Shown: piece after piece, positions 1-64,000 of the stretch
How the letters are laid out: each line of letters starts with the position of its first letter
Numbering within the stretch: position 1 is the first letter of the stretch
NCBI GenBank assembly: GCA_963806535.1
Contig: CAWDYC010000004.1
Location: 352,001 to 416,000 of the forward strand
From: Candidatus Bathyarchaeota archaeon
GTDB taxonomy: Archaea > Thermoproteota > Bathyarchaeia > Bathyarchaeales > Bathycorpusculaceae
Direction: 5' to 3'
DNA: 64,000 bases
Position numbers and translations under genes: made by a program
Notes under the pieces: generated by a model
Seen by the model: the letters and a program-made list of their open reading frames with translations, nothing else
Told to the model about the DNA's origin: nothing
Database searches by the model: none

Positions 1-99
1 AGCACTACTGTGCTCTTAGACCTATTAGTTGTATCAGTATCCTGCGTCGCCATTTTAGCAGTTGGTATAGTGCTGTACGCAAAATACTATAAAATCTGA
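1..99 (+). CDS. 3' end of a gene with a C-terminal membrane anchor (partial)
   Basis: Frame 1 reads STTVLLDLLVVSVSCVAILAVGIVLYAKYYKI-stop (hydrophobic helix, basic tail), followed by a T-rich tract. Confidence 0.6.
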   Translation, partial: STTVLLDLLVVSVSCVAILAVGIVLYAKYYKI

Positions 100-198
100 G
101 CGAAAATCCCCTCTTCTTTTTTTAACACTAACTATTTCCTTGAAAATATCTTCAGATCAATTGTTTTTGATTTCACAAGACTAACATAAGTAGTTGAA

Positions 199-229
199 TG
201 TACGTTTTTGTACTGATAAGCCTTAAATA
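199..229 (+). promoter_or_regulatory. trp promoter with two TRP-box-like hexamers and BRE/TATA
   Basis: TGTACG-TTTT-TGTACT (199-214) immediately upstream of GATAAG-CCTTAAATA. Confidence 0.5.
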
Positions 230-263
230 ATGCATTTCAGTATGCTTCTGAACCATAGGAAGC

Positions 264-1685
264 ATGACAAATGGGGAATCGCCTTTGGCACACAAACAAC
301 AATCACCAAACCAGCTAACCCCCTAAACATAAAGAAAGTCACATTCACCCAACAACCGCTTGAAATTTTTTCAAAACTCCAAAAACAATATCAAACAACC
401 TACCTTTTAGAATCAATCGAAGGACCAAAAAAACTCGCACAATACTCATTCATCGGATTCGACCCAAAAATTACAATTCAAACAAAAAAACAAGAAGCCA
501 AAGTAAAAAATGAAAGAACAAACGAAACGGTCATAGAAAAAACGAGTGACCCGCTAAAACTCATAGAAGATCTCTTAAAATACGAGGCGGCTAAAGACAG
601 CAAGTTCCGTTTTACAGGCGGAGCAGTCGGCTACATTTCTTATGATGCAGTTCGTTATTGGGAAAAACTGCCTGAAAAATCACCGTCTGATTTGGATTTC
701 CCTGACTTGGAAATGGGAATATTCGACGACGGATTCATCTTCAACCATGCTCAAAAAGAAGCATTCTATTATTATCGAGACAGAAAACCGCCTCCCGAAA
801 TAGAAGCGTCTTCTCAAACAAGCAACATACGATGAAGAATTAATTTCATCTCAACCAAAAGTAAACACCAAAAAAGAAACCTTTGAAAAAGCCGTTGAAA
901 AAGCAAAAGATTACATCACAGCAGGCGATATCTTCCAAGTTGTCCTTTCCAAGCGCTATCAACTTGAAATAAATGGCAGCCTAATCCCGTTTTACCAGTC
1001 TCTTCGAACCATTAACCCTTCACCCTACATGTACTTCTACAAATCAGGCGAACATCAAATCGTTGGTTCCAGCCCAGAAATGCTTGTCCGCGTTGAAAAT
1101 CGAACAGTGGAAACTTTTCCAATTGCAGGCACTAAGCCAGTCTCTGACAACCCTGTTGAAAACAGTAGATTAGCTTGTGAATTACTTGCAGACCCAAAAG
1201 AATGTGCCGAGCACGTAATGCTCGTTGATTTGGCACGCAATGATGTTGGCAAAATTTCCAAGTTCGGAAGCGTTCACGTAGCTGAATTCATGAAGGTCCA
1301 CCAATACAGCCATGTGCAACATATCGTCTCGCAAGTGGTGGGTGAGCTAAAAGAAAATCTTCAATGTTATGACGCGTTACACGCTGTCTTTCCTGCTGGA
1401 ACCGTTTCTGGAGCGCCAAAAGTACGGGCGATGGAAATAATTGATGAACTTGAACCGACACGGCGTGGACCTTATGCTGGTGCAGTTGGATACTTTTCAT
1501 ACAATGGCAATGCCGATTTTGCAATAACTATACGCACCCTCTTCGCGGACAAGAACCAAGCATACATTCAGGCTGGTGCAGGCATCGTAGCTGACTCTGT
1601 TCCCGAAAGAGAGTGGTTTGAGACTGACCACAAGGCAAAGGCGTTAATGCAGGCGCTTGAGCGGGCTGGAGGAGCTAAAGCATGA
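264..1685 (+). CDS. trpE: Anthranilate synthase component I, split by several single-base frameshifts (near 320 and 780-810)
   Basis: LLESIEG..YSFIG, FTGGAVGYISYD, AGDIFQVVLS (in the gap between the ORF-track pieces), GSSPEML, EHVMLVDLARND, FPAGTVSGAPK, RGPYAGAVGY; ATG 264 follows AGGAAG. Confidence 0.93.
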
Positions 1686-2269
1686 AGGTAGTTGTGATTG
1701 ATAATTATGATTCGTTTGTTTACAACCTTGTTCAATACATAGGTGAGCTTGGAGCAGAAGTCTTAGTTTACCGCAACAACGAAATAACGCTAAAACAGTT
1801 AACAGAGTTAAATCCTGATCGAATTGTGATTTCTCCAGGACCAGGCACACCTGAAGACGAACGGTACTTTGGCGTCTGCACAAAGATTCTGCTAACCGCG
1901 AGCCAGACAATTCCTACTTTGGGCGTTTGCTTAGGGCACCAAGGTATAATCAACGCTTATGGCGGGAAAATCATCCATGCAAAACGACTCATGCACGGCA
2001 AGACCTGCACAATAAGACACGACCAAAAAGGCATCTTCGTAGGAGTAAGAAACCCCTTCACGGCAACAAGATATCATTCTCTTGCTGGCGAACACTCTTC
2101 AATTCCTTCCTGCCTCGAAATCAGTGCGGAATGCATAGACGATGGGGAAATCATGGCTGTTAGGCACGTTAAATACCCGATTGTAGGGGTGCAGTTCCAT
2201 CCTGAATCGATTCTTTGCGAAGACGGCAAGCTGATAATTAAGAATTTCTTGGAGAATAGGCGGCCATGA
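1682..2269 (+). CDS. trpG: Anthranilate synthase component II (glutamine amidotransferase)
   Basis: IDNYDSF, ISPGPGTP, GVCLGHQ, RYHSL, GVQFHPES. Confidence 0.96.
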   Translation: MKVVVIDNYDSFVYNLVQYIGELGAEVLVYRNNEITLKQLTELNPDRIVISPGPGTPEDERYFGVCTKILLTASQTIPTLGVCLGHQGIINAYGGKIIHAKRLMHGKTCTIRHDQKGIFVGVRNPFTATRYHSLAGEHSSIPSCLEISAECIDDGEIMAVRHVKYPIVGVQFHPESILCEDGKLIIKNFLENRRP

Positions 2270-3327
2270 TTAGAGAAGGTATACAGAAACTCATTGAAGG
2301 TTACAGCTTAACGAGCGGAGAATCAGGTGAAATTATGCGGGAAGTAATATCCGGTAAAGCAACAAACTCGCAAACAGCCGCTTTCCTAACAGCACTGCGC
2401 ATGAAGGGTGAAGCCGTTGAAGAACTCATTGCCTTTGCCCGTGTTATGCGTGAACACAGCAGCCAAATACATCCTCACGTGGAAAGCCGGCTTGTTGACA
2501 CTTGCGGGACAGGCGGAGACAAAATAAAAACATTCAATGTAAGCACGGTAGCCGCATTCGTAATTGCTGGCGCTGGTATAGCAGTTGCTAAACATGGGAA
2601 TAGAGCAGTAACCAGCAAATGCGGAAGCGCCGATGTCTTAGAAAATCTCGGTCTAAAACTGCAGTTGGAACCCAAAGCAGTTGAACGAATTATTGAGAAC
2701 GTTGGCATAGGATTCATGTTTGCCCCAGCTTTTCATCCAGCGATGAAATACGCAGCGGAGCCAAGACAGGAAATCGGAATTCGAACTGTATTCAATCTTC
2801 TGGGTCCATTAACTAATCCTGCATGCGCTAATGCACAATTGCTTGGCGTTTACGATGCCAAACTGACAAGTCCAATGGCTTATGCCCTTCAGCGGTTGGG
2901 CTGTGAAGAAGCCATGGTAGTTCACGGTTTAGATGGCTTGGATGAAGTGTCAACAGTTGGCAAAACAGTTATTGCGCACTTAAGAGGTGGCGAAGTCTGT
3001 GAACTTGAGGTTTCTCCTGACGATTTTGGAGTAAAAACAGCACGCATCAATGACTTAATGGTGACAACACCCGAAGAAAGCGCTGAAATCCTCTTCAAAA
3101 TTCTAAGCGGTAACCTTTCGCATGGTGATCCTAAAATGGAATTTGTGCTTGTTAACAGCGTTGCTGGAATAATGGTTGGTGGAAAAGCAAAAGACTTTGA
3201 AGACGGCATGGAGATCGCTCGTGAATCAATCGAGAGTGGAATGGCTTACGCGAAACTTAAGGATTTGATTAAAGCATCGGGCGGAAGTCTCTCAAAACTT
3301 GAGGAGTTGGAAATAAAATATGAGTGA
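2266..3327 (+). CDS. trpD: Anthranilate phosphoribosyltransferase
   Basis: DTCGTGGD, FNVST, KHGNR, GSADVLE, RTVFNLLGPL, GLDE. Confidence 0.97.
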   Translation: MIREGIQKLIEGYSLTSGESGEIMREVISGKATNSQTAAFLTALRMKGEAVEELIAFARVMREHSSQIHPHVESRLVDTCGTGGDKIKTFNVSTVAAFVIAGAGIAVAKHGNRAVTSKCGSADVLENLGLKLQLEPKAVERIIENVGIGFMFAPAFHPAMKYAAEPRQEIGIRTVFNLLGPLTNPACANAQLLGVYDAKLTSPMAYALQRLGCEEAMVVHGLDGLDEVSTVGKTVIAHLRGGEVCELEVSPDDFGVKTARINDLMVTTPEESAEILFKILSGNLSHGDPKMEFVLVNSVAGIMVGGKAKDFEDGMEIARESIESGMAYAKLKDLIKASGGSLSKLEELEIKYE

Positions 3328-4099
3328 TTTTCTGGATGTACTTGCACGTGTTGCTCAGATAAATATTGAAAGCGAATACTACGACAACGTTATGCCTCTG
3401 GAAAATGTTCGTGTTAGCTTAAAGAAGGCAATTTTAGATTGCAAATTTAATCCTATAATAACTGAAATTAAAGCTGCTTCACCGTCGGCTGGAGTAATCC
3501 GAACAAACATTGATCCAGCCGCGATTGCAAAAGCAATGGAAAGAGGCGGAGCAACAGCATTATCGGTGTTAACGGAGCCAAAACAATTCAGCGGATCCTT
3601 AGAAGCATTGGGGAAAGCGCGAAAAGCCGTAAAGATTCCCATTCTAATGAAAGACATAATCTTAAGCCCAATCCAAATCCAAGCAGCAGCGAAACTTGGA
3701 GCAAACGCCGTCTTGCTAATTAAAGCCCTTTTTGATCGTGGCTATAGCGACAAAACCCTTGAAGAAATGATTACTGGTGCCCACATGCTTGGACTTGAAG
3801 TTTTGCTTGAAACTCACACGGTATCTGAATTTGTCACTGCTTTGCGAACAGATGCAGATCTAATTGGAATAAATAACCGAAACTTGGCGACATTAAAGGT
3901 TGATTTGAATGCTACAAGAGAAATTCTACGATCAATAGATCCAAAAAACAAAGTGGTTGTAAGTGAAAGTGGAATAAAAACAGCAGCGGACATACATTTT
4001 CTGAGTGAAAGCGGTGCATCAGCTTTCCTAATTGGTTCAGCCATAATGTTAAGCGATAATATCGAAGAAAAAGTAAAGGAGTTTGTGAATGCAAAATGA
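3320..4099 (+). CDS. trpC: Indole-3-glycerol phosphate synthase
   Basis: [36 protein letters not shown]. Confidence 0.97.
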
Positions 4100-5292
4100 A
4101 AATAACCAATTATCCCGTTGATGGCAAATACGGGAAATATGGTGGGCGTTTTGTTCCTGAAGTCTTGATGGAAGCAATTAAGGAACTGGAAGAAGCTTAC
4201 GACACAGCATGCAAAGATCCTAGTTTCCAGAAAGAGATAGATTATTATCTAGCGGAATTCGTAGGACGCCCAACCCCGCTTTACTTCGCAGAAAACTTAA
4301 CCCGCAAACTTGGAGGCGCCAAAATTTACCTCAAACGCGAAGACTTAGCCCACGGTGGAGCACACAAAATAAACAACACCATAGGACAGGCGTTATTGGC
4401 TAAACGGATGGGTAAAACCCGTATTATCGCCGAGACGGGCGCAGGACAACATGGTGTTGCCACAGCCATTGCCTGCGCAGCTTTAGGCTTGAAAGCCGAG
4501 ATTTACATGGGTACAGAAGACTGCGAAAGGCAACGCCTGAACGTTTTCAGAATGAAACTTCTAAATGCGCAGGTACATCCAGTTGAAACTGGCTCAAAAA
4601 CCCTAAAAGACTCCATAAACGAAGCCTTTCGCGATTGGGTTACAAACCTTGAAAACACCTATTACTTAATCGGCTCAGTTGTTGGGCCTCACCCTTACCC
4701 AATGATTGTCAGGGATTTCCAAAGCGTGATCGGCAAAGAACTCAAAACACAATTCTGTAAAAAAGAAGGCAAACTCCCTGACGCATTGATAGCATGTGTA
4801 GGCGGTGGAAGCAACGCTATGGGCACTTTCTATCCCTTCGAAGACGATGAATCGGTCAAACTTTATGGAGTGGAAGCTGCTGGCGAAGGCTTAGAAACAG
4901 GCAAACACGCTGCATCGCTTGGTGCAGGAGCAGAAGGCGTCTTCCACGGCATGCTAACTTACGTTCTTCAAGATAGCAATGGGCAAATACAGAACACAAG
5001 CAGCGTTTCTGCAGGCTTAGACTATCCAGGCGTTGGACCCGAACATAGCTTCCTAAAAACACTCAAACGGGCCCAATACGTGTCAGCCACAGACAAGGAA
5101 GCCGTTGAAGCATTTCTGGTCTTATGTAAAGAAGAAGGGATTCTTCCTGCATTGGAATCGTCACATGCTGTGGCCTACGCAATGAAACTCGCGCCAAAAA
5201 TGAAGAAAGCGCAATCAATTGTCGTAACTTTGTCTGGACGGGGAGACAAAGATGTGGAAACCATAGCGGATTACATAGGGGCGAAAATATGA
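4096..5292 (+). CDS. trpB: Tryptophan synthase beta chain (TrpB1 type)
   Basis: [54 protein letters not shown]. Confidence 0.98.
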
Positions 5293-6101
5293 ACGCAATA
5301 AATGAAGCGTTTCAAAAAGCCAAAGCTAAAGGCAATGGAGCACTCATCGGCTACATTATGGCTGGAGACCCAAAACCAGAGCTGACGCCCAAAATTGCTG
5401 ACGCCCTAATCGACGGCGGTGTTGATATTTTGGAATTGGGGTTGCCTTTTTCTGACCCGATTGCCGATGGGCCAACAATTCAAGCTGCAAGCGTACGTTC
5501 CCTAGCCGCAGGAACAACACCTGTCAAAGTGCTAGAGATTGCTAAAGAGATTCGTCAAAGACGCAATGTGCCTATAGTAATAATGACCTATTTCAACCCA
5601 GTATTCAGGATGGGGCTGGAGAACTTTTTCGCCTTAGCTAAAAAAAGCCTGGTTGACGGCGTCATCGTTCCAGATTTACCAGTTGAAGAAGCCTCTGAAT
5701 ACGTGAAAATCGCACGCAAATCTGACATAGACACAATTTTTCTGGCTGCACCATCTACCTCTAATGAACGGCTAACAAAGATTGTTGAGTGTTCTTCGGG
5801 TTTTCTGTATCTTGTTTCTCACTTCGGCGTTACGGGCGCACAATCAACCGTTGAGGATTCAACGATTCAGCTCGTGAAGCGAGTTTTGCCCTTCACATCT
5901 GGCAAGATCCCATTAGCAGTTGGGTTCGGCATCTCAAAACCTGAGCATGTAAAACGAATTATCGCATCTGGGGCGGACGGAGTAATTGTTGGGAGCGCCT
6001 TCATCAACATAATTAGTCAGCATCAGGAAAACATGTGTATTCTCTTAAAGAAAATAGAAACAACTGCAACTTCACTTGAAAAAGCAACCAAAACCGCTTG
6101 A
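5289..6101 (+). CDS. trpA: Tryptophan synthase alpha chain
   Basis: [45 protein letters not shown]. Confidence 0.98.
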
Positions 6102-6167
6102 ATCTTCAAATTTTATTCCAGATTTCTTGACAAAGAATTTTAATAATTATTTAGCCGATTGATAGTC

Positions 6168-6386
6168 ATGAAAAATTCTGAATGCACAATCTACATAATG
6201 TTCAAAGATAGTTGGTTACAGAAGTTTAGAAAGGAAGAAGATGGCTGGAAAGAATACAGTCGAAACGGCACCGTTCGTTCATGTACTGCGGAACAATTTA
6301 TCTCCCATATCCTTCCGCCTTTAGCTGGAATAAAAGGACCAAACGTTACTGTCAAGATTGAACTCGACGCCAAGATTGAAATTTAG
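6168..6386 (+). CDS. Small hypothetical protein
   Basis: Open frame with ATG after an AT-rich promoter-like tract; no motif recognised. Confidence 0.55.
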   Translation: MKNSECTIYIMFKDSWLQKFRKEEDGWKEYSRNGTVRSCTAEQFISHILPPLAGIKGPNVTVKIELDAKIEI

Positions 6387-6811
6387 CATGCTAAAGTTCT
6401 GCTGTTTTCAAAATTTTGGTGAACGTAATGTAGTGATTGTTGCCTTATACTTATTTTTTTTAATGTTTCAACATATGTCAACATAGTTTCATGTACCGGG
6501 GGGTCACTTGGCGTTTATTTATGAAAAGTTGGAAATCCTTACCCTTTATAAGTAGAGGTACCATGGGTGAACTTGATTTCATGATCCGCGGGGGTCTATC
6601 GTTTGTTGTTTTTGAAATATGAAGCCCTCTTTTCTCATTATATAAACTATTTACGTTTGCTTAATATGAACTCTGGATGTTCTTCGAAGGTTCTTGTTGT
6701 TGAGTTGATGGCGTTAGAGCGGTTGGGCGGTTGTGGGTGTGGTTATGCAGTCACAGAGTCTTAAAGGCACGACTTTACAGAAGTAAAACGGTGTTTATAT
6801 TGGAAAAAACC

Positions 6812-7081
6812 ATGATGAAATATCAAGTTTTAATCAAAACGATATCAGGAAAAGGCGGCGAATTCTGGGAAGCCTTCAAAAAAATGCCTACCGAACCAAT
6901 GAAAGGAGTAATGATTGAATCTTCGTGGAGTTTGTTTGGATACTGGGATTTCGTCATTTTCTTCAAAGCCGACACAAACGACAATAGCCTGCACTTCGTA
7001 GGCGAAATCTTACGAGCAATGCCTGGCATCGCCGAAACCAGCACATCACCAATGACAATGCTTAAAGAGCACATGATGTAA
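6812..7081 (+). CDS. GYD / Lrp-AsnC ligand-binding (RAM)-like small protein
   Basis: 89 aa ferredoxin-like pattern ESSWSLFGYWDFVIFF..GIAETST; T-rich terminator follows. Confidence 0.65.
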   Translation: MMKYQVLIKTISGKGGEFWEAFKKMPTEPMKGVMIESSWSLFGYWDFVIFFKADTNDNSLHFVGEILRAMPGIAETSTSPMTMLKEHMM

Positions 7082-7100
7082 ATAGGCAACTTTCTTCGCC

Positions 7101-7124
7101 TGTTTTCTTTTTTCTTTTTCTTTC
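7101..7124 (+). terminator. Archaeal oligo-T terminator
   Basis: TGTTTTCTTTTTCTTTTTCTTTC about 20 nt after the stop at 7081. Confidence 0.5.
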
Positions 7125-7188
7125 AAAATCAACTCCGCTGCCAGTTACTTAAAACCAGCACTTTTCTAAGCATCATTTCAGAAACCCA

Positions 7189-7329
7189 GTCAAAAAGTGT
7201 CTAATAACTAGTCGACAATATACGTCTTAACAGAGTCATTTAAACTGGTCTAACAATGGTCACATACAGTCGCAACCTGCAAACACTGCAAACCCTAAAT
7301 CAGAAAAGCAACCTAAAACACAAACAACA
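7189..7329 (-). repeat. Dispersed element copy A: 59-nt head ending TGCAGGTTGCG plus phased GAC repeats
   Basis: Reverse complement of 7271-7329 aligns without gaps to the heads at 16028, 61330, 61520 and 62017; GAC recurs 8 times at 10-13 nt spacing. Confidence 0.8.
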
Positions 7330-7406
7330 AAATTCGCTCAAAAATCAGAACAACAGCCCTCACACCTGCGAAAGACTTAAAGTGTGTTCCGTGCCTTTAG
7401 TTTTCG

Positions 7407-7724
7407 GCGGTGGATCTTAGGCGGTGGGGTAGGGGTCCATTGTACCGTAAACCCTCTATACGACGGGCTGACATCTGCGGATGAGGCGCCGAAGGCCGTT
7501 TGGATCTTCATTTCCGAAACATTGACTATCCGTCCTTTGGGGCTGGCGGTCAATGAGCAGCTTCCGTAGGGGAGTTGTTTCGTTGTTCTACCAGGCGAAC
7601 CCGGCTAGGCTCGGGAGAGAGCAACCTAAGTTTGGACGTTATGCGCTCAAGGGGGTGCGGGTAAGAGCGTAGGGCTTGAGGCTTTCAGGCGGAGTCTGGG
7701 CGTCAAACCGCAGTGGTCCACCGC
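7407..7724 (+). ncRNA. ffs: Archaeal signal recognition particle (7S) RNA
   Basis: GC-rich 318 nt; ends pair (GCGGTGGA / TCCACCGC); helix 6 GAGCAGCTTCC-GTAG-GGGAGTTGTTTC; helix 8 SRP54 motif CTAGGCTC-GGGA-GAGAGCAACC. Confidence 0.93.
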
Positions 7725-7803
7725 TACTAATTTTCCAATTTAACGTTGAACTCAAAAACGATTATTGAAACATCAAATAGAATTAACTAACTTATACCAA
7801 CTA

Positions 7804-8072
7804 TTAAATTATTTTTGAGAAGTCATCATAAACATTTTTTCGATGCCCGATAAAAATAATGACCACTTCTTTTTTCTCTCTGTCAATCTCATAAATAGTC
7901 CTGTGATCATCTCTCCTTAAACTCCAAAAGTTTGAAGAATGCAGATGTTTCCCAACTTTAATGGGTCAACAGCAAGTTCTCCAAGCGCCGCCTTAATTCG
8001 CACTTTATCTGGGGTATCAAGTTTTTGCAGTGCCTTAGCAACCTTAGGATGCAAAAGTACTTTAAAGGTCAT
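7804..8072 (-). CDS. RelE/ParE family toxin (one frameshift near 7960)
   Basis: MTFKVLLHPKVAKALQKLD..RIKAALGELAVDP / GKHL..FWSLRRDDHRTIYEID..VVIIFIGHRKNVYD; absent from the ORF track. Confidence 0.8.
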
Positions 8073-8083
8073 TTAAGCTTCCT

Positions 8084-8290
8084 CTAAAAGAATACGCTTA
8101 TCGGATGTTCTTTGTTTTCTTGGCTTCTCTTGAGGAGCATTTGGTAGAACTTGCGCGTTTCTTCTCGTTCTTCATACAAACTTATTATAGTTTTTATAGC
8201 GTCGCTTCTGCTCTTGAATTTGCCTTCTGCTACCCACCGGTCAATCTCTTCCACCGTTTTTTCGGGTAATCTAAGCTGAACTTGAGCCAT
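8084..8290 (-). CDS. CopG/ribbon-helix-helix antitoxin
   Basis: MAQVQLRLPE..EIDRWVAEGKFKSRSDAIK RHH signature; directly upstream of the toxin; 3' end probably frameshifted. Confidence 0.8.
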   Translation of the reverse strand: MAQVQLRLPEKTVEEIDRWVAEGKFKSRSDAIKTIISLYEEREETRKFYQMLLKRSQENKEHPISVFF

Positions 8291-8351
8291 AATATTCACT
8301 GTAAACAATACTGTTTACTTTAACACTCAAATCCCTTCAAAAAACTTGAAA

Positions 8352-8882
8352 TTACTTGGACTCGTCGAGGCTTTTCTTGTAGAGGGCCTTGTCGATTACT
8401 CTTACATCTAGATTTTGTTTGGCCGCTGTTTTCCTGATTGCCTCCAGAAGTTTTAGGTAGTTTTGAGATGTTAGCATGTTTGGTGGAGGATTGCCCAGCA
8501 GGGCTTTCCATGTTGCAGCGTCAAGAATGGCATATTGTTTGGGGTCAAAAAACGCTAGGATAACGCTGGCTAAAACAGGGTTTATGCCTTCTAAGCAGCG
8601 TAAGGCAATTCATTCGGTAGCCATCTTCGCAAGAAGGAATGCTCAAGGCTTGGCTTGAAAGTCGATTAACCGTTGCCTCCTCATTTCGGGAAACTAAGTC
8701 TAAAACCCGAGTTTTCTTCTCTGGTTCATCTTTAAACTTCCATTCAACAACCTGCGCCAAATCGGCCTTTGTTAACACTTTAGCTCTTCGGAATTTAGCG
8801 CCCAACTCTCGTTCCTTCTGCGCCTGCCAACCAAGCTTTTTTCGTATTTGCGGCTCCACATCAAAAAAGCAGCTTTATCCAC
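8352..8882 (-). CDS. HhH-GPD-like (DNA glycosylase fold) protein with about 3 frameshifts
   Basis: Reconstructed MDKAAFLMWSRKYEK..LTKADLAQVVEWKF..LTLLEGINPVLASVILAFFDPKQYAILD..YLKLLEAIR..VRVIDKALY. Confidence 0.65.
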
Positions 8883-8969
8883 ACAATTCAACCTTACAAT
8901 GCATAATTGAGAACTGGATACATTTTTGCCTTTGCCTAAAAATCATGGAAACAAATAGAAAATAATGGG

Positions 8970-9095
8970 TTAGTTTTGGTCTACCAGATGCGCTGTTCCG
9001 TCAGGACAATATACTTTCTCATCTTTGTTTACTCGCCTGTAGCGTTCACTGCACATGTGCAGCAGGCTGCAGCCGTCGCAATCTCTACTCAGCAT
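8970..9095 (-). CDS. 41-aa Cys/His-rich microprotein (putative zinc finger)
   Basis: MLSRDCDGCSLLHMCSERYRRVNKDEKVYCPDGTAHLVDQN with strong AGGAGG Shine-Dalgarno upstream. Confidence 0.7.
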   Translation of the reverse strand: MLSRDCDGCSLLHMCSERYRRVNKDEKVYCPDGTAHLVDQN

Positions 9096-9186
9096 ATTTT
9101 TTTCGCCTCCTTGTTAGGTCTTTTTGCATGGGTGAATTTTGCTTATAAGACTATGTAACATGCATGTGTATACGTAGGTAAACACG

Positions 9187-9312
9187 TTAGCGACCCTTTT
9201 TATGTGCCAAACATGTTTTGTAGGCTATGCAGTCTTCCGAGCAGGGAGCGGCTGTTTTGGTTTGGCAATCCAAGACAATGGTTCTGTACATGCTTAAGTC
9301 GCCTTGCCCCAT
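9187..9312 (-). CDS. Four-Cys microprotein (41 aa, or 34 aa from ATG 9291)
   Basis: MGQGDLSMYRTIVLDCQTKTAAPCSEDCIAYKTCLAHKKGR; tandem with the previous microprotein. Confidence 0.5.
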   Translation of the reverse strand: MGQGDLSMYRTIVLDCQTKTAAPCSEDCIAYKTCLAHKKGR

Positions 9313-9651
9313 TTTGCTCTTAGAGGATGCGTAACGCGGGAATGGCTATACCAAATAAACTTGAAGGGTAAAGCAACTAAACCTGCACAAACCATTCTTG
9401 GTAATGCTAAATCCAACATGCCGATTTCGCCTTTGTTGTTTTGCTCTGAACTAAATATGTTTACTTTTAGGATATAAAGCGATTTGAGAAATGTTCATAA
9501 TTATTATTAAAAAGTGTGCAAACATCAAAAAATCACATAAGAATTACAATAACTGAATGATATAGTAACAAAAACATGACAAAAGATTTACACTCATTCA
9601 GAAAGATGAATAATTATGTAGTTCAATAATAATACATTACAAGATGATCCT

Positions 9652-9987
9652 TTGAGTTGCAACCAAGAAAATAAACAAAAAACAAATAGCTTCTACTTTC
9701 AAGAAATCGACCAAATAATTGTTTTTCAAAGCTGTGGAAAACAAGGTAAATATGTAACATACAAAATACAACTAAAAAGCAAGGAAAAAGCAAAGCATAT
9801 TGGAGACTTAGTAGTTCTTGGCGAGTTTTTAGAAAGTGAAAAAGTAGATCGTAATTATCCGCTTACTGTGGGTTACTATAAGGATTTTTCAGGAGAGGGA
9901 GCAAACTTTAAGCCTGAGTACTTGGAGTTGCGAAAAATTCGTTTTATTGAAGAATTTTGGCTTTTCCTTAATGCTTGTGATGTCTAA
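9652..9987 (+). CDS. Hypothetical protein
   Basis: 111-aa AT-rich ORF, no motif recognised. Confidence 0.5.
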   Translation: MSCNQENKQKTNSFYFQEIDQIIVFQSCGKQGKYVTYKIQLKSKEKAKHIGDLVVLGEFLESEKVDRNYPLTVGYYKDFSGEGANFKPEYLELRKIRFIEEFWLFLNACDV

Positions 9988-10069
9988 TTGTTGTTGCTTT
10001 GAAATTACATTTTTATTTTCTATTAAAAATCTAAAAAACGTTATGAAGGAAGTTGCCGAAAAAGGCATT

Positions 10070-10582
10070 CTAAACTTTACCCTCGACCCGAACTATAGGT
10101 TTGCCCATAATATCTCGCATTGTAGCCGCTACTTCAAATGGTTTACGAACGAACAACAGCTTAGTCTCGCGTTCACCTTGAGAGTTAACCGTTATATCTC
10201 CATAGCCGAAGATTCTGCCGCCAATCGACTGGTCTACCAATAAATCGCCAAATCCCGATGGCGTAACAACGAAAGAATGCAACCTAATGATACCTTGGCG
10301 AATTTCTAATCCATCCTGCCGCAGCACATACGAGTGAGAAAGTCGAAAAATCAATAATTCTAACAGGCTAACTAGCCAAATAATGATAAAGGCCACCACG
10401 GTCCAGGCAAAAATCGGTAAACCAATCAAATGCGAATAGGCTATGCCTGAGTAAATTTCAAGCCAGACAAATATTATTAGAAAAACAAAAACAGTGATTG
10501 TTCGTAAAATGGCTGCTGGTACAATCCACGGCTTTCCAGACCAAACCACACTGCCCTGACCAACGTGTTTATCAGAAGACAA
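10070..10582 (-). CDS. PH domain (bPH_2-like) membrane protein
   Basis: Two TM helices then Y.L....LEIRQGII and VDQSIGGRIFGYGDITV. Confidence 0.75.
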   Translation of the reverse strand: MSSDKHVGQGSVVWSGKPWIVPAAILRTITVFVFLIIFVWLEIYSGIAYSHLIGLPIFAWTVVAFIIIWLVSLLELLIFRLSHSYVLRQDGLEIRQGIIRLHSFVVTPSGFGDLLVDQSIGGRIFGYGDITVNSQGERETKLLFVRKPFEVAATMRDIMGKPIVRVEGKV

Positions 10583-10704
10583 CTAAAACACAACCATTAG
10601 GCAATAAGCAAAAAAACCTATTTAAGCATTCAGCCCTAAGACGCCGAACACGCGAGTCCTACAGTTTAAGAAAATAGATGGGCGAAGTTGTTTAAAAGAA
10701 AACT

Positions 10705-11019
10705 TTACACCATAGGCCGATGCAATAATGCTCCTTCAATAGAGCGTAACAGTTGATAGCCGAAAAGTATTGCTGTGAAATAAGTCGGCCACAAAATCAC
10801 TGGCCAATTTCCAGGAGTATAAGACCAAAGACCGTTAGATACAGCAAAAAATTCCATAAGTGCTAAAGCAATCATTCCGCTGGTAGCAAGAAACAATTGC
10901 TCTTTCACTTCTCGTTTGGCTGATCCTTTGCGGCGGACAAAAGTAAGTACTGCCCACGCTGCAAGGAAGCCAAAAAAAAGCACGTACCAACTTGAATTGT
11001 AATCAAATAATATGTTCAT
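10705..11019 (-). CDS. Small integral membrane protein
   Basis: Three hydrophobic helices, EFFAVSNGLWSY motif. Confidence 0.65.
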   Translation of the reverse strand: MNILFDYNSSWYVLFFGFLAAWAVLTFVRRKGSAKREVKEQLFLATSGMIALALMEFFAVSNGLWSYTPGNWPVILWPTYFTAILFGYQLLRSIEGALLHRPMV

Positions 11020-11057
11020 GCTGAGGACAGCGTGTCTTCACTATAAAAATGATTTGA

Positions 11058-11715
11058 TTAATGAGTCGCTTTTTTCTGTTGATTCTTCTGAGGTTTATGG
11101 GCTGACCAGCATTTTCGGCAATACACAGGTCGGTCGGCATGAGGTTGAAAAGGCACTTCACATTCACAACCGCAATCACTGCAAACGACTTTGTAAACGG
11201 TTTCTTCATGGAACTGCTCAAATAAATTATAATTTTTCAGACGTGGCCATCCAGTTTTTGCGTACCGGAGCATTTCAGGTTTATCTTTTAGCCAACGCAT
11301 CATATGGAAAAAGCTTTTACCCCTTTTTTCTTCACGTTCAGCTAATGGTTCGTAGCCTAAATTGCGGATTTCGTCTAAGTAAGCGATTTCCACTAATCTC
11401 TGTGCTTCGCCGACCACTCTTACACGTTTAACCCGGTCTTCACCGTAGACTTTGCGGAGTTCCTCAGCGGCAACATCAAAGATGCAGCCTTGGCAAATGT
11501 GAATTGCTTCGTCTGGTTTGAGATTGAAGTACGAGACTAGTTTAGAGACGACGCGTGAGGATTCTTTGCAGGTATTCTTTTTCTCGGAAAATTTCTTGAT
11601 AGAATCTTACGTCTATGAGGTCATATTTGAATTCGCCTGTTTCTTCTCGGTAAGCGCCAACTACAACGCCATAAAGTAAGTCGCCGCTGCCTGCGTCATC
11701 AACAATAACTGTCAA
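11058..11715 (-). CDS. RNase HII-like protein fused to a C-terminal CxxC-x17-CxxC zinc finger (one frameshift near 11570)
   Basis: N-terminus MTVIVDDAGSGDLLYGVVVGAY resembles the RNase HII DEAGRG motif; KTGW near the end of the domain; CSDCG..VPFQP..RPVYCRKC tail. Confidence 0.65.
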
Positions 11716-11829
11716 CTAATAATGTTCCTTCTGTTGTTTCCTCAATTGAATGCTTATTTCGGCTATAAAAATAGTCCTCTCAAAAATGAAAATAACTGAA
11801 GGCTCTTGCATTATTTTATGAGGCTGTTG

Positions 11830-12465
11830 CTATTGCTGTTTTATAGTTTCGGCAGGGGTTTGTTTAGGAGTTAGAACTCCTTTTTTGCCAAGACGCAGTT
11901 GCCTCTCGCCCCTGAAAACACAAACATGAGCATTCTTAATTTCGATATTTTCTCCAACTGTAATCGAGTTGATTTGTCCTTCCCAGAGACAAAGCTTGAT
12001 TTTTCCTGTGTCATCTTGAACCAAAGCGTTGACTACCATGACAGTGTTGCCAAATTGTGTGTGAACCTGAACTGGCTTAGGAATCTCAAGAACCTCTGCC
12101 TTAACATTTACTCGTTTCATACCTGCTCTCAAAGCATTAACTGCTGTGAAAACTGATTCAGTATTTTGTTTGGCGATTTTCTTGGTTATTTTATCAGTGC
12201 TCATCCAGCTTTCAAAAGGATTGTCTTTTCTCAACAGAAATTGTTCATCAACTCTGAATTGAGCAACAGCATGATTCTCTTTCTTTATCAGAAAAATAAT
12301 TTCATCCTTAACTTTGCCGCGGTATTCAACCTCAAGAGTGCCGCAGACGGCTGTTTCATTGTTTCTTGCTTTTATTAGCGCTTGAAAAACTTCAGAGGGG
12401 TAAATGTTATGTTTTACTGAAAGAAGCGCAATGTGTTCCCCTAAAGTTGATTTTTTCTGTCTCAA
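11830..12465 (-). CDS. OB-fold single-stranded nucleic-acid binding protein with an N-terminal extra domain
   Basis: LRAGMKRVNVKAEVLEI..VQDDTGKIKLCLW..GENIEIKNAHV..FRGERQLRLGK (SSB/RPA OB fold). Confidence 0.85.
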   Translation of the reverse strand: MRQKKSTLGEHIALLSVKHNIYPSEVFQALIKARNNETAVCGTLEVEYRGKVKDEIIFLIKKENHAVAQFRVDEQFLLRKDNPFESWMSTDKITKKIAKQNTESVFTAVNALRAGMKRVNVKAEVLEIPKPVQVHTQFGNTVMVVNALVQDDTGKIKLCLWEGQINSITVGENIEIKNAHVCVFRGERQLRLGKKGVLTPKQTPAETIKQQ

Positions 12466-12815
12466 ATTCCCTCTCTCTTGTCATGTATAATTCGAGAAAA
12501 AGCAAGATTCAAAGTGATTTGTACTTTCTCTCAATATCGAATGCCTACATTATATCAAGGTACCTATATTAGTGTGACTATACAAAAAGCCTTTTAAGCC
12601 CTTTTTTGGAGAAATTAGCGAAAATCAACGTAAAGAGATATTCAGAAATTCGGATTTCCAAATTTTTTTACTTTTCATGGAATTTCGCAGTTAACAATTT
12701 GATGTTAATCTGGAAAATGGAAGCATCCAATTTATAAGGATGGAGAACAAGATAGAAGGTACTGTGTAAAAGCAAACTTTTTGCACATCCAATATAGTAG
12801 GAGTTGAAATAGCGA

Positions 12816-12956
12816 ATGTATAACAACAGAGAAATGCACAAGGCAACCTGCGCTGACTGCGGAAAAGAATGTGATGTTCCTTTCAAGCCAGACGGAACCA
12901 GGCCAGTTTATTGCCGAGAATGCTACTCAAAACGTAGACCACCAAGAAGATATTAA
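12816..12956 (+). CDS. Stand-alone CxxC-x17-CxxC domain protein (46 aa)
   Basis: MYNNREMHKATCADCGKECDVPFKPDGTRPVYCRECYSKRRPPRRY; AGGAG upstream, long T-rich terminator downstream; absent from the ORF track. Confidence 0.9.
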   Translation: MYNNREMHKATCADCGKECDVPFKPDGTRPVYCRECYSKRRPPRRY

Positions 12957-13250
12957 GCTAATTAGCTGAACATCTTTCCAAATCTCATTTATTTTCTTTT
13001 TATTTTTATTATTTTCATCTTTTAAGGTTAGTTTTGTTTTTTATTTTTCAAACGCGAGTTATTCTGTGTGCTCCTTTACCGGAATACTTCGTTCCAAAAC
13101 AAACCTAATCAACTCCAGAAACAAACGTGACGCTTTGAAGCCTCATAGACCTTTCCAACTACAACTGTATCGGCTGCCCTACTGTTTCAGTAACAATGGT
13201 GGTGGTTGCTGGCTTGTTGGTTTGCTTCAAGAAAAAGGGGCCAGTATAGT

Positions 13251-14591
13251 TTAATTCATTGCTTCCGTTTTTGTTTTTTCTTCAATATCTTCTTTGTTTA
13301 GATGTATCACTATCGTATAGTAAACAGTATTAAGCATTCGAAGCTTATGAGCCCGAAAACTTATGAATTTGAATTTCCTAAGCAAAATTATTAACAAAAG
13401 ACAAAACAAAACAACAAAACCAATTATCTCAATGATTAGGATTGGATGAGGATTAACAGTAAAACTATATCCAATCCCATTATTTGGCTCAACAGAAAAG
13501 ACGATATATGAAAATTTTGATAATTTGAATATGTATAACATATTTACATAGACAGAACCTATGACAAGCAAAAGTCCAAGAATGCTGATAATTTTTCCTT
13601 TGATTGAATTAAATATTAAAGTTGCTTTTGAAATGAATGAGGCAGCTAGTATGCTAAAAAACGGCAATGATTGAAATGAATATTTTATTGAACTTTCATA
13701 TGAACACTTAAGGCTCGCTATGTAACCTAAGTAAAAGTTTGTCCCAAGTACACACACTATTGTTACAAACCAAATCAGATCAAGGGTCAAAAATTTACGC
13801 ATTGTTTTTTTATATACTAAAGACAGAATTAATGAAAAAACTATTAAATCGATAAATAGCCATCCAAGTCCGTAATCTATAAGAAAATTACTTATGAAGA
13901 ATGGTGACGGAACCAAATTGACCGATGCGCAGGTGTCATGAAAATCGTTATGGGCCAATAAGAAAGCTATCCCTGTTCCAAAAATAACTTGAAACCAAAT
14001 GATTGAACTTGCTATCGCTGGAATCAGAAATACGGGCATCCATTTTTTTGGTCTCTTATAAAAAATTAAGAATAGAAATATTGGAATCAGAACGAAGACG
14101 GCGTAAAACTTTGTTAGAATAGCCACTGCAAAGACAAAACTTGCAGCCATGAAAAGTCCAAATGAGCTTCTTCTAATAGCAAGTATGCTTACCCAGAAAC
14201 ATAGCAAACTGAAGAATAAACAGATTATGTCAATCAAAAATGTCCTGCTAAGAACAACTGCCCAAGGGCTCAAACCGAAAATAATTGCTGCAACGTAGCC
14301 TGCTGTTTGTTTGTAGAAGATTTTTGTTATCTCGTAGACAAGAACTGAGCATAAGAGTCCAAACGCCAACATTAGGTACACTGACGTGCCAGTCAGCGCT
14401 TCTAAGTAGAAACCTATCGGTGGTTGATTTACCGGCGTTCCATAAATATTGACGTAGGGGAAACCGGATCTAAGTATGCCGTTTGCTGCGTCTAATTCGT
14501 ATTTGTTGTCAAGATTCTGAAAAGGTCCAATGGTGACAGAGATTAAGAATAAGCAGACAAGAATAAGGAGAAGAGTATAGTTTATTTTCAT
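13251..14591 (-). CDS. GT-C fold glycosyltransferase (ArnT/PMT-like)
   Basis: Multi-TM; LDNKYE, NQPPIGFY, SRTFLIDI, AILTKFY motifs; AT-rich. Confidence 0.8.
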   Translation of the reverse strand: MKINYTLLLILVCLFLISVTIGPFQNLDNKYELDAANGILRSGFPYVNIYGTPVNQPPIGFYLEALTGTSVYLMLAFGLLCSVLVYEITKIFYKQTAGYVAAIIFGLSPWAVVLSRTFLIDIICLFFSLLCFWVSILAIRRSSFGLFMAASFVFAVAILTKFYAVFVLIPIFLFLIFYKRPKKWMPVFLIPAIASSIIWFQVIFGTGIAFLLAHNDFHDTCASVNLVPSPFFISNFLIDYGLGWLFIDLIVFSLILSLVYKKTMRKFLTLDLIWFVTIVCVLGTNFYLGYIASLKCSYESSIKYSFQSLPFFSILAASFISKATLIFNSIKGKIISILGLLLVIGSVYVNMLYIFKLSKFSYIVFSVEPNNGIGYSFTVNPHPILIIEIIGFVVLFCLLLIILLRKFKFISFRAHKLRMLNTVYYTIVIHLNKEDIEEKTKTEAMN

Positions 14592-14671
14592 CTCTTATCC
14601 TCACGCTTATGATATAACCAGTTTTGAAGCGGGATTCTAAACCGGCTGATCATAATCAAGAGAGGTCTAGA

Positions 14672-14695
14672 TTTTAATAAAAGCTTATTCGTAAA
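14672..14695 (-). promoter_or_regulatory. Promoter shared with the GT4 operon (43476-43499)
   Basis: TTTTAATAAAAGCTTATTCGTAAA versus TTTTAATAAAAGCGTATTCGTAAA, 23 of 24 identical. Confidence 0.6.
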
Positions 14696-14866
14696 AGTAT
14701 CTTGACTTGTGTAGTGAGTTTCTTGGCTTGGCCTCTTAAAATAAATTAATCATAAGTTTTGGCATTCGGCTTATTAGCTACTCCTTTTGTTGGAACTAAG
14801 AAGAGCAAGTTTAAAAAACAAATTAAGTTCTTATGAAATAAAATACTTACTATCTGAGGTAAAAGA

Positions 14867-15535
14867 TTGATTGTTCTAAAAAAGTGGCGAAAGAACGATT
14901 ATTTCAAAACTGTGATCGCTATTGCGTTGATCGTTGGGATAGTTCTCGGCTTATTCTTTGGTCTACAACTAGGTCTTCACACTTCTAATCCCATGTTGAC
15001 TGTGGAGAGCGGCAGCATGAGTATTCCCTATGATGGTTTGGAAAGTGAAAGCTGGCAAGGCTTCTGGCTTAGCATTATGCACCCTTTTGATAGAACCCTT
15101 AGTGTAGGTGACATCATAATCGTCCAAGGGATAAATCCCAAAGATCTAAAAACCGACTATCCTAACAGTGACATAATCATTTACCATCGACCTGACGACC
15201 CAAGTGAATTAATAGTTCATAGGATAGTAAGCAAAGAAATTATCAACGGAACAATCTATTTCCAAACAAAAGGTGACGGAAACCCACCAGAGTTTTGGCC
15301 CAATCCCGCCACAGAAGTTGACTCATGGGGTTCAATTCCTCAACAAGATGTCGTTGGCAAAGTGGTTATGCGCATTCCATGGTTCGGATGGATAACACTT
15401 TTCATGAAAGGTAATTCGTGGGGACTGCCCGTAATTATTGGGCTTATCCTTCTGCTTGTTGTCATCGAATTTGTTGCCCCATTTATAAGAGGCAAGAAAA
15501 AAATAAACGGCGGGTCACAACTAGTGCCAAGGTGA
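14867..15535 (+). CDS. Signal peptidase I, archaeal/Sec11 type (S26B)
   Basis: TM, VESGSM (catalytic Ser), GDIIIV, IVHRIV, TKGDGN, VVGKV..IPWFG, TM. Confidence 0.9.
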   Translation: MIVLKKWRKNDYFKTVIAIALIVGIVLGLFFGLQLGLHTSNPMLTVESGSMSIPYDGLESESWQGFWLSIMHPFDRTLSVGDIIIVQGINPKDLKTDYPNSDIIIYHRPDDPSELIVHRIVSKEIINGTIYFQTKGDGNPPEFWPNPATEVDSWGSIPQQDVVGKVVMRIPWFGWITLFMKGNSWGLPVIIGLILLLVVIEFVAPFIRGKKKINGGSQLVPR

Positions 15536-15638
15536 CTTGATAGGCAAAAGAAGAAATTATAAAATTTGATTAACTTGTAACTTGGTTGCCGAGGTTCGTT
15601 AACACACTTCAATAAACACAATCGCAAAAAAACTTGGT

Positions 15639-15908
15639 TTAAGGATTCAAATCACACGTTTTAGTTTTGCAGTCATTTCCATTTTGCAACTGTTTTAGAA
15701 GGTTTACTTCTTTTTGATAATTTGCCAATTCAGCATTCAAATATTTGATAAGTTCAATTTTTAACTTTATTTCCTGAATATTATCCATTACGGGTTTTTT
15801 GTTTGATTGGAACTGCGTTTTTTGCCACGCCAAATCGTCAAGATTTTTTTTAACCTCTTTAGAATAAATCTTTGCAGGCTCTTTCTTTGACCTATTATTT
15901 TTGCTCAT
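15639..15908 (-). CDS. Hypothetical coiled-coil protein
   Basis: 89-aa ORF with a heptad-like C-terminal half. Confidence 0.5.
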   Translation of the reverse strand: MSKNNRSKKEPAKIYSKEVKKNLDDLAWQKTQFQSNKKPVMDNIQEIKLKIELIKYLNAELANYQKEVNLLKQLQNGNDCKTKTCDLNP

Positions 15909-16001
15909 ACAGCCTTTTCCGTTAATTCAACTATGTTTATGCTATTTCGACGTTATCAGAATTTAAGCATTTATGTTTATTGCCACATAGATCCTTTACT
16001 C

Positions 16002-16170
16002 AGTTATTGACGATTTTTGGCAGGGGCTGTTCTTTGTGTTTTAGGTTGCTTTTTTGAAGCAAAGCTTAAATTCTATGCAGGTTGCGTGTGCATTTGTGTG
16101 GATTTGTGCTGAAATGTGTCGAATTGTGGCAAAATGTGTTGAAACGTGTGATTCTGTGTGGAACTATGTA
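16002..16170 (+). repeat. Dispersed element copy B: head plus eight GTG repeats at exact 10-bp phase
   Basis: Head 16028-16086; decamers gttgcGTGtg catttGTGtg gatttGTGct gaaatGTGtc gaattGTGgc aaaatGTGtt gaaacGTGtg attctGTGtg. Confidence 0.85.
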
Positions 16171-16187
16171 AACAAAAGTGAGTCACC

Positions 16188-16466
16188 ATGCCTTTAACTC
16201 AAAGAGTTTCCTTCAAAAACATTCTAACCAAGACCAATCTGATACAGGTTCCAAAATTGGTACGGTGGCAGTTTAAGCTGGAGCCCTCTGAAATTCTAAA
16301 AATCACTGTCGCCATAAAGGATCGATTGGGTGTAAAGGAAAGCTTTCTTGGAAAAATGCACAAAGACGGAAGAATAACTATTCCACAACTAACCCTTGCC
16401 CTACTAAAACAATATGAACCCAATCTTGAAGGCTTAGTCTTAGAAATTACCCTAGAACCCACATAA
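16188..16466 (+). CDS. Tandem AbrB/SpoVT (MraZ-like) DNA-binding protein
   Basis: Two AbrB-like units: TNLIQVPKLVRWQFKLEPSEILKITV and HKDGRITIPQ..LEGLVLEITL. Confidence 0.75.
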   Translation: MPLTQRVSFKNILTKTNLIQVPKLVRWQFKLEPSEILKITVAIKDRLGVKESFLGKMHKDGRITIPQLTLALLKQYEPNLEGLVLEITLEPT

Positions 16467-16479
16467 AACAGATTCCAAC

Positions 16480-16794
16480 CAACTAACCCAACAATACAAC
16501 GCACGCCTGCTAATTGACAGCAAAAGCGTTAGAGACCCAATCTGCGCTGAACTCCAAAGCGAAAACGTCCGAGTTGAAGGCTACAAATTCGCAAATGCCA
16601 CAAAAAAGGAACTTATTGAAAACTTGAGCATAATGATTGAGAACCAGCAGATTACTATACCGTCAATTCCCGAGTTAGTCAATAAGCTTAAGCTTTACGG
16701 TTACAAGACTACGGCAAGTGGAAGAGTGCAGTATGGAGCTCCAGAAGGCTACCACGACCACTACGTTATAGCTTTAACATTAGCTGCATGGTAA
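16480..16794 (+). pseudogene. Relic of a phage terminase large subunit C-terminal nuclease domain
   Basis: YNARLLIDSKSVRDPI..VEGYKF..KKELIENL..IPELVNKLKLYGY..GRVQYGAPEGYHDHYVIALTLAAW; no start codon; IDxTGVGD and HDD motifs are degenerate. Confidence 0.75.
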
Positions 16795-17062
16795 CTAAAG
16801 CGAAGTCCGCCACAAGGAATATTCGTAGGATTCATTCAACACGAGGAACTAAAGAAAAAAGGCAACATATTTGACCACCATTTTTTCACTAAAGTAAGCC
16901 ATTTCTAAATCATCTCACTATGACTTCCCACCGCTGGAAAATATCGCTATAGGCAAAAAAAGAATGAATGAAGATACGGCAATTCGTAAACTGCAAGCAA
17001 TATTTTTCGAAAGCATTTCAGTAAAAATACTTAAATATGCATTTTTACTTAAAACCTTATTT

Positions 17063-17344
17063 ATGACAAACATGACTATCTCAATCCCTTCAGAACTCTG
17101 CGAGAAGATGAAGAGACATGCAGAAGTAAAATGGAGCGAAGTAGTGAGAAAATCAATAGCAGAGTACATCAACAAAATGGAAATCGTCGAAGGAGGAGTT
17201 GTGCCGTCAAGCAAACTGGCAAATATGCTCAAAGAATCCAACATAGATCTTGCCAATATAACTCTCGATAAAGCAACTAAACAGTACGAAAAAGGCAGGA
17301 AACTGGAATGGAAGAGATTGTCTACGACACAAATCAGCTCATAA
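17063..17344 (+). CDS. RHH-type antitoxin (VapB-like)
   Basis: MTNMTISIPSELCEKMKRHAEVKWSEVVRKSIAEY; overlaps the PIN gene. Confidence 0.8.
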   Translation: MTNMTISIPSELCEKMKRHAEVKWSEVVRKSIAEYINKMEIVEGGVVPSSKLANMLKESNIDLANITLDKATKQYEKGRKLEWKRLSTTQISS

Positions 17345-17642
17345 ATCATCCTCAAAACTGACAAAACCAACTTCAAAGGCTTAACAACAATATTCAACAT
17401 CATCGAATTCCCAAAAGCTCTTAGAGCTCAAAGAACTAGACGTGATATACCCAACAATCGATGATTACAACGAAAGCTTAAAAATTTCTGCCGCTTTGCT
17501 CAAAAAGGGTAAACTCCTTCCAACAATTGACATACTAATCGCCACAATATGCATCAGAAGAGAGCTAACACTATCCACACTAGACCAACACTTCGCAAAC
17601 ATAAAATCGGTTAGAAACAATTTCAAGCTGAAATTGATCTGA
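17308..17642 (+). CDS. vapC: PIN-domain VapC toxin (two frameshifts)
   Basis: Reconstructed MEEIVYDTNQLI..TTIFNIIEFPKA..GKLLPTIDILIATICI..LSTLDQHF. Confidence 0.78.
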
Positions 17643-17666
17643 CAACGAATTGAACTTCGATAATGA

Positions 17667-18089
17667 CTACTGCATAAGTGTCTTGCTGGATAAGGTTTTT
17701 ATTCCCAAGTTTTCTGCAGCTTTGGCAAGTTTACTGTCGTCGCTGACTAAGATCTTGCCAGATTTCTTTGCCTCTACAAGATAAGCTGCGTCATAAAATG
17801 TCAAGTTAAATTTGTACGCTGTGTTCAATACTTCGTATCCTGTCTCATTATCAAGTGAAGCTACCTGCATACGTTCAAGAATAGAGTACATCAGATCTAA
17901 TGATTTTTGTGCCTCTTCAATATTTATTCTTTTAAGCAAAAGACATTCTCTCCACAACGCATTGCCCAGCTCATAGTATGCTAAATAAATCGTTGTTCCG
18001 CTAACTAGTTTTTCCACAGCGTCTTGTGGCTGTTCCCTAATGAGCTTGTATATGATGTTGGAGTCAAACAGTAACTGCGGCTGTATCAT
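17667..18089 (-). CDS. vapC: PIN-domain VapC toxin
   Basis: LFDSN, YYELGNALW, LTFYDAAYL, LVSDDSKL. Confidence 0.9.
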   Translation of the reverse strand: MIQPQLLFDSNIIYKLIREQPQDAVEKLVSGTTIYLAYYELGNALWRECLLLKRINIEEAQKSLDLMYSILERMQVASLDNETGYEVLNTAYKFNLTFYDAAYLVEAKKSGKILVSDDSKLAKAAENLGIKTLSSKTLMQ

Positions 18090-18316
18090 CTGCTGTCCCT
18101 TGTAGTGCGAATGGATTGGGTAAATTCTTCAGGTGGAATCTTTTTTAGAATTTCTGATACCTCTTTAGCAAGTTTGTTTAGTTGTTCTTTTTCCAATCGG
18201 TCTACTTCGGATTGCAAGGTTTCTCTTATTAGCTCGCTTACATTTACGCCTAAACTGGATAACTTTTTCTTGAGTTCAGCTGGAACTTTTGCGCAAACAG
18301 TTTCTTCCATCGCCAT
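18086..18316 (-). CDS. VapB-type antitoxin
   Basis: ETVCAKVPAELKKKLSSLGVNVSELIRETL RHH pattern; ATGA overlap with vapC. Confidence 0.85.
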   Translation of the reverse strand: MAMEETVCAKVPAELKKKLSSLGVNVSELIRETLQSEVDRLEKEQLNKLAKEVSEILKKIPPEEFTQSIRTTRDSR

Positions 18317-18455
18317 AGGTATTACCAATGTAGTATAACAAATCTGTATGATAAGAAGATTACTACTATCCCCAAATCTAACTAGAAATCGTAGAGATGG
18401 GGATGGAAATTAAAACATGAACAAGTATACGCTGATTCCTGAGTTAATCAATGAA

Positions 18456-19812
18456 CTCAAGCTCTACGTTTATGGCTACCTCAACCAGGTAAGATCCAGC
18501 AGGAAGCTCTAGAAAGAATGCCACCGTAACGTTGAGGCCATGTGGCTAATGAAAAAGTTGGCGCCAGACCACAAGACCATCGCTGACTTCAGAAAAGACA
18601 ACGTAGACTGCATCAAACCAGTTTTCAAAGAATTCGTTTACCTCTGCAAAAGCCTCGATCTATACGGCGCTCAACTCGTCGCCATAGACGGGACCAAATT
18701 CAAAGCTGTAAACTCAAGAAGCAACAACCTCAATGAGAAAATCGTCGCTTTGAGGCTCAAACAAACAGAGGAAAAGATAGCAGAGTATCTTAAAGAAATG
18801 GACAAGAACGATGCAAACGATTCAGAACAAGGAGAAGACTCGGCCGCTGAAGCGCTTAAGGAAAAGATAAGCCGACTAGAAGAAAAAAAGCAACAATATG
18901 GGCAAATTCAGTCTCAGATGAAGGCTACGGGCCAAAGCGAGGTTTCTCTTGTGGACCCTGATAGCCGTCTGATGAGAGTGAATAGTCAACTTCTTGAAGT
19001 CAGCTATAACATTCAAACATCTGTTGATGCCAAGCAGCATCTCATTGTTGATTATGATGTGATAAATAACTCAACTGACCATCATCAACTTACTAAGGAT
19101 GCGTTGGCAGCAAAGCAGACTTTAGGTGTTGAGACACTTGAGGTTTTGAGTGACAAGGGATTCTATGTTGAAAAAGACGTCTCAGATTGCGAGAATAATG
19201 GTATTACAGTCTTCATGCCTATACCTGCCGTTTTGAGCCCTTACAAGAGTTTGGGTGTTCCAGCGCCTGAGTTCTACAGCGACAGATTTGCTTATGATGC
19301 TGCTAAGAACGTGTATGTTTGTCCTGCAGGCGAAGAGTTGAAGTTTTGTAAGCGCGTGTACAGAGATGAGCCTTTGCGAGGCAGGGTTTACAGGACTGCT
19401 AGTTGCGCTGTCTGTGTTTTTAGGAGCAATTGTACGAGGAACAAACGTGGACGGACTATGGTTAGGTCTGAGTATGATGGTGCAGTTGAGCGTCTAAGGG
19501 TTAGGTTGAAGGGTCTTGATGGGCGAGATAAGCTTCGTTTGAGGCGGATGCTAGTGGAGCATCCGTTTGGGACCATGAAGCGGGCTTTCAATCAGGGATA
19601 TTTGCTCATGAAGGGTCTTAGGAAGGTTAAGGGCGAGGTTGGATTTACTATGCTTGCTTACAACATGCGACGGGCTATCAATATTCTTGGAGTTGGTTTG
19701 CTGATGGGCTTGATTAAGGCGTAGAAAAGAGAAAACAAGTAATAATAATCGTTGGCAAGAGCTTGAGTTCCAGATATTCTTAGGCTTTAACTCTGAGTTT
19801 TGACACAGTCTG
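18456..19812 (+). mobile_element. IS1182-family element, 5'-truncated; transposase has an in-frame TAG at 18510 (intact stretch 18540-19724)
   Basis: LKLYVYGYLNQVRSSRKL, WLMKKLAPDHKTIADFR, IDGTKFKA, DPDSRLM, YNIQ, DKGFY, YVCPAG, VEHPFGTMK, AYNMRR; right end GAGTTTTGACACAGTCT (19795-19811). Confidence 0.9.
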
Positions 19813-19832
19813 AAATAGGGGCGGAACCAATA

Positions 19833-19858
19833 GCGGGCTCGGTGGGATTTGAACCCAC
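19833..19858 (-). other. tRNA 3' fragment (T-arm plus acceptor strand), att-like
   Basis: Reverse complement GTGGGTTCAAATCCCACCGAGCCCGC; no 5' half nearby. Confidence 0.75.
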
Positions 19859-19917
19859 TAACTATATCTTATTCTTTTAAACTTGAGATGGAGTTTAGCA
19901 AGCCTTAAATTAAGAAA

Positions 19918-20550
19918 ATGAGATTTCTAGCCATGCACTTTGGCAATGGCAAAATTGCGGGTTTGCTGTTTTCCATTGGCGTGGTTCAGGTTATTCTTTT
20001 TCAGGTCGTTTGCGAAACGGTTTATTCAGGTTACAATGTAGGAAAGCAGGCTATAAGTGACTTGGGCAATTGGGGTTTAGCTGGAAGTTTTGCGGCAGTT
20101 TTCAATATTTCAGCTGTTTTGTTTGGTCTGTTCATAGTGACAGGAGCTTATTTCGTTTGGCAAGGATTAAGAAACAGACTTTTCGTCTCTCTGTTGGCTT
20201 TGGCAGGTGTGTGTAACATAGGAGTAGGCACAATTGCGGAAGACATTTCTCCGTCCACGCATGGCCTCATTTACTTGATTATGTCTGTTTCTTGGGCAGT
20301 TGCTGCAATATTGTCATATAAGTTGGAAAAATCCCCTTTCTCAATTGTGTCCATTGGCTTAGGTTCTGTTTCGCTTGTAATGTTCATTTTCTCCTTGTTA
20401 GGAAAATATGTAAGTTCAAGTCTCATTTTTGGCTTTGGCTTAGGCGGTATCGAGCGCTTGACCATTTACCCATTGTGGCTTTGGACACTTGGTTTTGGAG
20501 CCTACATAATGGGAGCATCTAGCACTGTAGCTCCAACCAGCAAAACATAG
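19918..20550 (+). CDS. DUF998-like membrane protein
   Basis: YNVGKQAISDLG, FN, THG, GGIERL..YP pattern with about 6 TM helices. Confidence 0.75.
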   Translation: MRFLAMHFGNGKIAGLLFSIGVVQVILFQVVCETVYSGYNVGKQAISDLGNWGLAGSFAAVFNISAVLFGLFIVTGAYFVWQGLRNRLFVSLLALAGVCNIGVGTIAEDISPSTHGLIYLIMSVSWAVAAILSYKLEKSPFSIVSIGLGSVSLVMFIFSLLGKYVSSSLIFGFGLGGIERLTIYPLWLWTLGFGAYIMGASSTVAPTSKT

Positions 20551-20765
20551 AATCAACGCAAACTAGGATTACATATCGTGGTGCAGGGGGTTAGGTTTAC
20601 ATTTCACGTTTAAATCTTGCAGAGCTGAAGAAGTGACTTATGTGTCAGATCGACCCGTTGAATAGTTGTTTATTCTAATATTTGCTCGGCATCTTGCTTA
20701 ACTTTAGCCAAATTGGAAGCTTCGCAAAAAAGGCATTCCTAACGCCACCATTCTTACACATTAGT

Positions 20766-21470
20766 TTATGGGTAGTGTGGAATGTAATAGTTTGTTTTTT
20801 TGCCTATCCAGTCGCCAAGGAAGTAGCCAACGATGTAACAGGGAATCATAGTTAATAATGCAAGAGCGCCATCGCCAATGATTCCTTTCAGCCACGCACT
20901 TACGCCTGTCATGTTCAAGGCAACCGTTAAGCCACCCCATATGATGAATCCTCCTGTTAAGAGTCCGACAAGCAGATACAGCGCTTTGTTGAGTTTTAGT
21001 AACCCTTCAGCTGAGAGTATTTCTTTTTTTATGTGCGTAATCATGTAGCCGATTCCAATGAATGCAAAAATTCCGAGAGCAAGATTGTAAAACGTAGTCG
21101 CGCCGATATAGCCTATGAAGTACAAAGCTATATTGATGGCTAAGTAAATGGGTGTAACGATGGCTTCCGCTACCCAGAATTTTCGCCACCATGCAGGTTT
21201 CTTCTTAAGGTTGTTGTCCTCTGGGAACTCCGAAAGCAATCTGGAAGCAAGTTTACCCTTTTCTGTCAGTACGTATTTTTCCTCTTCGTTTTTCGATAAG
21301 AGGTCACCTAGAACCTTGAGGTGATAATTCAGAAGTCCTGTGCTGACAACTTCCAAGCTATCCAAGAGTTCGGTGTAGGTTAGGCTGCTTTTCTCGTTTA
21401 GCAGTAGTATGATTTGTCTTCTCGTTTCATCTTTTAGAATTTTATGCAGGGAAGTTAAACCTGTGTTCAT
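20766..21470 (-). CDS. Membrane-tethered ArsR-like winged-helix regulator (family I)
   Basis: ILKDETRRQII..LTYTELL..STGLLNYHLKVL..YVLTEKG followed by 4 TM helices. Confidence 0.85.
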   Translation of the reverse strand: MNTGLTSLHKILKDETRRQIILLLNEKSSLTYTELLDSLEVVSTGLLNYHLKVLGDLLSKNEEEKYVLTEKGKLASRLLSEFPEDNNLKKKPAWWRKFWVAEAIVTPIYLAINIALYFIGYIGATTFYNLALGIFAFIGIGYMITHIKKEILSAEGLLKLNKALYLLVGLLTGGFIIWGGLTVALNMTGVSAWLKGIIGDGALALLTMIPCYIVGYFLGDWIGKKTNYYIPHYP

Positions 21471-21506
21471 AAGTGGTGATTAGGGTGGTTGGCGGATTTA
21501 GGGTTT

Positions 21507-21528
21507 TTTGATAATAATAATTGTCAAA
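21507..21528. promoter_or_regulatory. Operator TTTGAT-N10-GTCAAA
   Basis: Palindrome starting 37 nt from the regulator start; matches three other copies. Confidence 0.75.
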
Positions 21529-21602
21529 CTCAATTTAGGTTTGGTGTGCACGTGTTGATGAGTGCAAGAGCCAATGGCTTTCTCTATTTGATGTAACTAG
21601 AC

Positions 21603-21620
21603 TGTTCTGTTGATGGAACA
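21603..21620. promoter_or_regulatory. Palindrome TGTTC-N8-GAACA
   Basis: Same motif at 25791 and 26276; precedes a truncated signal-peptide ORF at 21674. Confidence 0.5.
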
Positions 21621-21724
21621 AGCCGTTCTATGACCAGAGCTAATAAACATAATCCTTACAATAATTCGCGGTGATGGCGATGAAGTTCAAATACAAACTC
21701 ATCGCAGTTGCAGTTCTTTTTATG

Positions 21725-21852
21725 AGATTGTGTAAAACTCGATTCAATTTCAGAAAAATGCTTGTTTTATATTAATAATTTTGGTAACAAGAATACTGTT
21801 TATACACATAAAAGGCAACCTTTTGGACACGATTTTAGTTTTCACACAGTCT
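21725..21852. mobile_element. 128-bp MITE-like element with IS1182-type ends
   Basis: Left AGATTGTGTAAAACTC and right AGTTTTCACACAGTCT are inverted repeats matching the IS end at 19795-19811. Confidence 0.65.
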
Positions 21853-22060
21853 GAAATGGGTTCGGAACCTCTTAAATGAGCAAATAATCTTTGCAGCTTA
21901 TGAACAAGCTGTGGGAAAAAGAGCTTGTGGAAACGCATCGCTAAAAACGTGTTGGCATTGGGCACTAACAAGTTTTACTATGGACGCTTGGGGTCAAACC
22001 GAAAAAATGTAAAGGTAAGTTACAAAGCCACTCTATGCGATTGCTAGGGAAAAGGTCTAC

Positions 22061-23641
22061 TTAATGAATTGTTTGATTCCAGTAAATTATACGCTGATAT
22101 TTGCCAGCAGTCAAAAAGCTAGGGTTATTGTAAACTATGTCAAGTTTTGATCCATATTTAGCAAGTGATGTCTGGACTGCATTCCAAACCTGCTGGGAAT
22201 TATCTGGTTGCCATATACCCCATACATAATCAGTTGGGCTTCGCAAGCTTGAGCCATAGTCACTTGGCAGAACTAGCGCATCCTGTCCTTTAACATTATT
22301 GGTTACATTGGGATTCTGAACCACATTCGTCCAAAACCTTTGGATCGCGGCGAATTGTTCATCTTGTAAAAGTCCAGTAGTGTTACTTTTTGGTGCATAG
22401 TTGAAGACTATGCCATATTCAGCTCCATCCTCGTATGTTTGTTTCAGCTCATTGTATATTTTGTCGCCAGTTTGAAGGTTAAGCGGTGATTGGCTTGCTG
22501 GCTCAATCATCACTCCCCAAGTCTTGTCTTGCATATCTGCAGCACCTCTGATTAAAGCTAAAGTTTGGGCATCGGTTTGCTGACCAAATTGTTCGGCAAA
22601 GACGGTATTGTAGCCTGCAAGGTAGTCAAACCAGTATAGACCATAATCTGAGGTGAAAAGTTTAACATCGGATTGATTACCAATTGACGATAGGGTATTT
22701 TGAAGGTTGCTTACATAGAGATTAGCTATATTAGTATCATTCAGAAGCGGATTTAGGTTCCAAACTTGTTGATATGATTGAAATTGGGAAATATTCCCTT
22801 GATTTGTTATAATCTGACCGTTTTCATCTAAAACTCTTCCGTTTGGCTCATAATTATAAAACAATGTTGCACTTGCTACGTAACAAATTGTTCCATTAGG
22901 GTAATAAATGGTTTGAGAGGGTGTTACCAGTGTTTCGCTTGTTGTTTGATTAGTCCCCGTGGAATTTCCGGTCCAAATAATTCTTCCCAAATTCATTAAA
23001 GGATATGATGTTACCGTTACTATTCCAGACGGTATATAGAAGTTGTATTGATTTGAAGTTGAATTCACTCCTGACCCTGATAATTCAGTAAATGAGATGC
23101 TATTCGTATTTCTTGCAATGATAAGGTTTGGATCAACAAATGATGAGACGCTATCAATATTTCTCTCGATGGTAATATTTTTTGTGTTATTACCGTTTAA
23201 ACCGAATGAAATAGAGTCAAACAAGTGCCCTGCTGGTTCATCGTTGAAATATACTCCAAGATAATGGCTGCCCCAACGTGACTGGGCTTCATTAAGAAAT
23301 GAATTTAAATTGTCTCCCAAGCAGTGGTCAGTATAACACAAAATTATGTTCAATCCTGAGTTAACGGCATAATTGCATATTTGCTCTGTCGCAGTAAAAT
23401 TAAGCATTAATGGCCCTGACTGTAAAACAAACAGGTTAGTGTAATTCTTAACCCTGTCAATTTGTTGTTGGGCTTCAATAACTGAACTTCCACAGTAAGT
23501 AACGCCTACATAGAACGGCTTTTTGCTTGCCATAGAAGTAGATGGTGATTTGCTGGCTTCCATAGCGCCAAATGATGACACAACAATAATGGCTATTATA
23601 GCAATGGACGCGATTAATACTAAGCGTCTCTTGTTAGCCAT
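22061..23641 (-). CDS. Secreted/membrane-anchored glycoside-hydrolase-like (TIM-barrel) protein
   Basis: N-terminal TM; FYVGVTYC, VKNYTNLFVLQSG, GVYFNDEPAG, TSDYGLYWFDY; N/S/T-rich insert. Confidence 0.65.
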   Translation of the reverse strand: MANKRRLVLIASIAIIAIIVVSSFGAMEASKSPSTSMASKKPFYVGVTYCGSSVIEAQQQIDRVKNYTNLFVLQSGPLMLNFTATEQICNYAVNSGLNIILCYTDHCLGDNLNSFLNEAQSRWGSHYLGVYFNDEPAGHLFDSISFGLNGNNTKNITIERNIDSVSSFVDPNLIIARNTNSISFTELSGSGVNSTSNQYNFYIPSGIVTVTSYPLMNLGRIIWTGNSTGTNQTTSETLVTPSQTIYYPNGTICYVASATLFYNYEPNGRVLDENGQIITNQGNISQFQSYQQVWNLNPLLNDTNIANLYVSNLQNTLSSIGNQSDVKLFTSDYGLYWFDYLAGYNTVFAEQFGQQTDAQTLALIRGAADMQDKTWGVMIEPASQSPLNLQTGDKIYNELKQTYEDGAEYGIVFNYAPKSNTTGLLQDEQFAAIQRFWTNVVQNPNVTNNVKGQDALVLPSDYGSSLRSPTDYVWGIWQPDNSQQVWNAVQTSLAKYGSKLDIVYNNPSFLTAGKYQRIIYWNQTIH

Positions 23642-24228
23642 TAAGGCATTTCTAACTTGCAATAGCAAACCTCTTCTCTTCCATTGAAGTTAGCCATTAC
23701 AACACTGTATTTATTTCTATACATTAGAACATGCCAGAAAATCTTTCGCATCTTTTAGCACAAGATACAGCATATACGCATGGTTACGAAACGATTCATA
23801 GACTGACCTTTAGGCAAAATTTCTCGACTGATAGACAGGGTATACATCTGTTCGGAAAAAGGATATTTACCCATGTTAACGGTTCTTTCGATGATAACAG
23901 CTTTAAGGTCATTCTATTAGAGCAAGCAGTAGTTTTTTGAGGGTGATGCTATATCTAATGCGCTCGATATTTAGGCGAGCAATCGCTCAAGATACTTCTC
24001 TTGTAGCCCATTTGCGGATTAGCGTGGCTGTCACTGGACACCAACAAGTTTTGTTTTAGAACCTTGGGGAGCAACAGAAAAAGAAAAGCAAATCTGATCT
24101 TTTTGAGAAGAAATAGACCTCTTAGACAGTTTGCACTCTGCCCCAGTTGACTTTCTCATCGAGAGAATGATAAGGGAAGAGAAATATGAAAAGCTCTTCA
24201 AAAAATGTGCGAAGGTAATAACGATTCA

Positions 24229-24693
24229 TCAAGTGAACCAAAAGCTAAAGTCAACATTTGTTTCCACAATCTTGGCGGGTTGAGGATAACCCCATTGAAC
24301 CATATTAACGTAAACAAGATAATAGGTTGCACCTGGAGCAAGCGTCACATTAATATAGCCAGCACTTTGCTGTCCGCTGTCATAATTGGTAGGCAAGCCA
24401 AATCCGCTCACAAAGTTAGTTGAATTTGCAACAATAACTCTTATTGTGCCTTCACCGATGACAGAGAAATTGCCTGATACGTTTATGTCAAAAGCGCCCG
24501 AGGGAATCGTAAATGGGATAAAATATTCATTGCTAACGGTGATATTCCCATTTATCAACGTGTACCCACCTGGAGCCGGAGTAGACATAGGCTTAGGAAG
24601 AGAATTCTTACTCCAAATGCAGATGCCCGTTGCAATCGATAACGCCAGAACGACTAAAAGAGCCACAATAATAATTCTTTTCATCGAAATCAC
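24229..24693 (-). CDS. Secreted beta-sandwich (GOLD-like) protein
   Basis: N-terminal TM; VSGNFSV.G..IRVIV, YDSGQ..G.INVTL, TYYLVY. Confidence 0.65.
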   Translation of the reverse strand: MISMKRIIIVALLVVLALSIATGICIWSKNSLPKPMSTPAPGGYTLINGNITVSNEYFIPFTIPSGAFDINVSGNFSVIGEGTIRVIVANSTNFVSGFGLPTNYDSGQQSAGYINVTLAPGATYYLVYVNMVQWGYPQPAKIVETNVDFSFWFT

Positions 24694-24815
24694 TCACTTC
24701 TGACCTCTAATCTAATATACCATTTCCATCTTTAGGGTACCACCAAGCTGAATATACCACGGAAAATGTTTACTTAACACTAAATTACTGAGCATTGTTT
24801 TACCAACCCATCAAC

Positions 24816-25715
24816 CTATCTTGCTTTTATTGGTTTTTTCAGTTTAAAAAATGAAGGTAAACTTGATGTTTTAGTATTCAATCTCCTTTGAAGCCGTAAT
24901 ACAATCACTGCGGAAATAACAATGACTGCAACTAGCACTCCGATTACAACTAACTGAGTGTTGTAAGACGAGGATAAGCTTGAAAGCGAGTTCGTAGCTC
25001 GTGAGCTTGAACTTGTTGATTGACTTGCCGGCACTGGTGCCCATGCGTATTGAATGCTGACATTCGAATTCGCTTCGTTAATAATCACTCCTGTTCCGTA
25101 GGGGATTATTGAGTTATCTCCAGCGCTATAGGGGAGTAGTCCGTTGCCGTTACCCCACACTGTTTCTTTGCCATCAATGTAAACGTGAACAGTTATTGGC
25201 CAAGATGAGATTGATCCATATGCAAAATCACTTTGAAAAGGCGTTGTCCAATTTGCAAGATTAAATTTCATATTGACTATCTGTTTTCCTATTCCGGTAA
25301 CGCTGTAGTTAAGCCAACCTGAAGTTAGCCATGAACCGGTATTGTTTATGTCGCCTGCGTTAGGAGTTAAGAGGCGCTCAAAACTAGTTATTGTTAAATT
25401 GGTATTACTGGTTATGTTTAGATTTGCAGTGTTAGGGCTGTCTGCAAGCAATCCTTCGTTTGGCTGGTTTAAGTGTAGATTTTCGAAAACCCATGTGTCA
25501 TTAAACAAAATCGCATTCAAGTAGTAGCCGTTTTGTGCAAAGTTGATTGTACTATTGGTTAAAGGTATTTGGAATTGGGTTGAAGTTGTAAATGCTAATG
25601 GAGTTGAAATTGCGTTAAATGAGTTGGAATTATCTCCCTTTGCAGAAAATGAATATGCTGAGACGAACGCAATTGCACATAATATTATTAACGCTAATGA
25701 GGTTTTACAGTTCAT
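24816..25715 (-). CDS. Secreted protein with a C-terminal TM anchor
   Basis: Signal peptide, many NxS/T sequons, Ser-rich linker, TM and basic tail. Confidence 0.75.
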   Translation of the reverse strand: MNCKTSLALIILCAIAFVSAYSFSAKGDNSNSFNAISTPLAFTTSTQFQIPLTNSTINFAQNGYYLNAILFNDTWVFENLHLNQPNEGLLADSPNTANLNITSNTNLTITSFERLLTPNAGDINNTGSWLTSGWLNYSVTGIGKQIVNMKFNLANWTTPFQSDFAYGSISSWPITVHVYIDGKETVWGNGNGLLPYSAGDNSIIPYGTGVIINEANSNVSIQYAWAPVPASQSTSSSSRATNSLSSLSSSYNTQLVVIGVLVAVIVISAVIVLRLQRRLNTKTSSLPSFFKLKKPIKAR

Positions 25716-25790
25716 TTACTTGTAACTCCTTAGTTTTTGAGGAATAAATCAAGGGATTGGCTGTACTTAATGTGATGCATTAGCACATTA

Positions 25791-25808
25791 TGTTCTTAAA
25801 TTAGAACA
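25791..25808. promoter_or_regulatory. Palindrome TGTTC-N8-GAACA
   Basis: TGTTCTTAAATTAGAACA upstream of 24816-25715. Confidence 0.55.
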
Positions 25809-25856
25809 CGCATTTTAAGCAAGAAAGTAATTTGTTGGCGAGCAAAAAAGTTTGCC

Positions 25857-26201
25857 TCAATCTTCTTGATTGTTTAGTTCCTTCTTGAGTTCTTTTTCGG
25901 AAAACAATACTCTCACTGCAATTACGCCAACTAATAGAGCCAGTACGAAAAACAAAATTGCAGGAAGAATAAAATTAGTTGGTACTGTCGTTGGTACGGC
26001 TGTAGGCGATGCAGCTGTTGAAGGCACTGGTGCCGTAGGTCCCGGAATATTTGTTGGCATCGAAGTAGGCTGAGGTGAAGATTGACCTTGAGACGCGACT
26101 TGAGATGAAAGAGGCAAATAACTAACTGCTTCTGCCATCAAAAAGGCTAATGCGACTGCAAGAATCAGACCCATCAACATTTTCTTGTTTGGCAATCTCA
26201 T
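25857..26201 (-). CDS. Small two-TM protein with a Pro/Thr/Ser-rich external loop
   Basis: TM, PTSMPTNIPGPTAPVP linker, TM; divergent from a regulator. Confidence 0.7.
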   Translation of the reverse strand: MRLPNKKMLMGLILAVALAFLMAEAVSYLPLSSQVASQGQSSPQPTSMPTNIPGPTAPVPSTAASPTAVPTTVPTNFILPAILFFVLALLVGVIAVRVLFSEKELKKELNNQED

Positions 26202-26275
26202 TAATCACAAACCTTATTGTGCACTTCAACATGAAAACATGCGGTGTGTTATTTAATTCTATATTTTCATCAAGC

Positions 26276-26293
26276 CGTTCTAATTTTCGAACA
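26276..26293. promoter_or_regulatory. Palindrome CGTTC-N8-GAACA between divergent genes
   Basis: CGTTCTAATTTTCGAACA about 50 nt upstream of the regulator at 26342. Confidence 0.55.
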
Positions 26294-26341
26294 GTAGCTG
26301 CGTAAAACTTTTGAGGATATGTCTTAAATCAGTGATGTACC

Positions 26342-26785
26342 TTGTTTGGGAATGTGAAGAGCTTGGTTGACGATGAATCAAAAGAAGTGCTGAGAGGAAC
26401 CACCCTTGAAGTTTACCGATTCCTGCTAAAAAGCAACAAGCCAGTTGGAACACGAGAACTCCAAAGAGCACTCAATTTAAGCAGCTCTTCAGTAGCCACT
26501 TATCACCTTTCCAAACTGGAAGATGCAGGTCTTCTAAAAAGAGAGGCGGGAGGCTTTACAGTTAATAAATTCCTTTTGGAAAACAGTGTTAAAATCAATC
26601 GCTTCCTAGTTCCAAGATACTTCTTTTACGCAGTTTTTGCAATTGCAGTTCTCATAATAGAATTGACAATTCTCAGGCCTACCTTATTATATCGTGAATA
26701 TGTATTTTCGACAATTGCTACTGCGATTCTCGCTTTATTCTTTTGTTATGAAACTGTTAAGACGTGGCTTAGAGGTAATTTGTAA
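26342..26785 (+). CDS. Membrane-tethered winged-helix regulator (family II)
   Basis: LRGTTLEVYRFLL..VGTRELQRALNLSSSSVATYHLSKLEDAGLL, then VPRYFFY and 2 TM helices. Confidence 0.85.
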   Translation: MFGNVKSLVDDESKEVLRGTTLEVYRFLLKSNKPVGTRELQRALNLSSSSVATYHLSKLEDAGLLKREAGGFTVNKFLLENSVKINRFLVPRYFFYAVFAIAVLIIELTILRPTLLYREYVFSTIATAILALFFCYETVKTWLRGNL

Positions 26786-26979
26786 ACTCTATTTTTCTGA
26801 TTAACCGTAAGCAATCATCTCAAATGCATTCAGATAGTTTTTTAAGATAGTTGGTATATCTTCTGCGCAGAAATTTAGGCTGGGAGCACTAGCTCCAAGC
26901 TATTCTGAGTTCACCCTTCATCAAAAGTTGGATTGATCCACTTTCCAGCATGAAACATAAACAAGCGCTTTTTTGTAGT

Positions 26980-27657
26980 TTAAACTCTCAGCATTGGAAT
27001 AACATAGTTTCTTTTTTTGCCTATCAAGTCCCCTACCCATCCGCCCAAAATCCAGCAAATAATCAAAGTTGCAGCCGCAACAAAGTCGTCACCCAAATTG
27101 CCGGTTGCACCTTGGATTTGCCAGCGAAGCCCGCTATGAAGTATCAGCAGGGTTATTATCCCCCAGAAGACAAAACCAAGGCAGAAAGCTCCAACTGCAA
27201 TAAAGAAAACCCTATTCCCAGACCGTGAAGGTCTAACTCTAATGTAGAAGGCAAAGCCAAAAGTCAGTATTGATACAATAACGACAAGAACTGTCCTCTC
27301 TAGTGGTATATTCAATGCAAAGCCAGTTACTAGAGTTAATATGACTGAAGCTACCCCAAAGAATAGCATCATTTTGAGAACTCTTCTATCTGTTACTTGA
27401 GTCTGTGTGGTTGGGAACTCTGTTAATATCCTATAAGCGAGTTGGCCTTTTTCATTGAGTACGTACTTTTCTGTCTCGTCCTTTTCCAAAAGGTCGCCTA
27501 AAACCTTCAAATGATAATTCATTGTTCCAGTGCTTACAATACCCAAGCTTTGCATCAGTTCAGTATATGACAAATTACCTTTGTCATTCAGCTTTAGGAT
27601 AATTTTTCGTCTGGTTTCATCCTTGAGAATTTTGTGCAGTGAGTCTATAGCTGACAT
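26980..27657 (-). CDS. Membrane-tethered ArsR-like winged-helix regulator (family I)
   Basis: SLHKILKDETRRKII..STGTMNYHLKVLGDLL plus 4 TM; paralog of 20766. Confidence 0.85.
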   Translation of the reverse strand: MSAIDSLHKILKDETRRKIILKLNDKGNLSYTELMQSLGIVSTGTMNYHLKVLGDLLEKDETEKYVLNEKGQLAYRILTEFPTTQTQVTDRRVLKMMLFFGVASVILTLVTGFALNIPLERTVLVVIVSILTFGFAFYIRVRPSRSGNRVFFIAVGAFCLGFVFWGIITLLILHSGLRWQIQGATGNLGDDFVAAATLIICWILGGWVGDLIGKKRNYVIPMLRV

Positions 27658-27692
27658 GTGTATCGATAAAGAGTCAATCGCTTTTTAGGTTT

Positions 27693-27714
27693 TTTGACGA
27701 TAAATCTGGTCAAA
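27693..27714. promoter_or_regulatory. Operator TTTGAC-N10-GTCAAA
   Basis: Perfect arms, 36 nt from the regulator start. Confidence 0.8.
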
Positions 27715-27732
27715 CCTTAAAAAGGGAAGAAA

Positions 27733-28599
27733 TTAGTTTTTTGAGTAGTCAACCAATGTCTTTTCCGTGTAAAGTGTTGATGCGCTGCCTATTCCAGGCG
27801 AGTTTGTTGTTGTCAATTGTGTTAGGTCGGCTTTGATTAAGCGGCAGGTTCCTTGCTCGATATACGATGTTCCGTTTAGTTGCAGGGTCATGCCGCCTGG
27901 GATTTTTATGATTGAGCTGCCATCTGAGTGAAGACTTAGAGTATTGCTTGCTACTTCGATGCGCATGGTTTTGAATGTACCTGCGGGAACAGTCAAATCT
28001 TGTAACGCTGCAAATGTTAACGTGACTTCGCCTGTTAATCCAAAGCTTGCGTTACCTGTGTTGACTGGTATTTTCCATACATCGCCAACCTTAACTGATG
28101 GTTGAGCTAAATATGCTGAAATGGTTGGGTTGCTACTTGCATTATAGAAAATAAGCGGTCCACCAGGCGCCACGAAATTATCGTAATAGCTTGCCTTGCT
28201 AAAGTTTAATGTGAGCGTTGGTAAATTCCTGAATTGTGATGAAGTTATCGTTTCATTTATCGTATAGTTCGCGCTGTTTGAGCCAATGACATCTATGGTT
28301 CCTGTTGAATTGAAGCTTTGACTATTTGTCTCTCCACTCAAGGCAAGGGATGTGTTGACTATTTGGTTTGTCACAATATTTGTGGTGTCATAGACCATGT
28401 GTTCGCCTATCTTGTAGCTTAGGCTAAGTTCCAGCGGAAAGCCTGCACCTTGAGGAATAAACAGCGCTGCCAGAACAATCAAAACTACTGCCAACCCTGC
28501 GATTGATGCATACAATTTCCGGTCATGCTTTTTGCCATTAACTTGTGGTTCACTTGATTTATAGTTGGGTGAATTGGAATTTTCTTGTCTAATCATCAA
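27733..28599 (-). CDS. Membrane-anchored extracellular beta-rich protein (paralog of 29641-30567)
   Basis: K.YASI-TM-IPQGA, Y.IGEHMVY, VKVGD, QDLTVPAGTF. Confidence 0.8.
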   Translation of the reverse strand: MMIRQENSNSPNYKSSEPQVNGKKHDRKLYASIAGLAVVLIVLAALFIPQGAGFPLELSLSYKIGEHMVYDTTNIVTNQIVNTSLALSGETNSQSFNSTGTIDVIGSNSANYTINETITSSQFRNLPTLTLNFSKASYYDNFVAPGGPLIFYNASSNPTISAYLAQPSVKVGDVWKIPVNTGNASFGLTGEVTLTFAALQDLTVPAGTFKTMRIEVASNTLSLHSDGSSIIKIPGGMTLQLNGTSYIEQGTCRLIKADLTQLTTTNSPGIGSASTLYTEKTLVDYSKN

Positions 28600-28643
28600 G
28601 ACATCTCTATGAGGTTAGTTGAATGCTTGAAGATTTAAGGTCT

Positions 28644-28665
28644 TTTGACTAAAAATTTCGTCATT
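28644..28665. promoter_or_regulatory. Operator TTTGAC-N10-GTCATT
   Basis: 45 nt from the start of 27733-28599, directly upstream of a CTTAAA TATA-like box on the minus strand. Confidence 0.7.
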
Positions 28666-28804
28666 AATAAAAGCGTAATTCTATCTTCTGGCTCTCCCCC
28701 GTAACTCTTCCTAAAAAAACCAAATTACCTATTGTTTTACGTTGAGATAAAGGAAAAAACGTTGACCTGACAATTAGATAGTTAAGACACTTTTTCGGAG
28801 TTTT

Positions 28805-29539
28805 TTAAACAGTGCTTAATCGCTTGATCAATTCTATTTTTTGGAAGCCTCTTCTTTTGCCAAGCAAATATCCAGAAATTCCGCCAGTTAAGGGTGCTAC
28901 CACGAAAGCTATAACTAAAAACCAGGAGCCCCAAATGCCAGTCAAAAGAGAGGACTTATTTAAGAACTTAGCCAGACCCACAATTAGTAAACCGCCACCG
29001 AAGAATGTGATCATACCGCCTGCCCAGGCTCCAATCATAGTGTACGTAGTTCTCATAAGCAATCGCTCTTTATCTGAACCGTGTGGAAGTCGTATTCCTT
29101 GTGCTCTATTAGCAAAATAAGTTAAAGTCATTCCTACAGCTACTGTAATTAACCCTTGAAATAACGCTAAAAAATTCATGAATCTCAAAAAATAAAGACA
29201 TAAGATGCTGATGAGAATAACTACTTGACCGAAACCAGCAGTTATCCAGAATTGGCGATATTTTGAATGTGAATTATCTACGTCTGGGAACTCTGATAAT
29301 AGTCGCCACGCCAATTTTCCTTTTTCTGTTAAAACGTATTCCCCATTCTCTTTTTTTGCAATCAGGTCGTGCATAATTTTTAAGTGATAATTCAATCTTC
29401 CTGTACTGTCAATTTTTAGTATATTCATCAAATCAGTATAGCTTAAACTGTCGTTTTCACTTAGCGCTATTATAATTTTTTTCCGCATTTGATCTTTCAA
29501 AGCTTTGTACAACGAGGTGAATCCGAGTTCAGATGCCAT
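28805..29539 (-). CDS. Membrane-tethered ArsR-like winged-helix regulator (family I)
   Basis: SLYKALKDQMRKKII..STGRLNYHLKIM..YVLTEKG plus 4 TM. Confidence 0.85.
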   Translation of the reverse strand: MASELGFTSLYKALKDQMRKKIIIALSENDSLSYTDLMNILKIDSTGRLNYHLKIMHDLIAKKENGEYVLTEKGKLAWRLLSEFPDVDNSHSKYRQFWITAGFGQVVILISILCLYFLRFMNFLALFQGLITVAVGMTLTYFANRAQGIRLPHGSDKERLLMRTTYTMIGAWAGGMITFFGGGLLIVGLAKFLNKSSLLTGIWGSWFLVIAFVVAPLTGGISGYLLGKRRGFQKIELIKRLSTV

Positions 29540-29573
29540 GCTAAATGAGCTAGCTTACTTTAATTTGAGGCTT

Positions 29574-29595
29574 TTTGACAAAATATTTAGTCAAA
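29574..29595. promoter_or_regulatory. Operator TTTGAC-N10-GTCAAA shared by a divergent pair
   Basis: 35 nt from the regulator start and about 45 nt from the start at 29641. Confidence 0.8.
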
Positions 29596-29640
29596 ACGGC
29601 TTAAAAGCTTAAACAGCCACGTTGGCTTGGAGGACAAAAC

Positions 29641-30567
29641 ATGGTTAGCAAGGTTAACAACGCTGAGTTTGAGCACCTATCAGACCAGCCAGCATTAAAA
29701 TCAAAAAAATCTAAAAGAATCGGAAAAAAATTCTACGCGTCAATAACCGCCGTAATTGCAGTTGCAGTTATTGTCGGCGCTCTTATTATTCCTCAAGGCG
29801 CCGCCTCAATATCCTTAAACGTTAATTACAATGTCGGCGAAAAGATGGTTTATACTACTTCAACATCATTGGCGTTAGCTGTCAACAATTCAACATTTCC
29901 TACCAACGGAGCCTCAGCATCTAACAACGTGACCTTCTCTGGAAGGGAAACCTTGGAAGTGCTAAGCTTCGATGGCCAATTCTACACGTTGAATAACACC
30001 GTAACTATGACAGAAGGAAATATACCCTTTACTTATTCAAGCACTGAAAAAATGAACAAAACAGGCTACTCAACGATTCTTCTCAACTTGGGGAATACCT
30101 CAGAAGAGATTCCGGATAATAGCTTCACAAGCAATCAATACCTTGCTCAACTGCTAAGCAAACCTGAAGTGAAAGTTGGTGACACAGTTACCATTCCATA
30201 CGCCTCAATAGCAGCAAACCTAACGTCAAACATCCAAGTAAGCGGAGATGTAACATTGACCTTCAAGGGATTCCAAGACCTCACTGTTCCAGCAGGCACC
30301 TACAAGGTGTTCGAAGTGGATTTAACCAGTAACAATCTAATGATGACCATGCAAACATCATTGCCCTCTTCTGAAAACTCGAACGTCTTAACACCAACCA
30401 CCGTGGCCATAAACATGGGCATGAACTATCAAACGTACATAGAATACAATACGATGCGTCAAATCCAATCTGCAATGCAAGAAACCTCTACTCTTCAGTC
30501 AACGGTATTGAACTATACAATGAGCACAACAACAAATATGACACTCAACCAAGACATCACACCATAA
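29641..30567 (+). CDS. Membrane-anchored extracellular beta-rich protein (paralog of 27733-28599)
   Basis: KKFYASI-TM-IPQGA, YNVGEKMVY, VKVGD, QDLTVPAGTY. Confidence 0.8.
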   Translation: MVSKVNNAEFEHLSDQPALKSKKSKRIGKKFYASITAVIAVAVIVGALIIPQGAASISLNVNYNVGEKMVYTTSTSLALAVNNSTFPTNGASASNNVTFSGRETLEVLSFDGQFYTLNNTVTMTEGNIPFTYSSTEKMNKTGYSTILLNLGNTSEEIPDNSFTSNQYLAQLLSKPEVKVGDTVTIPYASIAANLTSNIQVSGDVTLTFKGFQDLTVPAGTYKVFEVDLTSNNLMMTMQTSLPSSENSNVLTPTTVAINMGMNYQTYIEYNTMRQIQSAMQETSTLQSTVLNYTMSTTTNMTLNQDITP

Positions 30568-30790
30568 AAAGCCCCTTGCTTTTTTATTTTTTTTTATTCT
30601 CTATCTGCCTAAATGTGATGGCCGATGCTAACCTCCGTTAAGGCAAGTTTCCTTTCGCCTATTCCAATGGCGACATATATAGTCAATCATCGCAGCGCCA
30701 ACCAAAGGTCATGTTCAATTTGGTTTGAACAGTGTTCAAAAGTGTAGGCTTATACATCGCATCGCTGATTAAAATTGCAGGTGCCCAATC

Positions 30791-31612
30791 TTGAGTTTAC
30801 CTAAGAGAAGTTTGATTAAGCCAATTGTTGCAGCGGTAATACTTGTGCTTCTAATAAGTGGAATAGCCATCTTTGTTCTTCCAAAGTACATTTACATTAG
30901 CCCTTTTTCCTCGTTCTACGGTTCAGGCGTTGTTTACTACAAGACTGTAGAATATAGCACTGAAATTAATGGCAGTCAATTATCAACATACTTGGTTTCA
31001 GTTACATTGTTAAACGATGACCCAGTGAATCATTTCTCGGGTGGAAATACTAACGCTTACAGTGTTTCCAAGGCTGATTGGGATGTGATTGCCCCAGGAG
31101 ATGGTGTGAATATTAAGTTTTTACCTAACGCACACGCACAGTTGGTTAGCCAATTTCCAAACCCAGGCGGTACTCCTGCATGGCAATCGGTACCTGCAGA
31201 CTTGCCGCTTACTCTTAATGTAACTTCCAACAAACCTCAGTATACAATTGGAGAAATCGCCAACTTTACTGTTCGCTTAACAAACGACCCCGCTTTATCA
31301 AGCGGCATACCTTCCAATGTTTCACTTTCACTTTTCAAAGATTGCATATTTTATACCTTCTTAAACGGAAAAATAATTACTTCAAATGACAATCTGCTCC
31401 AATATGACAATCCTCTTGAAATCAAAACTGTAAGTCTTCAGCCAAACCAAGAGATTGACTATTCATTCAATTGGGACCTCACAAATATTCAACCAAGCAC
31501 TTGTTTTGTGCGAGCATATATCGGATACTATCCTCCATTACAGGGTCAGTCGATAACGCTGTTTAGGTCGATAACACTTACGGCAACAACGACGATTGAT
31601 GTGACTAAATAA
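30791..31612 (+). CDS. Membrane-anchored secreted protein with a C-terminal Ig-like domain
   Basis: N-terminal TM; TSNKPQYTIGE..VRLTN, LQPNQ..YSFNWD. Confidence 0.7.
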   Translation: MSLPKRSLIKPIVAAVILVLLISGIAIFVLPKYIYISPFSSFYGSGVVYYKTVEYSTEINGSQLSTYLVSVTLLNDDPVNHFSGGNTNAYSVSKADWDVIAPGDGVNIKFLPNAHAQLVSQFPNPGGTPAWQSVPADLPLTLNVTSNKPQYTIGEIANFTVRLTNDPALSSGIPSNVSLSLFKDCIFYTFLNGKIITSNDNLLQYDNPLEIKTVSLQPNQEIDYSFNWDLTNIQPSTCFVRAYIGYYPPLQGQSITLFRSITLTATTTIDVTK

Positions 31613-32041
31613 ATGACAGATTCAAGCACTGCGAAGAAGAGTGAGGAGGTTTTGCATGGTAAAACTCTTCTTGTCTACCGATTCATCATAGCCCAAAACG
31701 AATCTGTCGGCGTAAGAGAAATCCAGCGGAAGCTAAAGTTTAGCAGTCCCTCTCTTGCTCAGTACCACATAGACAAACTGAAGAATGAAGGTTTAATAAA
31801 AGAGGAAACAGGCGGATACATAGCGGATAAAGTCATTTTAAAGAATCTTGTACGATTTAGAAGTATGCTGATTCCCCGTTTTTTCTTCTATTTCTTGATA
31901 TTCACTTTTGGTTCCATTGTGGAGTTGACTGTACTGCTTCCACCCATCATTACGAGGGAGTATTTAGTTGCTGTTATGTTCACGTTAGCTGCTTCTGTTG
32001 CCTTTGGCATCGAGACGTATAAAAATTGGCACGGACTTTAA
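31613..32041 (+). CDS. Membrane-tethered winged-helix regulator (family II)
   Basis: LHGKTLLVYRF..VGVREIQRKLKFSSPSLAQYHIDKL, IPRFFFY, 2 TM; paralog of 26342; abuts the previous stop. Confidence 0.85.
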   Translation: MTDSSTAKKSEEVLHGKTLLVYRFIIAQNESVGVREIQRKLKFSSPSLAQYHIDKLKNEGLIKEETGGYIADKVILKNLVRFRSMLIPRFFFYFLIFTFGSIVELTVLLPPIITREYLVAVMFTLAASVAFGIETYKNWHGL

Positions 32042-32548
32042 CCACTTTGGTCATCTGCTTGAATTTCAAAATTTTGATTTTCAAACAAATTTTTGGGAAA
32101 AGGGCTAACTAAGAGCTAAAATCTGTTTTGGCTATTGTGTCGGTTGCTGTTTTACCCCAGTTTTCTATTGCAAAGCTGGTTAGTGCCCAATGCCAGCCTC
32201 TTTTCTCTGCAATATGTTCTCCAAACTCTTTTTCAAAACGCGATTCATTCTCGGTATTCTTCAACACAATCTGAAAACGACTATCTTTAGAGTGTTTTAT
32301 TTTGACAGTATTCAAACCCGAAGCAAGTCAGGCCTCTATGAACCCATACTATTTCTGGAGCGAAACCAATTCGTTTCGGCGAGGTCTCTACTGCTTGTCT
32401 TTATTTGTACTTGAGGTCTTGAAAAAATGGCAACAAGAAAAGATTCGAACAGTAACTCCTTGGTGTAAATAATATAGTAGTATAACTTTCATTAATTGAA
32501 TCCCAATAGATGTAATTCTAAACAATTCTTGGGCATTTCCCTGACCAA

Positions 32549-33076
32549 TCACTTATTCATTTGAAGCGATTCCGTCGCTAACACGCTGTATTTAGCTTCC
32601 CGTTCAACAAGCATGCTTTTTGTTTTCTTTCGTTCAACGATTTTCCGTATTGCATTTGCCAATTCAGGGTAAACAGTTTCGGGGGAACCGCCCTTGTTTA
32701 TGGAGTGGTCGGCACCCATTTTCATCGCTTTAAACGCAACTTCTTCTCTGTCTGTGAAGCTGAAAAAGATAAACGCGATATTATTTTTTTCTTCTCTAAG
32801 TTCTTTCAGAAAATTCAGGCCGTCTTTTAGGGGCATTTCATAGTCGGAAATAATCGCATCGTATTTTTTTGCGCGCATTTTATTAAAGGCTTCATAAACT
32901 GAGGTTGCTGTATCAATCTCAAAATTATTTTCTATTTCCAGAATCTTTTTAGAGACGTTTAGGAACAAGGCATTGTCGTCAACGTGTAGTATTCTTAAAG
33001 CATGTTTTTGAACAGTGGCATCTAGTAAGATTCGGTCAAGATTGCGTTTCTTTTTGTGTTTTAGGTGATTAAGCAT
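32549..33076 (-). CDS. Response regulator receiver protein
   Basis: ILHVDD, YDAIISDYEMP..DGLNFLKELR; start uncertain (33076-33160). Confidence 0.8.
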   Translation of the reverse strand: MLNHLKHKKKRNLDRILLDATVQKHALRILHVDDNALFLNVSKKILEIENNFEIDTATSVYEAFNKMRAKKYDAIISDYEMPLKDGLNFLKELREEKNNIAFIFFSFTDREEVAFKAMKMGADHSINKGGSPETVYPELANAIRKIVERKKTKSMLVEREAKYSVLATESLQMNK

Positions 33077-33581
33077 TAAGGCACCAACATTTTTGTGTAT
33101 TGAATCGTAATAAACAATAAAAATATTTGTGGTTGTATAACTACAGTCACAAAAAGACAAAACCTGTTCAAAACAAACATTTTAGCAAATCCAGCCTCAC
33201 ATCCAGCGCAGAATTGTTTCTGCTTTGTGCTGCAGCGCTTCACGGACTTTTTTCAGTTTTTCTTAATTTCTACGATTCCAAGGGTGATGTTTCCGCCCCC
33301 TTTTGGGGTCTAATCCCACCGTCTCCAAACTATTGTGTATACTTAGGAAATGACTAACTCTTCAAATTTGAATAAAGGACTCGGAGTAGGGTAAGAACTG
33401 TTATTTCTTTTTCATTTGGTTAGAACTTTTAATACTAAATGGTTTGATGCAAGGCTTAAATTTGGGCTAATATTTTCAAGTATTCTTGCTTTGTGACAAT
33501 TTTTTGTTTTGAATATCTATTTTCGATACGAAATCGGTGTCTTAAACTTGAATAGTTCTTTAATAATCATGTCTCATACTT

Positions 33582-34868
33582 TTGAGTATCAAAGAAGACC
33601 CTTTAGTTGATAATATGAACGTCAAACAGGAAACAAGATCTCAGATGGTTTTGGAGGATTCTCGCCCCCTGATTGACTTGAAGTTAACTGCTGATAAGGA
33701 TTTATTGCATGTTTTGCACGTTGATGATGACGATTGTTTCTTGGAGGTCTCAAAGCGGATTTTGGAGATGGCGGGCAAATTCGAAGTTGACAATGTTACA
33801 TCGGTGGAGGCAGCTTTCCAAAAGTTAGGGAAGCAACATTATGACGCTGTTGTTTCTGATTATGAGATGCCTTTGAAAGATGGTCTACAATTTCTTAAAG
33901 AACTACGAGAACGAGACGGTACGATTCCGTTTTTCATTTTCACTGGAAAAGGAAGAGAAGAAGTAGCCATCAAAGCCATAAATCTCGGAGCAGACGGATA
34001 TTTTAACAAAAATGGCGATACCGAAACAGTTTATTGCGAACTTTCGCATGGCATAAGCAAATCTGTAGAAGCGAAAAAAGTCAAAGCTAAGGCTTGCCTA
34101 GAAGAGGCAAGGTTGAAAGCTATATTGACTTCTTCTCCTGATGCTATTGTAATTACTGATTTGAATGCAATAGTTGTTAATTGCAACGATGCAGCTTTGA
34201 ATTTGGCGGGGTATTCTTCCAGGGAAGAGTTCGTCGGCAAGAGCTGCCGTGAGATTATTCAAAAAAGAGGCTACCGAGAAGCCATAGAAATATCAAACAG
34301 ATCAAGGGAAAACCCATTTCCAACCGACCGCCCAGCGATTAAGGATGAGGAGTTTTCTATCGTGAAGAGCAGTGGGGAGGTATGTTTTGTGGAACTTTCG
34401 GTGGGTACGCTCAAGGATGTTGCCGGCGAGCCGTTGGGGTATGTGAGCCTTTTGCGGGATGTCTCTGAACGCAAAAGAGCCGAGGAACAAAACAATAAGC
34501 TGGCTGATGAACTGAGCAGGATTTTTGACGCCATTACGGATCTGATGCTAGTTATTGATATGGACAACAGAATTGTGATGGTAAACAAGAAGACTTGCGA
34601 GCTTTTGAAAAAGAAACCAGAGGAATTGTGGGGTAAGTATTGCTTTGAGGTCATGCATGGTACTGATAAGCCTTTGCCAGGTTGCCCTCACTTGAAAGTA
34701 TTGGAAACGAAACATGCCGCGTCTGCAATAGTTTATTGTTCGAGTGTTGAAAAGCAACTGTTAGTTACGGTTTCTCCGGTTTTTAATGAACAAGGCCAAT
34801 TTGTTCACTGTGTCCACAGTGCAAAAGACATTGCTGACCTCAAGATAACAAATGAAATAAGTTCGTAA
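33582..34868 (+). CDS. REC-PAS-PAS signalling protein without a kinase domain
   Basis: VLHVDDD, SDYEMP, FTGKGREE; PAS motifs SSPDAIV..RDVSERK and DAITD..GKYCFEVMHG..CP..KDI. Confidence 0.85.
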   Translation: MSIKEDPLVDNMNVKQETRSQMVLEDSRPLIDLKLTADKDLLHVLHVDDDDCFLEVSKRILEMAGKFEVDNVTSVEAAFQKLGKQHYDAVVSDYEMPLKDGLQFLKELRERDGTIPFFIFTGKGREEVAIKAINLGADGYFNKNGDTETVYCELSHGISKSVEAKKVKAKACLEEARLKAILTSSPDAIVITDLNAIVVNCNDAALNLAGYSSREEFVGKSCREIIQKRGYREAIEISNRSRENPFPTDRPAIKDEEFSIVKSSGEVCFVELSVGTLKDVAGEPLGYVSLLRDVSERKRAEEQNNKLADELSRIFDAITDLMLVIDMDNRIVMVNKKTCELLKKKPEELWGKYCFEVMHGTDKPLPGCPHLKVLETKHAASAIVYCSSVEKQLLVTVSPVFNEQGQFVHCVHSAKDIADLKITNEISS

Positions 34869-35356
34869 TATGGCTTGTAACGTTCCTTAGTGTTTATATG
34901 CTGAAAGTGAACTGAAATTCTTTAAGGAAAAACTGACCGAAATAATAAAATTTGTAGAAAATGGAATACCTCTAAAGGGGAAATGTGGAATCTGCGAAGA
35001 ATCTTCTAAAGAGACTTCTTTACAAGTTGCATGGACACGCCCCAGACAAAGGTGATTTAGGCACCGTTAATTCTCCGTTGGATTTTTCTTCTGTATTTTT
35101 TAGACACCCAAAACATTCCCGCATAGTTTCAGCAACCGAATTTTTACAGAAGAAAAACCCTAACAACTTTACAGGACCTTAAAAAGGACTCACCCCAAAC
35201 GGTCTGATACCCAATCAACTAATAGGTATTTTTTGTTTCCAATTTGACTCAAACTATCCGCCCAGGCTGCCCATCTCCTTGCTCCTGAAGGGTTCAGATC
35301 GCTAAACTCTAGATTGGACAGATTTGCTTTTCTCTCAGGCTTTTATTTGTGGGCGA

Positions 35357-37690
35357 TTAGGTGTGAGGCGGATCGAACTTATGAATCTGGAATATAGCCA
35401 CTTCTTTGTTAACAAATAGTAGAGTGAACATCGGGTCTTTCGCGAACCTTGAAATCTGAGAAAAATCGCGTGTGGCAATGTAGGAATCGTTTAGGTTTGC
35501 TATTGCTTGGCGATAATCAAAAACATCTAAAGGAAATTCTGCAACTTTGTCTGCATAACTCTTTGTGTTATTCATAAAGAGCTCTTGAAGACTTGTTTTG
35601 GTTGCCGAGTTTTCGCTAGGGGTTGGATATTCAAAAACGGTGACATAAAAGTTAATTTCAGTTTCAGATTGAGTGCTTAGGTTGTAGAGTATTTTAGGAC
35701 CTTCAGAATCTTGTGTGACCGTAGGCGGGGCTCCGTTGAAAATCAGTTGACCAGCCATATCCACGTAAGGGTCAACCAACCCGATGGATGCGCCATTTTC
35801 AGCAACAACATTGCCTCTTGTTTGCACAATAAAGCTAATGTTAACAAGGCTGACTGTTGGGTTGTTGCTCGATATGTTTTCAGTCATGTTGACAAATCGT
35901 ACTCCTTGGTAAACTGTAGCTTTTTGAGTGAAATTGAGAAATTCGTTTCCCCATGTAACGGATATAGTTGCAAAGGTTGAGGAGTTTTCAAGATGCATTT
36001 CCTTGACCGGAAGCTCTGAAAGCTCAACCAGAATTTGCAATCTCCGCTTTTCCTAAATGTAATTGTTGTTTGGCTGTTGTTGAAGTTAAGAAATGGAAAC
36101 GGATAATATGAGTTGCTCAACTTGGCTAAAAACTCTGGATTATGGTTCGCCGTGTAGCCTCCATCTTCTCTAATCTGAACCAAGCCATTGTCAACCAAGT
36201 AATCGGTGTCAAGAAGTCGGGTTGCTAGCAATGCTGGTTCAAACTCTCGAGAGTTAGTTATAAAGATCGGGTCAACAGCGCTTATGGTTGGTCTTTGGGC
36301 GAAGCCTCCTAGCCACCAGCCATACAATGCGTCAGCAACGAAAACGGAATTTGGGGGTGTGTTCTGTTTAATCCACTGTATTGCGTCATAACCCGGTTGG
36401 TTCATGACCTGTTGTTGACCTTGAATGCTAAAGCCATTAGACGGAGTCATAAAAAAATTTGGTAACTCAAAAAAGGCAATCAGAATCAGGATGATCGCAA
36501 ACAGGGCCAACATTGTTTGATTGGATGGATGAGAATTAATCCGTTTTAAGATCTTGTTTTCGCCAAATCTTTTTTGGATAAAGCTTCTTCTAGCTGATAA
36601 AAGCCAATTTGTGCTTTTTGCTAGCAAGCGGGCGCCAAGAAAGATACCTATCCCAATCGAAATGATAAATGGCAGGTTTGCAAAATAGAGAAAGCGCTCA
36701 TAATCTGTGTATAACCCAACAACATAAGATTGCGTCAGAACTGTTGGGATAATCAACCACGTAAGAAAAAGAACATTTGAAAACTGAATTAACTTTCTCT
36801 GCATATACTTGGAAAACACAATGTATAAGAAAAAACAAGCAAAAAATGGTATGACAATTTCAAGTGGAAGGAGCCTCATGGGAAGTAGCAGTTTTTGAAT
36901 ATCTGGTAAGCCACCCGTATACACTGCTGAGTTCAAGTTGAGGTAGATAGGAGCAGCTTGAATCAGGAAGGGAGACACTATCAATCCACCTATAAAAAGG
37001 GGAACAAGCCATTCCAAAACGTCTTTTCTGTCAACACCCAATCTAGCGTGGAAAACAGAAAGCAATCAAAACTGAGGCGAAAATTATGGCTATGAACAGG
37101 AAGGTGCTGAGTGAATGAGTGAGAAATATTGTGGCCGAAAGCAATGAAGTCACAGTTAGAAGTGGTAACCTTGAAAATCTGGATTTTTCCAATAGTAAAT
37201 AGAAAGTCAAAGGAATAAGCATCAAAGTTACGATGTTGGGGTAACCTGACCATAAAAGAATATAGATGTCATAATATGAAAACCCAACTAGGAAAGCAAC
37301 TATCAAAGCTATAGATTCATTCAAAACTTTTCGAGTTATAAGGAAAGCCACCAACACTAGCAAGGAAGAAAAAAGAATAGCCACAATTGCCTGAGCCAAG
37401 TAATCAGGCAAGCCTGTAAAAAGGATAACGTAAGAAACAAATATGTGGTAACCTGGGAACGTGTTGGAGTTGCCACCACCCATATGATAGTAATTCCATA
37501 GAAAGTTCGTATTACCTCCCTGAGTTATTGAATGAATGAGGCTATTATGGAGTCCAATGTCAGCTCCAGGAGGAAAGCCCTGATGCATAACCAAGACGGC
37601 TCGGTAGATAGCTGAAAAGAAAGCTATGACGAACAGCAAAAGAAAGCTTCTTTTTGCTTTTAGCATCTTGCTTTTTTTCCTCGTTTGCAT
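35357..37690 (-). CDS. Large GT-C-like multi-pass membrane protein, split in three by frameshifts (near 37050 and 36040); paralog of 39888-42209
   Basis: PPGADIGLH, YYHMGGG..FPGYH, GYPN, GYDAIQWIKQNTP, YGWWLGGFAQRPT, LLDTDYLVDNG..REDGG all colinear with the intact paralog. Confidence 0.8.
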
Positions 37691-37924
37691 CTTATCCAGC
37701 TTGCTTGTTAAATATCCTTCCCATTTAGCGCAATCCAGAGCCGAATGGATTCAGAAACAGGTTCTGCGACTGGAATGCTATGGATATTTGAACCTTGTTT
37801 AATCTCTGGGTTCGCAAAAAGATACTTTTATTTCCTCCTTTTGGAGCCGAGTTTGACTGCAGCCATTGCTACGCGATATTCTTAAATATGGTTTGCAAGC
37901 ACACCAGCTTAACGGCGAAGCTGC

Positions 37925-38671
37925 TTGTGTCCCATGCCTGAGCTAATTTCAAATGTTCACTGGTTACTTTCAAATCCGATAGACTTGAAAGGTTTGCGGG
38001 GGGATATTTGGGCTTGGGGCTCTGTTCCCCGTATAAAGGGCGTCTTACGTGAACTTTTGGCTCTTCTTAAAAGGCACAACGTTGCCGCGACATTCTTTGT
38101 ATCCGGGGTTTGTGCAGAGCAAAATAAAGATGAAATTCTGAGGATAAAAAATGCTGGCCATGAGATAGGGTTACATGGCTACAGACATGTGCCCTATGAT
38201 ATGCCAAGCGCCGATATGATAAGAGATATGTATCAAGCTATTTCTGTATTCAGAGAAATGGGCGTCGTCGTTAAAGGTTTCAGAGCACCATGGCTAATTT
38301 CAAATGAAGATACGTATCGGGCAGCTCAGATGTTTGGATTGACATATGTGTCTAATATTAGTGCCAAAAAGGCTTTGCAACGGGTTGATAAATACGATTT
38401 GGCGGAGTTACCGATATACCTAGACGATCAGTCACTTTTACAAGAAAATGCGGTTGAGAACTTGCTGAAATCATCCGAAACTGGAAGGGTTTTTGAATTT
38501 CATTTGTTGTATGTAAGGCAAAGGATGCGGGTTCTAGATGATTTCCTAAGCAAATTAAGAATTGGCACTGCAACTTTTTCCCAAATTGCTGAAGGAAGCA
38601 ACGGAATAGGGTTGTCATTTGATATTGCTTATTTGAATAGGTTAGAATTAGTGAAAAAATTGTTTTCCTGA
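37925..38671 (+). CDS. Polysaccharide deacetylase (CE4/NodB-like)
   Basis: ATFFVSG, GHEIGLHGYRH, GFRAPW; an LSFD strand at the C-terminus suggests circular permutation. Confidence 0.85.
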   Translation: MCPMPELISNVHWLLSNPIDLKGLRGDIWAWGSVPRIKGVLRELLALLKRHNVAATFFVSGVCAEQNKDEILRIKNAGHEIGLHGYRHVPYDMPSADMIRDMYQAISVFREMGVVVKGFRAPWLISNEDTYRAAQMFGLTYVSNISAKKALQRVDKYDLAELPIYLDDQSLLQENAVENLLKSSETGRVFEFHLLYVRQRMRVLDDFLSKLRIGTATFSQIAEGSNGIGLSFDIAYLNRLELVKKLFS

Positions 38672-38674
38672 GCG

Positions 38675-39826
38675 TTGAAATGCTTGAGTGATCCTTTTTT
38701 AAATGTAAAAGACACAGGTTTCTTGTACAAATCAAAGGTTTTTTCAGGAATACTGTCAAAAAGAGCATTTGTAGGCCCATATTTCGCTGTTATAGCTGGC
38801 AAACACAGCTGCAATTATAAGTGTATTTTTTGTGAATGGTTTACTCCTATAGCAAAGGAGTTGAAGAATGAGAAACTCAGTTCTCACTCTTATATGAACA
38901 TGGATGTTTACAACGGATTGGTAAGAGAGCTAAGCGAACTAGGGACCAAAATCATTCTATTTGGCGACACTGAGGAGCCCTTTATGGATCCAAACCTGAT
39001 TGAGAAGATCGAGTGCGCCAAGCAGCACAATTTAGGATGTTTCATAATAACTAATGGTTCTTTGATAAATGAAGAAAACGCGGAAAAGATCGTAGATCTG
39101 AAGCTTGATTACTTAAATGTGAGTTTAAACGCGGGGAGCCCTGAAACATATCCGCGAATACACACAACTGAAACTCAAAAAACATTTGAAAGAATAGTTT
39201 CGATGGTAGAACTTATCGAAAAATTAAAAGAAAAGAAACAAACAGATTTTCCCCGCACTAGATTATCAATGGTAGTTTGTAATAGAAACTATCACGACGT
39301 AGTCAAATTTGTAGAATTGTGTCAAGGTATTGGTGTGAAGAATGCCCATATAAAAAGGCTGATTTCCACCTCAAGAGAAATGGCTGAGGAACTAGAATTA
39401 ACACTTAATCAAGAAGAGCAAACGAAAAAATACCTTGTTGAAGCCTTGAACTCTTCAAAAAAATACGGTATCAATTTGGACATGGAATGGACGGAATGGA
39501 CAGGTTCACAAAGAACTCTGATTAAAAATGATGTGCCTTGCTATTTTGGATGGCTTTTTACTGTGATAGATGCAGATGGTAGTGTACGTCCCTGCTGTTT
39601 CCAAAATCGTAGTCCAACTTGTACTATCGGAAACATCAAAGAAAATGAATTCACCATATTATGGCGTTCCAAAAAATATCAAGACTTTAGACGAAAGTCC
39701 AAAAACATTGAGGAGAGAAGAAAAATGGGGTATCTGTGCAATCAACCCTCCTGCTATTTTAATAACAGACAGGTTTACGAGATTCTACATAAGCCCTATC
39801 TTTTGCCTATCACACATGGAACATAA
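38675..39826 (+). CDS. Radical SAM protein with SPASM/twitch domain
   Basis: CNYKCIFC, EEP, ITNGSL, VSLN; PCYFGW..IDADGSVRPCC..IGNI..W. Confidence 0.9.
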   Translation: MKCLSDPFLNVKDTGFLYKSKVFSGILSKRAFVGPYFAVIAGKHSCNYKCIFCEWFTPIAKELKNEKLSSHSYMNMDVYNGLVRELSELGTKIILFGDTEEPFMDPNLIEKIECAKQHNLGCFIITNGSLINEENAEKIVDLKLDYLNVSLNAGSPETYPRIHTTETQKTFERIVSMVELIEKLKEKKQTDFPRTRLSMVVCNRNYHDVVKFVELCQGIGVKNAHIKRLISTSREMAEELELTLNQEEQTKKYLVEALNSSKKYGINLDMEWTEWTGSQRTLIKNDVPCYFGWLFTVIDADGSVRPCCFQNRSPTCTIGNIKENEFTILWRSKKYQDFRRKSKNIEERRKMGYLCNQPSCYFNNRQVYEILHKPYLLPITHGT

Positions 39827-39887
39827 ACGAATTCAATAATTTTGTTCAAATTGCTCAAGCTCGCGAACTATCAGAAATAGTTTTTAC

Positions 39888-42209
39888 CTATCCTTTACCT
39901 AAAGTGGTGTTAGTTTGAACCTTAAAAATGGCAACTTCACTGTTAATGAATGCAAGGCTAAATTCTGGATCATCAGTATATTTGGGGTTTAACCCAAAAT
40001 CCCGGTTTGCAACATATGAAACGTTGTATTCTTGCAAGGCTACTTTGTAGTCAAACGTTGTTATGGACAAATCTGGAGCGGCCGGGGGATTTTGCAGATT
40101 AGCGCTTAATGTTCCTCTGAGTCCAGATGGGGACATTGGGTTTTGAATGTCGTTTTCAGATACTGGGTATATGCCGACTAGAATTTGGATTTCAGCCGTT
40201 GATTTGCCTTCGATGCCGTATGATAGTTGAGTTATGCAGGGGCTTTGAGCATTAAAGTTGCTTATTGTCGGTTGGGTTTGAGCAAAAATCAGCTGTCCGC
40301 ATTCTTTATTGCCTGGATCCAAAATTGCAAGGGTGTTGTTGAATGGCTGTTGGAATATGCCTCGGGAGTCGATGACTAAGTTTAGCCAGTCAATCGAAAC
40401 GTTGGGTTTGTTGCTTTGAACCAGTATTGTCATGTTTGCGAAGAGTTTTCCTTTTGTGACAGTTGTGATTTCTGAGTAGCTAAAGTCGCTGTTTGTTTTG
40501 TTGACAATTATGGATGGGTTTTCACTGTTGGTGCCGATAAGCTGCATAGCTGTAACGGGCATGTCAGAGAGGTTGGTGGCTTTGGCGTTTTTTCCATCGT
40601 AAGAAAATAATGTGATTTCGCTGCTGTTAAATTGGAAAAAGCTGTATGGGGAATTGGTCCAGTTCAGGTCTGCTAGAAACATGGGGTTATGTCTGCCTAC
40701 GTGTCCGCCGTCTTCGCGAACTTGAATGTAACCGTTGTCAATGACATAGTCCGTGTCCAGCAGATAAGAAACGTTTTTTGATATACTCACTTCACGCGCA
40801 AGCGTTATCGCCTGTAAATCTACATCAGTTAATGTCGGACGCTGGCCAAACCCTGCGAGCCACCACCCGTATCCCATTTCAGAAACAAACACTGAGCCCC
40901 CAGGCGTGTTTTGCTTAGCCCACTCTATCGCTTGGTAGCCGGGATTATCCATAATTTGGTAGAAACCCTGAACTCTAACGCCTTCCCAAGGAAAAATAAA
41001 GATTGGAGTACTCAAAGTCAAGATAAGCAGGAAGCCCAATACAAAGCCTCCATAAACTGTTTTATATTTTATTCTAGCTTTGATTCTCAACCTTAATTTG
41101 CTAAAAAACTGATTTGTTTTCTGGTTTAGCCCGTTTAAAACATAGTCGGCACTTAATACTTTTGCAAAACGCCTTGATGAACAATCAATCATTACGGCAA
41201 TGAGAATTAGCACCGGATACATGAGGAAGTACAGAAACCGAACAGAATCCACATAAAACCCAACTAAGTAATCCTGAGTTAACAATAATGGCACTAAAAG
41301 CCACATGACAAGAAGAAAGACCGGCAGCGAAAAAAACCGTCCCTTATATTTTTTCGATAGCAAGAAAAACGGGGCGATGCAGGCAAAAAGAGCCAGCACC
41401 ACCTCAAGAGAAATCGTTCTATTAGCAAGCAACGCCTGTACAATCGCAGGAGAGCCAGTAAATGTAGCGCTTAAGTTTAAGTAAGGCTGCACTGCAGTTG
41501 CCAAAAAAGGCGAAACGAGAATGGCTCCTATAACTATCGGCAAGATCCAGTAAACAATGTTTTTTCTGGGCTCATTAAACGTTTTAGGAAAAACCAATAC
41601 AACAATCGCTGTAACTGCGATTATGCCTATGAAGACGGCGGCACTTAAAGAATGTGTAAGAAGTATTGATGCCGCTAAAAGAGAGGCTGATACAAGAAAA
41701 GGAGTCAGCGAAATTTTGTCTCTTTTAAGAAACAAATAGAAAATTATGGGAATCAACGACAAAACAATTATGTTTGGGTAGCCTCCCCAACAAACTATTT
41801 CAATGTCACTTCGCGAGACGGCTACAAAAAACGCGGCTACAAAAGCGACCGATTCATTCCAAACTATTCGAGTTACTAAAAACGTGGCTAACACGATAAG
41901 TGATGAGAATAAGGCTATGATAGTTCCCTGAGCTACATAACTGGGCATGCCAGTCAAAATTATTATTTGCGAAGCAAAAATATGAAATCCAGGAAATTCA
42001 AGTTCCACGCCCCCACCCATCTGATAAAAATTATACAGAAAATTAGTGTTGCCTGAATGTGTAATTGAGTTTATGACGCCGGCGTGAAAGCCAATGTCAG
42101 CTCCCGGCGGATAGGTATTCCATAGCAACAAAATTATGCGGTAGGCAAAAGCGAAGGCGAAGATTGCAAGTAGCAAAAGCTGTTTATTGGTTGGCTTGAA
42201 CATATGCAA
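39888..42209 (-). CDS. Large GT-C-like multi-pass membrane protein with an extracellular C-terminal domain
   Basis: PPGADIGFH, FPGFH, GGYPN, LTHSLS, many TM helices; overlaps the GT4 gene. Confidence 0.8.
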   Translation of the reverse strand: MHMFKPTNKQLLLLAIFAFAFAYRIILLLWNTYPPGADIGFHAGVINSITHSGNTNFLYNFYQMGGGVELEFPGFHIFASQIIILTGMPSYVAQGTIIALFSSLIVLATFLVTRIVWNESVAFVAAFFVAVSRSDIEIVCWGGYPNIIVLSLIPIIFYLFLKRDKISLTPFLVSASLLAASILLTHSLSAAVFIGIIAVTAIVVLVFPKTFNEPRKNIVYWILPIVIGAILVSPFLATAVQPYLNLSATFTGSPAIVQALLANRTISLEVVLALFACIAPFFLLSKKYKGRFFSLPVFLLVMWLLVPLLLTQDYLVGFYVDSVRFLYFLMYPVLILIAVMIDCSSRRFAKVLSADYVLNGLNQKTNQFFSKLRLRIKARIKYKTVYGGFVLGFLLILTLSTPIFIFPWEGVRVQGFYQIMDNPGYQAIEWAKQNTPGGSVFVSEMGYGWWLAGFGQRPTLTDVDLQAITLAREVSISKNVSYLLDTDYVIDNGYIQVREDGGHVGRHNPMFLADLNWTNSPYSFFQFNSSEITLFSYDGKNAKATNLSDMPVTAMQLIGTNSENPSIIVNKTNSDFSYSEITTVTKGKLFANMTILVQSNKPNVSIDWLNLVIDSRGIFQQPFNNTLAILDPGNKECGQLIFAQTQPTISNFNAQSPCITQLSYGIEGKSTAEIQILVGIYPVSENDIQNPMSPSGLRGTLSANLQNPPAAPDLSITTFDYKVALQEYNVSYVANRDFGLNPKYTDDPEFSLAFINSEVAIFKVQTNTTLGKG

Positions 42210-43338
42210 TCTGTCTCTCCTGCGTTTTTATGATCTCAGGTTCAGTGCTGTTCAAGTTATATGCGTTCAGTGCTATTCGCAGGAATTCGCTTGCGGTGTA
42301 ATCCCAAGAAAAGTTGTGCGAGTACTCTATTGCGTTTTTAGAGAAACAGATTCTTAACTTCTCATTGTTGAGTAAAGTTAGTAGCCTAGCTGCCAATGCG
42401 TGGATATCACCGTTTTTCACTAGAAAGCCCGTACTTTGGTCTTGAACTGAATCTTTCAATCCAGGCACCAAATATGCTACAGAGGGGACACCTAAAGCGT
42501 TCGCCTCAATAATGTTCAAACCAAAACCTTCCCTGATTCCTGGACTAACCAAAACCCAACTCTGCTCAATCAGCCGGCGACGTTCGTAATTAGTCAGTTG
42601 CCCATAAAATCTTACCCCTTCGCAAGACAAACTCTCCAATTTACCCCTAATCGGGCCATCACCAACAATCCACAACTCAGCATCAGGCAACTTCTCCTTA
42701 ACCTTCTCAAACGCCGCAATCGCGTGGATTGGTCTCTTAGCTTTTTTCAGTCGCCCCGCATACACAATTATAGGATGGCTATTCTTGTTCGACGGCTTGG
42801 CTAAAGGCTTAAAATTCAACCCTCCAGGAACAATGAAAACATGCTTAAAACCTAAGGCATCCAAATTTTCGCGGGTGCTGTTTGAAACAGTAACCGTAGG
42901 TATATCTGCGTATTTCTGCAGCCACTTGTCCTCAAAGTAATGGCCAAGGACATTTAGAGGGAAACCTGTTTCGTAAAACCAAATTTCTCTAGCCAGCTGA
43001 TGAATCAACGCTACCACATGCTCACCATTCTCCACAAAACTCTGTGCAAAAAAAGGCCGTGTGTTTATTTCATCAACCACAAGATCAAAACGCTCAGACT
43101 TGAAACGTTTCGAATAGAACTTTTTTGCTTCCCCGTAAACTGAAAAGCGTCCACCCGACCGGACCACTTTCACTCCGTCCAATGTTTCTTCTTTCTTGCC
43201 TCCGGGAAATATCGACGTAAACAAAGTTACCTCGTGACCCGCTTTAACCCATCGCTTCGCAACCTCATGAGTATAAACCTCCGCCCCACCCATTGCAGGA
43301 TTAAGCCAACAACGCCAATTAAAAACCAAAATCTTCAT
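42184..43338 (-). CDS. Glycosyltransferase family 4
   Basis: NWRCWLNPAMGGAEVY, GRLKKAK, EGFGLNIIEANALGVP. Confidence 0.92.
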   Translation of the reverse strand: MKILVFNWRCWLNPAMGGAEVYTHEVAKRWVKAGHEVTLFTSIFPGGKKEETLDGVKVVRSGGRFSVYGEAKKFYSKRFKSERFDLVVDEINTRPFFAQSFVENGEHVVALIHQLAREIWFYETGFPLNVLGHYFEDKWLQKYADIPTVTVSNSTRENLDALGFKHVFIVPGGLNFKPLAKPSNKNSHPIIVYAGRLKKAKRPIHAIAAFEKVKEKLPDAELWIVGDGPIRGKLESLSCEGVRFYGQLTNYERRRLIEQSWVLVSPGIREGFGLNIIEANALGVPSVAYLVPGLKDSVQDQSTGFLVKNGDIHALAARLLTLLNNEKLRICFSKNAIEYSHNFSWDYTASEFLRIALNAYNLNSTEPEIIKTQERQIAYVQANQ

Positions 43339-43475
43339 TTTTTCAAAAAACCTGGCTTACTTTGTAATAGACAGGTTTAGCAACCATCAAATTGGCTTTT
43401 GGGCAGGCTATCGATAGAACCAGAATTAATAAGAGTCTTCTAATCCCGCTATCCATAGCCAGTATAAGAAATGAT

Positions 43476-43499
43476 TTTTAATAAAAGCGTATTCGTAAA
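43476..43499 (-). promoter_or_regulatory. Promoter shared with the GT-C gene at 13251-14591
   Basis: 23 of 24 nt identical to 14672-14695. Confidence 0.6.
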
Positions 43500-43881
43500 G
43501 CTTTATTGACTGCGCTTAGTCAATGTTTCTTGACTTAAGCCAATGCAGAAATTTATGATTTTATTTGCAAATCTCGTTTAGTGTTGCTGCTTTAACGGCG
43601 GGTCCAAAATAGCATTCGACGCCTTTTTGACGGCGAACTTAAATTCAGAAGTGTTGTTCCCCCGAACCCCGACTGACCCCGCTTTCAATCTTTTTTGAGA
43701 AGACACAGAACTGTGGAGTTTTTGAGGTCTTCGTATGTGAAGCAACCTGAGATATTAATACGTTCCATAGTGTTGATAGATTCGGGCTTTGATTCCTTGA
43801 TGTAGACTTGAACTGCAATTTTGAGATAGATTTTGAATCTAAACAACGTAGGCCTGTTTTCCGCAACCGAATCATGGGGCA

Positions 43882-44502
43882 TTACTGGAGACCAATCATT
43901 GCGCCGTACTTTGAATAGACTTCCCTGACAAGCTCGCCTGCTTTGGGATTGTTCCAGTCGTGCATCCATTCCGAAACAAGCGACTCAAGAGTAATCGGTA
44001 TGACCCCTGCCTGCAGCATTCTCTTGACCCCGTACTTGTGCGCATCCACAGTAGAGTCTCCCGCAGCATCGATCAATCCGTAAACTTCGTAACCCTCTCT
44101 CAGAGCATGCAGAGCAGTATACGCAAAGCACATGCTGGTCCAAAGCCCCGAAAGCACCAGCTTTTTCCTTTCCGTTTTCTTGAAAGCGTTCCAAGTTCCT
44201 TCATCCTCAAAAGCGTCAAAGCTCGGCACATTTCGTGCAAATACCTCCTTATTCGGGAAAAGCGCAGCAATTTCTGGAATGAACTCCCCCAAAGATTTAG
44301 GATTAATTGCTGAAAGAACAACTGGAACCCCCAAAATGCGGGCAGCTTTCGCCGCACAAATGGCCGCACTCTTAATTATGATCTTATCACCAGAACTAAC
44401 ACTCTTAAACATTGAAGGCTGATAGTCCACCAAAACCAAAACGCTATTCTTACCAGTCAGAAGCTCAAGTTTTCCATCTTTTGAGCGATCCATTTTTGCC
44501 AT
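43882..44502 (-). CDS. Isochorismatase-family (YcaC-like) hydrolase
   Basis: LVDYQP, DAFED, SGLWTSMC, DAAGD..AH..RMLQAG..EWMHDW. Confidence 0.9.
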   Translation of the reverse strand: MAKMDRSKDGKLELLTGKNSVLVLVDYQPSMFKSVSSGDKIIIKSAAICAAKAARILGVPVVLSAINPKSLGEFIPEIAALFPNKEVFARNVPSFDAFEDEGTWNAFKKTERKKLVLSGLWTSMCFAYTALHALREGYEVYGLIDAAGDSTVDAHKYGVKRMLQAGVIPITLESLVSEWMHDWNNPKAGELVREVYSKYGAMIGLQ

Positions 44503-44609
44503 TCTCCTCTAGTGCAATGGAAACCTGCGGTAAAAATACTTTGCTCGAAATAGTGCGCTCCATTAGACTTAGGTCCTCGGTAACAACGAATGGTAACATC
44601 ACTTTTTTT

Positions 44610-44697
44610 GTTCTCTGTATTTTTTAGTCGCTTTTTTGTTTTAGAGCTTGAATCGTTTGCAGGTTGCGGTTTTAAAAGGTTTGGAAAGGTCTAAGGT
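44610..44697 (+). repeat. Dispersed element copy C: head plus GGT repeats
   Basis: ..TTTGCAGGTTGC-GGT tttaaaaGGT ttggaaaGGT ctaaGGT. Confidence 0.75.
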
Positions 44698-44929
44698 TAC
44701 CGCTAAATCAAATATTATAAACAAAACCGCATCACAGAAAACGAGATCGCCTCCAAATAGCCAAGCTAATTCAGTATTAAATACACGATAGAGCCGACAG
44801 AGGTTTTGAAAGTTCGTGCGCTAGCAAGTATGCAGAAATTTAATAAGAGCACGTCTGCACTTAGCACTAACTAAATGGTTTATTTCCGCTAGCGATAGCT
44901 TAGCCTGTAAAGATGTGAGGACCAAAAAC

Positions 44930-45040
44930 ATGCAGAAAACATCAATCTTAGTAATCCAATTCCTAATTGCCTTATCATTTTACGCATTTGTAATTATGCA
45001 AGCGTCAGCGAAAGGTTTGATCGGTGAGGCGAAAGAATGA
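44930..45040 (+). pseudogene. Orphan signal-peptide ORF (36 aa)
   Basis: MQKTSILVIQFLIALSFYAFVIMQASA-KGLIGEAKE-stop, GTGAGG upstream, ATGA overlap with the next gene. Confidence 0.45.
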
Positions 45041-45879
45041 AGCGAAGGGCAACCAAGACTTTTGGAATCGGCTGCATCCTTATGCTACTCTTTTTATTTT
45101 TTGCTTTCGGACCATTACCTCAGTCAGTTAGAGGTACAGTGACGACGACTATTCCCGTCGGAACCCAACCTGAAAGTGTTGCTATGACCCCTGATGGTGC
45201 TTTCGCTTATGTTACAAATTATGGCAACAATTCGGTCTCAATGATTAGCACAGCTACAAACACAGTGACGTCGACGGTAACTGATTTTAGCAAGCCTTTC
45301 GGAATAGCCATATCGCCTAATGGCGCTTATGCCTATATTACAAATTTTGGCAGCAATTTGATCTCAGTGATGAACTTGCCGCCGAGTGTAAGCATAGCTC
45401 CTGTTGGTCAGCTTACATTGGATGTTGATCAGATTCAAGTGTTCACTGCAACAGCCAGCGGCGGTTCTGGTTCTCTAACATATCAATGGTATTTGGATAA
45501 TACTGCGGTTGGAGGAAACAGCACAAATTTCTCTTACACTGCATCGGGAACTACGCATTCGGTTACTTGCGCCGTAACTGATAGCGCCTCTAGCCCAATT
45601 ACTTCTACATCTAACGCGGTTTCTGTTAACGTAAACCCAGTCTCGACTCCAACTCAGACAACTCCATCAACCCATCCAACATCTAACCCTACCCAAAACC
45701 CTACATCACAACCTGTTCAAACCGTATCGCCTACACAGCAAACCTCTAACCCAACATTATCTCCGTTGCCATCCTCCATTCCAGAATATCCTTATGCGAT
45801 AATATTTGCAATTTTAGTTCTTGCAAGTATTTCTATGACCTTAGCTCTAAGGAGAAGATTTGAAGTAAAACCCGCTTGA
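45037..45879 (+). CDS. Cell-surface protein: YVTN repeats, PKD-like domain, PT linker, PEF-type C-terminal anchor
   Basis: IPVGTQP..PDGAFAYVTNY, PFGIAISPNGAYAYITNF, ASGGSGSLTYQWY, IPEYP-TM-RRR. Confidence 0.85.
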   Translation: MKRRATKTFGIGCILMLLFLFFAFGPLPQSVRGTVTTTIPVGTQPESVAMTPDGAFAYVTNYGNNSVSMISTATNTVTSTVTDFSKPFGIAISPNGAYAYITNFGSNLISVMNLPPSVSIAPVGQLTLDVDQIQVFTATASGGSGSLTYQWYLDNTAVGGNSTNFSYTASGTTHSVTCAVTDSASSPITSTSNAVSVNVNPVSTPTQTTPSTHPTSNPTQNPTSQPVQTVSPTQQTSNPTLSPLPSSIPEYPYAIIFAILVLASISMTLALRRRFEVKPA

Positions 45880-45907
45880 ATCTCGATCTCGGTCATTATT
45901 TTAGAAA

Positions 45908-46372
45908 TTAAGGCAATAGTTGCTTTGCTATTTTTCTGCCGAAGTCTTGACATTTTGGCAGTTCTCCATCCGCTACAGGACCAGTTACTCCTTTCACTCT
46001 TACAGATAGACTTGGCGAGAGAAGTGTTAGGTTGGGCAACGTTTTTTGGACAATTTTTTCCAGTTTTTTTACAGCTCTATCAGCAATTCTAACTCTTCCA
46101 GAATAAGTGCCGAAAACAGCTACACTTTTGGCATTAAGGTTTAGGTCAGCTAACTTGTCAACAAACTTTTTCATAGTTCTAGATGGACTGGCCATGTGAT
46201 TTGGCGCACCTAGTATTAAGGCATCGTAGCTGGCTATTATTTGAGGGTCAACTTCTTTAGCATAGCAGATAGCAGCGTCAATTTCTTCAATCTGTTTTAT
46301 GCCCTTCAAAATATTTTCTGCAACGATCTTGGTGTTTCCATATTTTGAGTCATAGATAATTAAAACTTTCAT
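45908..46372 (-). CDS. Flavodoxin-like protein
   Basis: IIYDSKYGNTKIVA, ILGAPNH, AVFGTY. Confidence 0.9.
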   Translation of the reverse strand: MKVLIIYDSKYGNTKIVAENILKGIKQIEEIDAAICYAKEVDPQIIASYDALILGAPNHMASPSRTMKKFVDKLADLNLNAKSVAVFGTYSGRVRIADRAVKKLEKIVQKTLPNLTLLSPSLSVRVKGVTGPVADGELPKCQDFGRKIAKQLLP

Positions 46373-46574
46373 GATTAACCCTCAATCCAAGCCTTCTTCC
46401 GTCTCATTCTTTTATGTTCAGAGTTGGACGATTGAGCTTTCATATTATCCTGTATCAACAAAAGAGGTCCCTATTCAAATAAGCATTTACCCTAACATAT
46501 CAGGGATTTTCTTAAAATCAGTAGCTTCATCAACAATCTTATTTGTTGGCATACCATCTCAACAGCGACAAGTA

Positions 46575-47189
46575 TTATCTAGTTTTGCTATACTTGCCGC
46601 TATCGACAAATCCTACTTTTCCGATATGGATAGCGTATGCGAATAAGAGTCCGGTTTTACTTAAGACGTTAAATGCTTCTGCAGAATAAGAAAATGTAGG
46701 CCCGCCTGAGTAATTGACTTCAAATCCTGTTCCAAACCAAATAGCAAAAGAAATAGCAAAAATTACGTAAAGAATGATGGAAATTCTCGGTGGCCGTTTA
46801 CGATACACCGCGCTAACTCCAAGGAGAACCCAACCAAATAATGCTGCAAACTGCATGATTCTCAAATCCCATCCATTGAGCGCTGCAGCAGAATAATAAT
46901 ACATTATTTCGAATAACGCCATGGGAACAATGACAGCTAACAGAGCATAATACACTGATTTCAAAGTGTTTCTTCGCTGCAGGAACAAAACAAGGGCAAA
47001 GCAAGCAATTGCAGTTGTCAGCGTCGAAATCCTGATTTCAATAAGGGGAAAAATGAACCAGAGACTTTCAATTTTTGCAACCCTTGTTGCGAGCATTAAA
47101 GCAAAGACAATCAATACCGCAATTAAAATCAGAATTGGTTTCTGTATTTCCCTTTGTTTTAATTCTGCTTGTAGATGGAAAGAAAACAC
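46575..47189 (-). CDS. Integral membrane protein of unknown function
   Basis: About 6 TM helices; start uncertain. Confidence 0.65.
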   Translation of the reverse strand: MFSFHLQAELKQREIQKPILILIAVLIVFALMLATRVAKIESLWFIFPLIEIRISTLTTAIACFALVLFLQRRNTLKSVYYALLAVIVPMALFEIMYYYSAAALNGWDLRIMQFAALFGWVLLGVSAVYRKRPPRISIILYVIFAISFAIWFGTGFEVNYSGGPTFSYSAEAFNVLSKTGLLFAYAIHIGKVGFVDSGKYSKTR

Positions 47190-47465
47190 CTTAAAATTAA
47201 TTTATAATTAACTTAAAAGAATGTCTGGTTTAAAACTATTAACATTTGCGTGAAGTCTCCTAGCTCCCTGAAATTTTCCCTCAAATTCTTCTGCTGCCTG
47301 ATGAAACTCCTCCCCTCTTTTCACGTCTCTCCAAATCAGTTATTACCGGTTATTGTGCGGGTTTTGTACGGTTTTTTTGAAACGCAATGAGACAAGCCTA
47401 GACGAATGCGCAATAGAAGTAACCTTTGAACCCACATAAATTAGCCGAAGAAATGTTGATCATAA

Positions 47466-48794
47466 CTATGGGTTTGTTGGTTTTCTAAGAGCTAATGATA
47501 CTGCAGCCAACACGATTGCTAATAATGCAGCTATTTGGAAAGCAGGGACAAAACTTCCTGTTGTTGTCGCTATACTTCCCGCTATTAAAGGCCCCAGTAT
47601 AAAGCCTACCCCGCTTATGGCATTTACTAATCCTGACGCGGTTCCAGTAACTTTTGAAGGAAAATAATCGGGGATCATAGCAAATGTCACCGCAGAGGTT
47701 CCTATCGCAAAGCCCATTGCACCAACAATGACGTAAATGACTGCAATTTCTTTTCCTAAGCCTGTGAACACTAACAAACTCACCGCATACAAGATACTAG
47801 TCGTCGTTAAGACATATTTTCTTGGTACATAATCTGACATAAAACCCCATACATAACTCCCAAACATCATTGCTACCGCAAAAATGCTGAATGCACCGCC
47901 GGCTGCCAAAGGCGTCAATTTAACTTCCGTTATTAGGTAAGCTACAATAAAAAATGAGACTGTTTTGAATATAAAAACATTCAAAATATAAACGGTACCT
48001 AAGTGCCAAGTTATACCCATCTTAATTACATCTCTGCTACTTGCTTGTTCTTTTGGAGCTTTTTGCGACCTTGCTTTTGTTGTGTCCGCGGAATCTTTCA
48101 CTGGTTCTCCGCAGGGCAATAGGCCCTTTTCTTTGGGGCTATTTCTTACAAGGGCGTATACCGTTACAGTCAGGAAGAGACTTAATACGCCCAATATGTA
48201 CCAAACATTTCTCCAACCAAAAGCGATCATGATTAGTGGAACCGCTATTCCCAGCATCGCGTTCCAAAGAGTACGGGGACTATTGATGTAACTTTGTGCT
48301 ATGCCTCTTCTGCGACTACTAAACCACGCCCCCGCAAGTATTACACCTAGAGTTGTAGGTGCTCCAGCAGCGAATCCGATTATGGAATAAAAAACCATGC
48401 CAATAATAATTGAATTCATGGTTCCCATTCCTAAAGTGCCGATTGCTAGCATTAGGCATGCCAGAGTTAACGTTTTTCGCAATCCTATTTTGTCAGCCAA
48501 TATTCCCCATGAGAAAGCGCCAATGATGAAAAGAAACCCGTAGGTGGCTGAAATTGCTCCTGCTTGAGCATTCGATATTCCCACCTCTCTCTCAATATTT
48601 ACCAAGACCAGAGGCAAAGTTGACGTAGCTGTTGCCAAAACGAAGAGTGAATTTAGTCCACCAGTCGCGCAAATCCAGCCGTAATGGACTCTTGAACCGT
48701 TTTTATCTGATTGTTTTTGCGTAATCATATTAATTTGCAATCTGCCGTATTTCTTTTCTATCATATTTATTATTTTGCAAACAAAGTCGTGCAC
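47466..48794 (-). CDS. Major facilitator superfamily transporter
   Basis: About 12 TM; WGILADKIGLRK and WGFMSDYVPRK motif A; WFSSRRRG; start may lie downstream. Confidence 0.92.
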   Translation of the reverse strand: MHDFVCKIINMIEKKYGRLQINMITQKQSDKNGSRVHYGWICATGGLNSLFVLATATSTLPLVLVNIEREVGISNAQAGAISATYGFLFIIGAFSWGILADKIGLRKTLTLACLMLAIGTLGMGTMNSIIIGMVFYSIIGFAAGAPTTLGVILAGAWFSSRRRGIAQSYINSPRTLWNAMLGIAVPLIMIAFGWRNVWYILGVLSLFLTVTVYALVRNSPKEKGLLPCGEPVKDSADTTKARSQKAPKEQASSRDVIKMGITWHLGTVYILNVFIFKTVSFFIVAYLITEVKLTPLAAGGAFSIFAVAMMFGSYVWGFMSDYVPRKYVLTTTSILYAVSLLVFTGLGKEIAVIYVIVGAMGFAIGTSAVTFAMIPDYFPSKVTGTASGLVNAISGVGFILGPLIAGSIATTTGSFVPAFQIAALLAIVLAAVSLALRKPTNP

Positions 48795-48921
48795 ACATTT
48801 CTTTTTGAAAAAGTTTCTTCAGGAATAATCATGAACTCCTATTTTCTTTCTGAAGTGTTATCTTGAAATCGTTCTCTTGCTAAGAGCTAAAGTCTAATTG
48901 ACATTTTATATTAAAGCTGAT

Positions 48922-49792
48922 TTATATGGTTGCTTCAGTTGCTTCGCTCCAAAGTCGTTCAAAATAGTCTTGAAGTACAGCAACTAGACATGGGCTGTCG
49001 GAAAATAGTTTTGGATTCTCATACTTTTTGAGAGTTTATCCATTTGCGCGTTAGCAACTTCTAAACCCAGTCGGAAAATAGTTTTGGATTCTCATACTTT
49101 TTGAGGGCGGCATTTGTGACACTTACGAATACTTGCTTTTTATCCTCAATTCTAATAGTGGCTAATGGTTTTGTGGGAGTGAATCTTATTTCGACACAAG
49201 TGTTTTTCTTCAAAGCAAAAACTTTTGGTAAACGCTGTCCGTCTTTTGGCTGGCTGATGAGATATCGGAGCCTCACATTTTTCTCAATCAATTTCTCTAT
49301 TAATTCAGTATCGTTCATAACTCGATATTTAAATTCATCGAATGAATTGATAATATCAATGGTCTTTTGAGTGGCAGTCACTGCATCTTCCAATCTTCGG
49401 TTGTATGCGTCTTTTGTGGAAATTATTATGAATTCAGGTTCTTTGGTTGCAGGGTTTTCTTTTTGGTTAACTTTGAGTCTTTCAAGCAATTCGTTGGTTT
49501 TTTTCCTGAGATCATTGTATTGATGTGCCTTTTCTTTTAGTAAGACTTCTAATCCGTCTTTTAGTGGAATAGCCCTAAACTTGGTAGGTGCACCTACTAT
49601 TTTTTCTACTAAACTCTTTTCTTCCAACTCGGTCAGTATTCGGTAGATGTCCTGACGAGCAACTGCAGAGTCTTTCCAAATTATTGAGGCTTTGGCCGTT
49701 CCCATGCGTGATATTGCCAGGTATACTCTTGCCTGAGTGCTGGTAAGTCCAATGGCTACTAAGTTTTCAACGTCTAGTTTATTGGTGGCCAT
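48922..49792 (-). CDS. TrmB-family transcriptional regulator; 3' end interrupted (premature TAG at 49061, native stop at 48922)
   Basis: GLTSTQARVYL..VARQDIYRILTELEEKSLVEK..PTKFRAIP; displaced tail SPCLVAVLQDYFERLWSEA. Confidence 0.85.
48997..49105. repeat. Perfect 36-bp direct repeat around a 37-bp insert
   Basis: GTCGGAAAATAGTTTTGGATTCTCATACTTTTTGAG at 48997-49032 and 49070-49105. Confidence 0.95.
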
Positions 49793-49935
49793 TTTATTGA
49801 CCCGGAAATCTGAGTCTTCTTTTTGATTCTTTATATTATATATATTTTGGGGGTTTGTCAGCGGAGCCACTTACGCTAAGACCTTAAAAGTTTTGACCGA
49901 AGATTGGGCTTCACAGAAAAAAGGAAAGAACAAAC

Positions 49936-52626
49936 ATGATAAACAAAATAAATACAAAATACAAAATTTTAGCCATTGTTATCATTGCATTCTTTGTTTG
50001 CAGCGCTTGCGCAATCTCACCTATCAAAGCAACTGAATTCAAGAATGTTCCTACATACTCATATTTGCTTGCGGTTCCAAACTCTGTAGCTTTAGGTCAA
50101 TCGATGTTCCTCACTGCTTGGGTTGACAAAGTTCCACCGAATGCTGCAGTAACAAGTGGTGATCGATGGGTAAACATGACAATATACGTTACATACCCTG
50201 ACGGAAGTGTTCATACAATTGGGCCTCTTGTTTCTGATAGCGCTGGAGGTGCCTCTACAACGTTTACTCCTGCTGTGCAGGGAAATTACTCTGCGTACTT
50301 TGTTTTCCCCGGCGAGACACTCACAGGTAACCAAGGGCATCCAGATTGGCCTGTAAACCCGGCCGACACAGCAATCGGAGATTACTACGGGTCGTCCACA
50401 AGTCCAACAATCTACTTCAGCGTGGGAACAACCCCGGCATCCACGATCCCCGAAAACCCTCTTCCAACAAGTTATTGGGCGAATCCAGTAGAAGCATTTA
50501 ATCACGATTGGTACACAATTGACGGAAACTGGCTAGGCTTGGCAGACGTAAATTTCGCAAATTCCGGATGTTACTCTGTGACAGGCAACTTTAATCCATA
50601 CTCACAAGCGCCAACAACTGCACACATTGCATGGACTCGTCCAGAAATGCCCGGCGCTGCCGGTGGTCAAATGGGTGGAGAATTTGGTCCAAGCGAATCA
50701 GGCAACTACTTCGCAGGATACGAATACCAACCAAAGTTTGCGCCAATTATTTTGAACGGAGTGCTTTACTACCAATATATGCCAGGCGGAGTGCGCAATA
50801 CAATTGGAAGTGCAGGACAAGGCTGGGTTGCGGTAGATCTACATACGGGAGAAACATTGTGGACTAAGAATTACCTCAACTATTTTGGGGATGGCCAAAA
50901 TGACCTTCTTCGGTGTGGTGAAATATTGGATTATAACCATAACGTGAACTACTACGGAGGAAATACTTATCTATGGGCAACAAGAACGAACGCTAGCGCT
51001 AACTATTACGATTTGTTTGATGCAGCAACAGGAAACTACATGACGAGCGTTTCTGGGGCACCTGCCAAGGGGAATGGTCTTACTGTTGTTGAAGGTACAT
51101 ACGGTGAATTGCTGTGTTATTACATCAACGTAACCACGATCAGCGGAACTCAGTATCAGTCACTAACACTTTGGAACTCAACCAAATGCCTGAATCCTAG
51201 CGCGATGGTTCCGGATCCGATGCAAAACCAAGTGGTTCCGTGGTCTCAAGGAATAATGTGGTCAGTGCCGTTAAACAATAGTTTTAACGGAGTACCTTTT
51301 GGAAATGACATGTCAAATGGTGTTGCAACACCTGCAGGCTTTGGACTTGGAACGGAAGGACCATATACCTACACATTTGATCTTGAAAACAACATCGTGG
51401 TAATGTCAGCTGCACAAGGAGAATATACAAGGTGGGAGTGGCAAACCGGATGGACGATTGACGCTGCCTATAGCTTAACTGATGGGCATCAATTATGGAT
51501 AACAAATCGTACACAAACGCCATTCACGATATTGATGTGGTGTTCTGGTGCAACTGATGGAGTCTATGCGGTGTTTAACAAAGAGACGCTTAATTGGTGT
51601 GGTTACAGTACGCTGACAGGGAAACAGGTATGGGGACCGACTACGCCCTACAACAATACACTTGCGTATTATGATGATGAGAGTGCTTTTTGTGCATATG
51701 GCAACCTATATGGATGGACGTTTGGTGGAGAAATCTACTGCTATAACATGACGACGGGGGCTCTCCAGTGGAGCTGGAACGATGGAAACGCAGGGTTAAA
51801 TACGCCTTATGGTGTCAACACTCTCTGGATGCAAGGCACATATGATGCCACTATCGCTGACCATATTCTATATGTGCAATCAGGTCACAACTACGGTCCG
51901 CCAATGTATAGTGGCGCTCAACTTTATGCTATAAATACAACAGACGGTAGCCTTGTTTGGAGCATGTTGAACTATGCTACTGGCGGTAGCATGCCAATCT
52001 CGGATGGTTATTTGACAACCATCAATGCTTACGACAACCAAATATATGCTTATGCGCAGGGACCAACTAAAACAACAGTTAGCGCGCCTCAAACCGGAGT
52101 GACAACATCTACACCAGTAACTATAGCAGGTACAATTACTGACATCTCTCCAGGAGCATCTCAAACAGCAGTTGCAGCGAACTTCCCCAATGGCTTACCA
52201 TGCGTATCTGATGCTAGCATGTCTCATTTCATGGAAGCAGTTTACGAGCAAAGTCCAATGCCGACTAACGTCACTGGAGTTCCTATCACCATAAGCGTTG
52301 TTGACTCAAACAATAACTTTAGGCAAATCGGCACAACTACTAGCACTCCAAGCGGAACATTTGACTATACTTGGACACCCGACATCTCAGGTCACTTCAC
52401 AATCTACGCAAGCTTTGCAGGTTCGAATGCTTACTATGGATCATCGGCTCAAACAGCGTTTTACGCAAGTGAAGCAGCAGCACCTTCGGCAACCCAGCAG
52501 GTTCAAAGTGGTTTAGCGACAACCAACGATCTAATGACGTACATGGCTATCGGTGTAATAGCAATAATCATTGCCATAGCTCTAATCGGTGCTCTATTGC
52601 TGATAAACCTCAGAAAACGACCATAA
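49936..52626 (+). CDS. Secreted PQQ-like beta-propeller protein with a C-terminal TM anchor
   Basis: Signal peptide; AVDLHTGETLW, YSLTDGHQLW, YNMTTGALQW, AINTTDGSLVW repeats; Ig-like tail; TM plus RKR. Confidence 0.85.
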   Translation: MINKINTKYKILAIVIIAFFVCSACAISPIKATEFKNVPTYSYLLAVPNSVALGQSMFLTAWVDKVPPNAAVTSGDRWVNMTIYVTYPDGSVHTIGPLVSDSAGGASTTFTPAVQGNYSAYFVFPGETLTGNQGHPDWPVNPADTAIGDYYGSSTSPTIYFSVGTTPASTIPENPLPTSYWANPVEAFNHDWYTIDGNWLGLADVNFANSGCYSVTGNFNPYSQAPTTAHIAWTRPEMPGAAGGQMGGEFGPSESGNYFAGYEYQPKFAPIILNGVLYYQYMPGGVRNTIGSAGQGWVAVDLHTGETLWTKNYLNYFGDGQNDLLRCGEILDYNHNVNYYGGNTYLWATRTNASANYYDLFDAATGNYMTSVSGAPAKGNGLTVVEGTYGELLCYYINVTTISGTQYQSLTLWNSTKCLNPSAMVPDPMQNQVVPWSQGIMWSVPLNNSFNGVPFGNDMSNGVATPAGFGLGTEGPYTYTFDLENNIVVMSAAQGEYTRWEWQTGWTIDAAYSLTDGHQLWITNRTQTPFTILMWCSGATDGVYAVFNKETLNWCGYSTLTGKQVWGPTTPYNNTLAYYDDESAFCAYGNLYGWTFGGEIYCYNMTTGALQWSWNDGNAGLNTPYGVNTLWMQGTYDATIADHILYVQSGHNYGPPMYSGAQLYAINTTDGSLVWSMLNYATGGSMPISDGYLTTINAYDNQIYAYAQGPTKTTVSAPQTGVTTSTPVTIAGTITDISPGASQTAVAANFPNGLPCVSDASMSHFMEAVYEQSPMPTNVTGVPITISVVDSNNNFRQIGTTTSTPSGTFDYTWTPDISGHFTIYASFAGSNAYYGSSAQTAFYASEAAAPSATQQVQSGLATTNDLMTYMAIGVIAIIIAIALIGALLLINLRKRP

Positions 52627-53009
52627 ACTAAAACCCAAAACAAACTTTCCCCTTCCTTTTTTATGGAATAACTTGTACTGGCAAAAAAATGGGCTGAGAA
52701 GGCTTTGGATAACAATTACATAGTCGCGGTTAAGAATGGTTTAGTTTGAGTTTTCATTTTCCATTCTTTTCTCCTTCAATTTCCAAAGCCTCAGCAAACC
52801 TAAATTGACAAAGAAAAATGAATGACATTTTGTCGAAGACAAGTTTTATTTTCTAAATGCTACACGTAGCAATCATTGTCTTTTTTTGTGTTGTCTTAGG
52901 TATATGCAGTTGCCTTAGCCGAAAAAGTATTGCGGTTTTAATGTTATGCCACGTTTTGAAAATTCATCTGCTAATTATGAACCAGCCAAAAGAATATTGT
53001 GAAAAATTT

Positions 53010-53450
53010 TTAGTGGAATTTCCGCGATTTACTTTCGGAACAGTGAGGATTAAAGCAGTTAAGACATCCTTTAGGGAAGGTTTGGCAGAGTTGTTTTTTC
53101 TTGAACCCCCATTTCTTTCTTAGTTCGTCGGCTTCTGCTTCTTGATCGTCTAATTTGTTTTTTGTTTTAGTATAGTTAAGGTAGGCATGGGCTATTTCGT
53201 GAGCTATTAGAGATTCTGAGTCGGTTCTTTTTAGAATTATCATGTAGGGCTTGTTTATTTCTTCTACTTGTATGGTTTGACTTTGGCCTGCATGGAAAGA
53301 GATGTTTTGTAATGTGAATTGATAAACTTCTTCAGGCAGCCTCGCCAAAGTATTTAGTAATCTTTTGTGGAGCGTGTTCCATCTTTGAGCAAGATGAATA
53401 AATTCGTCAATATCACTTTTGAAATCTACTTCTGATTTGTCTCTTCTCAT
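53010..53450 (-). CDS. Small HExxH zincin-like protein with a C-terminal Cys cluster
   Basis: LIAHEIAHAYL..QEAEADEL; CQTFPKGCLNCFNPHC. Confidence 0.65.
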   Translation of the reverse strand: MRRDKSEVDFKSDIDEFIHLAQRWNTLHKRLLNTLARLPEEVYQFTLQNISFHAGQSQTIQVEEINKPYMIILKRTDSESLIAHEIAHAYLNYTKTKNKLDDQEAEADELRKKWGFKKKQLCQTFPKGCLNCFNPHCSESKSRKFH

Positions 53451-53644
53451 CTTTTTTTCTCCTCGGTATTGTTCTGCGTTAAATGTAACTTGCTTAGACG
53501 TTCTAAAGTAGCTGCCATCCCTATATACTCCACAAGTCTATAGTATAGATTTGTCGGGATTTTTCACAAGAAGAATACAAACCTATTCCAAGCTACTTTG
53601 CTTTCTCAAGACAGTTCAGGCAAAAAATATGGAAGAAAATAACT

Positions 53645-54287
53645 TTGAGACATAAAAAACCAATCATAATCGAGCATCTCGCCTATCTTTCGGTGAAGCA
53701 CCACGTTTACCTTTCAGAGCTCTACCGAGGCTTTAGTTTCGGCAAGAGAAAGTGGAAAATCTACCTGTGAGACCTTAACAATCAAGTACCGCGGCATCAA
53801 AAACGATCAAGCTATCTTTCTAATCACAAAAGGCAGTATCGTCGTAGCGCAGTTCCGAGTTGCGGAAGAATTTCTGTTTAGAAAGAACATAAGTTTTGAG
53901 AGCTGGCTGGATACTGACAAAATACGCAGACAAATAACTAAACAAAACCTCAGACTTGATTCAACGTTAATTCAAAACTTGCGATACGGAATGAAGAAGG
54001 TTGATCTAAGGGCAGAAGTTTTGGAGATCGAAAAACCCCAACTAATCCACACGCAGTATGGAAACAGCGTCATGCTAACCAACGTCTGGATAGGTGATGA
54101 AACTGGAAAAGCCAAGCTTTGCCTCTGGGGTGAACAGGCAGACTTACCCGTCGTAGGTGACATAGTGCAAATCAAGCATGCGTCAGTACGAACTTTCAAG
54201 GGAGAAAAACTACTAAGTTTGGGAAAATTCGGATCACTTAGCATTCTACGCTCGTTAATTGTTGATAATGGTAACGTGACCGCATAA
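53645..54287 (+). CDS. OB-fold ssDNA-binding protein, paralog of 11830-12465 (frameshift near 53725)
   Basis: MRHKK..EHLAYLSVKHHVY..VAQFRVAEEFLFRK..FESWLDTDKI..GMKKVDLRAEVLEI..DETGKAKLCLWG. Confidence 0.85.
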
Positions 54288-54507
54288 AAGCGTTCCAATC
54301 TCTTTTAAAATTAGCCTTTTTTCGGATTAGCCTTTATTTATTAATTAACTATGATCAATCCTAAAAGGCAAGCATCCTTCCCTAAAAAAATTGAGTAAAG
54401 CCTATTCATCACTACCAAGATTTTCCCCTAATAAGTCTTTTTTAGCGATCAGACGCCCATAAAAATCAGCAAAAACATAAAAACTTCTGCAGCCTAACCA
54501 TCTAGTT

Positions 54508-54867
54508 ATGGTAAAGCTTAATAAAAAAACTGTGGATGAAATCTTAAGCAACCTTGAACCAGGAAGGAAAGAAATAACTGAGAAGCTTCGTTCCATCGTC
54601 AAGAACACAATTCCAGAAGCAACTGAGATAGTTAGACGTGGAAGAATCACATATGTTTTGAATGGAAAAGACTTCTTGTCAATAAGAACTACCCAGTCTC
54701 ACGTCGACATGCTCTTTGTATGTGGAACAACATGTAACTCGCGCCTTTTGACGGGAAGAGGTTCAGAAAGCGAACAGAGTCATGTTAAAATTAAAAACAT
54801 GAGCGATTTTGATGAATCAGAACTCATTAGACTACTCAAAGAAGCGGAAAGAATAGCAAAGCGATAG
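54508..54867 (+). CDS. DUF1801/YdhG-like protein
   Basis: TVDEIL..LRSIVKNTIPEATE..Y..HVDMLF..G..LLTG.G..HVKI. Confidence 0.75.
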   Translation: MVKLNKKTVDEILSNLEPGRKEITEKLRSIVKNTIPEATEIVRRGRITYVLNGKDFLSIRTTQSHVDMLFVCGTTCNSRLLTGRGSESEQSHVKIKNMSDFDESELIRLLKEAERIAKR

Positions 54868-55302
54868 TCAGGTTTCATGGTTGTTTGGAAAGATATAACT
54901 CGTCATGTGACAGCTCTCTTTTTTCTTTTTTGGAGGTTTTATCAGTGGGTAAACTGCCTAAATTTCAGAAAAAACTGCCTTTAGAGCGCCCAATGTGCCG
55001 CTGAAAACTGGTTTTTACGGAGTAATGAAAGAAATTATTGTGCGCTGAAGCTCTGGAAGGAAATTATAGGCGAAGGAAGAAAAAATGAAAACTAAACCGC
55101 GATTACAAATATGTCCAGAGCCTTTTCAGCCATTTTTTTCAAATTTTACCTTAAAACTTTTTTCTAATTTCATAATACTTAAGCTGTGTTATTTTTAAAT
55201 ATTTATTAACTATCAGCAAAATTTTTAAAAATTAATAGAAATAGAATGCAACTGGATTTGTTTTCTTGGCTCATCGTGTTTCGACTCAAGCAGAATGGGG
55301 TT

Positions 55303-55539
55303 CTACGAATTTTTTTCTTTATGAGACGTTCGGTTCATTCTCGACACAAAAATCATTAGCGATATGAAAACAGCGGCCATTATAAAACCTGCAATGCTCC
55401 TTTCTAAGGGACTTTGGGCTTTGTAAAACCAAATCGCAAAAAGAAATTCCGCTACCAATAACATAACAGCAAGAAGTGAGTAAGGTCCTGATATTTTGGC
55501 AGGATTAATTCTATTTCTTGCATACCTGATTTCTTTCAA
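55303..55539 (-). CDS. Small two-TM protein
   Basis: Two hydrophobic helices; AGGTGAG upstream. Confidence 0.6.
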   Translation of the reverse strand: MKEIRYARNRINPAKISGPYSLLAVMLLVAEFLFAIWFYKAQSPLERSIAGFIMAAVFISLMIFVSRMNRTSHKEKNS

Positions 55540-55848
55540 TCCATCTCACCTTATGAAAAACAGGCAACAAATGTTCTTATTATGTTAACTGAGAGCAAAA
55601 CTGCCTTTTTGATTCGAGGCAAAATTTTTCGGTATGCAAAAACTCCTTGGGTAAAATTTTCACGAAGACCCTATTTATGCAAAATTATGGTCTTCATGGA
55701 ACGGAGGGTGCATTGAAGGGGAATTTTGATATGTTTTAGCGGGGCAATTTTGTGGTGCCGAAACTAATCATCGAGAGCATCTTTCTTATTTTTTCTCGAA
55801 AAAATAGTGGGGTGATTCTATTGCGGCGGGCGGGAGAATCTGCTGAAA

Positions 55849-56058
55849 TCAGGGTTGTTTGTTTTCTGATAATAATATGCTTAGATTTTGATCTTTTCTG
55901 ACAATTTGAATTGATAGTTGCTTGTCTCGGAGAGGTTTTAGAATGTCGTGGTATTCTCTGGGGAAAACAAGCGTTATGCGATCGTACACGTAGATTCTTC
56001 TGCCGTTTTTATACCGTCTTTTTGATTTGTCAAACCGGAGTTTCATGTAAATTTTCAC
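55849..56058 (-). CDS. Small basic, possibly AbrB-like DNA-binding protein
   Basis: K/R-rich, YDRITLVFPREYHDILKPL..LSIQI pattern. Confidence 0.55.
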   Translation of the reverse strand: MKIYMKLRFDKSKRRYKNGRRIYVYDRITLVFPREYHDILKPLRDKQLSIQIVRKDQNLSILLSENKQP

Positions 56059-56367
56059 CGAGCATTAACAGTTAGTTCTTGATCTGTCCGCGGTCATAAC
56101 CCAAAGGACTTGCGTTTATTCTCAAAACCCCTTAAAAGAAAATCGTCAAAACGGCGACTATACACAGTAGAGAGGGTAGAGTGAAAATGAAACGCTACCC
56201 GAAAGCTCATAAACTGTTTCTAAAAGAAGTTTTTTTTGCTATATAAAATTAACAATTCCTTTGTAAATCTAAAATAATAGCTAACTTTTGAAGAGTCTGT
56301 GTAATGATTATAACATAAGTTTAGCAGTACATAATACTTAAAATCCTTGAACTAGAAAATCTAAGCC

Positions 56368-59300
56368 ATGCATAAAGGACGTAATTGCCAGGAAGACAAA
56401 CCTCAAATAATTGAAGCAACTTCAAATTTTTTAGTTGATTCTGCAGGTCTTGGCAAAAAGGATCGTCTGCACATTTTACATGTCGATGATGATCTTTGCT
56501 TTCTGGAAGTTTCAAAACAAATACTTACGACAGAGAATAATTTGGAAATTTATAACGCCACATCTGTCAATGAAGCCTTGAAGAAAATGGAAAAGCAGAC
56601 TTACGATGCGATTGTTTCGGACTATGAAATGCCTCTGAGGACTGGATTAGACTTTTTGAAAGAACTAAGAGACCAGCAGCGTGATATTCCATTTATCTTG
56701 TTTACTGGAAAAGGCAGGGAAGATGTTGCAGTTAAAGCCTTGAATTTGGGTGCTGACCGGTACGTGAACAAAAACGGTTCTCCAGAAACAATCTACTGCG
56801 AATTAGCCGATGCAATAATCAAAACCGTAGAGCGCAAGAAATCAAAACAGTTGCTTGTTTCTTCAGAGTCAAAGTATCGTACGCTGGTGGAGAATTCGCT
56901 TCAAGGTATACTAGTTACGACAGCATCTCCTCTCAGGTGTGTTTTTGCTAATGGTGCCATGGGAAAAATCTTGGGCTATTCTCCTAAAGAGTTAATGTCA
57001 CTTTCGCCCCAAGGAATATCGAGCTTGGTTTACGAGGCGGATAAGGCTGTTTTCTTTGATCGCTTGGAAAAACGTTTTCGGGGTGAACCGGCAGAGTCTT
57101 CTTTGGAGTTTCGTGCAGTGCGCAAGGACGGCTCGATAACTTGGGTAAGTGGCTTCTCGAACCAAGTGGATTATGACGGACAGCCGGCTGTGCAAGGAAT
57201 GTTCTTGGATGTTAATGAAAACAAGAAAACTGGAGAGATTATTCTTGAAAGCGAGAAGAGGTACAGGGAATTGGCAGATTCTTTGCCTAACATTGTTTTT
57301 GAGACTGACATAAATGGGCAAATTGTATTTGCAAATAGAATTGCAGTTGAAATTGGCGGATATTCCCAGAATGAGCTTAAAAAAGGTATACATTTTGTTC
57401 AATTTCTTTCCCACGAAGACAGAGAAATGGCAATAAATAAATTCAAACAATTACTATCGGGAGAGCCCCGCATTAATGTTGAGTTCACGTTTGTTCAAAG
57501 AAATGCCGTTACTTTTCCTGCCCTCATCATTGCAGCGCCTATTACTTGTCAAAGCAAAGTGACTGGGATAAGAGGACTGATTATAGATATTTCTGAGCGA
57601 AAGAAAGCCGAAGAGGCAATTAAACTTTCAGAAGAAAAGTATCGCGGTCTTTTTGAAAATGCATCTGATGTTATCCTAACGGGAGATTTATCTGGAAAAG
57701 TAACCTCGATAAACACCGCTATTAAAAAATATGGTTTTATAAAAGAACAAGTTGTTGGGAGAAATGTGCGTGAGTTTCTCTCAATTAAAGATGTCGCACG
57801 TCAGGACCAAATCTTTCAAAAGGTAAGCTCGGGAAATTCGGTTTCTGGAGAAGTTGAAGCATCATTTGTTCTTGGAAAAAGGATTTTTGAAGTTAAGACT
57901 GACCCGTTAAAGATCGGCGATGAGGTTGTGGGTTTCCAAACGATTCTAAGAGATGCAACTGAACGAAAGGAGGCGGAAGAAAAAATAAGAGAATCGGAAG
58001 AAAAATACAGAGATATTTTCGAGAACGCACGGGACGCTATTTACGTTCATGACCTGAAAGGAAGAATAGTCTCTATAAACAAAGTTGTTGAAGAATACGG
58101 CTTTACACGAGACCAACTTATCGGAAAGAACATGCTAAACTTTGTCCCCAAGAAATACTGGCCAAAACTAATTGCGAATCTTTCTGAGTTAGCTCAAGGA
58201 AAGCAGGTCGAAGGTGAAATCTACGTAAATACCCCTATCGGAAAAAGAATTGCAGAGTACCGAAGCAACCCAGTAATACGAGGCGATAAAGTCATTGGCG
58301 TTCACAGTGTTCTGCGAGATACCACAGAAAGGAAGAAAATTGAAGGTGCTTTGATTGAAAGTCAACAGAAATTCAAAGCATTGTTTTCTGCGAATCCTGA
58401 GGCTGCGGCGTTTCTAGATACCAATTTTCGCGTGGTTGAGGCCAATTCTCGGTTCAGTGTGCTTTTTGGGTATTCCTTTTATGAAATTAAAGGTAAAACT
58501 ATCGATCTCATTGTGCCTGATGAAGCAACAGAAGAGTCCCAAAGCATTCGTCATAAAATCATTCTTGGACCAGTTGAAGTTGTTGCTCTTCGAAAGAAAA
58601 AAGATGGTTCTCAATTCCCGTTATTCCTGTCAGGGGGGCCAGTTGTAGTTGATGGAAAAACAATCGGCTGCATAGTGGTTTATAAAGACATCTCTAGCAT
58701 TGTCACAGCTCAGGAAGAACTGAGTAGCGCGTTAGCGAAGGCTGAGGCGCTCAATGAAAAGTTAAACGTTGTAGGCGGCTTTACTAGGCATGACGTGCGA
58801 AATAAATTGCAAGCGATTAATGGGAACTTATACCTAGCAGAGAAATACGTCGGGGAAAACCCACAGGTGAAAAAGTGTTTAGATCAAATTAAAACAGCCG
58901 TGAGTAACACCGCTCGCTTACTTGACTTTGCAAAGGACTACGAAATGTTAGGAAGCCAAGAGCGGGTAACCCTTGATGTGGGAAAAGCAGTCAATGACGC
59001 TGCATCCTTATTTGCGGATTTGAAAGGCATAGAAATTGTAAATGAATGCGGCGGATACAAGGTATTGGCTGATTCCATGCTTACTACAATTTTCCACAAC
59101 CTGATTGACAACTCGTTGAAGTATGGTCAAAAACTTACGCAAATAAAAATAAGCATTCACCAGAACCAAAAGAAATCAGAAAGCATTGTCTATGAAGATG
59201 ATGGAGTAGGAATTGACGCAGAGAGAAAGAAGCAGCTTTTCACAAGAGGTTTTGGAATGGGAACAGGTTTAGGTTTGTACCTTATCAAGCGAACCTGCGA

Positions 59301-59391
59301 CATTTACGGGTGGACCATACAAGAAGAAGGCAAACCAGGGAAAGGAGCACAATTTGTATTTACATTGCCAACAAAACAAGACGAAGAATGA
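56368..59391 (+). CDS. Hybrid sensor histidine kinase: REC, 5 PAS, HisKA, HATPase
   Basis: LHVDDD/SDYEMP; five PAS starts; TRHDVRNKL; NLIDNSLKYG, YEDDGVGI, GTGLGL. Confidence 0.95.
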   Translation: MHKGRNCQEDKPQIIEATSNFLVDSAGLGKKDRLHILHVDDDLCFLEVSKQILTTENNLEIYNATSVNEALKKMEKQTYDAIVSDYEMPLRTGLDFLKELRDQQRDIPFILFTGKGREDVAVKALNLGADRYVNKNGSPETIYCELADAIIKTVERKKSKQLLVSSESKYRTLVENSLQGILVTTASPLRCVFANGAMGKILGYSPKELMSLSPQGISSLVYEADKAVFFDRLEKRFRGEPAESSLEFRAVRKDGSITWVSGFSNQVDYDGQPAVQGMFLDVNENKKTGEIILESEKRYRELADSLPNIVFETDINGQIVFANRIAVEIGGYSQNELKKGIHFVQFLSHEDREMAINKFKQLLSGEPRINVEFTFVQRNAVTFPALIIAAPITCQSKVTGIRGLIIDISERKKAEEAIKLSEEKYRGLFENASDVILTGDLSGKVTSINTAIKKYGFIKEQVVGRNVREFLSIKDVARQDQIFQKVSSGNSVSGEVEASFVLGKRIFEVKTDPLKIGDEVVGFQTILRDATERKEAEEKIRESEEKYRDIFENARDAIYVHDLKGRIVSINKVVEEYGFTRDQLIGKNMLNFVPKKYWPKLIANLSELAQGKQVEGEIYVNTPIGKRIAEYRSNPVIRGDKVIGVHSVLRDTTERKKIEGALIESQQKFKALFSANPEAAAFLDTNFRVVEANSRFSVLFGYSFYEIKGKTIDLIVPDEATEESQSIRHKIILGPVEVVALRKKKDGSQFPLFLSGGPVVVDGKTIGCIVVYKDISSIVTAQEELSSALAKAEALNEKLNVVGGFTRHDVRNKLQAINGNLYLAEKYVGENPQVKKCLDQIKTAVSNTARLLDFAKDYEMLGSQERVTLDVGKAVNDAASLFADLKGIEIVNECGGYKVLADSMLTTIFHNLIDNSLKYGQKLTQIKISIHQNQKKSESIVYEDDGVGIDAERKKQLFTRGFGMGTGLGLYLIKRTCDIYGWTIQEEGKPGKGAQFVFTLPTKQDEE

Positions 59392-59420
59392 GGAGTAATT
59401 GCTCGAAAGATGGTTTCAGT

Positions 59421-60593
59421 CTAGTGTTTCGCGTAGTAGTCTGCTACAGCCCAGAAAGATTCCTTTGGCTCCCATGTCATGTCGGAATATGTTTCTCCGT
59501 GCTCACCGAGCTTACCCGTAAATTTGGCTAACGTTTCGGGAGCTAGATTTACACCCACGAATTCCTTTCCCTGTCTTGCGCTCTGAGATATTATCTTTTC
59601 AAACGTGTCCTTCTCCGGGTAGCTTTTTACCAAGCCATAGCTGCCCATGTCCATGTCGAATCTGGGGTCTTCGTTATAGGTTGAAGTTGGAGAGACAAAT
59701 GTGAAAACGAAAGCACCCTCAACGCCTGCAGTATCCAGTATAGTGAGTTGTTCAATAATTTCCCGTGCCTGCAAACTCTCGTCTCGAACATAATGACCAT
59801 TAACCTTCGGGATAATCTTAACCATGTCACTAAGTGCCTTGGGCAGATCTACGCTTGAGCCGAGATAATCAGCCATCATACCAAACACAATAATGAAACC
59901 GTTCCCACCAAGCTTCTCTGCTCCTTGATAGGTGCAACAACCGAATTCCCCAATCATGACAGGTTTGTTGTACACATGGTATTTGCTGACCAATTTATCG
60001 TACAAATCTTTGATTCGAGCATCTCGATAGAGGTCAACGCCAACAAAGTCAAAAGGTGTCCAGTTGACCGTTTCAAGCGGAACTGAAAAGTATGTAAGTG
60101 GACCATGAAATACCTCTCTGACTGCTTTGTTTGCTTTTGTTAGGAATGCGTTAAGTGGCTCGTTGTGCTTGCCAGATTTGATGGTTTCCCAGAACGCGGG
60201 ATTGTTCATCCGCTCAAAGAAATTAGCGCCTTCAACTATATCCTGCATAAATAGCGTTAACTCTGAACCAAGGCTGAACACAAGCTTTCCAGGCCATCGC
60301 TGTCTCAAGCTTTCTGCAGCTATAGCGGCTTTTGTGATATATTGAAGCGTTTCTTCTTGGCTTCTGTCCCACATCTCTGGTGAGAACCACACTTCCAATC
60401 CCTGAGTAAGTGCGTCTTGGCTAGCAATTATTAGCCTTTCAATGTCGAGACCGCAAATTCTCACGGCATTACAATGTAAGTCATTTCTGATTATTTCAAG
60501 TTCTCGATGCACAACTTTGGGATCGAATTTAGGTCGCCATTCACTTCCCATCATCACGCGCCCAACATCGTAACAAACGCCTTTTAGATTCAT
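59421..60593 (-). CDS. TIM-barrel glycoside-hydrolase-like protein (family often annotated abortive infection protein)
   Basis: KGVCYDVG, RELEIIRNDLHCNAVRICG, GSELTLF, VGVDLYRD, IGEFGCCTYQGA. Confidence 0.7.
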   Translation of the reverse strand: MNLKGVCYDVGRVMMGSEWRPKFDPKVVHRELEIIRNDLHCNAVRICGLDIERLIIASQDALTQGLEVWFSPEMWDRSQEETLQYITKAAIAAESLRQRWPGKLVFSLGSELTLFMQDIVEGANFFERMNNPAFWETIKSGKHNEPLNAFLTKANKAVREVFHGPLTYFSVPLETVNWTPFDFVGVDLYRDARIKDLYDKLVSKYHVYNKPVMIGEFGCCTYQGAEKLGGNGFIIVFGMMADYLGSSVDLPKALSDMVKIIPKVNGHYVRDESLQAREIIEQLTILDTAGVEGAFVFTFVSPTSTYNEDPRFDMDMGSYGLVKSYPEKDTFEKIISQSARQGKEFVGVNLAPETLAKFTGKLGEHGETYSDMTWEPKESFWAVADYYAKH

Positions 60594-61211
60594 TTAACTC
60601 ACTCCCTGGGTGTCTGGTTTGAGCATCCGCAGGATAATTTTTGTATCAGGAAAATGCTTTTTGTAATCTGCTGGGTCAAGCATAGATGCTCTTTTCATCA
60701 AGCCATCAAAACAGGCTAAGAGAGCAACCATCAACTGGTCAGGGTCATCCTTTGCAATCTCACCAGTAGCCTGCCCTTCAACGATTAGCTTCCGAATAAT
60801 ATCTTGAATAACCTTACCATTTCTCAGAACAAACTGCTTAAGATCATGCGGCGTTGAGTCGTCGGTCAAAACCTGATGCATTAACTGTGAATATCCAGGG
60901 TTTTCGCGTCTGTCTTCTAAAATGTATGAAATTAAAAGCGTTAGACGCATTCCGGGTGTACCTTGGATTTGCTCTATGCGAGCTGCTGGTCCGCTCCCTG
61001 ACTCTGTTACCTGTTTTATCAGGATAGAAAAGATTTCCTCTTTACTGGCGAAATAGTGGTATGCTAATCCTTGGCTAATTCCTGCCTCGGCTGCTATTTC
61101 AGCCATTGTCGCAGCTCGACCTTTTGTTGCAAAGACCGTTCTGGCCGCCTCTAAGATTTTCTTGGTTGTTTCTTTTCTAATTTGTTCGTTCTTTTGTTCG
61201 CTTTTTGGCAT
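60594..61211 (-). CDS. TetR/AcrR family transcriptional regulator
   Basis: KILEAARTVFATKG..ATMAEIAAEAGISQGLAYHYFASKEEI. Confidence 0.93.
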   Translation of the reverse strand: MPKSEQKNEQIRKETTKKILEAARTVFATKGRAATMAEIAAEAGISQGLAYHYFASKEEIFSILIKQVTESGSGPAARIEQIQGTPGMRLTLLISYILEDRRENPGYSQLMHQVLTDDSTPHDLKQFVLRNGKVIQDIIRKLIVEGQATGEIAKDDPDQLMVALLACFDGLMKRASMLDPADYKKHFPDTKIILRMLKPDTQGVS

Positions 61212-61232
61212 TTCAAAGTGCCCCTTTTGTAT

Positions 61233-61251
61233 ATTGAATAAACTATTCAAT
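61233..61251. promoter_or_regulatory. Putative TetR operator
   Basis: Perfect inverted repeat ATTGAATA-AAC-TATTCAAT about 22 nt upstream of the tetR ATG. Confidence 0.7.
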
Positions 61252-61303
61252 CAACTAATAAATATTCTCCAATAGGCACTCTTCTTGCGTCCCTAAACGA
61301 TCA

Positions 61304-61450
61304 AGTTATTGACGGTTTTTGTACAGCTTTTTTCTTTGTGTTTTAAGTTGCTTTCTTGGTTTAGGCTTTGTTTTGTTTGCAGGTTGCGTCTTTAAATGTA
61401 GGAAAATGTAGGGATCTGTAAGAATCTGTAAAAAAATGTAAGAAAAAGGC
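61304..61450 (+). repeat. Dispersed element copy D: head plus GTA repeats at 10-bp phase
   Basis: aggttgcGTC tttaaatGTA ggaaaatGTA gggatctGTA agaatctGTA aaaaaatGTA; shares upstream AGTTATTGACG with copy B. Confidence 0.85.
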
Positions 61451-61519
61451 AGAAATAAGTTGGCGTAAACTTTCAAGAAGTGACGCTTAGCGTTTCTACT
61501 GCATTTTCTTACGCAAATT

Positions 61520-61660
61520 TGTTCTTTGTGTTTCAGTTTGTATTCTTGGTTTAGGGTTTGGGTTAGTTGCAGGACGCGTCACTATAAGTCACTATAAGTC
61601 ATAGGAAGTCACCAAAAGTCACTACGCGTCATAAAAAGTCACAGAAAGTCACAAAAAGAC
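61520..61660 (+). repeat. Dispersed element copy E: head plus GTC repeats at 10-bp phase
   Basis: aggacgcGTC actataaGTC actataaGTC ataggaaGTC accaaaaGTC actacgcGTC ataaaaaGTC acagaaaGTC. Confidence 0.88.
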
Positions 61661-61708
61661 CCTCCCCAGCTCTTAAGTCTTGAAAATCTTCACTGTGCCT
61701 TACAAGAA

Positions 61709-61900
61709 TTATTTTGAATCTCGGTCAGATTCGCCCCAATACAAATCCTGCAGCTCAACAGTGCTAAGCTGCTTATCTGCGTCCACTTTAAGTTCCGTTC
61801 CGCAGTTAGGGCACTGAATGGTTTCGCCAGGCTGAGCATACAGCAAAAAATCTGGTTTATTAGAAAAATCAAACCCACACTCAGGACACTTCTCACCCAT
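61709..61900 (-). CDS. LysW-like double-CxxC zinc-ribbon protein
   Basis: CPECG..GETIQCPNCGTELKV..ELQDLYWGE then SDRDSK; GAGGGG upstream. Confidence 0.7.
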   Translation of the reverse strand: MGEKCPECGFDFSNKPDFLLYAQPGETIQCPNCGTELKVDADKQLSTVELQDLYWGESDRDSK

Positions 61901-62016
61901 GCACTACCCCTCGAAATCCAATTAAGACCACATATGCAACAAACACAAATCACTTTAATTCAATAAATAATTTTGCCCATCATCGGTGAGACACGAGTTT
62001 TGTTTTTTATGCAATT

Positions 62017-62137
62017 TGTCCTTTGCGTTTTGGACTGCTTTTTTGGTTCAGGGTTTGTTGCGTTTGCAGGTTGCGTCTTTATCTGCAAGAAAACGCAAAT
62101 AAACGCAAGAATCTGCAAAAAAACGCAAGAAAAAGCG
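62017..62137 (+). repeat. Dispersed element copy F: head plus GCA repeats at 10-bp phase
   Basis: ttgcGTCttt atctGCAaga aaacGCAaat aaacGCAaga atctGCAaaa aaacGCAaga. Confidence 0.85.
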
Positions 62138-62157
62138 TTCACTCTCAAGAAGTGAAA

Positions 62158-62181
62158 GGTGGGGCTGGCAGGATTTGAACC
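62158..62181 (-). other. tRNA 3' fragment, att-like
   Basis: Reverse complement GGTTCAAATCCTGCCAGCCCCACC (T-loop plus acceptor strand); no 5' half. Confidence 0.7.
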
Positions 62182-62289
62182 AAGAACCGCGCCAAGCCGA
62201 CTCAAGCGTTTTCTTGAGGCATGCTTGTCTGTTTTTTCTTCTTTTGATCAAGTACTCAGCCAAGAGTTGTTTAAAAGAAAGGTGAAGGT

Positions 62290-62547
62290 TTAAGGAATGA
62301 ATCCTCTCATGCAAGGTACATATCCGTAGTTTGCTGGCGTACCTTGATATGCTGATGTTCCAGTTCCAGAGTATCTTGTTCCTCCGAATCCAAAGCATCT
62401 ACCCATCCATCCGAAGACACCATTGTTTGAGGCTGCATTTGTTGTTCCATTTGGGTTTGAAGTAACGATTTGTGCTGAAACTAATCCAACCACGGTTATT
62501 GCTAATACTCCGACTATGACCAATGCGACTATTAGTTTGGTGTTCAT
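62290..62547 (-). CDS. Small secreted Gly-rich protein
   Basis: MNTKLIVALVIVGVLAITVVGLVSAQ signal peptide; GAGGTGA upstream; two Cys. Confidence 0.7.
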   Translation of the reverse strand: MNTKLIVALVIVGVLAITVVGLVSAQIVTSNPNGTTNAASNNGVFGWMGRCFGFGGTRYSGTGTSAYQGTPANYGYVPCMRGFIP

Positions 62548-62767
62548 GTTCTTTTTCACCTCAATACATATTATGGTATTCGAATCATTTGATAGTTGGC
62601 TGAAACAATTATGAAACAGTTTTTTGAAACGTTTTTTCCATTGAAAAAAGGGAATGACTCTGAAAGTTAGCCAAGGATTTTTTTGTAGCATGAGTGGAAC
62701 AGAAATATTAGTTTAACTAAACCTCATACCATACCCATAAACGTCAAGGAATCACTCAGTTAAGAAA

Positions 62768-62797
62768 TCTTGACTAAGAATAGGTGTTTAGTCAAGA
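62768..62797. promoter_or_regulatory. Perfect 10-bp inverted repeat upstream of a secreted-protein gene
   Basis: TCTTGACTAA-N10-TTAGTCAAGA. Confidence 0.55.
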
Positions 62798-62855
62798 ACC
62801 TTTTACGAGAACCCTTTTATCGAGACAACACGCTTGTTTCAATAGAGTTGTAGCT

Positions 62856-64000
62856 ATGAAAAAGGCTTTCCTCAGCGTATTCGTGATAGCCCTCATGATT
62901 AGCGGATTAGCTTCTATCGGAAGTGTGAATCTTAGCACGCAAGCTCAACCACCTGAGTCAAACGCAAATCCTCAATGGGTTCCAGATTCGGCTCTGGTCA
63001 ATGGATTACCAGAATTAGGCCTTATCGGAGAGAATTGTCAATGCTCTATCTTCAACTTGACAGGTAATAATCAATGGAGCCTAATAATAGGTCAAACTAA
63101 CAGTTGGACATTAAATGAGCATCCCTTTTTAGGATACTATTGGGACGGCTCCCAGTGGACCAGCAACTCTACGATAGTCCAAGGTTTAACCGCGTACCCC
63201 AACGAAAACGACCCTACTGTTGGTTTCAATGTTACTGGCGACAACAAGTTTGACATGATAGTCGCCCAATGGGCAGGATATAATCCAACCTCTGGCGTAC
63301 AAAATAATTACGGACCTTGCTGGACAGGATATTCTTGGACCGGTTCTCAATGGGTGGTCAATTCAACCATAATTAACGGCTTACCGACGAATGCTTCTTT
63401 TGGTGGCGGAAACAACTATGCAACTTTGGGTTACAACGTGCTAGGTGACGGCAAATGGGATCTAGTCGTTGACAACTACGGAAACAATGGCTATGTCGGG
63501 TTTGAATGGAATGGAACAGCGTGGGCACAAGAAAGCAATCTAGTGAATGGCTTGCCCAATGCAGGTTCGCCTGGCAATAGCAACCAATTCCCAATTCCAT
63601 GTTTAACTAATAACTTGTCAAACGACAACACACCGACGCTTATAGTCGGTTATTCGAGCGGCGGCGGCCCTAATGGATCAATACAGAGTTTTCAATGGGA
63701 AGGTACAATATGGGTGTCAAACCCAGCATTCAACGTGGGTGTTACTAACCTGCAACCTTGGCCTAATTCTCCAACCGTAGCTTACAATATCACTGGAAAT
63801 GGCCGATGGGAACTATTGATAGGTTCCAGCACGGCGAATCCTGACCAACCAACTTATTATACTGGTTATTACTGGTCCGCTAATAGCGTTCCACTATCAG
63901 TCTCGATAACTCCACTTTCCGTTTCAATGAACATCGGGGAATCCTTAAATTTCACCTCAATTGCATCTGGCGGCACATGGCCCTACAACTATCAATGGTA
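62856..64000 (+). CDS. Secreted repeat protein (FG-GAP-like propeller blades followed by a PKD-like domain), partial
   Basis: MKKAFLSVFVIALMISGLA signal; about 5 repeats of LVNGLP..N.TG...W.L.VG..GY.W.G..W; ASGGTWPYNYQW at the window end; absent from the ORF track. Confidence 0.8.
   Translation, partial: MKKAFLSVFVIALMISGLASIGSVNLSTQAQPPESNANPQWVPDSALVNGLPELGLIGENCQCSIFNLTGNNQWSLIIGQTNSWTLNEHPFLGYYWDGSQWTSNSTIVQGLTAYPNENDPTVGFNVTGDNKFDMIVAQWAGYNPTSGVQNNYGPCWTGYSWTGSQWVVNSTIINGLPTNASFGGGNNYATLGYNVLGDGKWDLVVDNYGNNGYVGFEWNGTAWAQESNLVNGLPNAGSPGNSNQFPIPCLTNNLSNDNTPTLIVGYSSGGGPNGSIQSFQWEGTIWVSNPAFNVGVTNLQPWPNSPTVAYNITGNGRWELLIGSSTANPDQPTYYTGYYWSANSVPLSVSITPLSVSMNIGESLNFTSIASGGTWPYNYQW

Follow-up and report, generated by a model that had tools for sequence, protein, structure and literature searches.

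Six copies of a constant head of about 60 bases, each followed by a short array of repeats that differs from copy to copy, are dispersed over the window, i.e., the whole 64,000-nucleotide stretch analysed here, from a lineage of soil archaea (Bathyarchaeia). This arrangement raises the question of what such a unit is and what could read it. The places given to the six heads in the original prediction are all correct, both by reading of the sequence and by a search with a head profile (Table 1). This profile was made from 70 genome copies and used to scan the genome with nhmmer at a cut-off of E<1e-3. It matches exactly six heads inside the window (E 1.5e-9 to 5.7e-15) and 108 copies across the 2.95-Mb genome, so that what was first taken for a six-copy element is instead a family with at least 108 copies and at least a dozen classes of array core. 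The 3′ 14-mer of the head, GTTTGCAGGTTGCG, occurs 50 times in the genome with at most one mismatch, against once for its backwards-read control. At up to two mismatches it is matched by five of the six window heads, while the head at 61520, with four mismatches, was found by the profile only.

The array is a row of 3 to 11 boxes with a 10-bp period, each composed of an invariant G, two to four class-specific bases and a spacer. Base identity within arrays reaches 0.539 at lag 10 and 0.485 at lag 20, against 0.31 in shuffles, and is 0.305 and 0.325 at the flanking lags 9 and 11. When lags 5 to 16 are tested, 97 of 108 arrays score highest at lag 10, against 57 of 1000 random genomic 80-mers. 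When phases are counted off from the G that closes the head, 74% of units have a G at phase 0, and the G maximum falls at phase 0, in register with that closing G, in 87 of the 108 arrays, as expected from the anchoring first proposed. The 10-bp period would place all boxes on one face of the DNA. The triplets read in the six window arrays (GAC, GTG, GGT, GTA, GTC and GCA) are as first described, and the view of a modular element, made of a constant head and a copy-specific array, is well supported.

Table 1. The six head-array units and associated features, in window positions.
Feature	Position	Strand	Source
Unit 1 head, including weakly conserved upstream extension (head proper 7271-7329)	7271..7344	-	nhmmer C4 359344-359271, E 3.5e-14
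Unit 1 array: GAC(T/C) cores, T-rich spacers, ~8 units	7183..7270	-	sequence reading
Next ORF past unit 1: RAM-domain, convergent	6731-7081
Unit 2 head, type A, with AAAGCTTAAAT (BRE/TATA-like) (head proper 16028-16086)	16002..16086	+	nhmmer C4 368002-368086, E 5.7e-15
Unit 2 array: (T)GTG cores every 10 bp, 8-9 units	16087..16172	+
92-aa PhS018-like barrel protein, presumed reader of unit 2 array	16188..16466	+
Unit 3 head	44610..44668	+	nhmmer C4 396600-396668, E 7.6e-11
Unit 3 array: GGT(T/C) cores, 3 units	44669..44698	+
Decayed 92-aa gene remnant after unit 3, start TTACCGCTAAAT, in-frame stops	44696..44815	+
Unit 4 head, type B, orphan, first of tandem pair	61330..61388	+	nhmmer C4 413303-413388, E 2.5e-13
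Unit 4 array: (T)GTA(A/G)G cores, 5 units	61389..61449	+
Unit 5 head, most diverged of six	61520..61578	+	nhmmer C4 413499-413578, E 1.5e-9
Unit 5 array: GTCA(C/T) cores, 8 units	61579..61658	+
Unit 6 head	62017..62075	+	nhmmer C4 414001-414075, E 3.4e-12
Unit 6 array: (C/T)GCAA(G) cores, 5 units	62076..62137	+
Six heads in genome coordinates	G000:C4 359271, 368086, 396668, 413388, 413578, 414075

Within the window, unit 2 is followed by an intact gene for a 92-amino-acid protein and unit 3 by a decayed one, of which the segment 44735-44813 retains 81% identity to a region of the intact gene at C9 160761. A short gene-start remnant (TTGGCGTAAACT...) follows the array of unit 4, and the same junction is found in other copies. 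A protein-profile search gave no match after the array of unit 1, which is an orphan, i.e., a unit without gene, in divergent orientation to the SRP RNA gene. A tRNA-like fragment adjoins unit 6. At the gathering score, the sole Rfam match in the whole window is Archaea_SRP at 7408-7723, with none for the units.

The link between the units and the 92-aa protein extends well beyond this window. The genome holds nine loci of the protein family, six intact and three broken, and head and array directly precede all nine. Among 60 homologous genes examined (the six own genes and 54 from other Bathyarchaeia MAGs), a head lies upstream of 55 at E<=3e-4 and of one more at E 0.6, while the other four have no head and yet carry GTC-phased repeats at that place. 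The tie to a paralogous protein family, already suspected, is borne out by these counts. The head is kept upstream of proteins that are just 40-65% identical. In 15 sampled genomes of the genus with a protein match, the head 14-mer was found 181 times in total (control 16); in the nine sampled genus genomes without such a match it was found 10 times (control 6), i.e., near background. Within a protein clade the core is constant, while the number of units and the spacers vary. In a 44-row tree, protein clades follow the array cores, as seen for GTCAA (12 rows, SH-aLRT 97), GWAY (4 rows, 94), GGTC (2 rows, 98), TGTG (2 rows, 90) and GTAC (3 rows, 91), a match that could partly reflect co-inheritance of linked DNA. 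Two sister proteins, L075 and L076, are 73% identical and have the cores GTCAA and GACAT, respectively, which differ at lattice position 1.

What kind of protein this is emerges from its predicted structure rather than from family models. A Pfam scan of six family members at E<=10 gave a single match, to TMP_3, in one member (E 0.033), and NCBIfam gave no match; the six have no match to the SpoVT-AbrB model PF04014 at this threshold, nor to the MraZ family model in either Pfam (E<=10) or NCBIfam. The predicted model (pLDDT 90.3) shows the secondary structure E-E-H-E twice, and this 92-aa chain of two beta-beta-alpha-beta halves has the organisation of a PhS018-like cradle-loop barrel. Indeed, PhS018 of Pyrococcus horikoshii (2glw) is the top structural match in both Foldseek (TM 0.71, E 2.7e-4) and VIA (Z 11.5, rmsd 2.3 A, 84 residues aligned), and it is also matched by profile (E 0.005). 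PhS018 likewise has 92 residues and an internally duplicated barrel, although identity is just 17-18%. It is itself uncharacterised and has been placed between the swapped-hairpin and the double-psi barrels, as an intermediate form (PMC4333400); it has also been termed a RIFT barrel (PMC11258233). MraZ on its 4-box promoter (9sz7_K) comes at Foldseek rank 46 (TM 0.52, E 0.18), and AbrB, MazE and MraZ are all missing from the best 50 of a wide VIA structural search. The protein has 873 relatives at E<=0.001; among the 120 listed, none has a Pfam domain, and a few JGI records label homologues as AbrB/PrlF- or MraZ-type. The label "AbrB-like" given at first is thus right in a loose sense only: the closest solved structure, 2glw, is an AbrB-related barrel, and those few JGI names agree, but the label finds no counterpart in Pfam.

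The head had been proposed to be one shared protein site. It is probably more than that, as the BRE/TATA consensus of the organism is present in 28 of the 108 copies (type A), where the motif AAAGCTTAAAT lies 14 nt before the head end. AAAG/C-CTTAAAT-like boxes, which serve as comparison for this motif, precede tRNA and SRP RNA genes in the genome. Type A accounts for six of the nine gene-linked heads. Type B heads (61 of 108) have no canonical TATA at the type A position, and this is the type found at the intact genes of the GTCAA clade. Since the TATA is also not among the best-conserved head blocks, a promoter role would account for part of the head conservation only. An oligo-T run and two blocks of strong conservation would belong to the constant part, together with the BRE/TATA consensus where the head is of type A.

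On balance, and with moderate confidence, we favour a reading in which head, array and 92-aa gene form a self-regulated promoter-operator cassette of Bathyarchaeia-specific PhS018-like, AbrB/MraZ-related barrel proteins. The array, starting exactly at the final G of the head, would lie near the expected transcription start, and the protein encoded just downstream would bind the boxes cooperatively and block RNA polymerase, as MraZ does on its GTG(G/T) boxes. Each paralogue clade would have one core of its own. Gene-less units would derive from cassettes through gene loss, duplication and recombination between heads; they would stay landing pads for the resident paralogues, and some may control an adjacent gene while others may act as decoys.

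The closest parallel is the MraZ system, in which boxes of GTG(G/T) plus six spacer nucleotides lie upstream of mraZ, the transcription start is inside box 1 and binding is cooperative (PMC12957436). The earlier statement that the units match no repeat class was therefore too strong, their anatomy being parallel to that of MraZ boxes (PMC12957436). In both systems, the regulator is small, joins two cradle-type half-domains in a single chain and is encoded directly downstream of its operator (a putative one here, at nine of nine own loci and 55 of 60 genes), direct repeats have a 4-nt core starting with G, six spacer bases and a 10-bp period, and, as proposed here, transcription would start in the first box and binding would be cooperative. 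Unlike MraZ, the present family is archaeal and has no sequence-family match to it, the structural match being just that at Foldseek rank 46. The units have no division-gene neighbours, their window neighbours are unrelated, and no neighbour family recurs. Arrays have 3-11 boxes versus 3-4 for MraZ, and at least a dozen core classes occur in one genome versus one conserved MraZ box. A constant 60-nt head precedes the boxes, and there are about 100 gene-less copies per genome. In bacteria, MraZ and its binding boxes, described by Eraso in 2014, are reportedly located upstream of the dcw operon.

Two other types of system deserve comparison. AbrB, MazE and SpoVT proteins are homodimers of one half-domain and have less regular binding sites. 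The 92-aa protein would resemble them as a small beta-barrel DNA binder repressing its own promoter, but it has no PF04014 match, and none of them is among the best 50 of the wide fold search. The heptads of the omega repressor and the ParR-parC repeats form contiguous rows of short repeats whose number varies. A small repressor binds them cooperatively, and they are located upstream of its own gene as well as at other loci. Our arrays are likewise contiguous, short, variable in number and found both upstream of the family's own genes and elsewhere. However, the omega and ParR binders are ribbon-helix-helix proteins that read 7-bp or 10-11-bp units on plasmids with partition genes nearby, and no recurrent par or rep neighbours are found here.

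In the literature searched, we found no description of the head-array element and no function for PhS018. The present analysis links an uncharacterised archaeal PhS018-like family to a concrete, testable putative DNA target, and would carry over to archaea the principle seen in MraZ, by which each 10-bp box is read by one barrel. A recognition code could be derived from the natural protein-core pairs, of which there are at least a dozen, and a hundred gene-less copies per genome raise the question of how promoter-operator modules proliferate and what they do.

These orphans, about 99 of the 108 units, outnumber genes ~11 to 1 and may be relics, decoys, regulon sites or small RNA genes. One possibility, attractive but rather unlikely, is that the PhS018-like paralogues and the ~100 units constitute a genome-wide address system with active gene-less units, spread by head recombination. 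Each clade would read "G plus 2-4 bases" on the 10-bp lattice via few variable residues, the candidates being positions 16-18, before the invariant Q-[VI]-P-K, and positions 59-68. Gene-less units would be small RNA genes switched by the cognate paralogue, or titration sites setting paralogue levels. If true, this would provide a first function for the PhS018 family and a set of naturally occurring swaps in specificity among cradle-loop barrels.

That orphans are not relics but a functional class under selection (regulon operators, decoy or titration sites, roadblocks) within a paralogue network appears improbable. Their heads score as high as gene-linked heads, and heads, as noted above, hardly exceed background where the protein has no match (nine sampled genus genomes). 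Many belong to classes with a resident intact gene (NGNAAG 18, GWAY 7, AGGTY 6), but several classes have no intact cognate gene in the genome: GTCAC/T (11 copies), GAC (7) and CGTT (3). About ten have an unrelated ORF in the same direction 90-250 nt downstream of them; orientation to neighbour genes is nonetheless unbiased, with 47 co-directional versus 60 convergent cases for all elements and 36 versus 40 for the last element of each of 77 clusters. Orphan arrays retain the G lattice: in 170 related orphan pairs, which are not independent, the bases at phase 0 differ in 9% of comparisons, against 29-32% for spacer phases 4, 5 and 7, a pattern that tandem-repeat homogenisation could also produce. 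Traces of the start of the gene persist in many orphans, and recent duplicates share 88-97% identity, both of which are consistent with turnover. One site, beside the SRP RNA gene, is common to this genome and five other MAGs, but at the one non-SRP site tested synteny is missing, as the TetR-adjacent cluster at 61330-62137 is absent beside the TetR orthologues of two congeners.

It seems no more probable that the array acts at the RNA level, with the head as promoter and the G-NNN motifs read in the transcript. In gene-linked units, a 5′ leader would be bound by the protein for translational autoregulation, and orphans would give rise to short non-coding RNAs or to sponges for the protein, terminating at the oligo-T runs of the head that follows. 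The spacing from TATA-like motifs predicts a transcription start at or within the first box, and most of the array would then be transcribed. The single polarity of all arrays, with G at phase 0 in the 87 mentioned above, suits strand-specific reading, orphans are self-contained and indifferent to neighbour genes, and T-runs separate tandem units. However, the strict period of 10.0, with no shoulder at 9 or 11, is the signature of one DNA helix face, and we know of no RNA-binding array with 10-base spacing. Moreover, T5-T6 runs at the very start of some arrays (CGTT class) would stop archaeal RNA polymerase, and no Rfam family matches the units. MraZ, the nearest functional analogue, reads double-stranded DNA (PMC12957436).

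Finally, it is very improbable that the unit is a mobile or recombination element, be it a MITE, an IS end, a cassette of the integron kind in which the head would serve for recombination, or an iteron or centromere of integrated plasmids. In favour of this, copy number is high and patchy among congeners (0 to 51 14-mer hits), positions are non-syntenic, and the borders of composite duplicates coincide with the starts of heads and the ends of arrays. A 60-kb island with many toxin-antitoxin and helicase genes holds 21 of the 108 copies, and besides the tRNA-like fragment by unit 6 a few copies lie beside tRNA genes (a link judged weak by eye). Against it, the four window regions with the six units lack the terminal inverted repeats at their borders that an IS or MITE end would predict, and among neighbours up to 2.5 kb from the 108 heads there is no recurrent family of transposases, integrases, Rep or Par proteins. 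None of the six PF00589 matches in the genome lies <6 kb from a head, and no link to integrases was seen. A search of viral contigs with the head pattern gave 0 matches, and the SRP-adjacent site is shared between MAGs. The self-regulated cassette remains our preferred reading.

Head clusters are same-strand. In the cluster that includes unit 5, the array of this unit points toward a convergent 63-aa zinc-ribbon ORF. The host lineage is uncultured and abundant in soil and peat.

The conserved block of about 60 nt, hereafter the head, is followed by an array of repeats phased at 10 bp, the two together forming a unit. The original prediction of six copies holds for the window (40% GC), where exactly six heads are found, all at their predicted positions, but not for the genome (2.95 Mb, 12 contigs), in which a profile built from 70 copies identifies 108 heads at E<1e-3. 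The earlier observation is confirmed and much enlarged. Within the head, conservation is concentrated in the block TTGTTCTTTGTGTTTTrGGTTGCTTTTTTG and in the terminal 14-mer GTTTGCAGGTTGCG, the intervening stretch being less conserved, and a weakly conserved GTTATTGAC lies about 35 nt upstream. At no more than one mismatch, the terminal 14-mer occurs 50 times in the genome, compared with once for a control read backwards.

The phasing persists across this larger set of copies. Base identity within the 108 arrays reaches 0.539 at lag 10 and 0.485 at lag 20, against about 0.31 for shuffles, 0.305 at lag 9 and 0.325 at lag 11, and 97 of them, compared with 57 of 1000 random genomic 80-mers, score best at lag 10. 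When phases are counted from the terminal G of the head, 74% of the array repeats have G at phase 0 and 59% have T at phase 1, with A predominating at phases 6-8. The G maximum falls at phase 0 in 87/108 arrays, which bears out the proposed anchoring of the array on the final G of the head. This pattern of G and T indicates that the arrays form a lattice, registered on the head, of a G, two to four variable bases and a spacer. The core classes include GTCA(C/T), GTCAA, GTCT/GTCC, GGTC, GTAC, a GTAT/GAAC mix, (T/C/G)G(T/C/G)AAG, GTGAA, GCA(A/C), GAC(T/A), (C)GTT, (T)GTG and GTCTC, the regex-based class table assigning 76 of the 108 arrays and leaving 32 unassigned. The T-spacer classes (GACT, CGTT, TTGACA) were considered as reverse complements of A-spacer classes, such inverted arrays being taken as proof that double-stranded DNA is read. 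This argument was abandoned after phase analysis, in which all classes keep the phase-0 G; the arrays of the sister loci L075 and L076 can equally well be described as GTCAA and GACAT.

In the window, one array is closely followed by an ORF of 92 aa (see table). A protein profile run against the six-frame translation finds nine loci of this family in the genome (six uninterrupted and three broken), all nine with a head and array directly upstream. When a single genome of each species was scanned, 56 loci were found elsewhere; the record titles of relatives place the genome in Bathyarchaeia, with MAGs from soil, peat and bog. Sixty genes were examined, six of them from this genome and 54 from the others, leaving out L081, a near-duplicate of L080, and L094, of 20 residues. 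An upstream head is found for 55 at E<=3e-4 and for one further gene at E 0.6, while four have no head, yet carry GTC repeats at 10-bp spacing. Three loci (L065, L066 and L073) have a Bathyarchaeia-type head, array and gene on contigs that are assigned to bacterial MAGs (Acidoferrum, Cytophagales) and are probably mis-binned. In the window, the 92-aa gene is followed at a distance of 1.2-2 kb by a toxin-antitoxin pair and a transposase, a pairing absent at other units.

Coordinates of features in the window
Feature	Position	Strand	Remark
Head of unit 1	7271-7329	-
Heads of units 2-6	from 16028, 44610, 61330, 61520 and 62017
92-aa ORF	16188-16466	+	starts 15 nt past array 16087-16172
PIN + CcdA-like toxin-antitoxin pair with DDE transposase	17670-19724	- (pair)	transposase at 18540-19724
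Archaeal SRP RNA	7408-7723	+	divergent from unit 1
BRE/TATA-like AAAGACTTAAAGT	7371-7383		precedes SRP RNA gene
Zinc-ribbon ORF, 63 aa	61709-61900	-	LysW/ArgW-like
tRNA-like stretch	62160-62205	-
DUF7347/ArsR-type HTH paralogues	20769-21470; 26983-27657; 28808-29539	-
Anth_synt_I_N ORF	230-835		part of split TrpE
Chorismate_bind ORF	1029-1685		part of split TrpE; from profile position 56

The 92-aa protein has no family match in Pfam or NCBIfam. With a 44-sequence profile, the sole PDB chain below E 0.01 is 2glw (E 0.005), the 92-aa protein PhS018 of Pyrococcus horikoshii. The AlphaFold model (pLDDT 90.3) consists of two beta-beta-alpha-beta halves and has 2glw as its top Foldseek match (TM 0.71, E 2.7e-4); a wide VIA search also places this chain first (Z 11.5, rmsd 2.3 A, 84 residues), followed by 2d9r (Z 9.4) and by generic RIFT-type barrels at Z<7. 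MraZ on its four-box promoter (9sz7) comes at Foldseek rank 46 (TM 0.52). PMC4333400 calls PhS018 uncharacterised, places it between double-psi and swapped-hairpin barrels and predicts DNA binding of the AbrB type, and PMC11258233 describes it as a RIFT protein of high two-fold symmetry. At E<=0.001, 873 relatives occur in a large protein collection; the 120 of these that are listed include none with a Pfam domain and are mostly named 'hypothetical', a few JGI records bearing names of AbrB/PrlF or MraZ type.

On a protein tree of 44 rows, proteins with the same array core cluster together: GTCAA (12 rows, SH-aLRT 97), the GWAY mix (4 rows, 94), GGTC (2 rows, 98), TGTG (2 rows, 90) and GTAC (3 rows, 91, a fourth being unresolved). 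The sister proteins of L075 and L076, with GTCAA and GACAT cores respectively, are 73% identical. The residues just N-terminal to the invariant Q-[VI]-P-K also differ by core class, being C-N-K for GTCAA, Q-N-R for GTAC and GWAY, R-D-R for GGTC and x-N-L for TGTG and TTGTM. Since array and gene are linked, this match between residues and core is confounded by descent. Within a clade, core and phase persist while the number of repeats and the spacers change, and their retention at protein divergences that would scramble unconstrained intergenic DNA argues for constraint. The best-supported reading, with MraZ as working model, is that the arrays would be paralogue-specific and read by AbrB-like proteins.

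The head may serve as a promoter. The boxes preceding tRNA genes of this genome, among them aaacagCTTAAATt, aaaagCTAAATa and aaaCCTTAAATc, end about 24 nt upstream of the mature 5′ terminus, and a BRE/TATA-like motif also precedes the SRP RNA gene of the window. Type A heads, which number 28 of the 108 and six of the nine that are linked to a gene, carry AAAGCTTAAAT, which stops 14 nt short of the end of the head; from this spacing, the predicted transcription start would fall some 6-10 nt inside the array. In the 61 type B heads, its place is taken by TTTAGGGTTTG, which has its centre some 25 nt upstream of the final G; on the opposite strand this motif reads CAAACCCTAAAT and resembles a promoter consensus directed away from the array. 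Arrays of the GTCAA clade contain an internal AAGTTAAAATAAG repeat that resembles the BRE/TATA of the organism (L033, L053, L056-L058, L064-L066, L068, L069 and L079, upstream of position 1501 or 2019), and in this clade the gene promoter may lie inside the array. The best-conserved blocks of the head do not coincide with the TATA region; another constraint acts on them.

The close functional parallel of head, array and gene is MraZ. According to PMC12957436, its boxes combine GTG(G/T) with a spacer of six nucleotides; 3-4 of them precede mraZ, the TSS lying within box 1 and binding being cooperative via a cradle-like motif. On this parallel, head, array and gene are read as a putative self-repressed cassette, in which protein monomers, each a pseudo-dimeric barrel, would be arranged side by side along a single face of the DNA, beginning at the start site. 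By analogy, the system would belong with the iterated-box autoregulators, and its possibly more novel side is the function of the hundred copies that have no gene.

These orphans account for about 99 of the 108 units, which fall into 77 clusters (54 single, 16 double, 6 triple and 1 quadruple). Between related orphan arrays, compared in non-independent pairs, mismatch is lowest at phase 0 (9%) and highest at spacer phases (29-32%); repeat homogenisation is an alternative explanation for this conservation of the lattice. According to crude gene calls (greedy ORFs with a minimum of 90 aa), on which the context statistics rest, the next downstream ORF is co-directional for 47 units and convergent for 60, and for the last unit of each cluster the numbers are 36 and 40, with about 50% expected. 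Orientation this close to random argues that orphans are not generally promoters of neighbouring genes and rules out, as a general rule, that the head drives the next gene; about ten orphans do precede, by 90-250 nt, an unrelated ORF with the same direction.

Several orphans keep gene-start remnants, for example at window 44696-44815 and at the TTGGCGTAAACT junction past 61449. Units with a gene or remnant number about 30 as estimated by eye, the remnant regex being too loose (26/108 elements, 1085/5000 controls). Composite duplicates also occur: window 61328-62122 is 96.8% identical to C5 365172-365977 and 88-92% identical to further copies on contigs C11, C8 and C6, their borders coinciding with head starts and array ends. 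The zinc-ribbon ORF, LysW/ArgW-like but below cut-off (29.8 vs 75 bits), lies inside this composite repeat, which recurs on the same four contigs (88-97% identity). At the SRP RNA site, a gene-linked unit of GTCAA type lies alongside in five other MAGs (L058, L068, L069, L082 and L091); in L091, the gene is broken and the downstream RAM-domain gene is common to the window. The window itself retains the head but lacks about 1.2 kb, the gene among it, and its array belongs to another class. At the TetR site, where the window has the cluster 61330-62137, the TetR orthologues in the congener genomes G020 and G016 have no adjoining head. Among 24 sampled congeners, which as kin are not independent, the 15 with a protein match hold 181 head 14-mers in total (control 16) and the nine without hold 10 (control 6). 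Of the 108 heads, 21 fall within the first 60 kb of contig C10; up to 45.8 kb they are all minus-strand, and from 51 kb all plus-strand, with PIN/MazE-type toxin-antitoxin pairs, an XPB helicase with DUF790, DUF559 and other helicases as neighbours.

The units do not resemble IS or MITE ends: those in the window have no terminal inverted repeats, and no transposase, integrase, Rep or Par recurs among the neighbours of the heads within 2.5 kb. Proximity to integrases, raised with the original prediction, is ruled out, every PF00589 match lying more than 6 kb away from any head; a few units adjoin tRNA genes. The head is absent from viral contigs, and no Rfam family corresponds to head or array.

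Elsewhere in the window, the ORFs between the three paralogous DUF7347/ArsR-type HTH genes have no family match. The tRNA-like stretch resembles a T-arm, acceptor stem and CCA, with about 92% identity over 24 nt to tRNA-Pro genes; called neither by ARAGORN nor by Rfam, it could be an old attachment-site remnant. The TrpE gene heading the trp operon (230-1685) is split into two ORFs, pointing to a frameshift, to pseudogene status or to an error in the assembly.

What the first reader, a model, noticed from the sequence alone, without database searches (positions are those of the whole stretch)
20766..30567. Membrane-tethered winged-helix regulators, extracellular partners and a positionally fixed TTTGAC-N10-GTCAAA operator
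Seen: three paralogs have a conserved ArsR-like wHTH and divergent 4-TM tails. The palindrome lies 35-37 nt from each regulator start (21507, 27693, 29574) and about 45 nt from both paralogous membrane-anchored TVPAGT proteins (28644; 29574 shared divergently). It sits just upstream of BRE/TATA-like sequences. Known: archaeal activators such as Ptr2 bind just upstream of BRE/TATA, and bacterial ToxR/CadC are membrane-integral transcription factors. Inference: an undescribed archaeal transmembrane one-component signalling system, autoregulated and paired with surface proteins, with variable TM tails setting the input.
Basis: partly seen in the sequence, partly recalled or inferred. Interest (0 to 1): 0.88.

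Follow-up and report, generated by a model that had tools for sequence, protein, structure and literature searches.

The report
Membrane-anchored archaeal regulators and their operator
In an uncultured archaeon, three membrane-anchored DNA-binding proteins very probably bind a palindrome set against the promoters of their own genes and of two surface-protein genes; membrane-bound regulators are a known kind, but this family and its predicted site appear uncharacterised.

Summary
There are three DUF7347 winged-helix + 4-TM paralogues (R1-R3) and two single-pass surface proteins (S1, S2). The palindrome, better written TTGAYWA-N6-TWRTCAA, lies 34-36 nt before each R start and 45-47 nt before each S start.

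A Thr in the recognition helix goes with G at half-site position 6 (10 of 10 versus 0 of 86; 4 of 4 independent pairs, too few for significance). The wHTH is therefore very probably the binder.

The TATA box starts about 5 nt after the site, and only 3 of 112 such promoters have both an intact BRE core and an intact TATA. This favours activation, but repression stays open.

Archaeal membrane-bound regulators are known (ArnR), so this is a new variant. The scan noted this motif before in another Bathyarchaeia genome.

The parts
20766..21470 (-). R1: DUF7347 winged-helix + 4 TM helices, 234 aa, helix STGLLNYHLK; no S gene beside it
21495..21507 (-). R1 core promoter: A-rich BRE core and non-consensus TATA (CCTAAATC), about 24 nt before the ATG (leaderless transcript inferred)
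21508..21527 (.). Operator of R1, TTGACAA-N6-TTATCAA on the transcribed strand
26277..26292 (.). Different palindrome (GTTCTA-N4-TCGAAC) before T1; putative operator of the second regulator family
26342..26785 (+).
26980..27657 (-). R2: wHTH + 4 TM, 225 aa, helix STGTMNYHLK (Thr type)
27694..27713 (.). Operator of R2, TTGACCA-N6-TCGTCAA (G at position 6 in one half, Thr type)
27733..28596 (-). S1: single N-terminal TM + predicted extracellular beta-sheet domain with TVPAGT motif, 8 N-glycosylation sequons
28645..28664 (.). Operator of S1, ATGACGA-N6-TAGTCAA (Thr type, matching neighbouring R2)
28805..29539 (-). R3: wHTH + 4 TM, 244 aa, helix STGRLNYHLK
29575..29594 (.). Operator shared by the divergent R3 and S2 promoters; a TATA-like box 5 nt from each end
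29641..30567 (+). S2: single TM + open antiparallel beta half-barrel (DUF3108-like lead), 9 sequons

Best explanation
R1-R3 are membrane-anchored one-component transcription regulators. Each dimerises through its ArsR/HxlR-like winged-helix domain (inferred) and reads the 7-6-7 palindrome with its recognition helix (strongly inferred). The bound dimer touches the upstream edge of the BRE. When the four-helix membrane domain senses its cue, most likely a membrane-partitioning compound or envelope state since there is no outer domain (inferred), the dimer helps TFB/TBP assemble on a core promoter that is defective in either BRE or TATA (inferred, about 60:35 over repression). It switches on its own gene (positive feedback) and, where present, an adjacent surface-protein gene. 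In this window R2-S1 (Thr/G type) and R3-S2 form two partly separate circuits, and R1 regulates only itself. Confidence in the operator step alone is about 0.9; the number given is for the whole chain including activation.
For: Site before 96 of 104 R-subfamily genes, 80 of the 96 within a 10-nt band; control 34 of 1,712 upstream regions and 0 of 13 distant DUF7347 genes. For 5 of the 8 R genes without it, the site lies before a secreted-protein gene further upstream in the same locus. Thr after TG goes with G at position 6: 10 of 10 versus 0 of 86; 4 of 4 independent pairs. Tandem paralogues in one locus each carry the matching site (L162, L163, L174). Distant soluble relatives from another part of the phylum show their own 7-6-7 palindromes, 13 of 18 Thr-type with G at 6, judged by eye. 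Of 29 S genes found by an S search, 13 have the site and 12 of these have an R gene within about 1.5 kb; 0 of 16 without the site do. The TATA starts 4-6 nt after the site in 93 of 96 promoters. Both BRE core and TATA are intact in 3 of 112 promoters, against 14 of 39 tRNA upstream regions. Weak-BRE or weak-TATA activation has precedent (PMC5937170, PMC5512572).
Against: No binding or expression data exist. The Thr/G test cannot reach p<0.05 (p=0.125), and the parallel Asn/T rule (32 of 33 versus 5 of 63) fails once ancestry is removed: 1 pair the same way, 1 opposite, 1 no change. A matrix score rates R self-promoters like tRNA promoters (median 7.5 versus 7.9), so 'weak' depends on the measure. 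The promoters are related, not independent. The last two bases of the site lie inside the BRE, which would also suit occlusion. The closest solved folds are mostly repressors (SmtB, PagR, CadC, QsrR).
Confidence: 0.55

Rival explanations
1. Same operator and binder, but R is a repressor: the dimer occludes the BRE so TFB cannot bind, and a membrane signal (conformational change or cleavage) releases it, de-repressing R and S.
For: The site overlaps the distal BRE by about 2 bp. One site can cover two divergent promoters (29575-29594). The nearest folds are ArsR/HxlR repressors. Self-promoters score like tRNA promoters. Repressors bound within the promoter hinder TFB/TBP (PMC5937170 passage).
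Against: Spacing is held at 4-6 nt in 93 of 96 promoters, and 109 of 112 promoters lack one intact core element; occlusion alone needs neither. No protease family was named among the 17 neighbour proteins scanned in Pfam (15 of the 32 most frequent clusters were not scanned).
Confidence: 0.28
2. Co-component system: S is the extracellular ligand receptor that binds the R membrane domain and passes the signal, as VtrC/ToxS do for VtrA/ToxR.
For: S is the commonest neighbour of R (13 of 78 loci) and is co-regulated. Its half-barrel resembles lipid-handling folds (lipovitellin Z 10.4, LolB Z 8.6, LolA3 Z 8.3). R has no outer domain of its own.
Against: 65 of 78 R loci have no S within 4 kb. S also occurs under a different operator beside an unrelated 2-TM regulator (6 of 29 S genes) or with neither operator (10 of 29). 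R tails next to S differ widely, including a 2-TM form (L032).
Confidence: 0.12
3. The palindrome is bound by some other factor, or is only a shared promoter relic of duplicated cassettes.
For: All genes are related by descent, and two orphan copies lie in the genome away from any R gene (C4:183808, C10:91004).
Against: The spacer varies freely while the arms are kept. The site follows the R gene rather than the S gene. A base in the arms changes with a helix residue, also between neighbouring paralogues.
Confidence: 0.05

Closest known systems
ArnR/ArnR1 of Sulfolobus acidocaldarius (PMC6396743, passages read)
   Same: Archaeal membrane-bound one-component regulators with an N-terminal HTH that bind inverted repeats upstream of BRE/TATA and control surface-structure genes.
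   Different: ArnR has HAMP and sensor domains and two C-terminal TMs, needs two TCGAC-N5-GTCGA boxes, and is phosphorylated. R has the wHTH joined directly to four TMs, one 7-6-7 site touching the BRE, and many self-regulating paralogues.
TFB-RF1 (PF1088) with PF1089 of Pyrococcus furiosus (PMC5937170, introduction and passages read)
   Same: Autoregulating activator whose palindrome lies at a conserved distance just upstream of an imperfect BRE; small regulon of membrane genes; its operon partner PF1089 has four predicted TMs.
   Different: The regulator and the 4-TM protein are separate genes; the motif is TCTG-N5-CAGA; the TATA is intact there, whereas R self-promoters have an intact BRE core and a poor TATA. 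Homology to R was not tested.
Transmembrane transcription regulators in general, e.g. BcrR, CadC, ToxR (PMC10269533, passages read)
   Same: DNA-binding domain plus TM region in one chain. BcrR (HTH + four TMs without an outer domain; architecture recalled, only its table entry was seen) is the closest layout.
   Different: Bacterial RNA polymerase context and other HTH classes; ArnR is the only archaeal entry in the part of that paper's table that I saw.
VtrA/VtrC and ToxR/ToxS co-component systems (PMC9214523, abstract read)
   Same: Membrane-tethered DNA-binding protein encoded beside a single-pass protein with a beta-rich outer domain that may hold lipids.
   Different: There the pair is an obligate heterodimer with a lipocalin-like sensor. 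Here R has no outer domain, S is a larger open half-barrel, and most R genes lack S.
ArsR/SmtB and HxlR winged-helix repressors
   Same: Fold of residues 1-89 (SmtB Z 12.3, rmsd 2.2, 85 aligned; PagR Z 12.2; QsrR Z 11.6).
   Different: Below NCBIfam cut-offs, no Cys in the wHTH, and fused to a membrane domain.

Membership tests
Transmembrane transcription regulators (one-component) | DNA-binding domain and at least one TM region in one chain | tested here: met
   DUF7347/HTH_5 hits; four long helices after the wHTH; hydrophobicity
Transmembrane transcription regulators (one-component) | Binds target DNA and changes transcription from the membrane | not testable with these tools
   Only comparative support
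Pfam DUF7347 (PF24038) | Score above the gathering cut-off (27.6 bits) | tested here: met
   38.8, 38.9 and 40.6 bits
ArsR/SmtB metalloregulators | NCBIfam NF033788 cut-off of 55 bits | tested here: not met
   20.6-24.8 bits
ArsR/SmtB metalloregulators | Cys-based metal site in the DNA-binding domain (definition recalled) | tested here: not met
   No Cys in the wHTH of R1-R3; the 1-2 Cys lie in TM helices
ArnR/ArnR1 | HTH-HAMP-sensor domain-two TMs | tested here: not met
   TM1 begins at residue 93, directly after the wHTH; four TMs (PMC6396743)
ArnR/ArnR1 | Box TCGAC-N5-GTCGA | tested here: not met
   Site is TTGAYWA-N6-TWRTCAA
TFB-RF1-type activators | Palindrome at a conserved distance directly upstream of BRE/TATA | tested here: met
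   TATA 4-6 nt after the site in 93 of 96 promoters
TFB-RF1-type activators | Imperfect BRE with a good TATA | tested here: inconclusive
   True for 9 of 16 S and 13 of 96 R promoters; 77 of 96 R promoters show the reverse
TFB-RF1-type activators | Motif TCTG-N5-CAGA and a separate 4-TM partner gene | tested here: not met
   Different motif; TM domain fused (PMC5937170)
TFB-RF1-type activators | Recruits TFB and stimulates transcription | not testable with these tools
   Needs in vitro transcription
Co-component systems (VtrA/VtrC, ToxR/ToxS) | Obligate pairing of regulator and partner genes | tested here: not met
   S in 13 of 78 R loci; 16 of 29 S genes lack both the R site and a nearby R gene
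Co-component systems (VtrA/VtrC, ToxR/ToxS) | Lipocalin-like sensor fold in the partner | tested here: inconclusive
   S models as an open half-barrel; best 4fvs Z 12.1, rmsd 4.7, 187 aligned
Co-component systems (VtrA/VtrC, ToxR/ToxS) | Physical heterodimer | not testable with these tools
   Needs co-purification or cross-linking
DUF3108 / DUF3108-like (for S) | Pfam match above cut-off | tested here: inconclusive
   S2 E=0.078, below cut-off; 1 of 120 listed homologues carries PF11306; Atlas lead at 0.78

The most novel reading that the evidence does not exclude
Bathyarchaeia use an expanded, modular envelope-sensing toolkit: membrane-tethered wHTH activators with exchangeable membrane sensor modules and a readable helix-to-base code that keeps paralogous circuits apart. 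They recruit TFB or TBP while still in the membrane, and a lipid-cradle surface protein, shared between two unrelated regulator families, captures the hydrophobic signal and hands it to the membrane domain. That would be an archaeal, independently evolved counterpart of the ToxR/ToxS co-component systems.
Probability: 0.15. Interest if true: 0.78.

Novelty: new variant of a known kind. Interest (0 to 1): 0.5.

Why it matters
ArnR is the only archaeal entry in the part of the census table of membrane-bound regulators that I saw, although that census counts 1,384 archaeal candidates. This family comes with a precise predicted operator, a one-residue specificity switch, and promoters that predict two activation routes (poor TATA at self-promoters, poor BRE at most S promoters). 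It makes directly testable how a membrane-tethered factor engages the archaeal TBP/TFB machinery, assigns a DNA target to DUF7347, and gives a first regulon for a largely uncultured archaeal class. The signal and the physiological role remain unknown.

Tried and rejected
Complex prediction of the R3 membrane domain with S2: no verdict (score 0.07, mark 0.32), which is no evidence either way.

RNA runs: none was listed, so start sites and expression were not examined.

Asn/T recognition rule: strong in raw counts but not supported after correcting for ancestry; not claimed.

Genome-wide TATA profile from 1,363 operon heads: too noisy, so tRNA upstream regions were used instead.

Large trans regulon: not found. 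Only two extra intergenic sites score 20 or more; one has no clear gene downstream, and the other precedes a frameshifted copy of the 526-aa gene whose window copy lacks the site.

Dedicated intramembrane protease: none named among the 17 neighbour proteins scanned; this does not exclude cleavage.

Known family for the 4-TM tail: no Pfam pass, no Atlas hit, only weak peptide-transporter matches at E about 0.004. The tail was not folded alone, so its fold is barely tested. No lipocalin appears among the top 50 fold matches of S, which does not exclude one.

Structured RNA: no Rfam match in 19500-32500.

Literature: DUF7347 + archaea gave 0 papers; none of the 15 papers listed in each mentions Bathyarchaeia; a BcrR search gave 0. 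The supplement of PMC10269533 (list of 1,384 archaeal regulators) was not opened and may list family members. Weak Shiga-toxin-B model scores for the 526-aa ORF (E 0.05-0.1, cut-off about 200 bits) were treated as chance.
Full report
SETTING. The window lies on contig C4 of a 2.95-Mb, 41% GC genome. Its closest named relatives are Bathyarchaeia: R1 is 91% identical to a protein of a Ca. Bathyarchaeota genome. The region is rich in small secreted and membrane-anchored proteins and transposase remnants.

OBSERVATION. R1, R2 and R3 share a winged-helix domain (54-70% identity; DUF7347 above cut-off) and diverge in the tail (19-35%). The R1 model has a wHTH at 3-81 and four long helices from residue 93, with short loops and no outer domain; its wHTH matches SmtB, PagR, CadC and QsrR at Z 11.6-12.3. 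S1 and S2 are 33% identical single-pass proteins with 8 and 9 N-glycosylation sequons. The site at 28644 has two mismatches.

IS THE SITE REAL? The window count alone is marginal (3 found, 0.46 expected). A matrix built from 27 sites of other genomes places the four window sites among the six best in the genome; 20 shuffles give 0-1 hits at that score against 6 real. I collected every gene with the helix pattern x-TG-y-[LMF]NYHLK from the first 148 loci and the window: 104 distinct genes, of which 96 have TTGAYWA-N6-TWRTCAA at my threshold of 15 of 18 points. Eighty of the 96 lie within a 10-nt band. The same score is reached by 34 of 1,712 upstream regions of the own genome, five of them being these genes. 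All 13 distant DUF7347 genes tested have 3 or more mismatches. For 5 of the 8 R genes without a site, it lies before a secreted-protein gene further upstream in the same locus. Of 202 relatives found in GTDB I saw the best 78 loci: mostly Bathyarchaeia, seven Nitrososphaerota, and two contigs labelled bacterial that I take to be mis-binned. R-type genes with the same site also occur in genomes outside the class (L213, L220, L261).

WHO BINDS IT? Three results point to the wHTH. First, Thr at position y goes with G at half-site position 6 in 10 of 10 genes, against 0 of 86 with Lys, Arg or Leu. On a 64-row full-length tree all 4 independent pairs agree, but four pairs cannot reach significance (p=0.125). 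Where two R genes lie in tandem, each has the site type of its own helix (L162, L163, L174). S promoters next to Thr-type regulators carry the G in 5 of 6 cases; the other 12 never do. Second, distant soluble relatives with other helices have other 7-6-7 palindromes, such as TTGTGGA-N6-TCCACAA; 13 of 18 Thr-type ones show G at 6, judged by eye. Third, among 29 S genes found by an S-centred search, 13 have the site and 12 of those have an R gene within about 1.5 kb; none of the 16 without it does. Against this, a second apparent rule (Asn at x with TTGAT, 32 of 33 versus 5 of 63) does not survive the tree. In the window, R2 is Thr-type and both its own site and that of S1 carry the G, while R1 and R3 and their sites do not.

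ACTIVATOR OR REPRESSOR? The best TATA register starts 5 nt after the site in 64 of 96 promoters and 4-6 nt in 93, about 30 nt before the R start, which fits leaderless transcripts (TATA position from PMC5512572). The A-rich flank lies only on the promoter side, so I read it as BRE rather than operator; the last two bases of the site fall inside that BRE. Using the AA at BRE -4/-3 seen in this genome's tRNA promoters and a YTTWWW TATA: at the 5-nt register 77 of 96 R promoters have BRE only, 13 TATA only, 6 neither; 9 of 16 S promoters have TATA only, 6 BRE only, 1 both. Allowing 4-6 nt, 3 of 112 have both, against 14 of 39 tRNA upstream regions (shuffled mean 1.6). Fixed spacing with one defective core element is the pattern described for archaeal activators that recruit TBP or TFB (PMC5937170, PMC5512572). 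However, a matrix score rates R promoters like tRNA promoters (7.5 versus 7.9), the promoters are related, and the nearest folds are repressors. I put activation at about 60%, repression at 35%.

WHAT IS S? The S2 ectodomain models as a long open antiparallel sheet (pLDDT 78, pTM 0.78). The best match is a Parabacteroides lipoprotein (4fvs, Z 12.1, rmsd 4.7, 187 aligned); lipovitellin, DUF1849, LmcA and LolA/LolB follow among many outer-membrane barrels at Z 8-11. A hydrophobic cradle is plausible, but a shared fold shows no function. S is the commonest R neighbour yet is present in only 13 of 78 loci. The two other S copies of this genome, and four in relatives, carry a different element (AGAACA-N3-TGTTCT), and 4 of these 6 lie beside a wHTH + 2-TM gene of another family. 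S thus looks like an output recruited by either regulator. Other genes under the R site are also secreted or membrane proteins, including rhodanese-domain and DUF996 proteins.

THE MEMBRANE DOMAIN. The same wHTH and site occur with 1 to 9 TMs and with other C-terminal domains, and the 4-TM domain occurs without a wHTH. The tail is a mobile module, consistent with a sensor, but no ligand or cleavage evidence was obtained.

COMPARISON. The architecture is a transmembrane transcription regulator, a class with 1,384 archaeal members in a census (PMC10269533, passages) and a studied archaeal case, ArnR/ArnR1, which differs in domains and box (PMC6396743, passages). The promoter geometry resembles TFB-RF1, whose operon partner has four TMs (PMC5937170, introduction and passages); homology was not tested. 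The R-S layout recalls co-component systems (PMC9214523, abstract) but fails obligate pairing. My searches found no paper on DUF7347 in archaea, and none of the papers listed mentions Bathyarchaeia; the library lacks most subscription journals and no supplements were read.

VERDICT. A real, well-supported operator and small regulon of an uncharacterised family of membrane-anchored archaeal regulators. Binding is very likely; direction is uncertain; the signal and the role of S are unknown. New variant of a known kind; interest 0.5.

Noticed in passing
window 26342-26785 (+) and 31613-32041 (+): Second family of membrane-anchored wHTH proteins (2 TMs), seven in this genome and found in 25 of 26 genomes of the genus searched, with its own putative operator at 26277-26292.
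   Followed up: partly
window 21604-21722: Tandem GTTCT/AGAAC element of the second family before a short truncated gene start (ATG at 21674) that resembles a 402-aa secreted protein at C5:123634; 13 such elements lie outside long ORFs in the genome.
   Followed up: partly
window 18540-19828 and 21837-21869: DDE transposase gene and an 88% identical 33-nt copy of its downstream end 2 kb away, suggesting insertion-sequence scars on both sides of R1.
   Followed up: no
window 22061-23641 (-): 526-aa anchored protein with 14 sequons and no Pfam match; a 91-97% identical but frameshifted copy at C10:89260-90838 has a Thr-type R operator about 160 nt upstream, which the window copy lacks.
   Followed up: partly
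window 24229-26201 (-) and 30791-31612 (+): Four further secreted or membrane-anchored proteins without a family match and without the R operator.
   Followed up: no
G000:C4:183808: Orphan Thr-type operator just downstream of a tRNA-Gln gene, with no clear gene in register.
   Followed up: partly
L223, L227, L239-L260: Soluble DUF7347 wHTH proteins of about 400-490 aa elsewhere in the phylum, many preceded by helix-specific 7-6-7 palindromes.
   Followed up: partly
L013, L016, L017, L022, L057-L061; G000:C4:279254-279586: Stand-alone homologue of the R 4-TM tail with a Lys/Gln-rich N-terminus, in a conserved position between two same-strand housekeeping-like genes that I read from memory as a metal-transporting ATPase and a RimK-like ligase (labels recalled, not tested).
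   Followed up: no
L105, L112: R genes with archaeal-type promoter and site on contigs labelled Pirellulales and Christensenellaceae; probably mis-binned archaeal contigs.
   Followed up: no
G000:C8:153577-155814: A related wHTH fused to a 745-aa protein that looks like an anaerobic ribonucleotide reductase (label recalled, not tested).
   Followed up: no

What the first reader, a model, noticed from the sequence alone, without database searches (positions are those of the whole stretch)
48997..49105. Repeat-spacer-repeat scar inside trmB with the dimensions of a CRISPR integration
Seen: 36 bp of coding sequence (LKKYENPKLFSD) are perfectly duplicated around a 37-bp foreign insert. The insert adds a stop and displaces the native tail SPCLVAVLQDYFERLW. 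In another minus-strand frame it reads like coding DNA (GLEVANAQMDK), and I did not find it elsewhere in the window. Known: Cas1-Cas2 inserts spacers of about 30-40 bp while duplicating a repeat-length target, and off-target integrations occur experimentally. Inference: a natural off-target spacer acquisition (a nascent array) that mutates a regulator.
Basis: partly seen in the sequence, partly recalled or inferred. Interest (0 to 1): 0.8.

Follow-up and report, generated by a model that had tools for sequence, protein, structure and literature searches.

The report
Stray CRISPR-style insertion breaking a regulator gene
A TrmB-type regulator gene of an uncultivated archaeon is cut short by a 73-base insertion that has the size, and sits at the kind of site, expected of a CRISPR spacer pasted in the wrong place, although this genome assembly holds no CRISPR genes.

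Summary
Window 48997-49032 and 49070-49105 are identical 36-mers around a unique 37-nt insert. It is the only isolated repeat-insert-repeat of this kind found in the 2.95-Mb assembly. Homologues read ...LFSD-SPCLVxxLQDYFExxW without a break, so the 73 bp are a secondary insertion. They truncate a TrmB-family gene from about 265 to 243 aa.

Best reading (about 0.62): one ectopic full-site integration by a type I-B-like Cas1-Cas2.
- Congeners carry I-B loci with 37-nt repeats. Their commonest repeat period is 73 nt (49 of 218), the same as here.
- In exact junction register, the ancestral site ranks in the top 0.02% of genome positions against a profile of 10 congeneric leader-repeat junctions.

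Against:
- No cas gene or CRISPR array was found in this 92%-complete, 12-contig assembly.
- The duplication is 36 nt, not 37.
- The two bases flanking the leader-side cut differ from the invariant T|G.
- No source of the insert was found.
- No reads could be obtained.

It is an insertional mutation, not a working "nascent array". It would be a natural instance of a phenomenon known mainly from experiments.

The parts
49106..49125 (-). Leader-like flank: the 20 nt upstream of the duplicated target on the minus strand. It lies inside the trmB-like coding sequence.
   Evidence: 11 of 20 bases match the last 20 leader bases of the G016 array (part of the 29/57 count). Leader-only profile score is in the top 1.7e-3 of genome positions. 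The -1 base is C, whereas all 10 arrays have T.
49070..49105 (-). Copy 1 of the duplicated 36-nt target (pseudo-repeat, leader-proximal in the inferred orientation). It encodes LKKYENPKLFSD at the end of the truncated protein.
   Evidence: 18 of its 36 bases match the 37-nt G016 repeat without gaps, counted from the junction (scored over 37 positions). Shared blocks are TC-AAAAG at positions 2-9 and CAAAAC at positions 20-25.
49033..49069 (.). 37-nt insert (spacer-sized), unique in the genome. It brings WV plus a TAG stop into the trmB frame.
   Evidence: No match in viral, metagenome or genome collections or in 400 related genomes. Only chance hits (E of 2 or more) in phages and plasmids.
48997..49032 (-). 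Copy 2 of the duplicated 36-nt target, now out of frame with the upstream gene.
48922..48996 (-). Displaced native C-terminal tail (SPCLVAVLQDYFERLWSEATEATI plus stop), still an intact open frame when read from copy 2.
   Evidence: it aligns with the conserved ...SPCLVxxLQDYFExxW... end of 6 homologues (P0002-P0006, P0009).
49061..49870 (-). Truncated TrmB-family regulator ORF. 269 codons from the first GTG; the database gene call starts at an ATG and gives 243 aa.
   Evidence: ORF; P0001, 243 aa, PF01978; PF01978 TrmB, E 2.7e-13.
47466..48794 (-). Downstream MFS transporter gene on the same strand, a possible regulatory target of the TrmB-like protein (inference from gene order only).
   Evidence: PF07690 MFS_1 E 8e-44, PF00083 Sugar_tr E 1.3e-10.

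Best explanation
The structure is most likely the product of one ectopic (off-target) full-site spacer integration by a type I-B-like Cas1-Cas2 adaptation complex, of the kind found in congeners with 37-nt repeats.

Proposed steps (all inferred):
1. The complex docked on a stretch of the trmB-like coding strand that loosely resembles a leader-repeat junction.
2. It made two staggered transesterifications 36 nt apart and joined a 37-nt prespacer.
3. Gap repair then duplicated the 36-nt target.

The result is a +73-nt frameshifting insertion. It ends the protein after ...LFSD-WV and removes the conserved 24-residue C-terminus, so the regulator is probably inactive or altered.

What is shown: the anatomy, the derived state of the insertion, the match in dimensions and the similarity of the site. 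What is inferred: the enzyme, its origin and the foreign source of the insert. The enzyme may be encoded by DNA missing from the assembly, may have been lost since, or may have come from a mobile element.

The scar is not expected to act as a CRISPR array. Recombination between the two 36-nt copies could restore the gene exactly (inference).
For: 1. Anatomy: a perfect 36-nt target duplication around a unique 37-nt insert. It is the only such isolated structure in 2.95 Mb.

2. Derived state: 6 of 6 aligned homologues (52-75% identical) read LFSD/N directly followed by SPCLV..LQDYFE..W.

3. Dimensions: 11 array loci of one repeat family in the genus have 37-nt repeats. Over 218 repeat periods the range is 68-87 and the mode is 73 (49 of 218; 74 in 39 of 218). 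The period here is 73.

4. System type: next to the G016 array lie Cas4, Cas2, Cas1, Cas6b, Cas3, Cas5 and Cas7, a type I-B-like locus.

5. Site similarity, single arrays: with the insertion removed and the junction kept in register, the site matches the G016 leader(20)+repeat(37) at 29 of 57 positions. Only 1.5e-4 of all positions and strands in the genome do as well. For G017 the figures are 25 of 57 and 5e-3.

6. Site similarity, profile: against a profile of 10 leader-repeat junctions the site is in the top 1.7e-4 (1027 positions). It stays at 2.0e-4 without G016. The leader part alone gives 1.7e-3 and the repeat part alone 6.8e-3. A reversed-profile control gives 0.15 and 0.83. Against sense-strand positions of long ORFs only, the figure is 2.3e-4 (505 of 2,181,765).

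7. Precedent in print:
- P. furiosus Cas1-Cas2 make full-site integrations at non-CRISPR sites. The cuts lie a repeat length apart (30-31 bp). One such site is 43% identical to the repeat. Specificity comes from the leader-repeat junction and an A-rich mid-repeat block (PMC6698737, abstract and passages).
- In type I-B H. hispanica, altered motif spacing gives duplications of 29 or 31-33 bp instead of 30 (PMC4872114, abstract).
- Off-target integrations occur in E. coli in vivo (Nivala 2018, seen only as cited).
Against: - No Cas1, Cas2, Cas4, Cas6, Cas3-HD or RAMP family match in the assembly.
- No tblastn hit for any cas protein of the G016 locus.
- No CRISPR-like array and no repeat remnant. 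The assembly is 91.75% complete in 12 contigs, so absence is not proven.
- The duplication is 36 nt (possibly 34-36), not 37.
- Of 32 columns invariant in the 10 junctions the site matches only 14. It differs at -1 (C for T) and at +1 (C for G), the bases flanking the leader-side cut.
- The profile score is negative (-12.7 bits), and about 1000 genome positions score as well or better.
- The 3' third of the repeat is not matched.
- The similarity test was designed after I had seen the resemblance by eye, and several sub-windows were tried. The best sub-window (2.4e-5) is post hoc.
- No protospacer or PAM was found.
- The structure rests on one assembly, and no reads could be laid.
- The opposite orientation also scores moderately (0.03).
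Confidence: 0.62

Rival explanations
1. Assembly or sequencing artefact: the 73 extra bases (insert plus second copy) are not present in the organism's DNA, or only in chimeric molecules.
For: It is a single assembly from an uncultivated organism. The own protein has one member sequence on one contig. No run was listed to check it. No source of the insert and no cas genes were found.
Against: No artefact known to me makes a perfect direct 36-nt duplication around 37 nt of unrelated sequence (my knowledge). It is the only such structure in 2.95 Mb. An artefact would not be expected to fall on a site in the top 0.02% for likeness to the genus's leader-repeat junction, nor to have the modal CRISPR period of 73.
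Confidence: 0.13
2. A real insertion made by another route. Examples are repair of a staggered double-strand break with captured filler DNA, a templated insertion by polymerase switching, or an unknown integrase or transposase with a long stagger.
For: No cas genes in the assembly. The duplication is 36 nt, not 37. The junction bases -1 and +1 do not match. On the minus strand the insert shares a 7-mer (AGTTGCT) with the native tail at an offset of one base. By my own rough estimate this has p of 0.01-0.06, judged after the fact.
Against: The one Cas1-family transposase I checked in print gives a far shorter duplication (casposase, 15 bp; PMC5137440 abstract). Ordinary transposases give roughly 2-14 bp (recalled). 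The insert has no terminal inverted repeats (0 inverted pairs). Neither strand of the insert has a template in the genome beyond 14 nt. These routes predict neither the 73-nt period nor the in-register likeness to leader-repeat junctions.
Confidence: 0.2
3. Tandem duplication of a 73-nt segment, or unequal exchange with a paralogous TrmB gene, followed by divergence of the middle part.
For: The genome holds many TrmB paralogues (14 matches).
Against: The two 36-mers are identical, while the insert is at background identity to the 37 nt on either side (9 of 37 and 14 of 37, counted by eye). The insert matches no paralogue or any other place in the genome.
Confidence: 0.03

Closest known systems
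Off-target ('non-canonical') spacer integration by E. coli type I-E Cas1-Cas2 giving 'neo-CRISPR' loci (Nivala, Shipman & Church 2018, Nat Microbiol 3:310)
   Same: A spacer-sized insert flanked by a duplicated, repeat-length stretch of ordinary chromosomal DNA at a site that partly resembles the leader-repeat region. It can hit genes.
   Different: The E. coli events were obtained with over-produced Cas1-Cas2. This one would be a natural event in an archaeon of Bathyarchaeia (class named by the sources of homologues), with I-B-like dimensions, in an assembly without cas genes. I could not read the paper itself (not held). I saw it only as cited in 10.1101/148544, PMC7054753, PMC11788318 and PMC9456107. 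The first of these says that only circumstantial evidence exists for two other species.
In vitro off-target full-site integration by Pyrococcus furiosus Cas1-Cas2 (PMC6698737)
   Same: Archaeal enzymes integrate at non-CRISPR sites with paired cuts one repeat length apart (30-31 bp). A preferred site is only 43% identical to the repeat. The leader-repeat junction and an A-rich mid-repeat block matter most. Here identity is 18 of 36 bases, and the junction-proximal TC-AAAAG and the mid-repeat CAAAAC are kept in register.
   Different: That work used a 30-nt repeat system on plasmids in vitro. Here the repeat family is 37 nt, the event is chromosomal and the enzyme is unobserved.
Repeat-length ruler of type I-B adaptation in Haloarcula hispanica (PMC4872114, abstract)
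   Same: Type I-B. Duplication starts at the leader-repeat junction and ends at a set distance from a mid-repeat motif. Altered motif spacing gives duplications off by 1-3 bp, which would allow 36 instead of 37.
   Different: The motifs differ (AACCC and GTGGG there). No experiment exists for the Bathyarchaeia system.
Casposon integration by casposase, a Cas1 homologue (PMC5137440, abstract)
   Same: Staggered integration with target duplication at a site that resembles a leader-repeat junction.
   Different: The duplication is 15 bp and the element is many kb with terminal inverted repeats. Here the duplication is 36 bp around 37 nt without inverted repeats, and no Cas1 homologue is in the assembly.

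Membership tests
Product of Cas1-Cas2 spacer integration | Direct duplication of a target of repeat length | tested here: inconclusive
   The duplication is 36 nt (34-36 possible). The repeats of the matching family in congeners are 37 nt. Deviations of 1 bp or more are documented in other systems.
Product of Cas1-Cas2 spacer integration | Insert of spacer length | tested here: met
   The insert is 37 nt. Spacers in the family are 31-50 nt, and 37 nt is seen in 39 of 218 periods. The whole period of 73 is the mode, 49 of 218.
Product of Cas1-Cas2 spacer integration | Target resembles the leader-repeat junction in register | tested here: met
   Top 1.7e-4 of genome positions against a 10-array profile; 2.3e-4 against sense-strand ORF positions; reversed control 0.15 and 0.83. 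Weak in absolute terms: 14 of 32 invariant columns match, and -1 and +1 do not.
Product of Cas1-Cas2 spacer integration | cas1 and cas2 present in the genome | tested here: not met
   PF01867 and PF09827 gave 0 matches. No tblastn hit with G016 Cas1 or Cas2. The assembly is 91.75% complete, so absence is not proven. 8 of 24 congeners have Cas1.
Product of Cas1-Cas2 spacer integration | Insert derived from foreign DNA next to a PAM | tested here: inconclusive
   No match, exact or with every third base free, in viral, metagenome or genome collections. None with up to 3 mismatches in 400 genomes of the order. Only chance hits in phages and plasmids. Not in its own genome.
Product of Cas1-Cas2 spacer integration | Structure present in the organism's DNA (reads) | not testable with these tools
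   The look-up of sequencing runs listed no run, so read laying could not be used.
Functional CRISPR array | Repeats of a CRISPR repeat family with a processing handle, a leader, and cas genes for processing and interference | tested here: not met
   The pseudo-repeat is TrmB coding sequence. Its 3' end (TTTTCCGAC) does not match the invariant GGATTGAAAC. No Rfam family match beyond chance in 48800-49300. No Cas6, Cas3 or RAMP gene.
Transposon, IS or casposon insertion or footprint | Short target duplication (15 bp for casposons), terminal inverted repeats, a transposase | tested here: not met
   36-nt duplication. 0 inverted repeats in 48500-49600. The insert is only 37 nt. Casposase gives a 15-bp duplication.
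TrmB family transcriptional regulator (the interrupted gene) | N-terminal TrmB winged-helix domain (PF01978) and the family's C-terminal region | tested here: met
   PF01978 E 2.7e-13, above the curated cut-off. 27 homologues with PF01978 besides its own entry (28 proteins listed). The C-terminal 24 residues are cut off by the insertion.

The most novel reading that the evidence does not exclude
The integration was made by an adaptation module that the chromosome does not encode: one that was borne on a virus or plasmid, or one lost soon afterwards. If so, a Cas-less archaeal genome carries a datable 'fossil' of CRISPR adaptation that knocked out a regulator. Such scars, recognisable by lineage-specific repeat and spacer dimensions, would then be a way to measure the mutational cost of CRISPR adaptation and its past activity in wild genomes. 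The two 36-nt copies would also make the knockout reversible by deletion.
Probability: 0.22. Interest if true: 0.72.

Novelty: new member of a known kind. Interest (0 to 1): 0.55.

Why it matters
Off-target spacer integration is well shown in over-expressing E. coli and in vitro. Natural, fixed examples are barely documented: one preprint speaks of "circumstantial evidence" in two species.

A clean case in an uncultivated archaeon would matter for three reasons:
- It interrupts a conserved regulator gene, so CRISPR adaptation would carry a real mutational cost in nature.
- It would give a natural off-target site from which to read the sequence rules of an unstudied I-B integrase.
- In a genome without cas genes, it would point to recent loss of CRISPR-Cas or to supply of the enzymes in trans.

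If it is an artefact, it matters only as a warning.

Tried and rejected
- Source of the 37-mer: exact scans of viral contigs, metagenome contigs and genome contigs found nothing. Scans with every third base free also found nothing. That pattern covers the wobble positions of both open frames.
- Up to 3 mismatches in 400 genomes of the order: only the genome's own copy matched.
- blastn against phages and plasmids gave only E of 2 or more.
- blastn-short and short-peptide tblastn against the own genome gave nothing beyond 14 nt or chance.
- Reads: the look-up of sequencing runs listed none.
- Remnant of a CRISPR locus in G000: no repeat remnant. The repeat queries were sliced one to a few bases off register, but still covered most of each repeat. 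A 27-nt, 25-match hit of the G016 leader at G000:C3:77473-77499 lies in what looks like coding sequence with no repeat after it. I rejected it as chance.
- Synteny around the G016 cas locus: the shared genes map to G000:C3:382776-384414. Judged by eye only, the ORFs there look like mobile-element genes. Not informative about loss.
- Rfam scan of 48800-49300: only sub-threshold snoRNA-like noise.
- Tandem-duplication and paralogue-exchange origins of the insert: rejected (see rivals).
- The 30-nt repeat array of G004 does not resemble the site (0.89 of random 36-mers align as well).
- Nivala 2018 could not be read.
- Supplements of papers were not consulted. Supplementary figures of PMC6698737 may hold more on off-target site logos.
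- Complex prediction, structure tools and the search of protein representatives were not used, as they were not needed.

Full report
**Observation.** The window's minus strand carries a TrmB-family gene (49061-49870). PF01978 matches at E 2.7e-13 and the database gene call is P0001, 243 aa. Near its 3' end, 48997-49032 and 49070-49105 are identical 36-mers separated by 37 nt.
- The bases just outside the copies differ on both sides, so the duplication is at most 36 nt. Because the insert ends and the repeat begins with CT on the minus strand, 34-36 nt cannot be told apart.
- Neither the 36-mer nor the 37-mer occurs elsewhere in the 12 contigs.
- A genome-wide scan for exact direct repeats of at least 20 nt spaced 25-200 nt gave 11 pairs. 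Only this one is an isolated repeat-insert-repeat.
- The reading frame runs LKKYENPKLFSD-WV-stop.

**The insertion is secondary.** The nearest homologues are 52-75% identical. Sources name some relatives as Bathyarchaeia or Bathyarchaeota. All of them read ...LFSD/N followed at once by SPCLVxxLQDYFExxW. The second 36-mer copy plus what follows encodes exactly that (LKKYENPKLFSDSPCLVAVLQDYFERLWSEATEATI). So the ancestral gene was contiguous at about 265 aa. The 73 added bases shift the frame and remove a conserved C-terminus. The neighbours are ordinary chromosomal genes: MFS transporter, PQQ-repeat protein, glycosyltransferase, isochorismatase, flavodoxin, PAS histidine kinase. No mobile-element genes were seen there.

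**CRISPR in the genome and the genus.** In the assembly (G000: 2.95 Mb, 12 contigs, 91.75% complete) I found none of the following:
- Cas1, Cas2, Cas4, Cas6, Cas3-HD or RAMP family matches.
- A tblastn hit for any cas protein of a congener's locus.
- A CRISPR-like array or a repeat remnant.

In the genus, 8 of 24 other genomes have Cas1. 22 of 100 have a match to the leader plus first repeat of the G016 array at E of 0.001 or better. G000's own hit in that search is a 27-nt stretch that I judge to be chance. The G016 locus reads Cas4-Cas2-Cas1-Cas6b-Cas3-Cas5-Cas7, which is type I-B-like. Its array has 66 repeats of 37 nt. The repeat's true orientation, ending in ATTGAAAC with the leader next to cas4, is the reverse of the locus strand.

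**Dimensions.** Over 11 array loci of this repeat family I counted 218 repeat periods. They range from 68 to 87 with the mode at 73 (49 of 218); 74 occurs in 39 of 218. The structure here has period 73, made of 36 + 37 rather than the usual 37 + 36. An alternative parse is a 37-nt duplication with one mismatched border base plus a 36-nt spacer. It would fit the modes exactly but needs an extra change, and it is inference only.

**Site similarity.** I removed the 73 nt in silico and compared the ancestral site, with the junction in register, to leader-repeat junctions.
- Against G016 (20 leader + 37 repeat bases) it matches 29 of 57. Only 1.5e-4 of all positions and strands in the genome do as well. 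Against G017 the figures are 25 of 57 and 5e-3.
- I then built a profile from 10 of 12 fetched junctions. I dropped L040 because it is an internal repeat preceded by a spacer, and L043 because it is identical to L044.
- Against this profile the site ranks in the top 1.7e-4 (1027 positions), and 2.0e-4 without G016. The leader part alone gives 1.7e-3 and the repeat part alone 6.8e-3.
- The opposite orientation gives 0.03. A reversed profile gives 0.15 and 0.83.
- Against sense-strand positions of ORFs of at least 150 codons the figure is 2.3e-4.
- The likeness sits in the leader and the first 25 repeat bases: TC-AAAAG at positions 2-9 and CAAAAC at positions 20-25.

Caveats on this test:
- It was designed after I saw the likeness by eye, and several sub-windows were tried.
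- The absolute score is negative (-12.7 bits).
- Only 14 of 32 invariant columns match.
- The bases at -1 and +1 (T|G in all 10 arrays) are C|C here.
- The 3' third of the repeat, including the crRNA handle, is not matched.

**Comparison with what is known.**
- P. furiosus Cas1-Cas2 alone make full-site integrations at non-CRISPR sites. The cuts lie 30-31 bp apart, which is the repeat length. One preferred site is 43% identical to the repeat. Specificity comes chiefly from the leader-repeat junction and an A-rich mid-repeat block (PMC6698737, abstract and passages).
- In type I-B H. hispanica, duplication starts at the junction and ends at a set distance from a mid-repeat motif. Altered spacing gives 29 or 31-33 bp instead of 30 (PMC4872114, abstract).
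- Off-target integrations in E. coli in vivo, and the idea of 'neo-CRISPR' loci, come from Nivala et al. 2018. I could not read that paper and cite it through others. One of these says natural evidence is circumstantial and limited to two species.
- Casposases give a 15-bp duplication (PMC5137440, abstract).
- My literature searches listed no paper describing a natural in-gene off-target integration in an archaeon. This is a statement about those three searches only.

**Source of the insert.** None was found in viral, metagenome or genome collections, whether exact or with free third bases. None was found in 400 related genomes with up to 3 mismatches. Nothing beyond chance turned up in phages or plasmids, and nothing in the own genome. 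This is usual for archaeal spacers (my knowledge) and decides nothing.

**Verdict.** The anatomy, the derived state, the modal CRISPR period and the in-register likeness to the genus's leader-repeat junction together favour one ectopic Cas1-Cas2 integration by a I-B-like system (about 0.62). The missing cas genes, the 36-nt duplication, the mismatched junction bases and the lack of reads keep rivals alive: another insertion route (about 0.20), an artefact (about 0.13) and a duplication or paralogue exchange (about 0.03). It is an insertional knockout of a regulator, not a functioning array. I file it as a new, natural member of a known kind.

Noticed in passing
window 61318-61470, 61500-61680, 61995-62150 (+): Three paralogous intergenic modules of about 150 nt. 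Each has a conserved 5' part of about 70 nt, followed by 5-8 units of a 10-nt phased repeat whose 5-6-nt word differs per module (TGTAAG, GTCAC, CGCAAG). blastn of one module finds 18 hits on 9 of the 12 contigs, so it is a dispersed repeat family of unknown nature. ARAGORN finds no tRNA in 60500-63000.
   Followed up: partly
L022 (G016:C5:442000-461999) and L023 (G016:C5:23000-42999): A congener has two further Cas1 homologues (E about 1e-46) with no CRISPR array within the 20 kb fetched around each. They may be casposon-type or solo Cas1 genes.
   Followed up: no
L034 (G023:C12:88398-91595): A congener with no Cas1 match (86% complete) keeps a leader and at least two repeats, with one period of 73 counted, from the 37-nt family. 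It looks like an orphan mini-array, which suggests that this CRISPR-Cas system comes and goes within the genus.
   Followed up: partly
G000:C5:21354-21610 (outside the window): A tandem duplication with a 127-nt period. Its unit contains a tRNA-like sequence.
   Followed up: no
G000:C3:382776-386159 (outside the window): Genes shared with the flank of the G016 cas locus (65-78% protein identity). Judged by eye only, the first residues of the ORFs here look like those of a mobile element or provirus.
   Followed up: no
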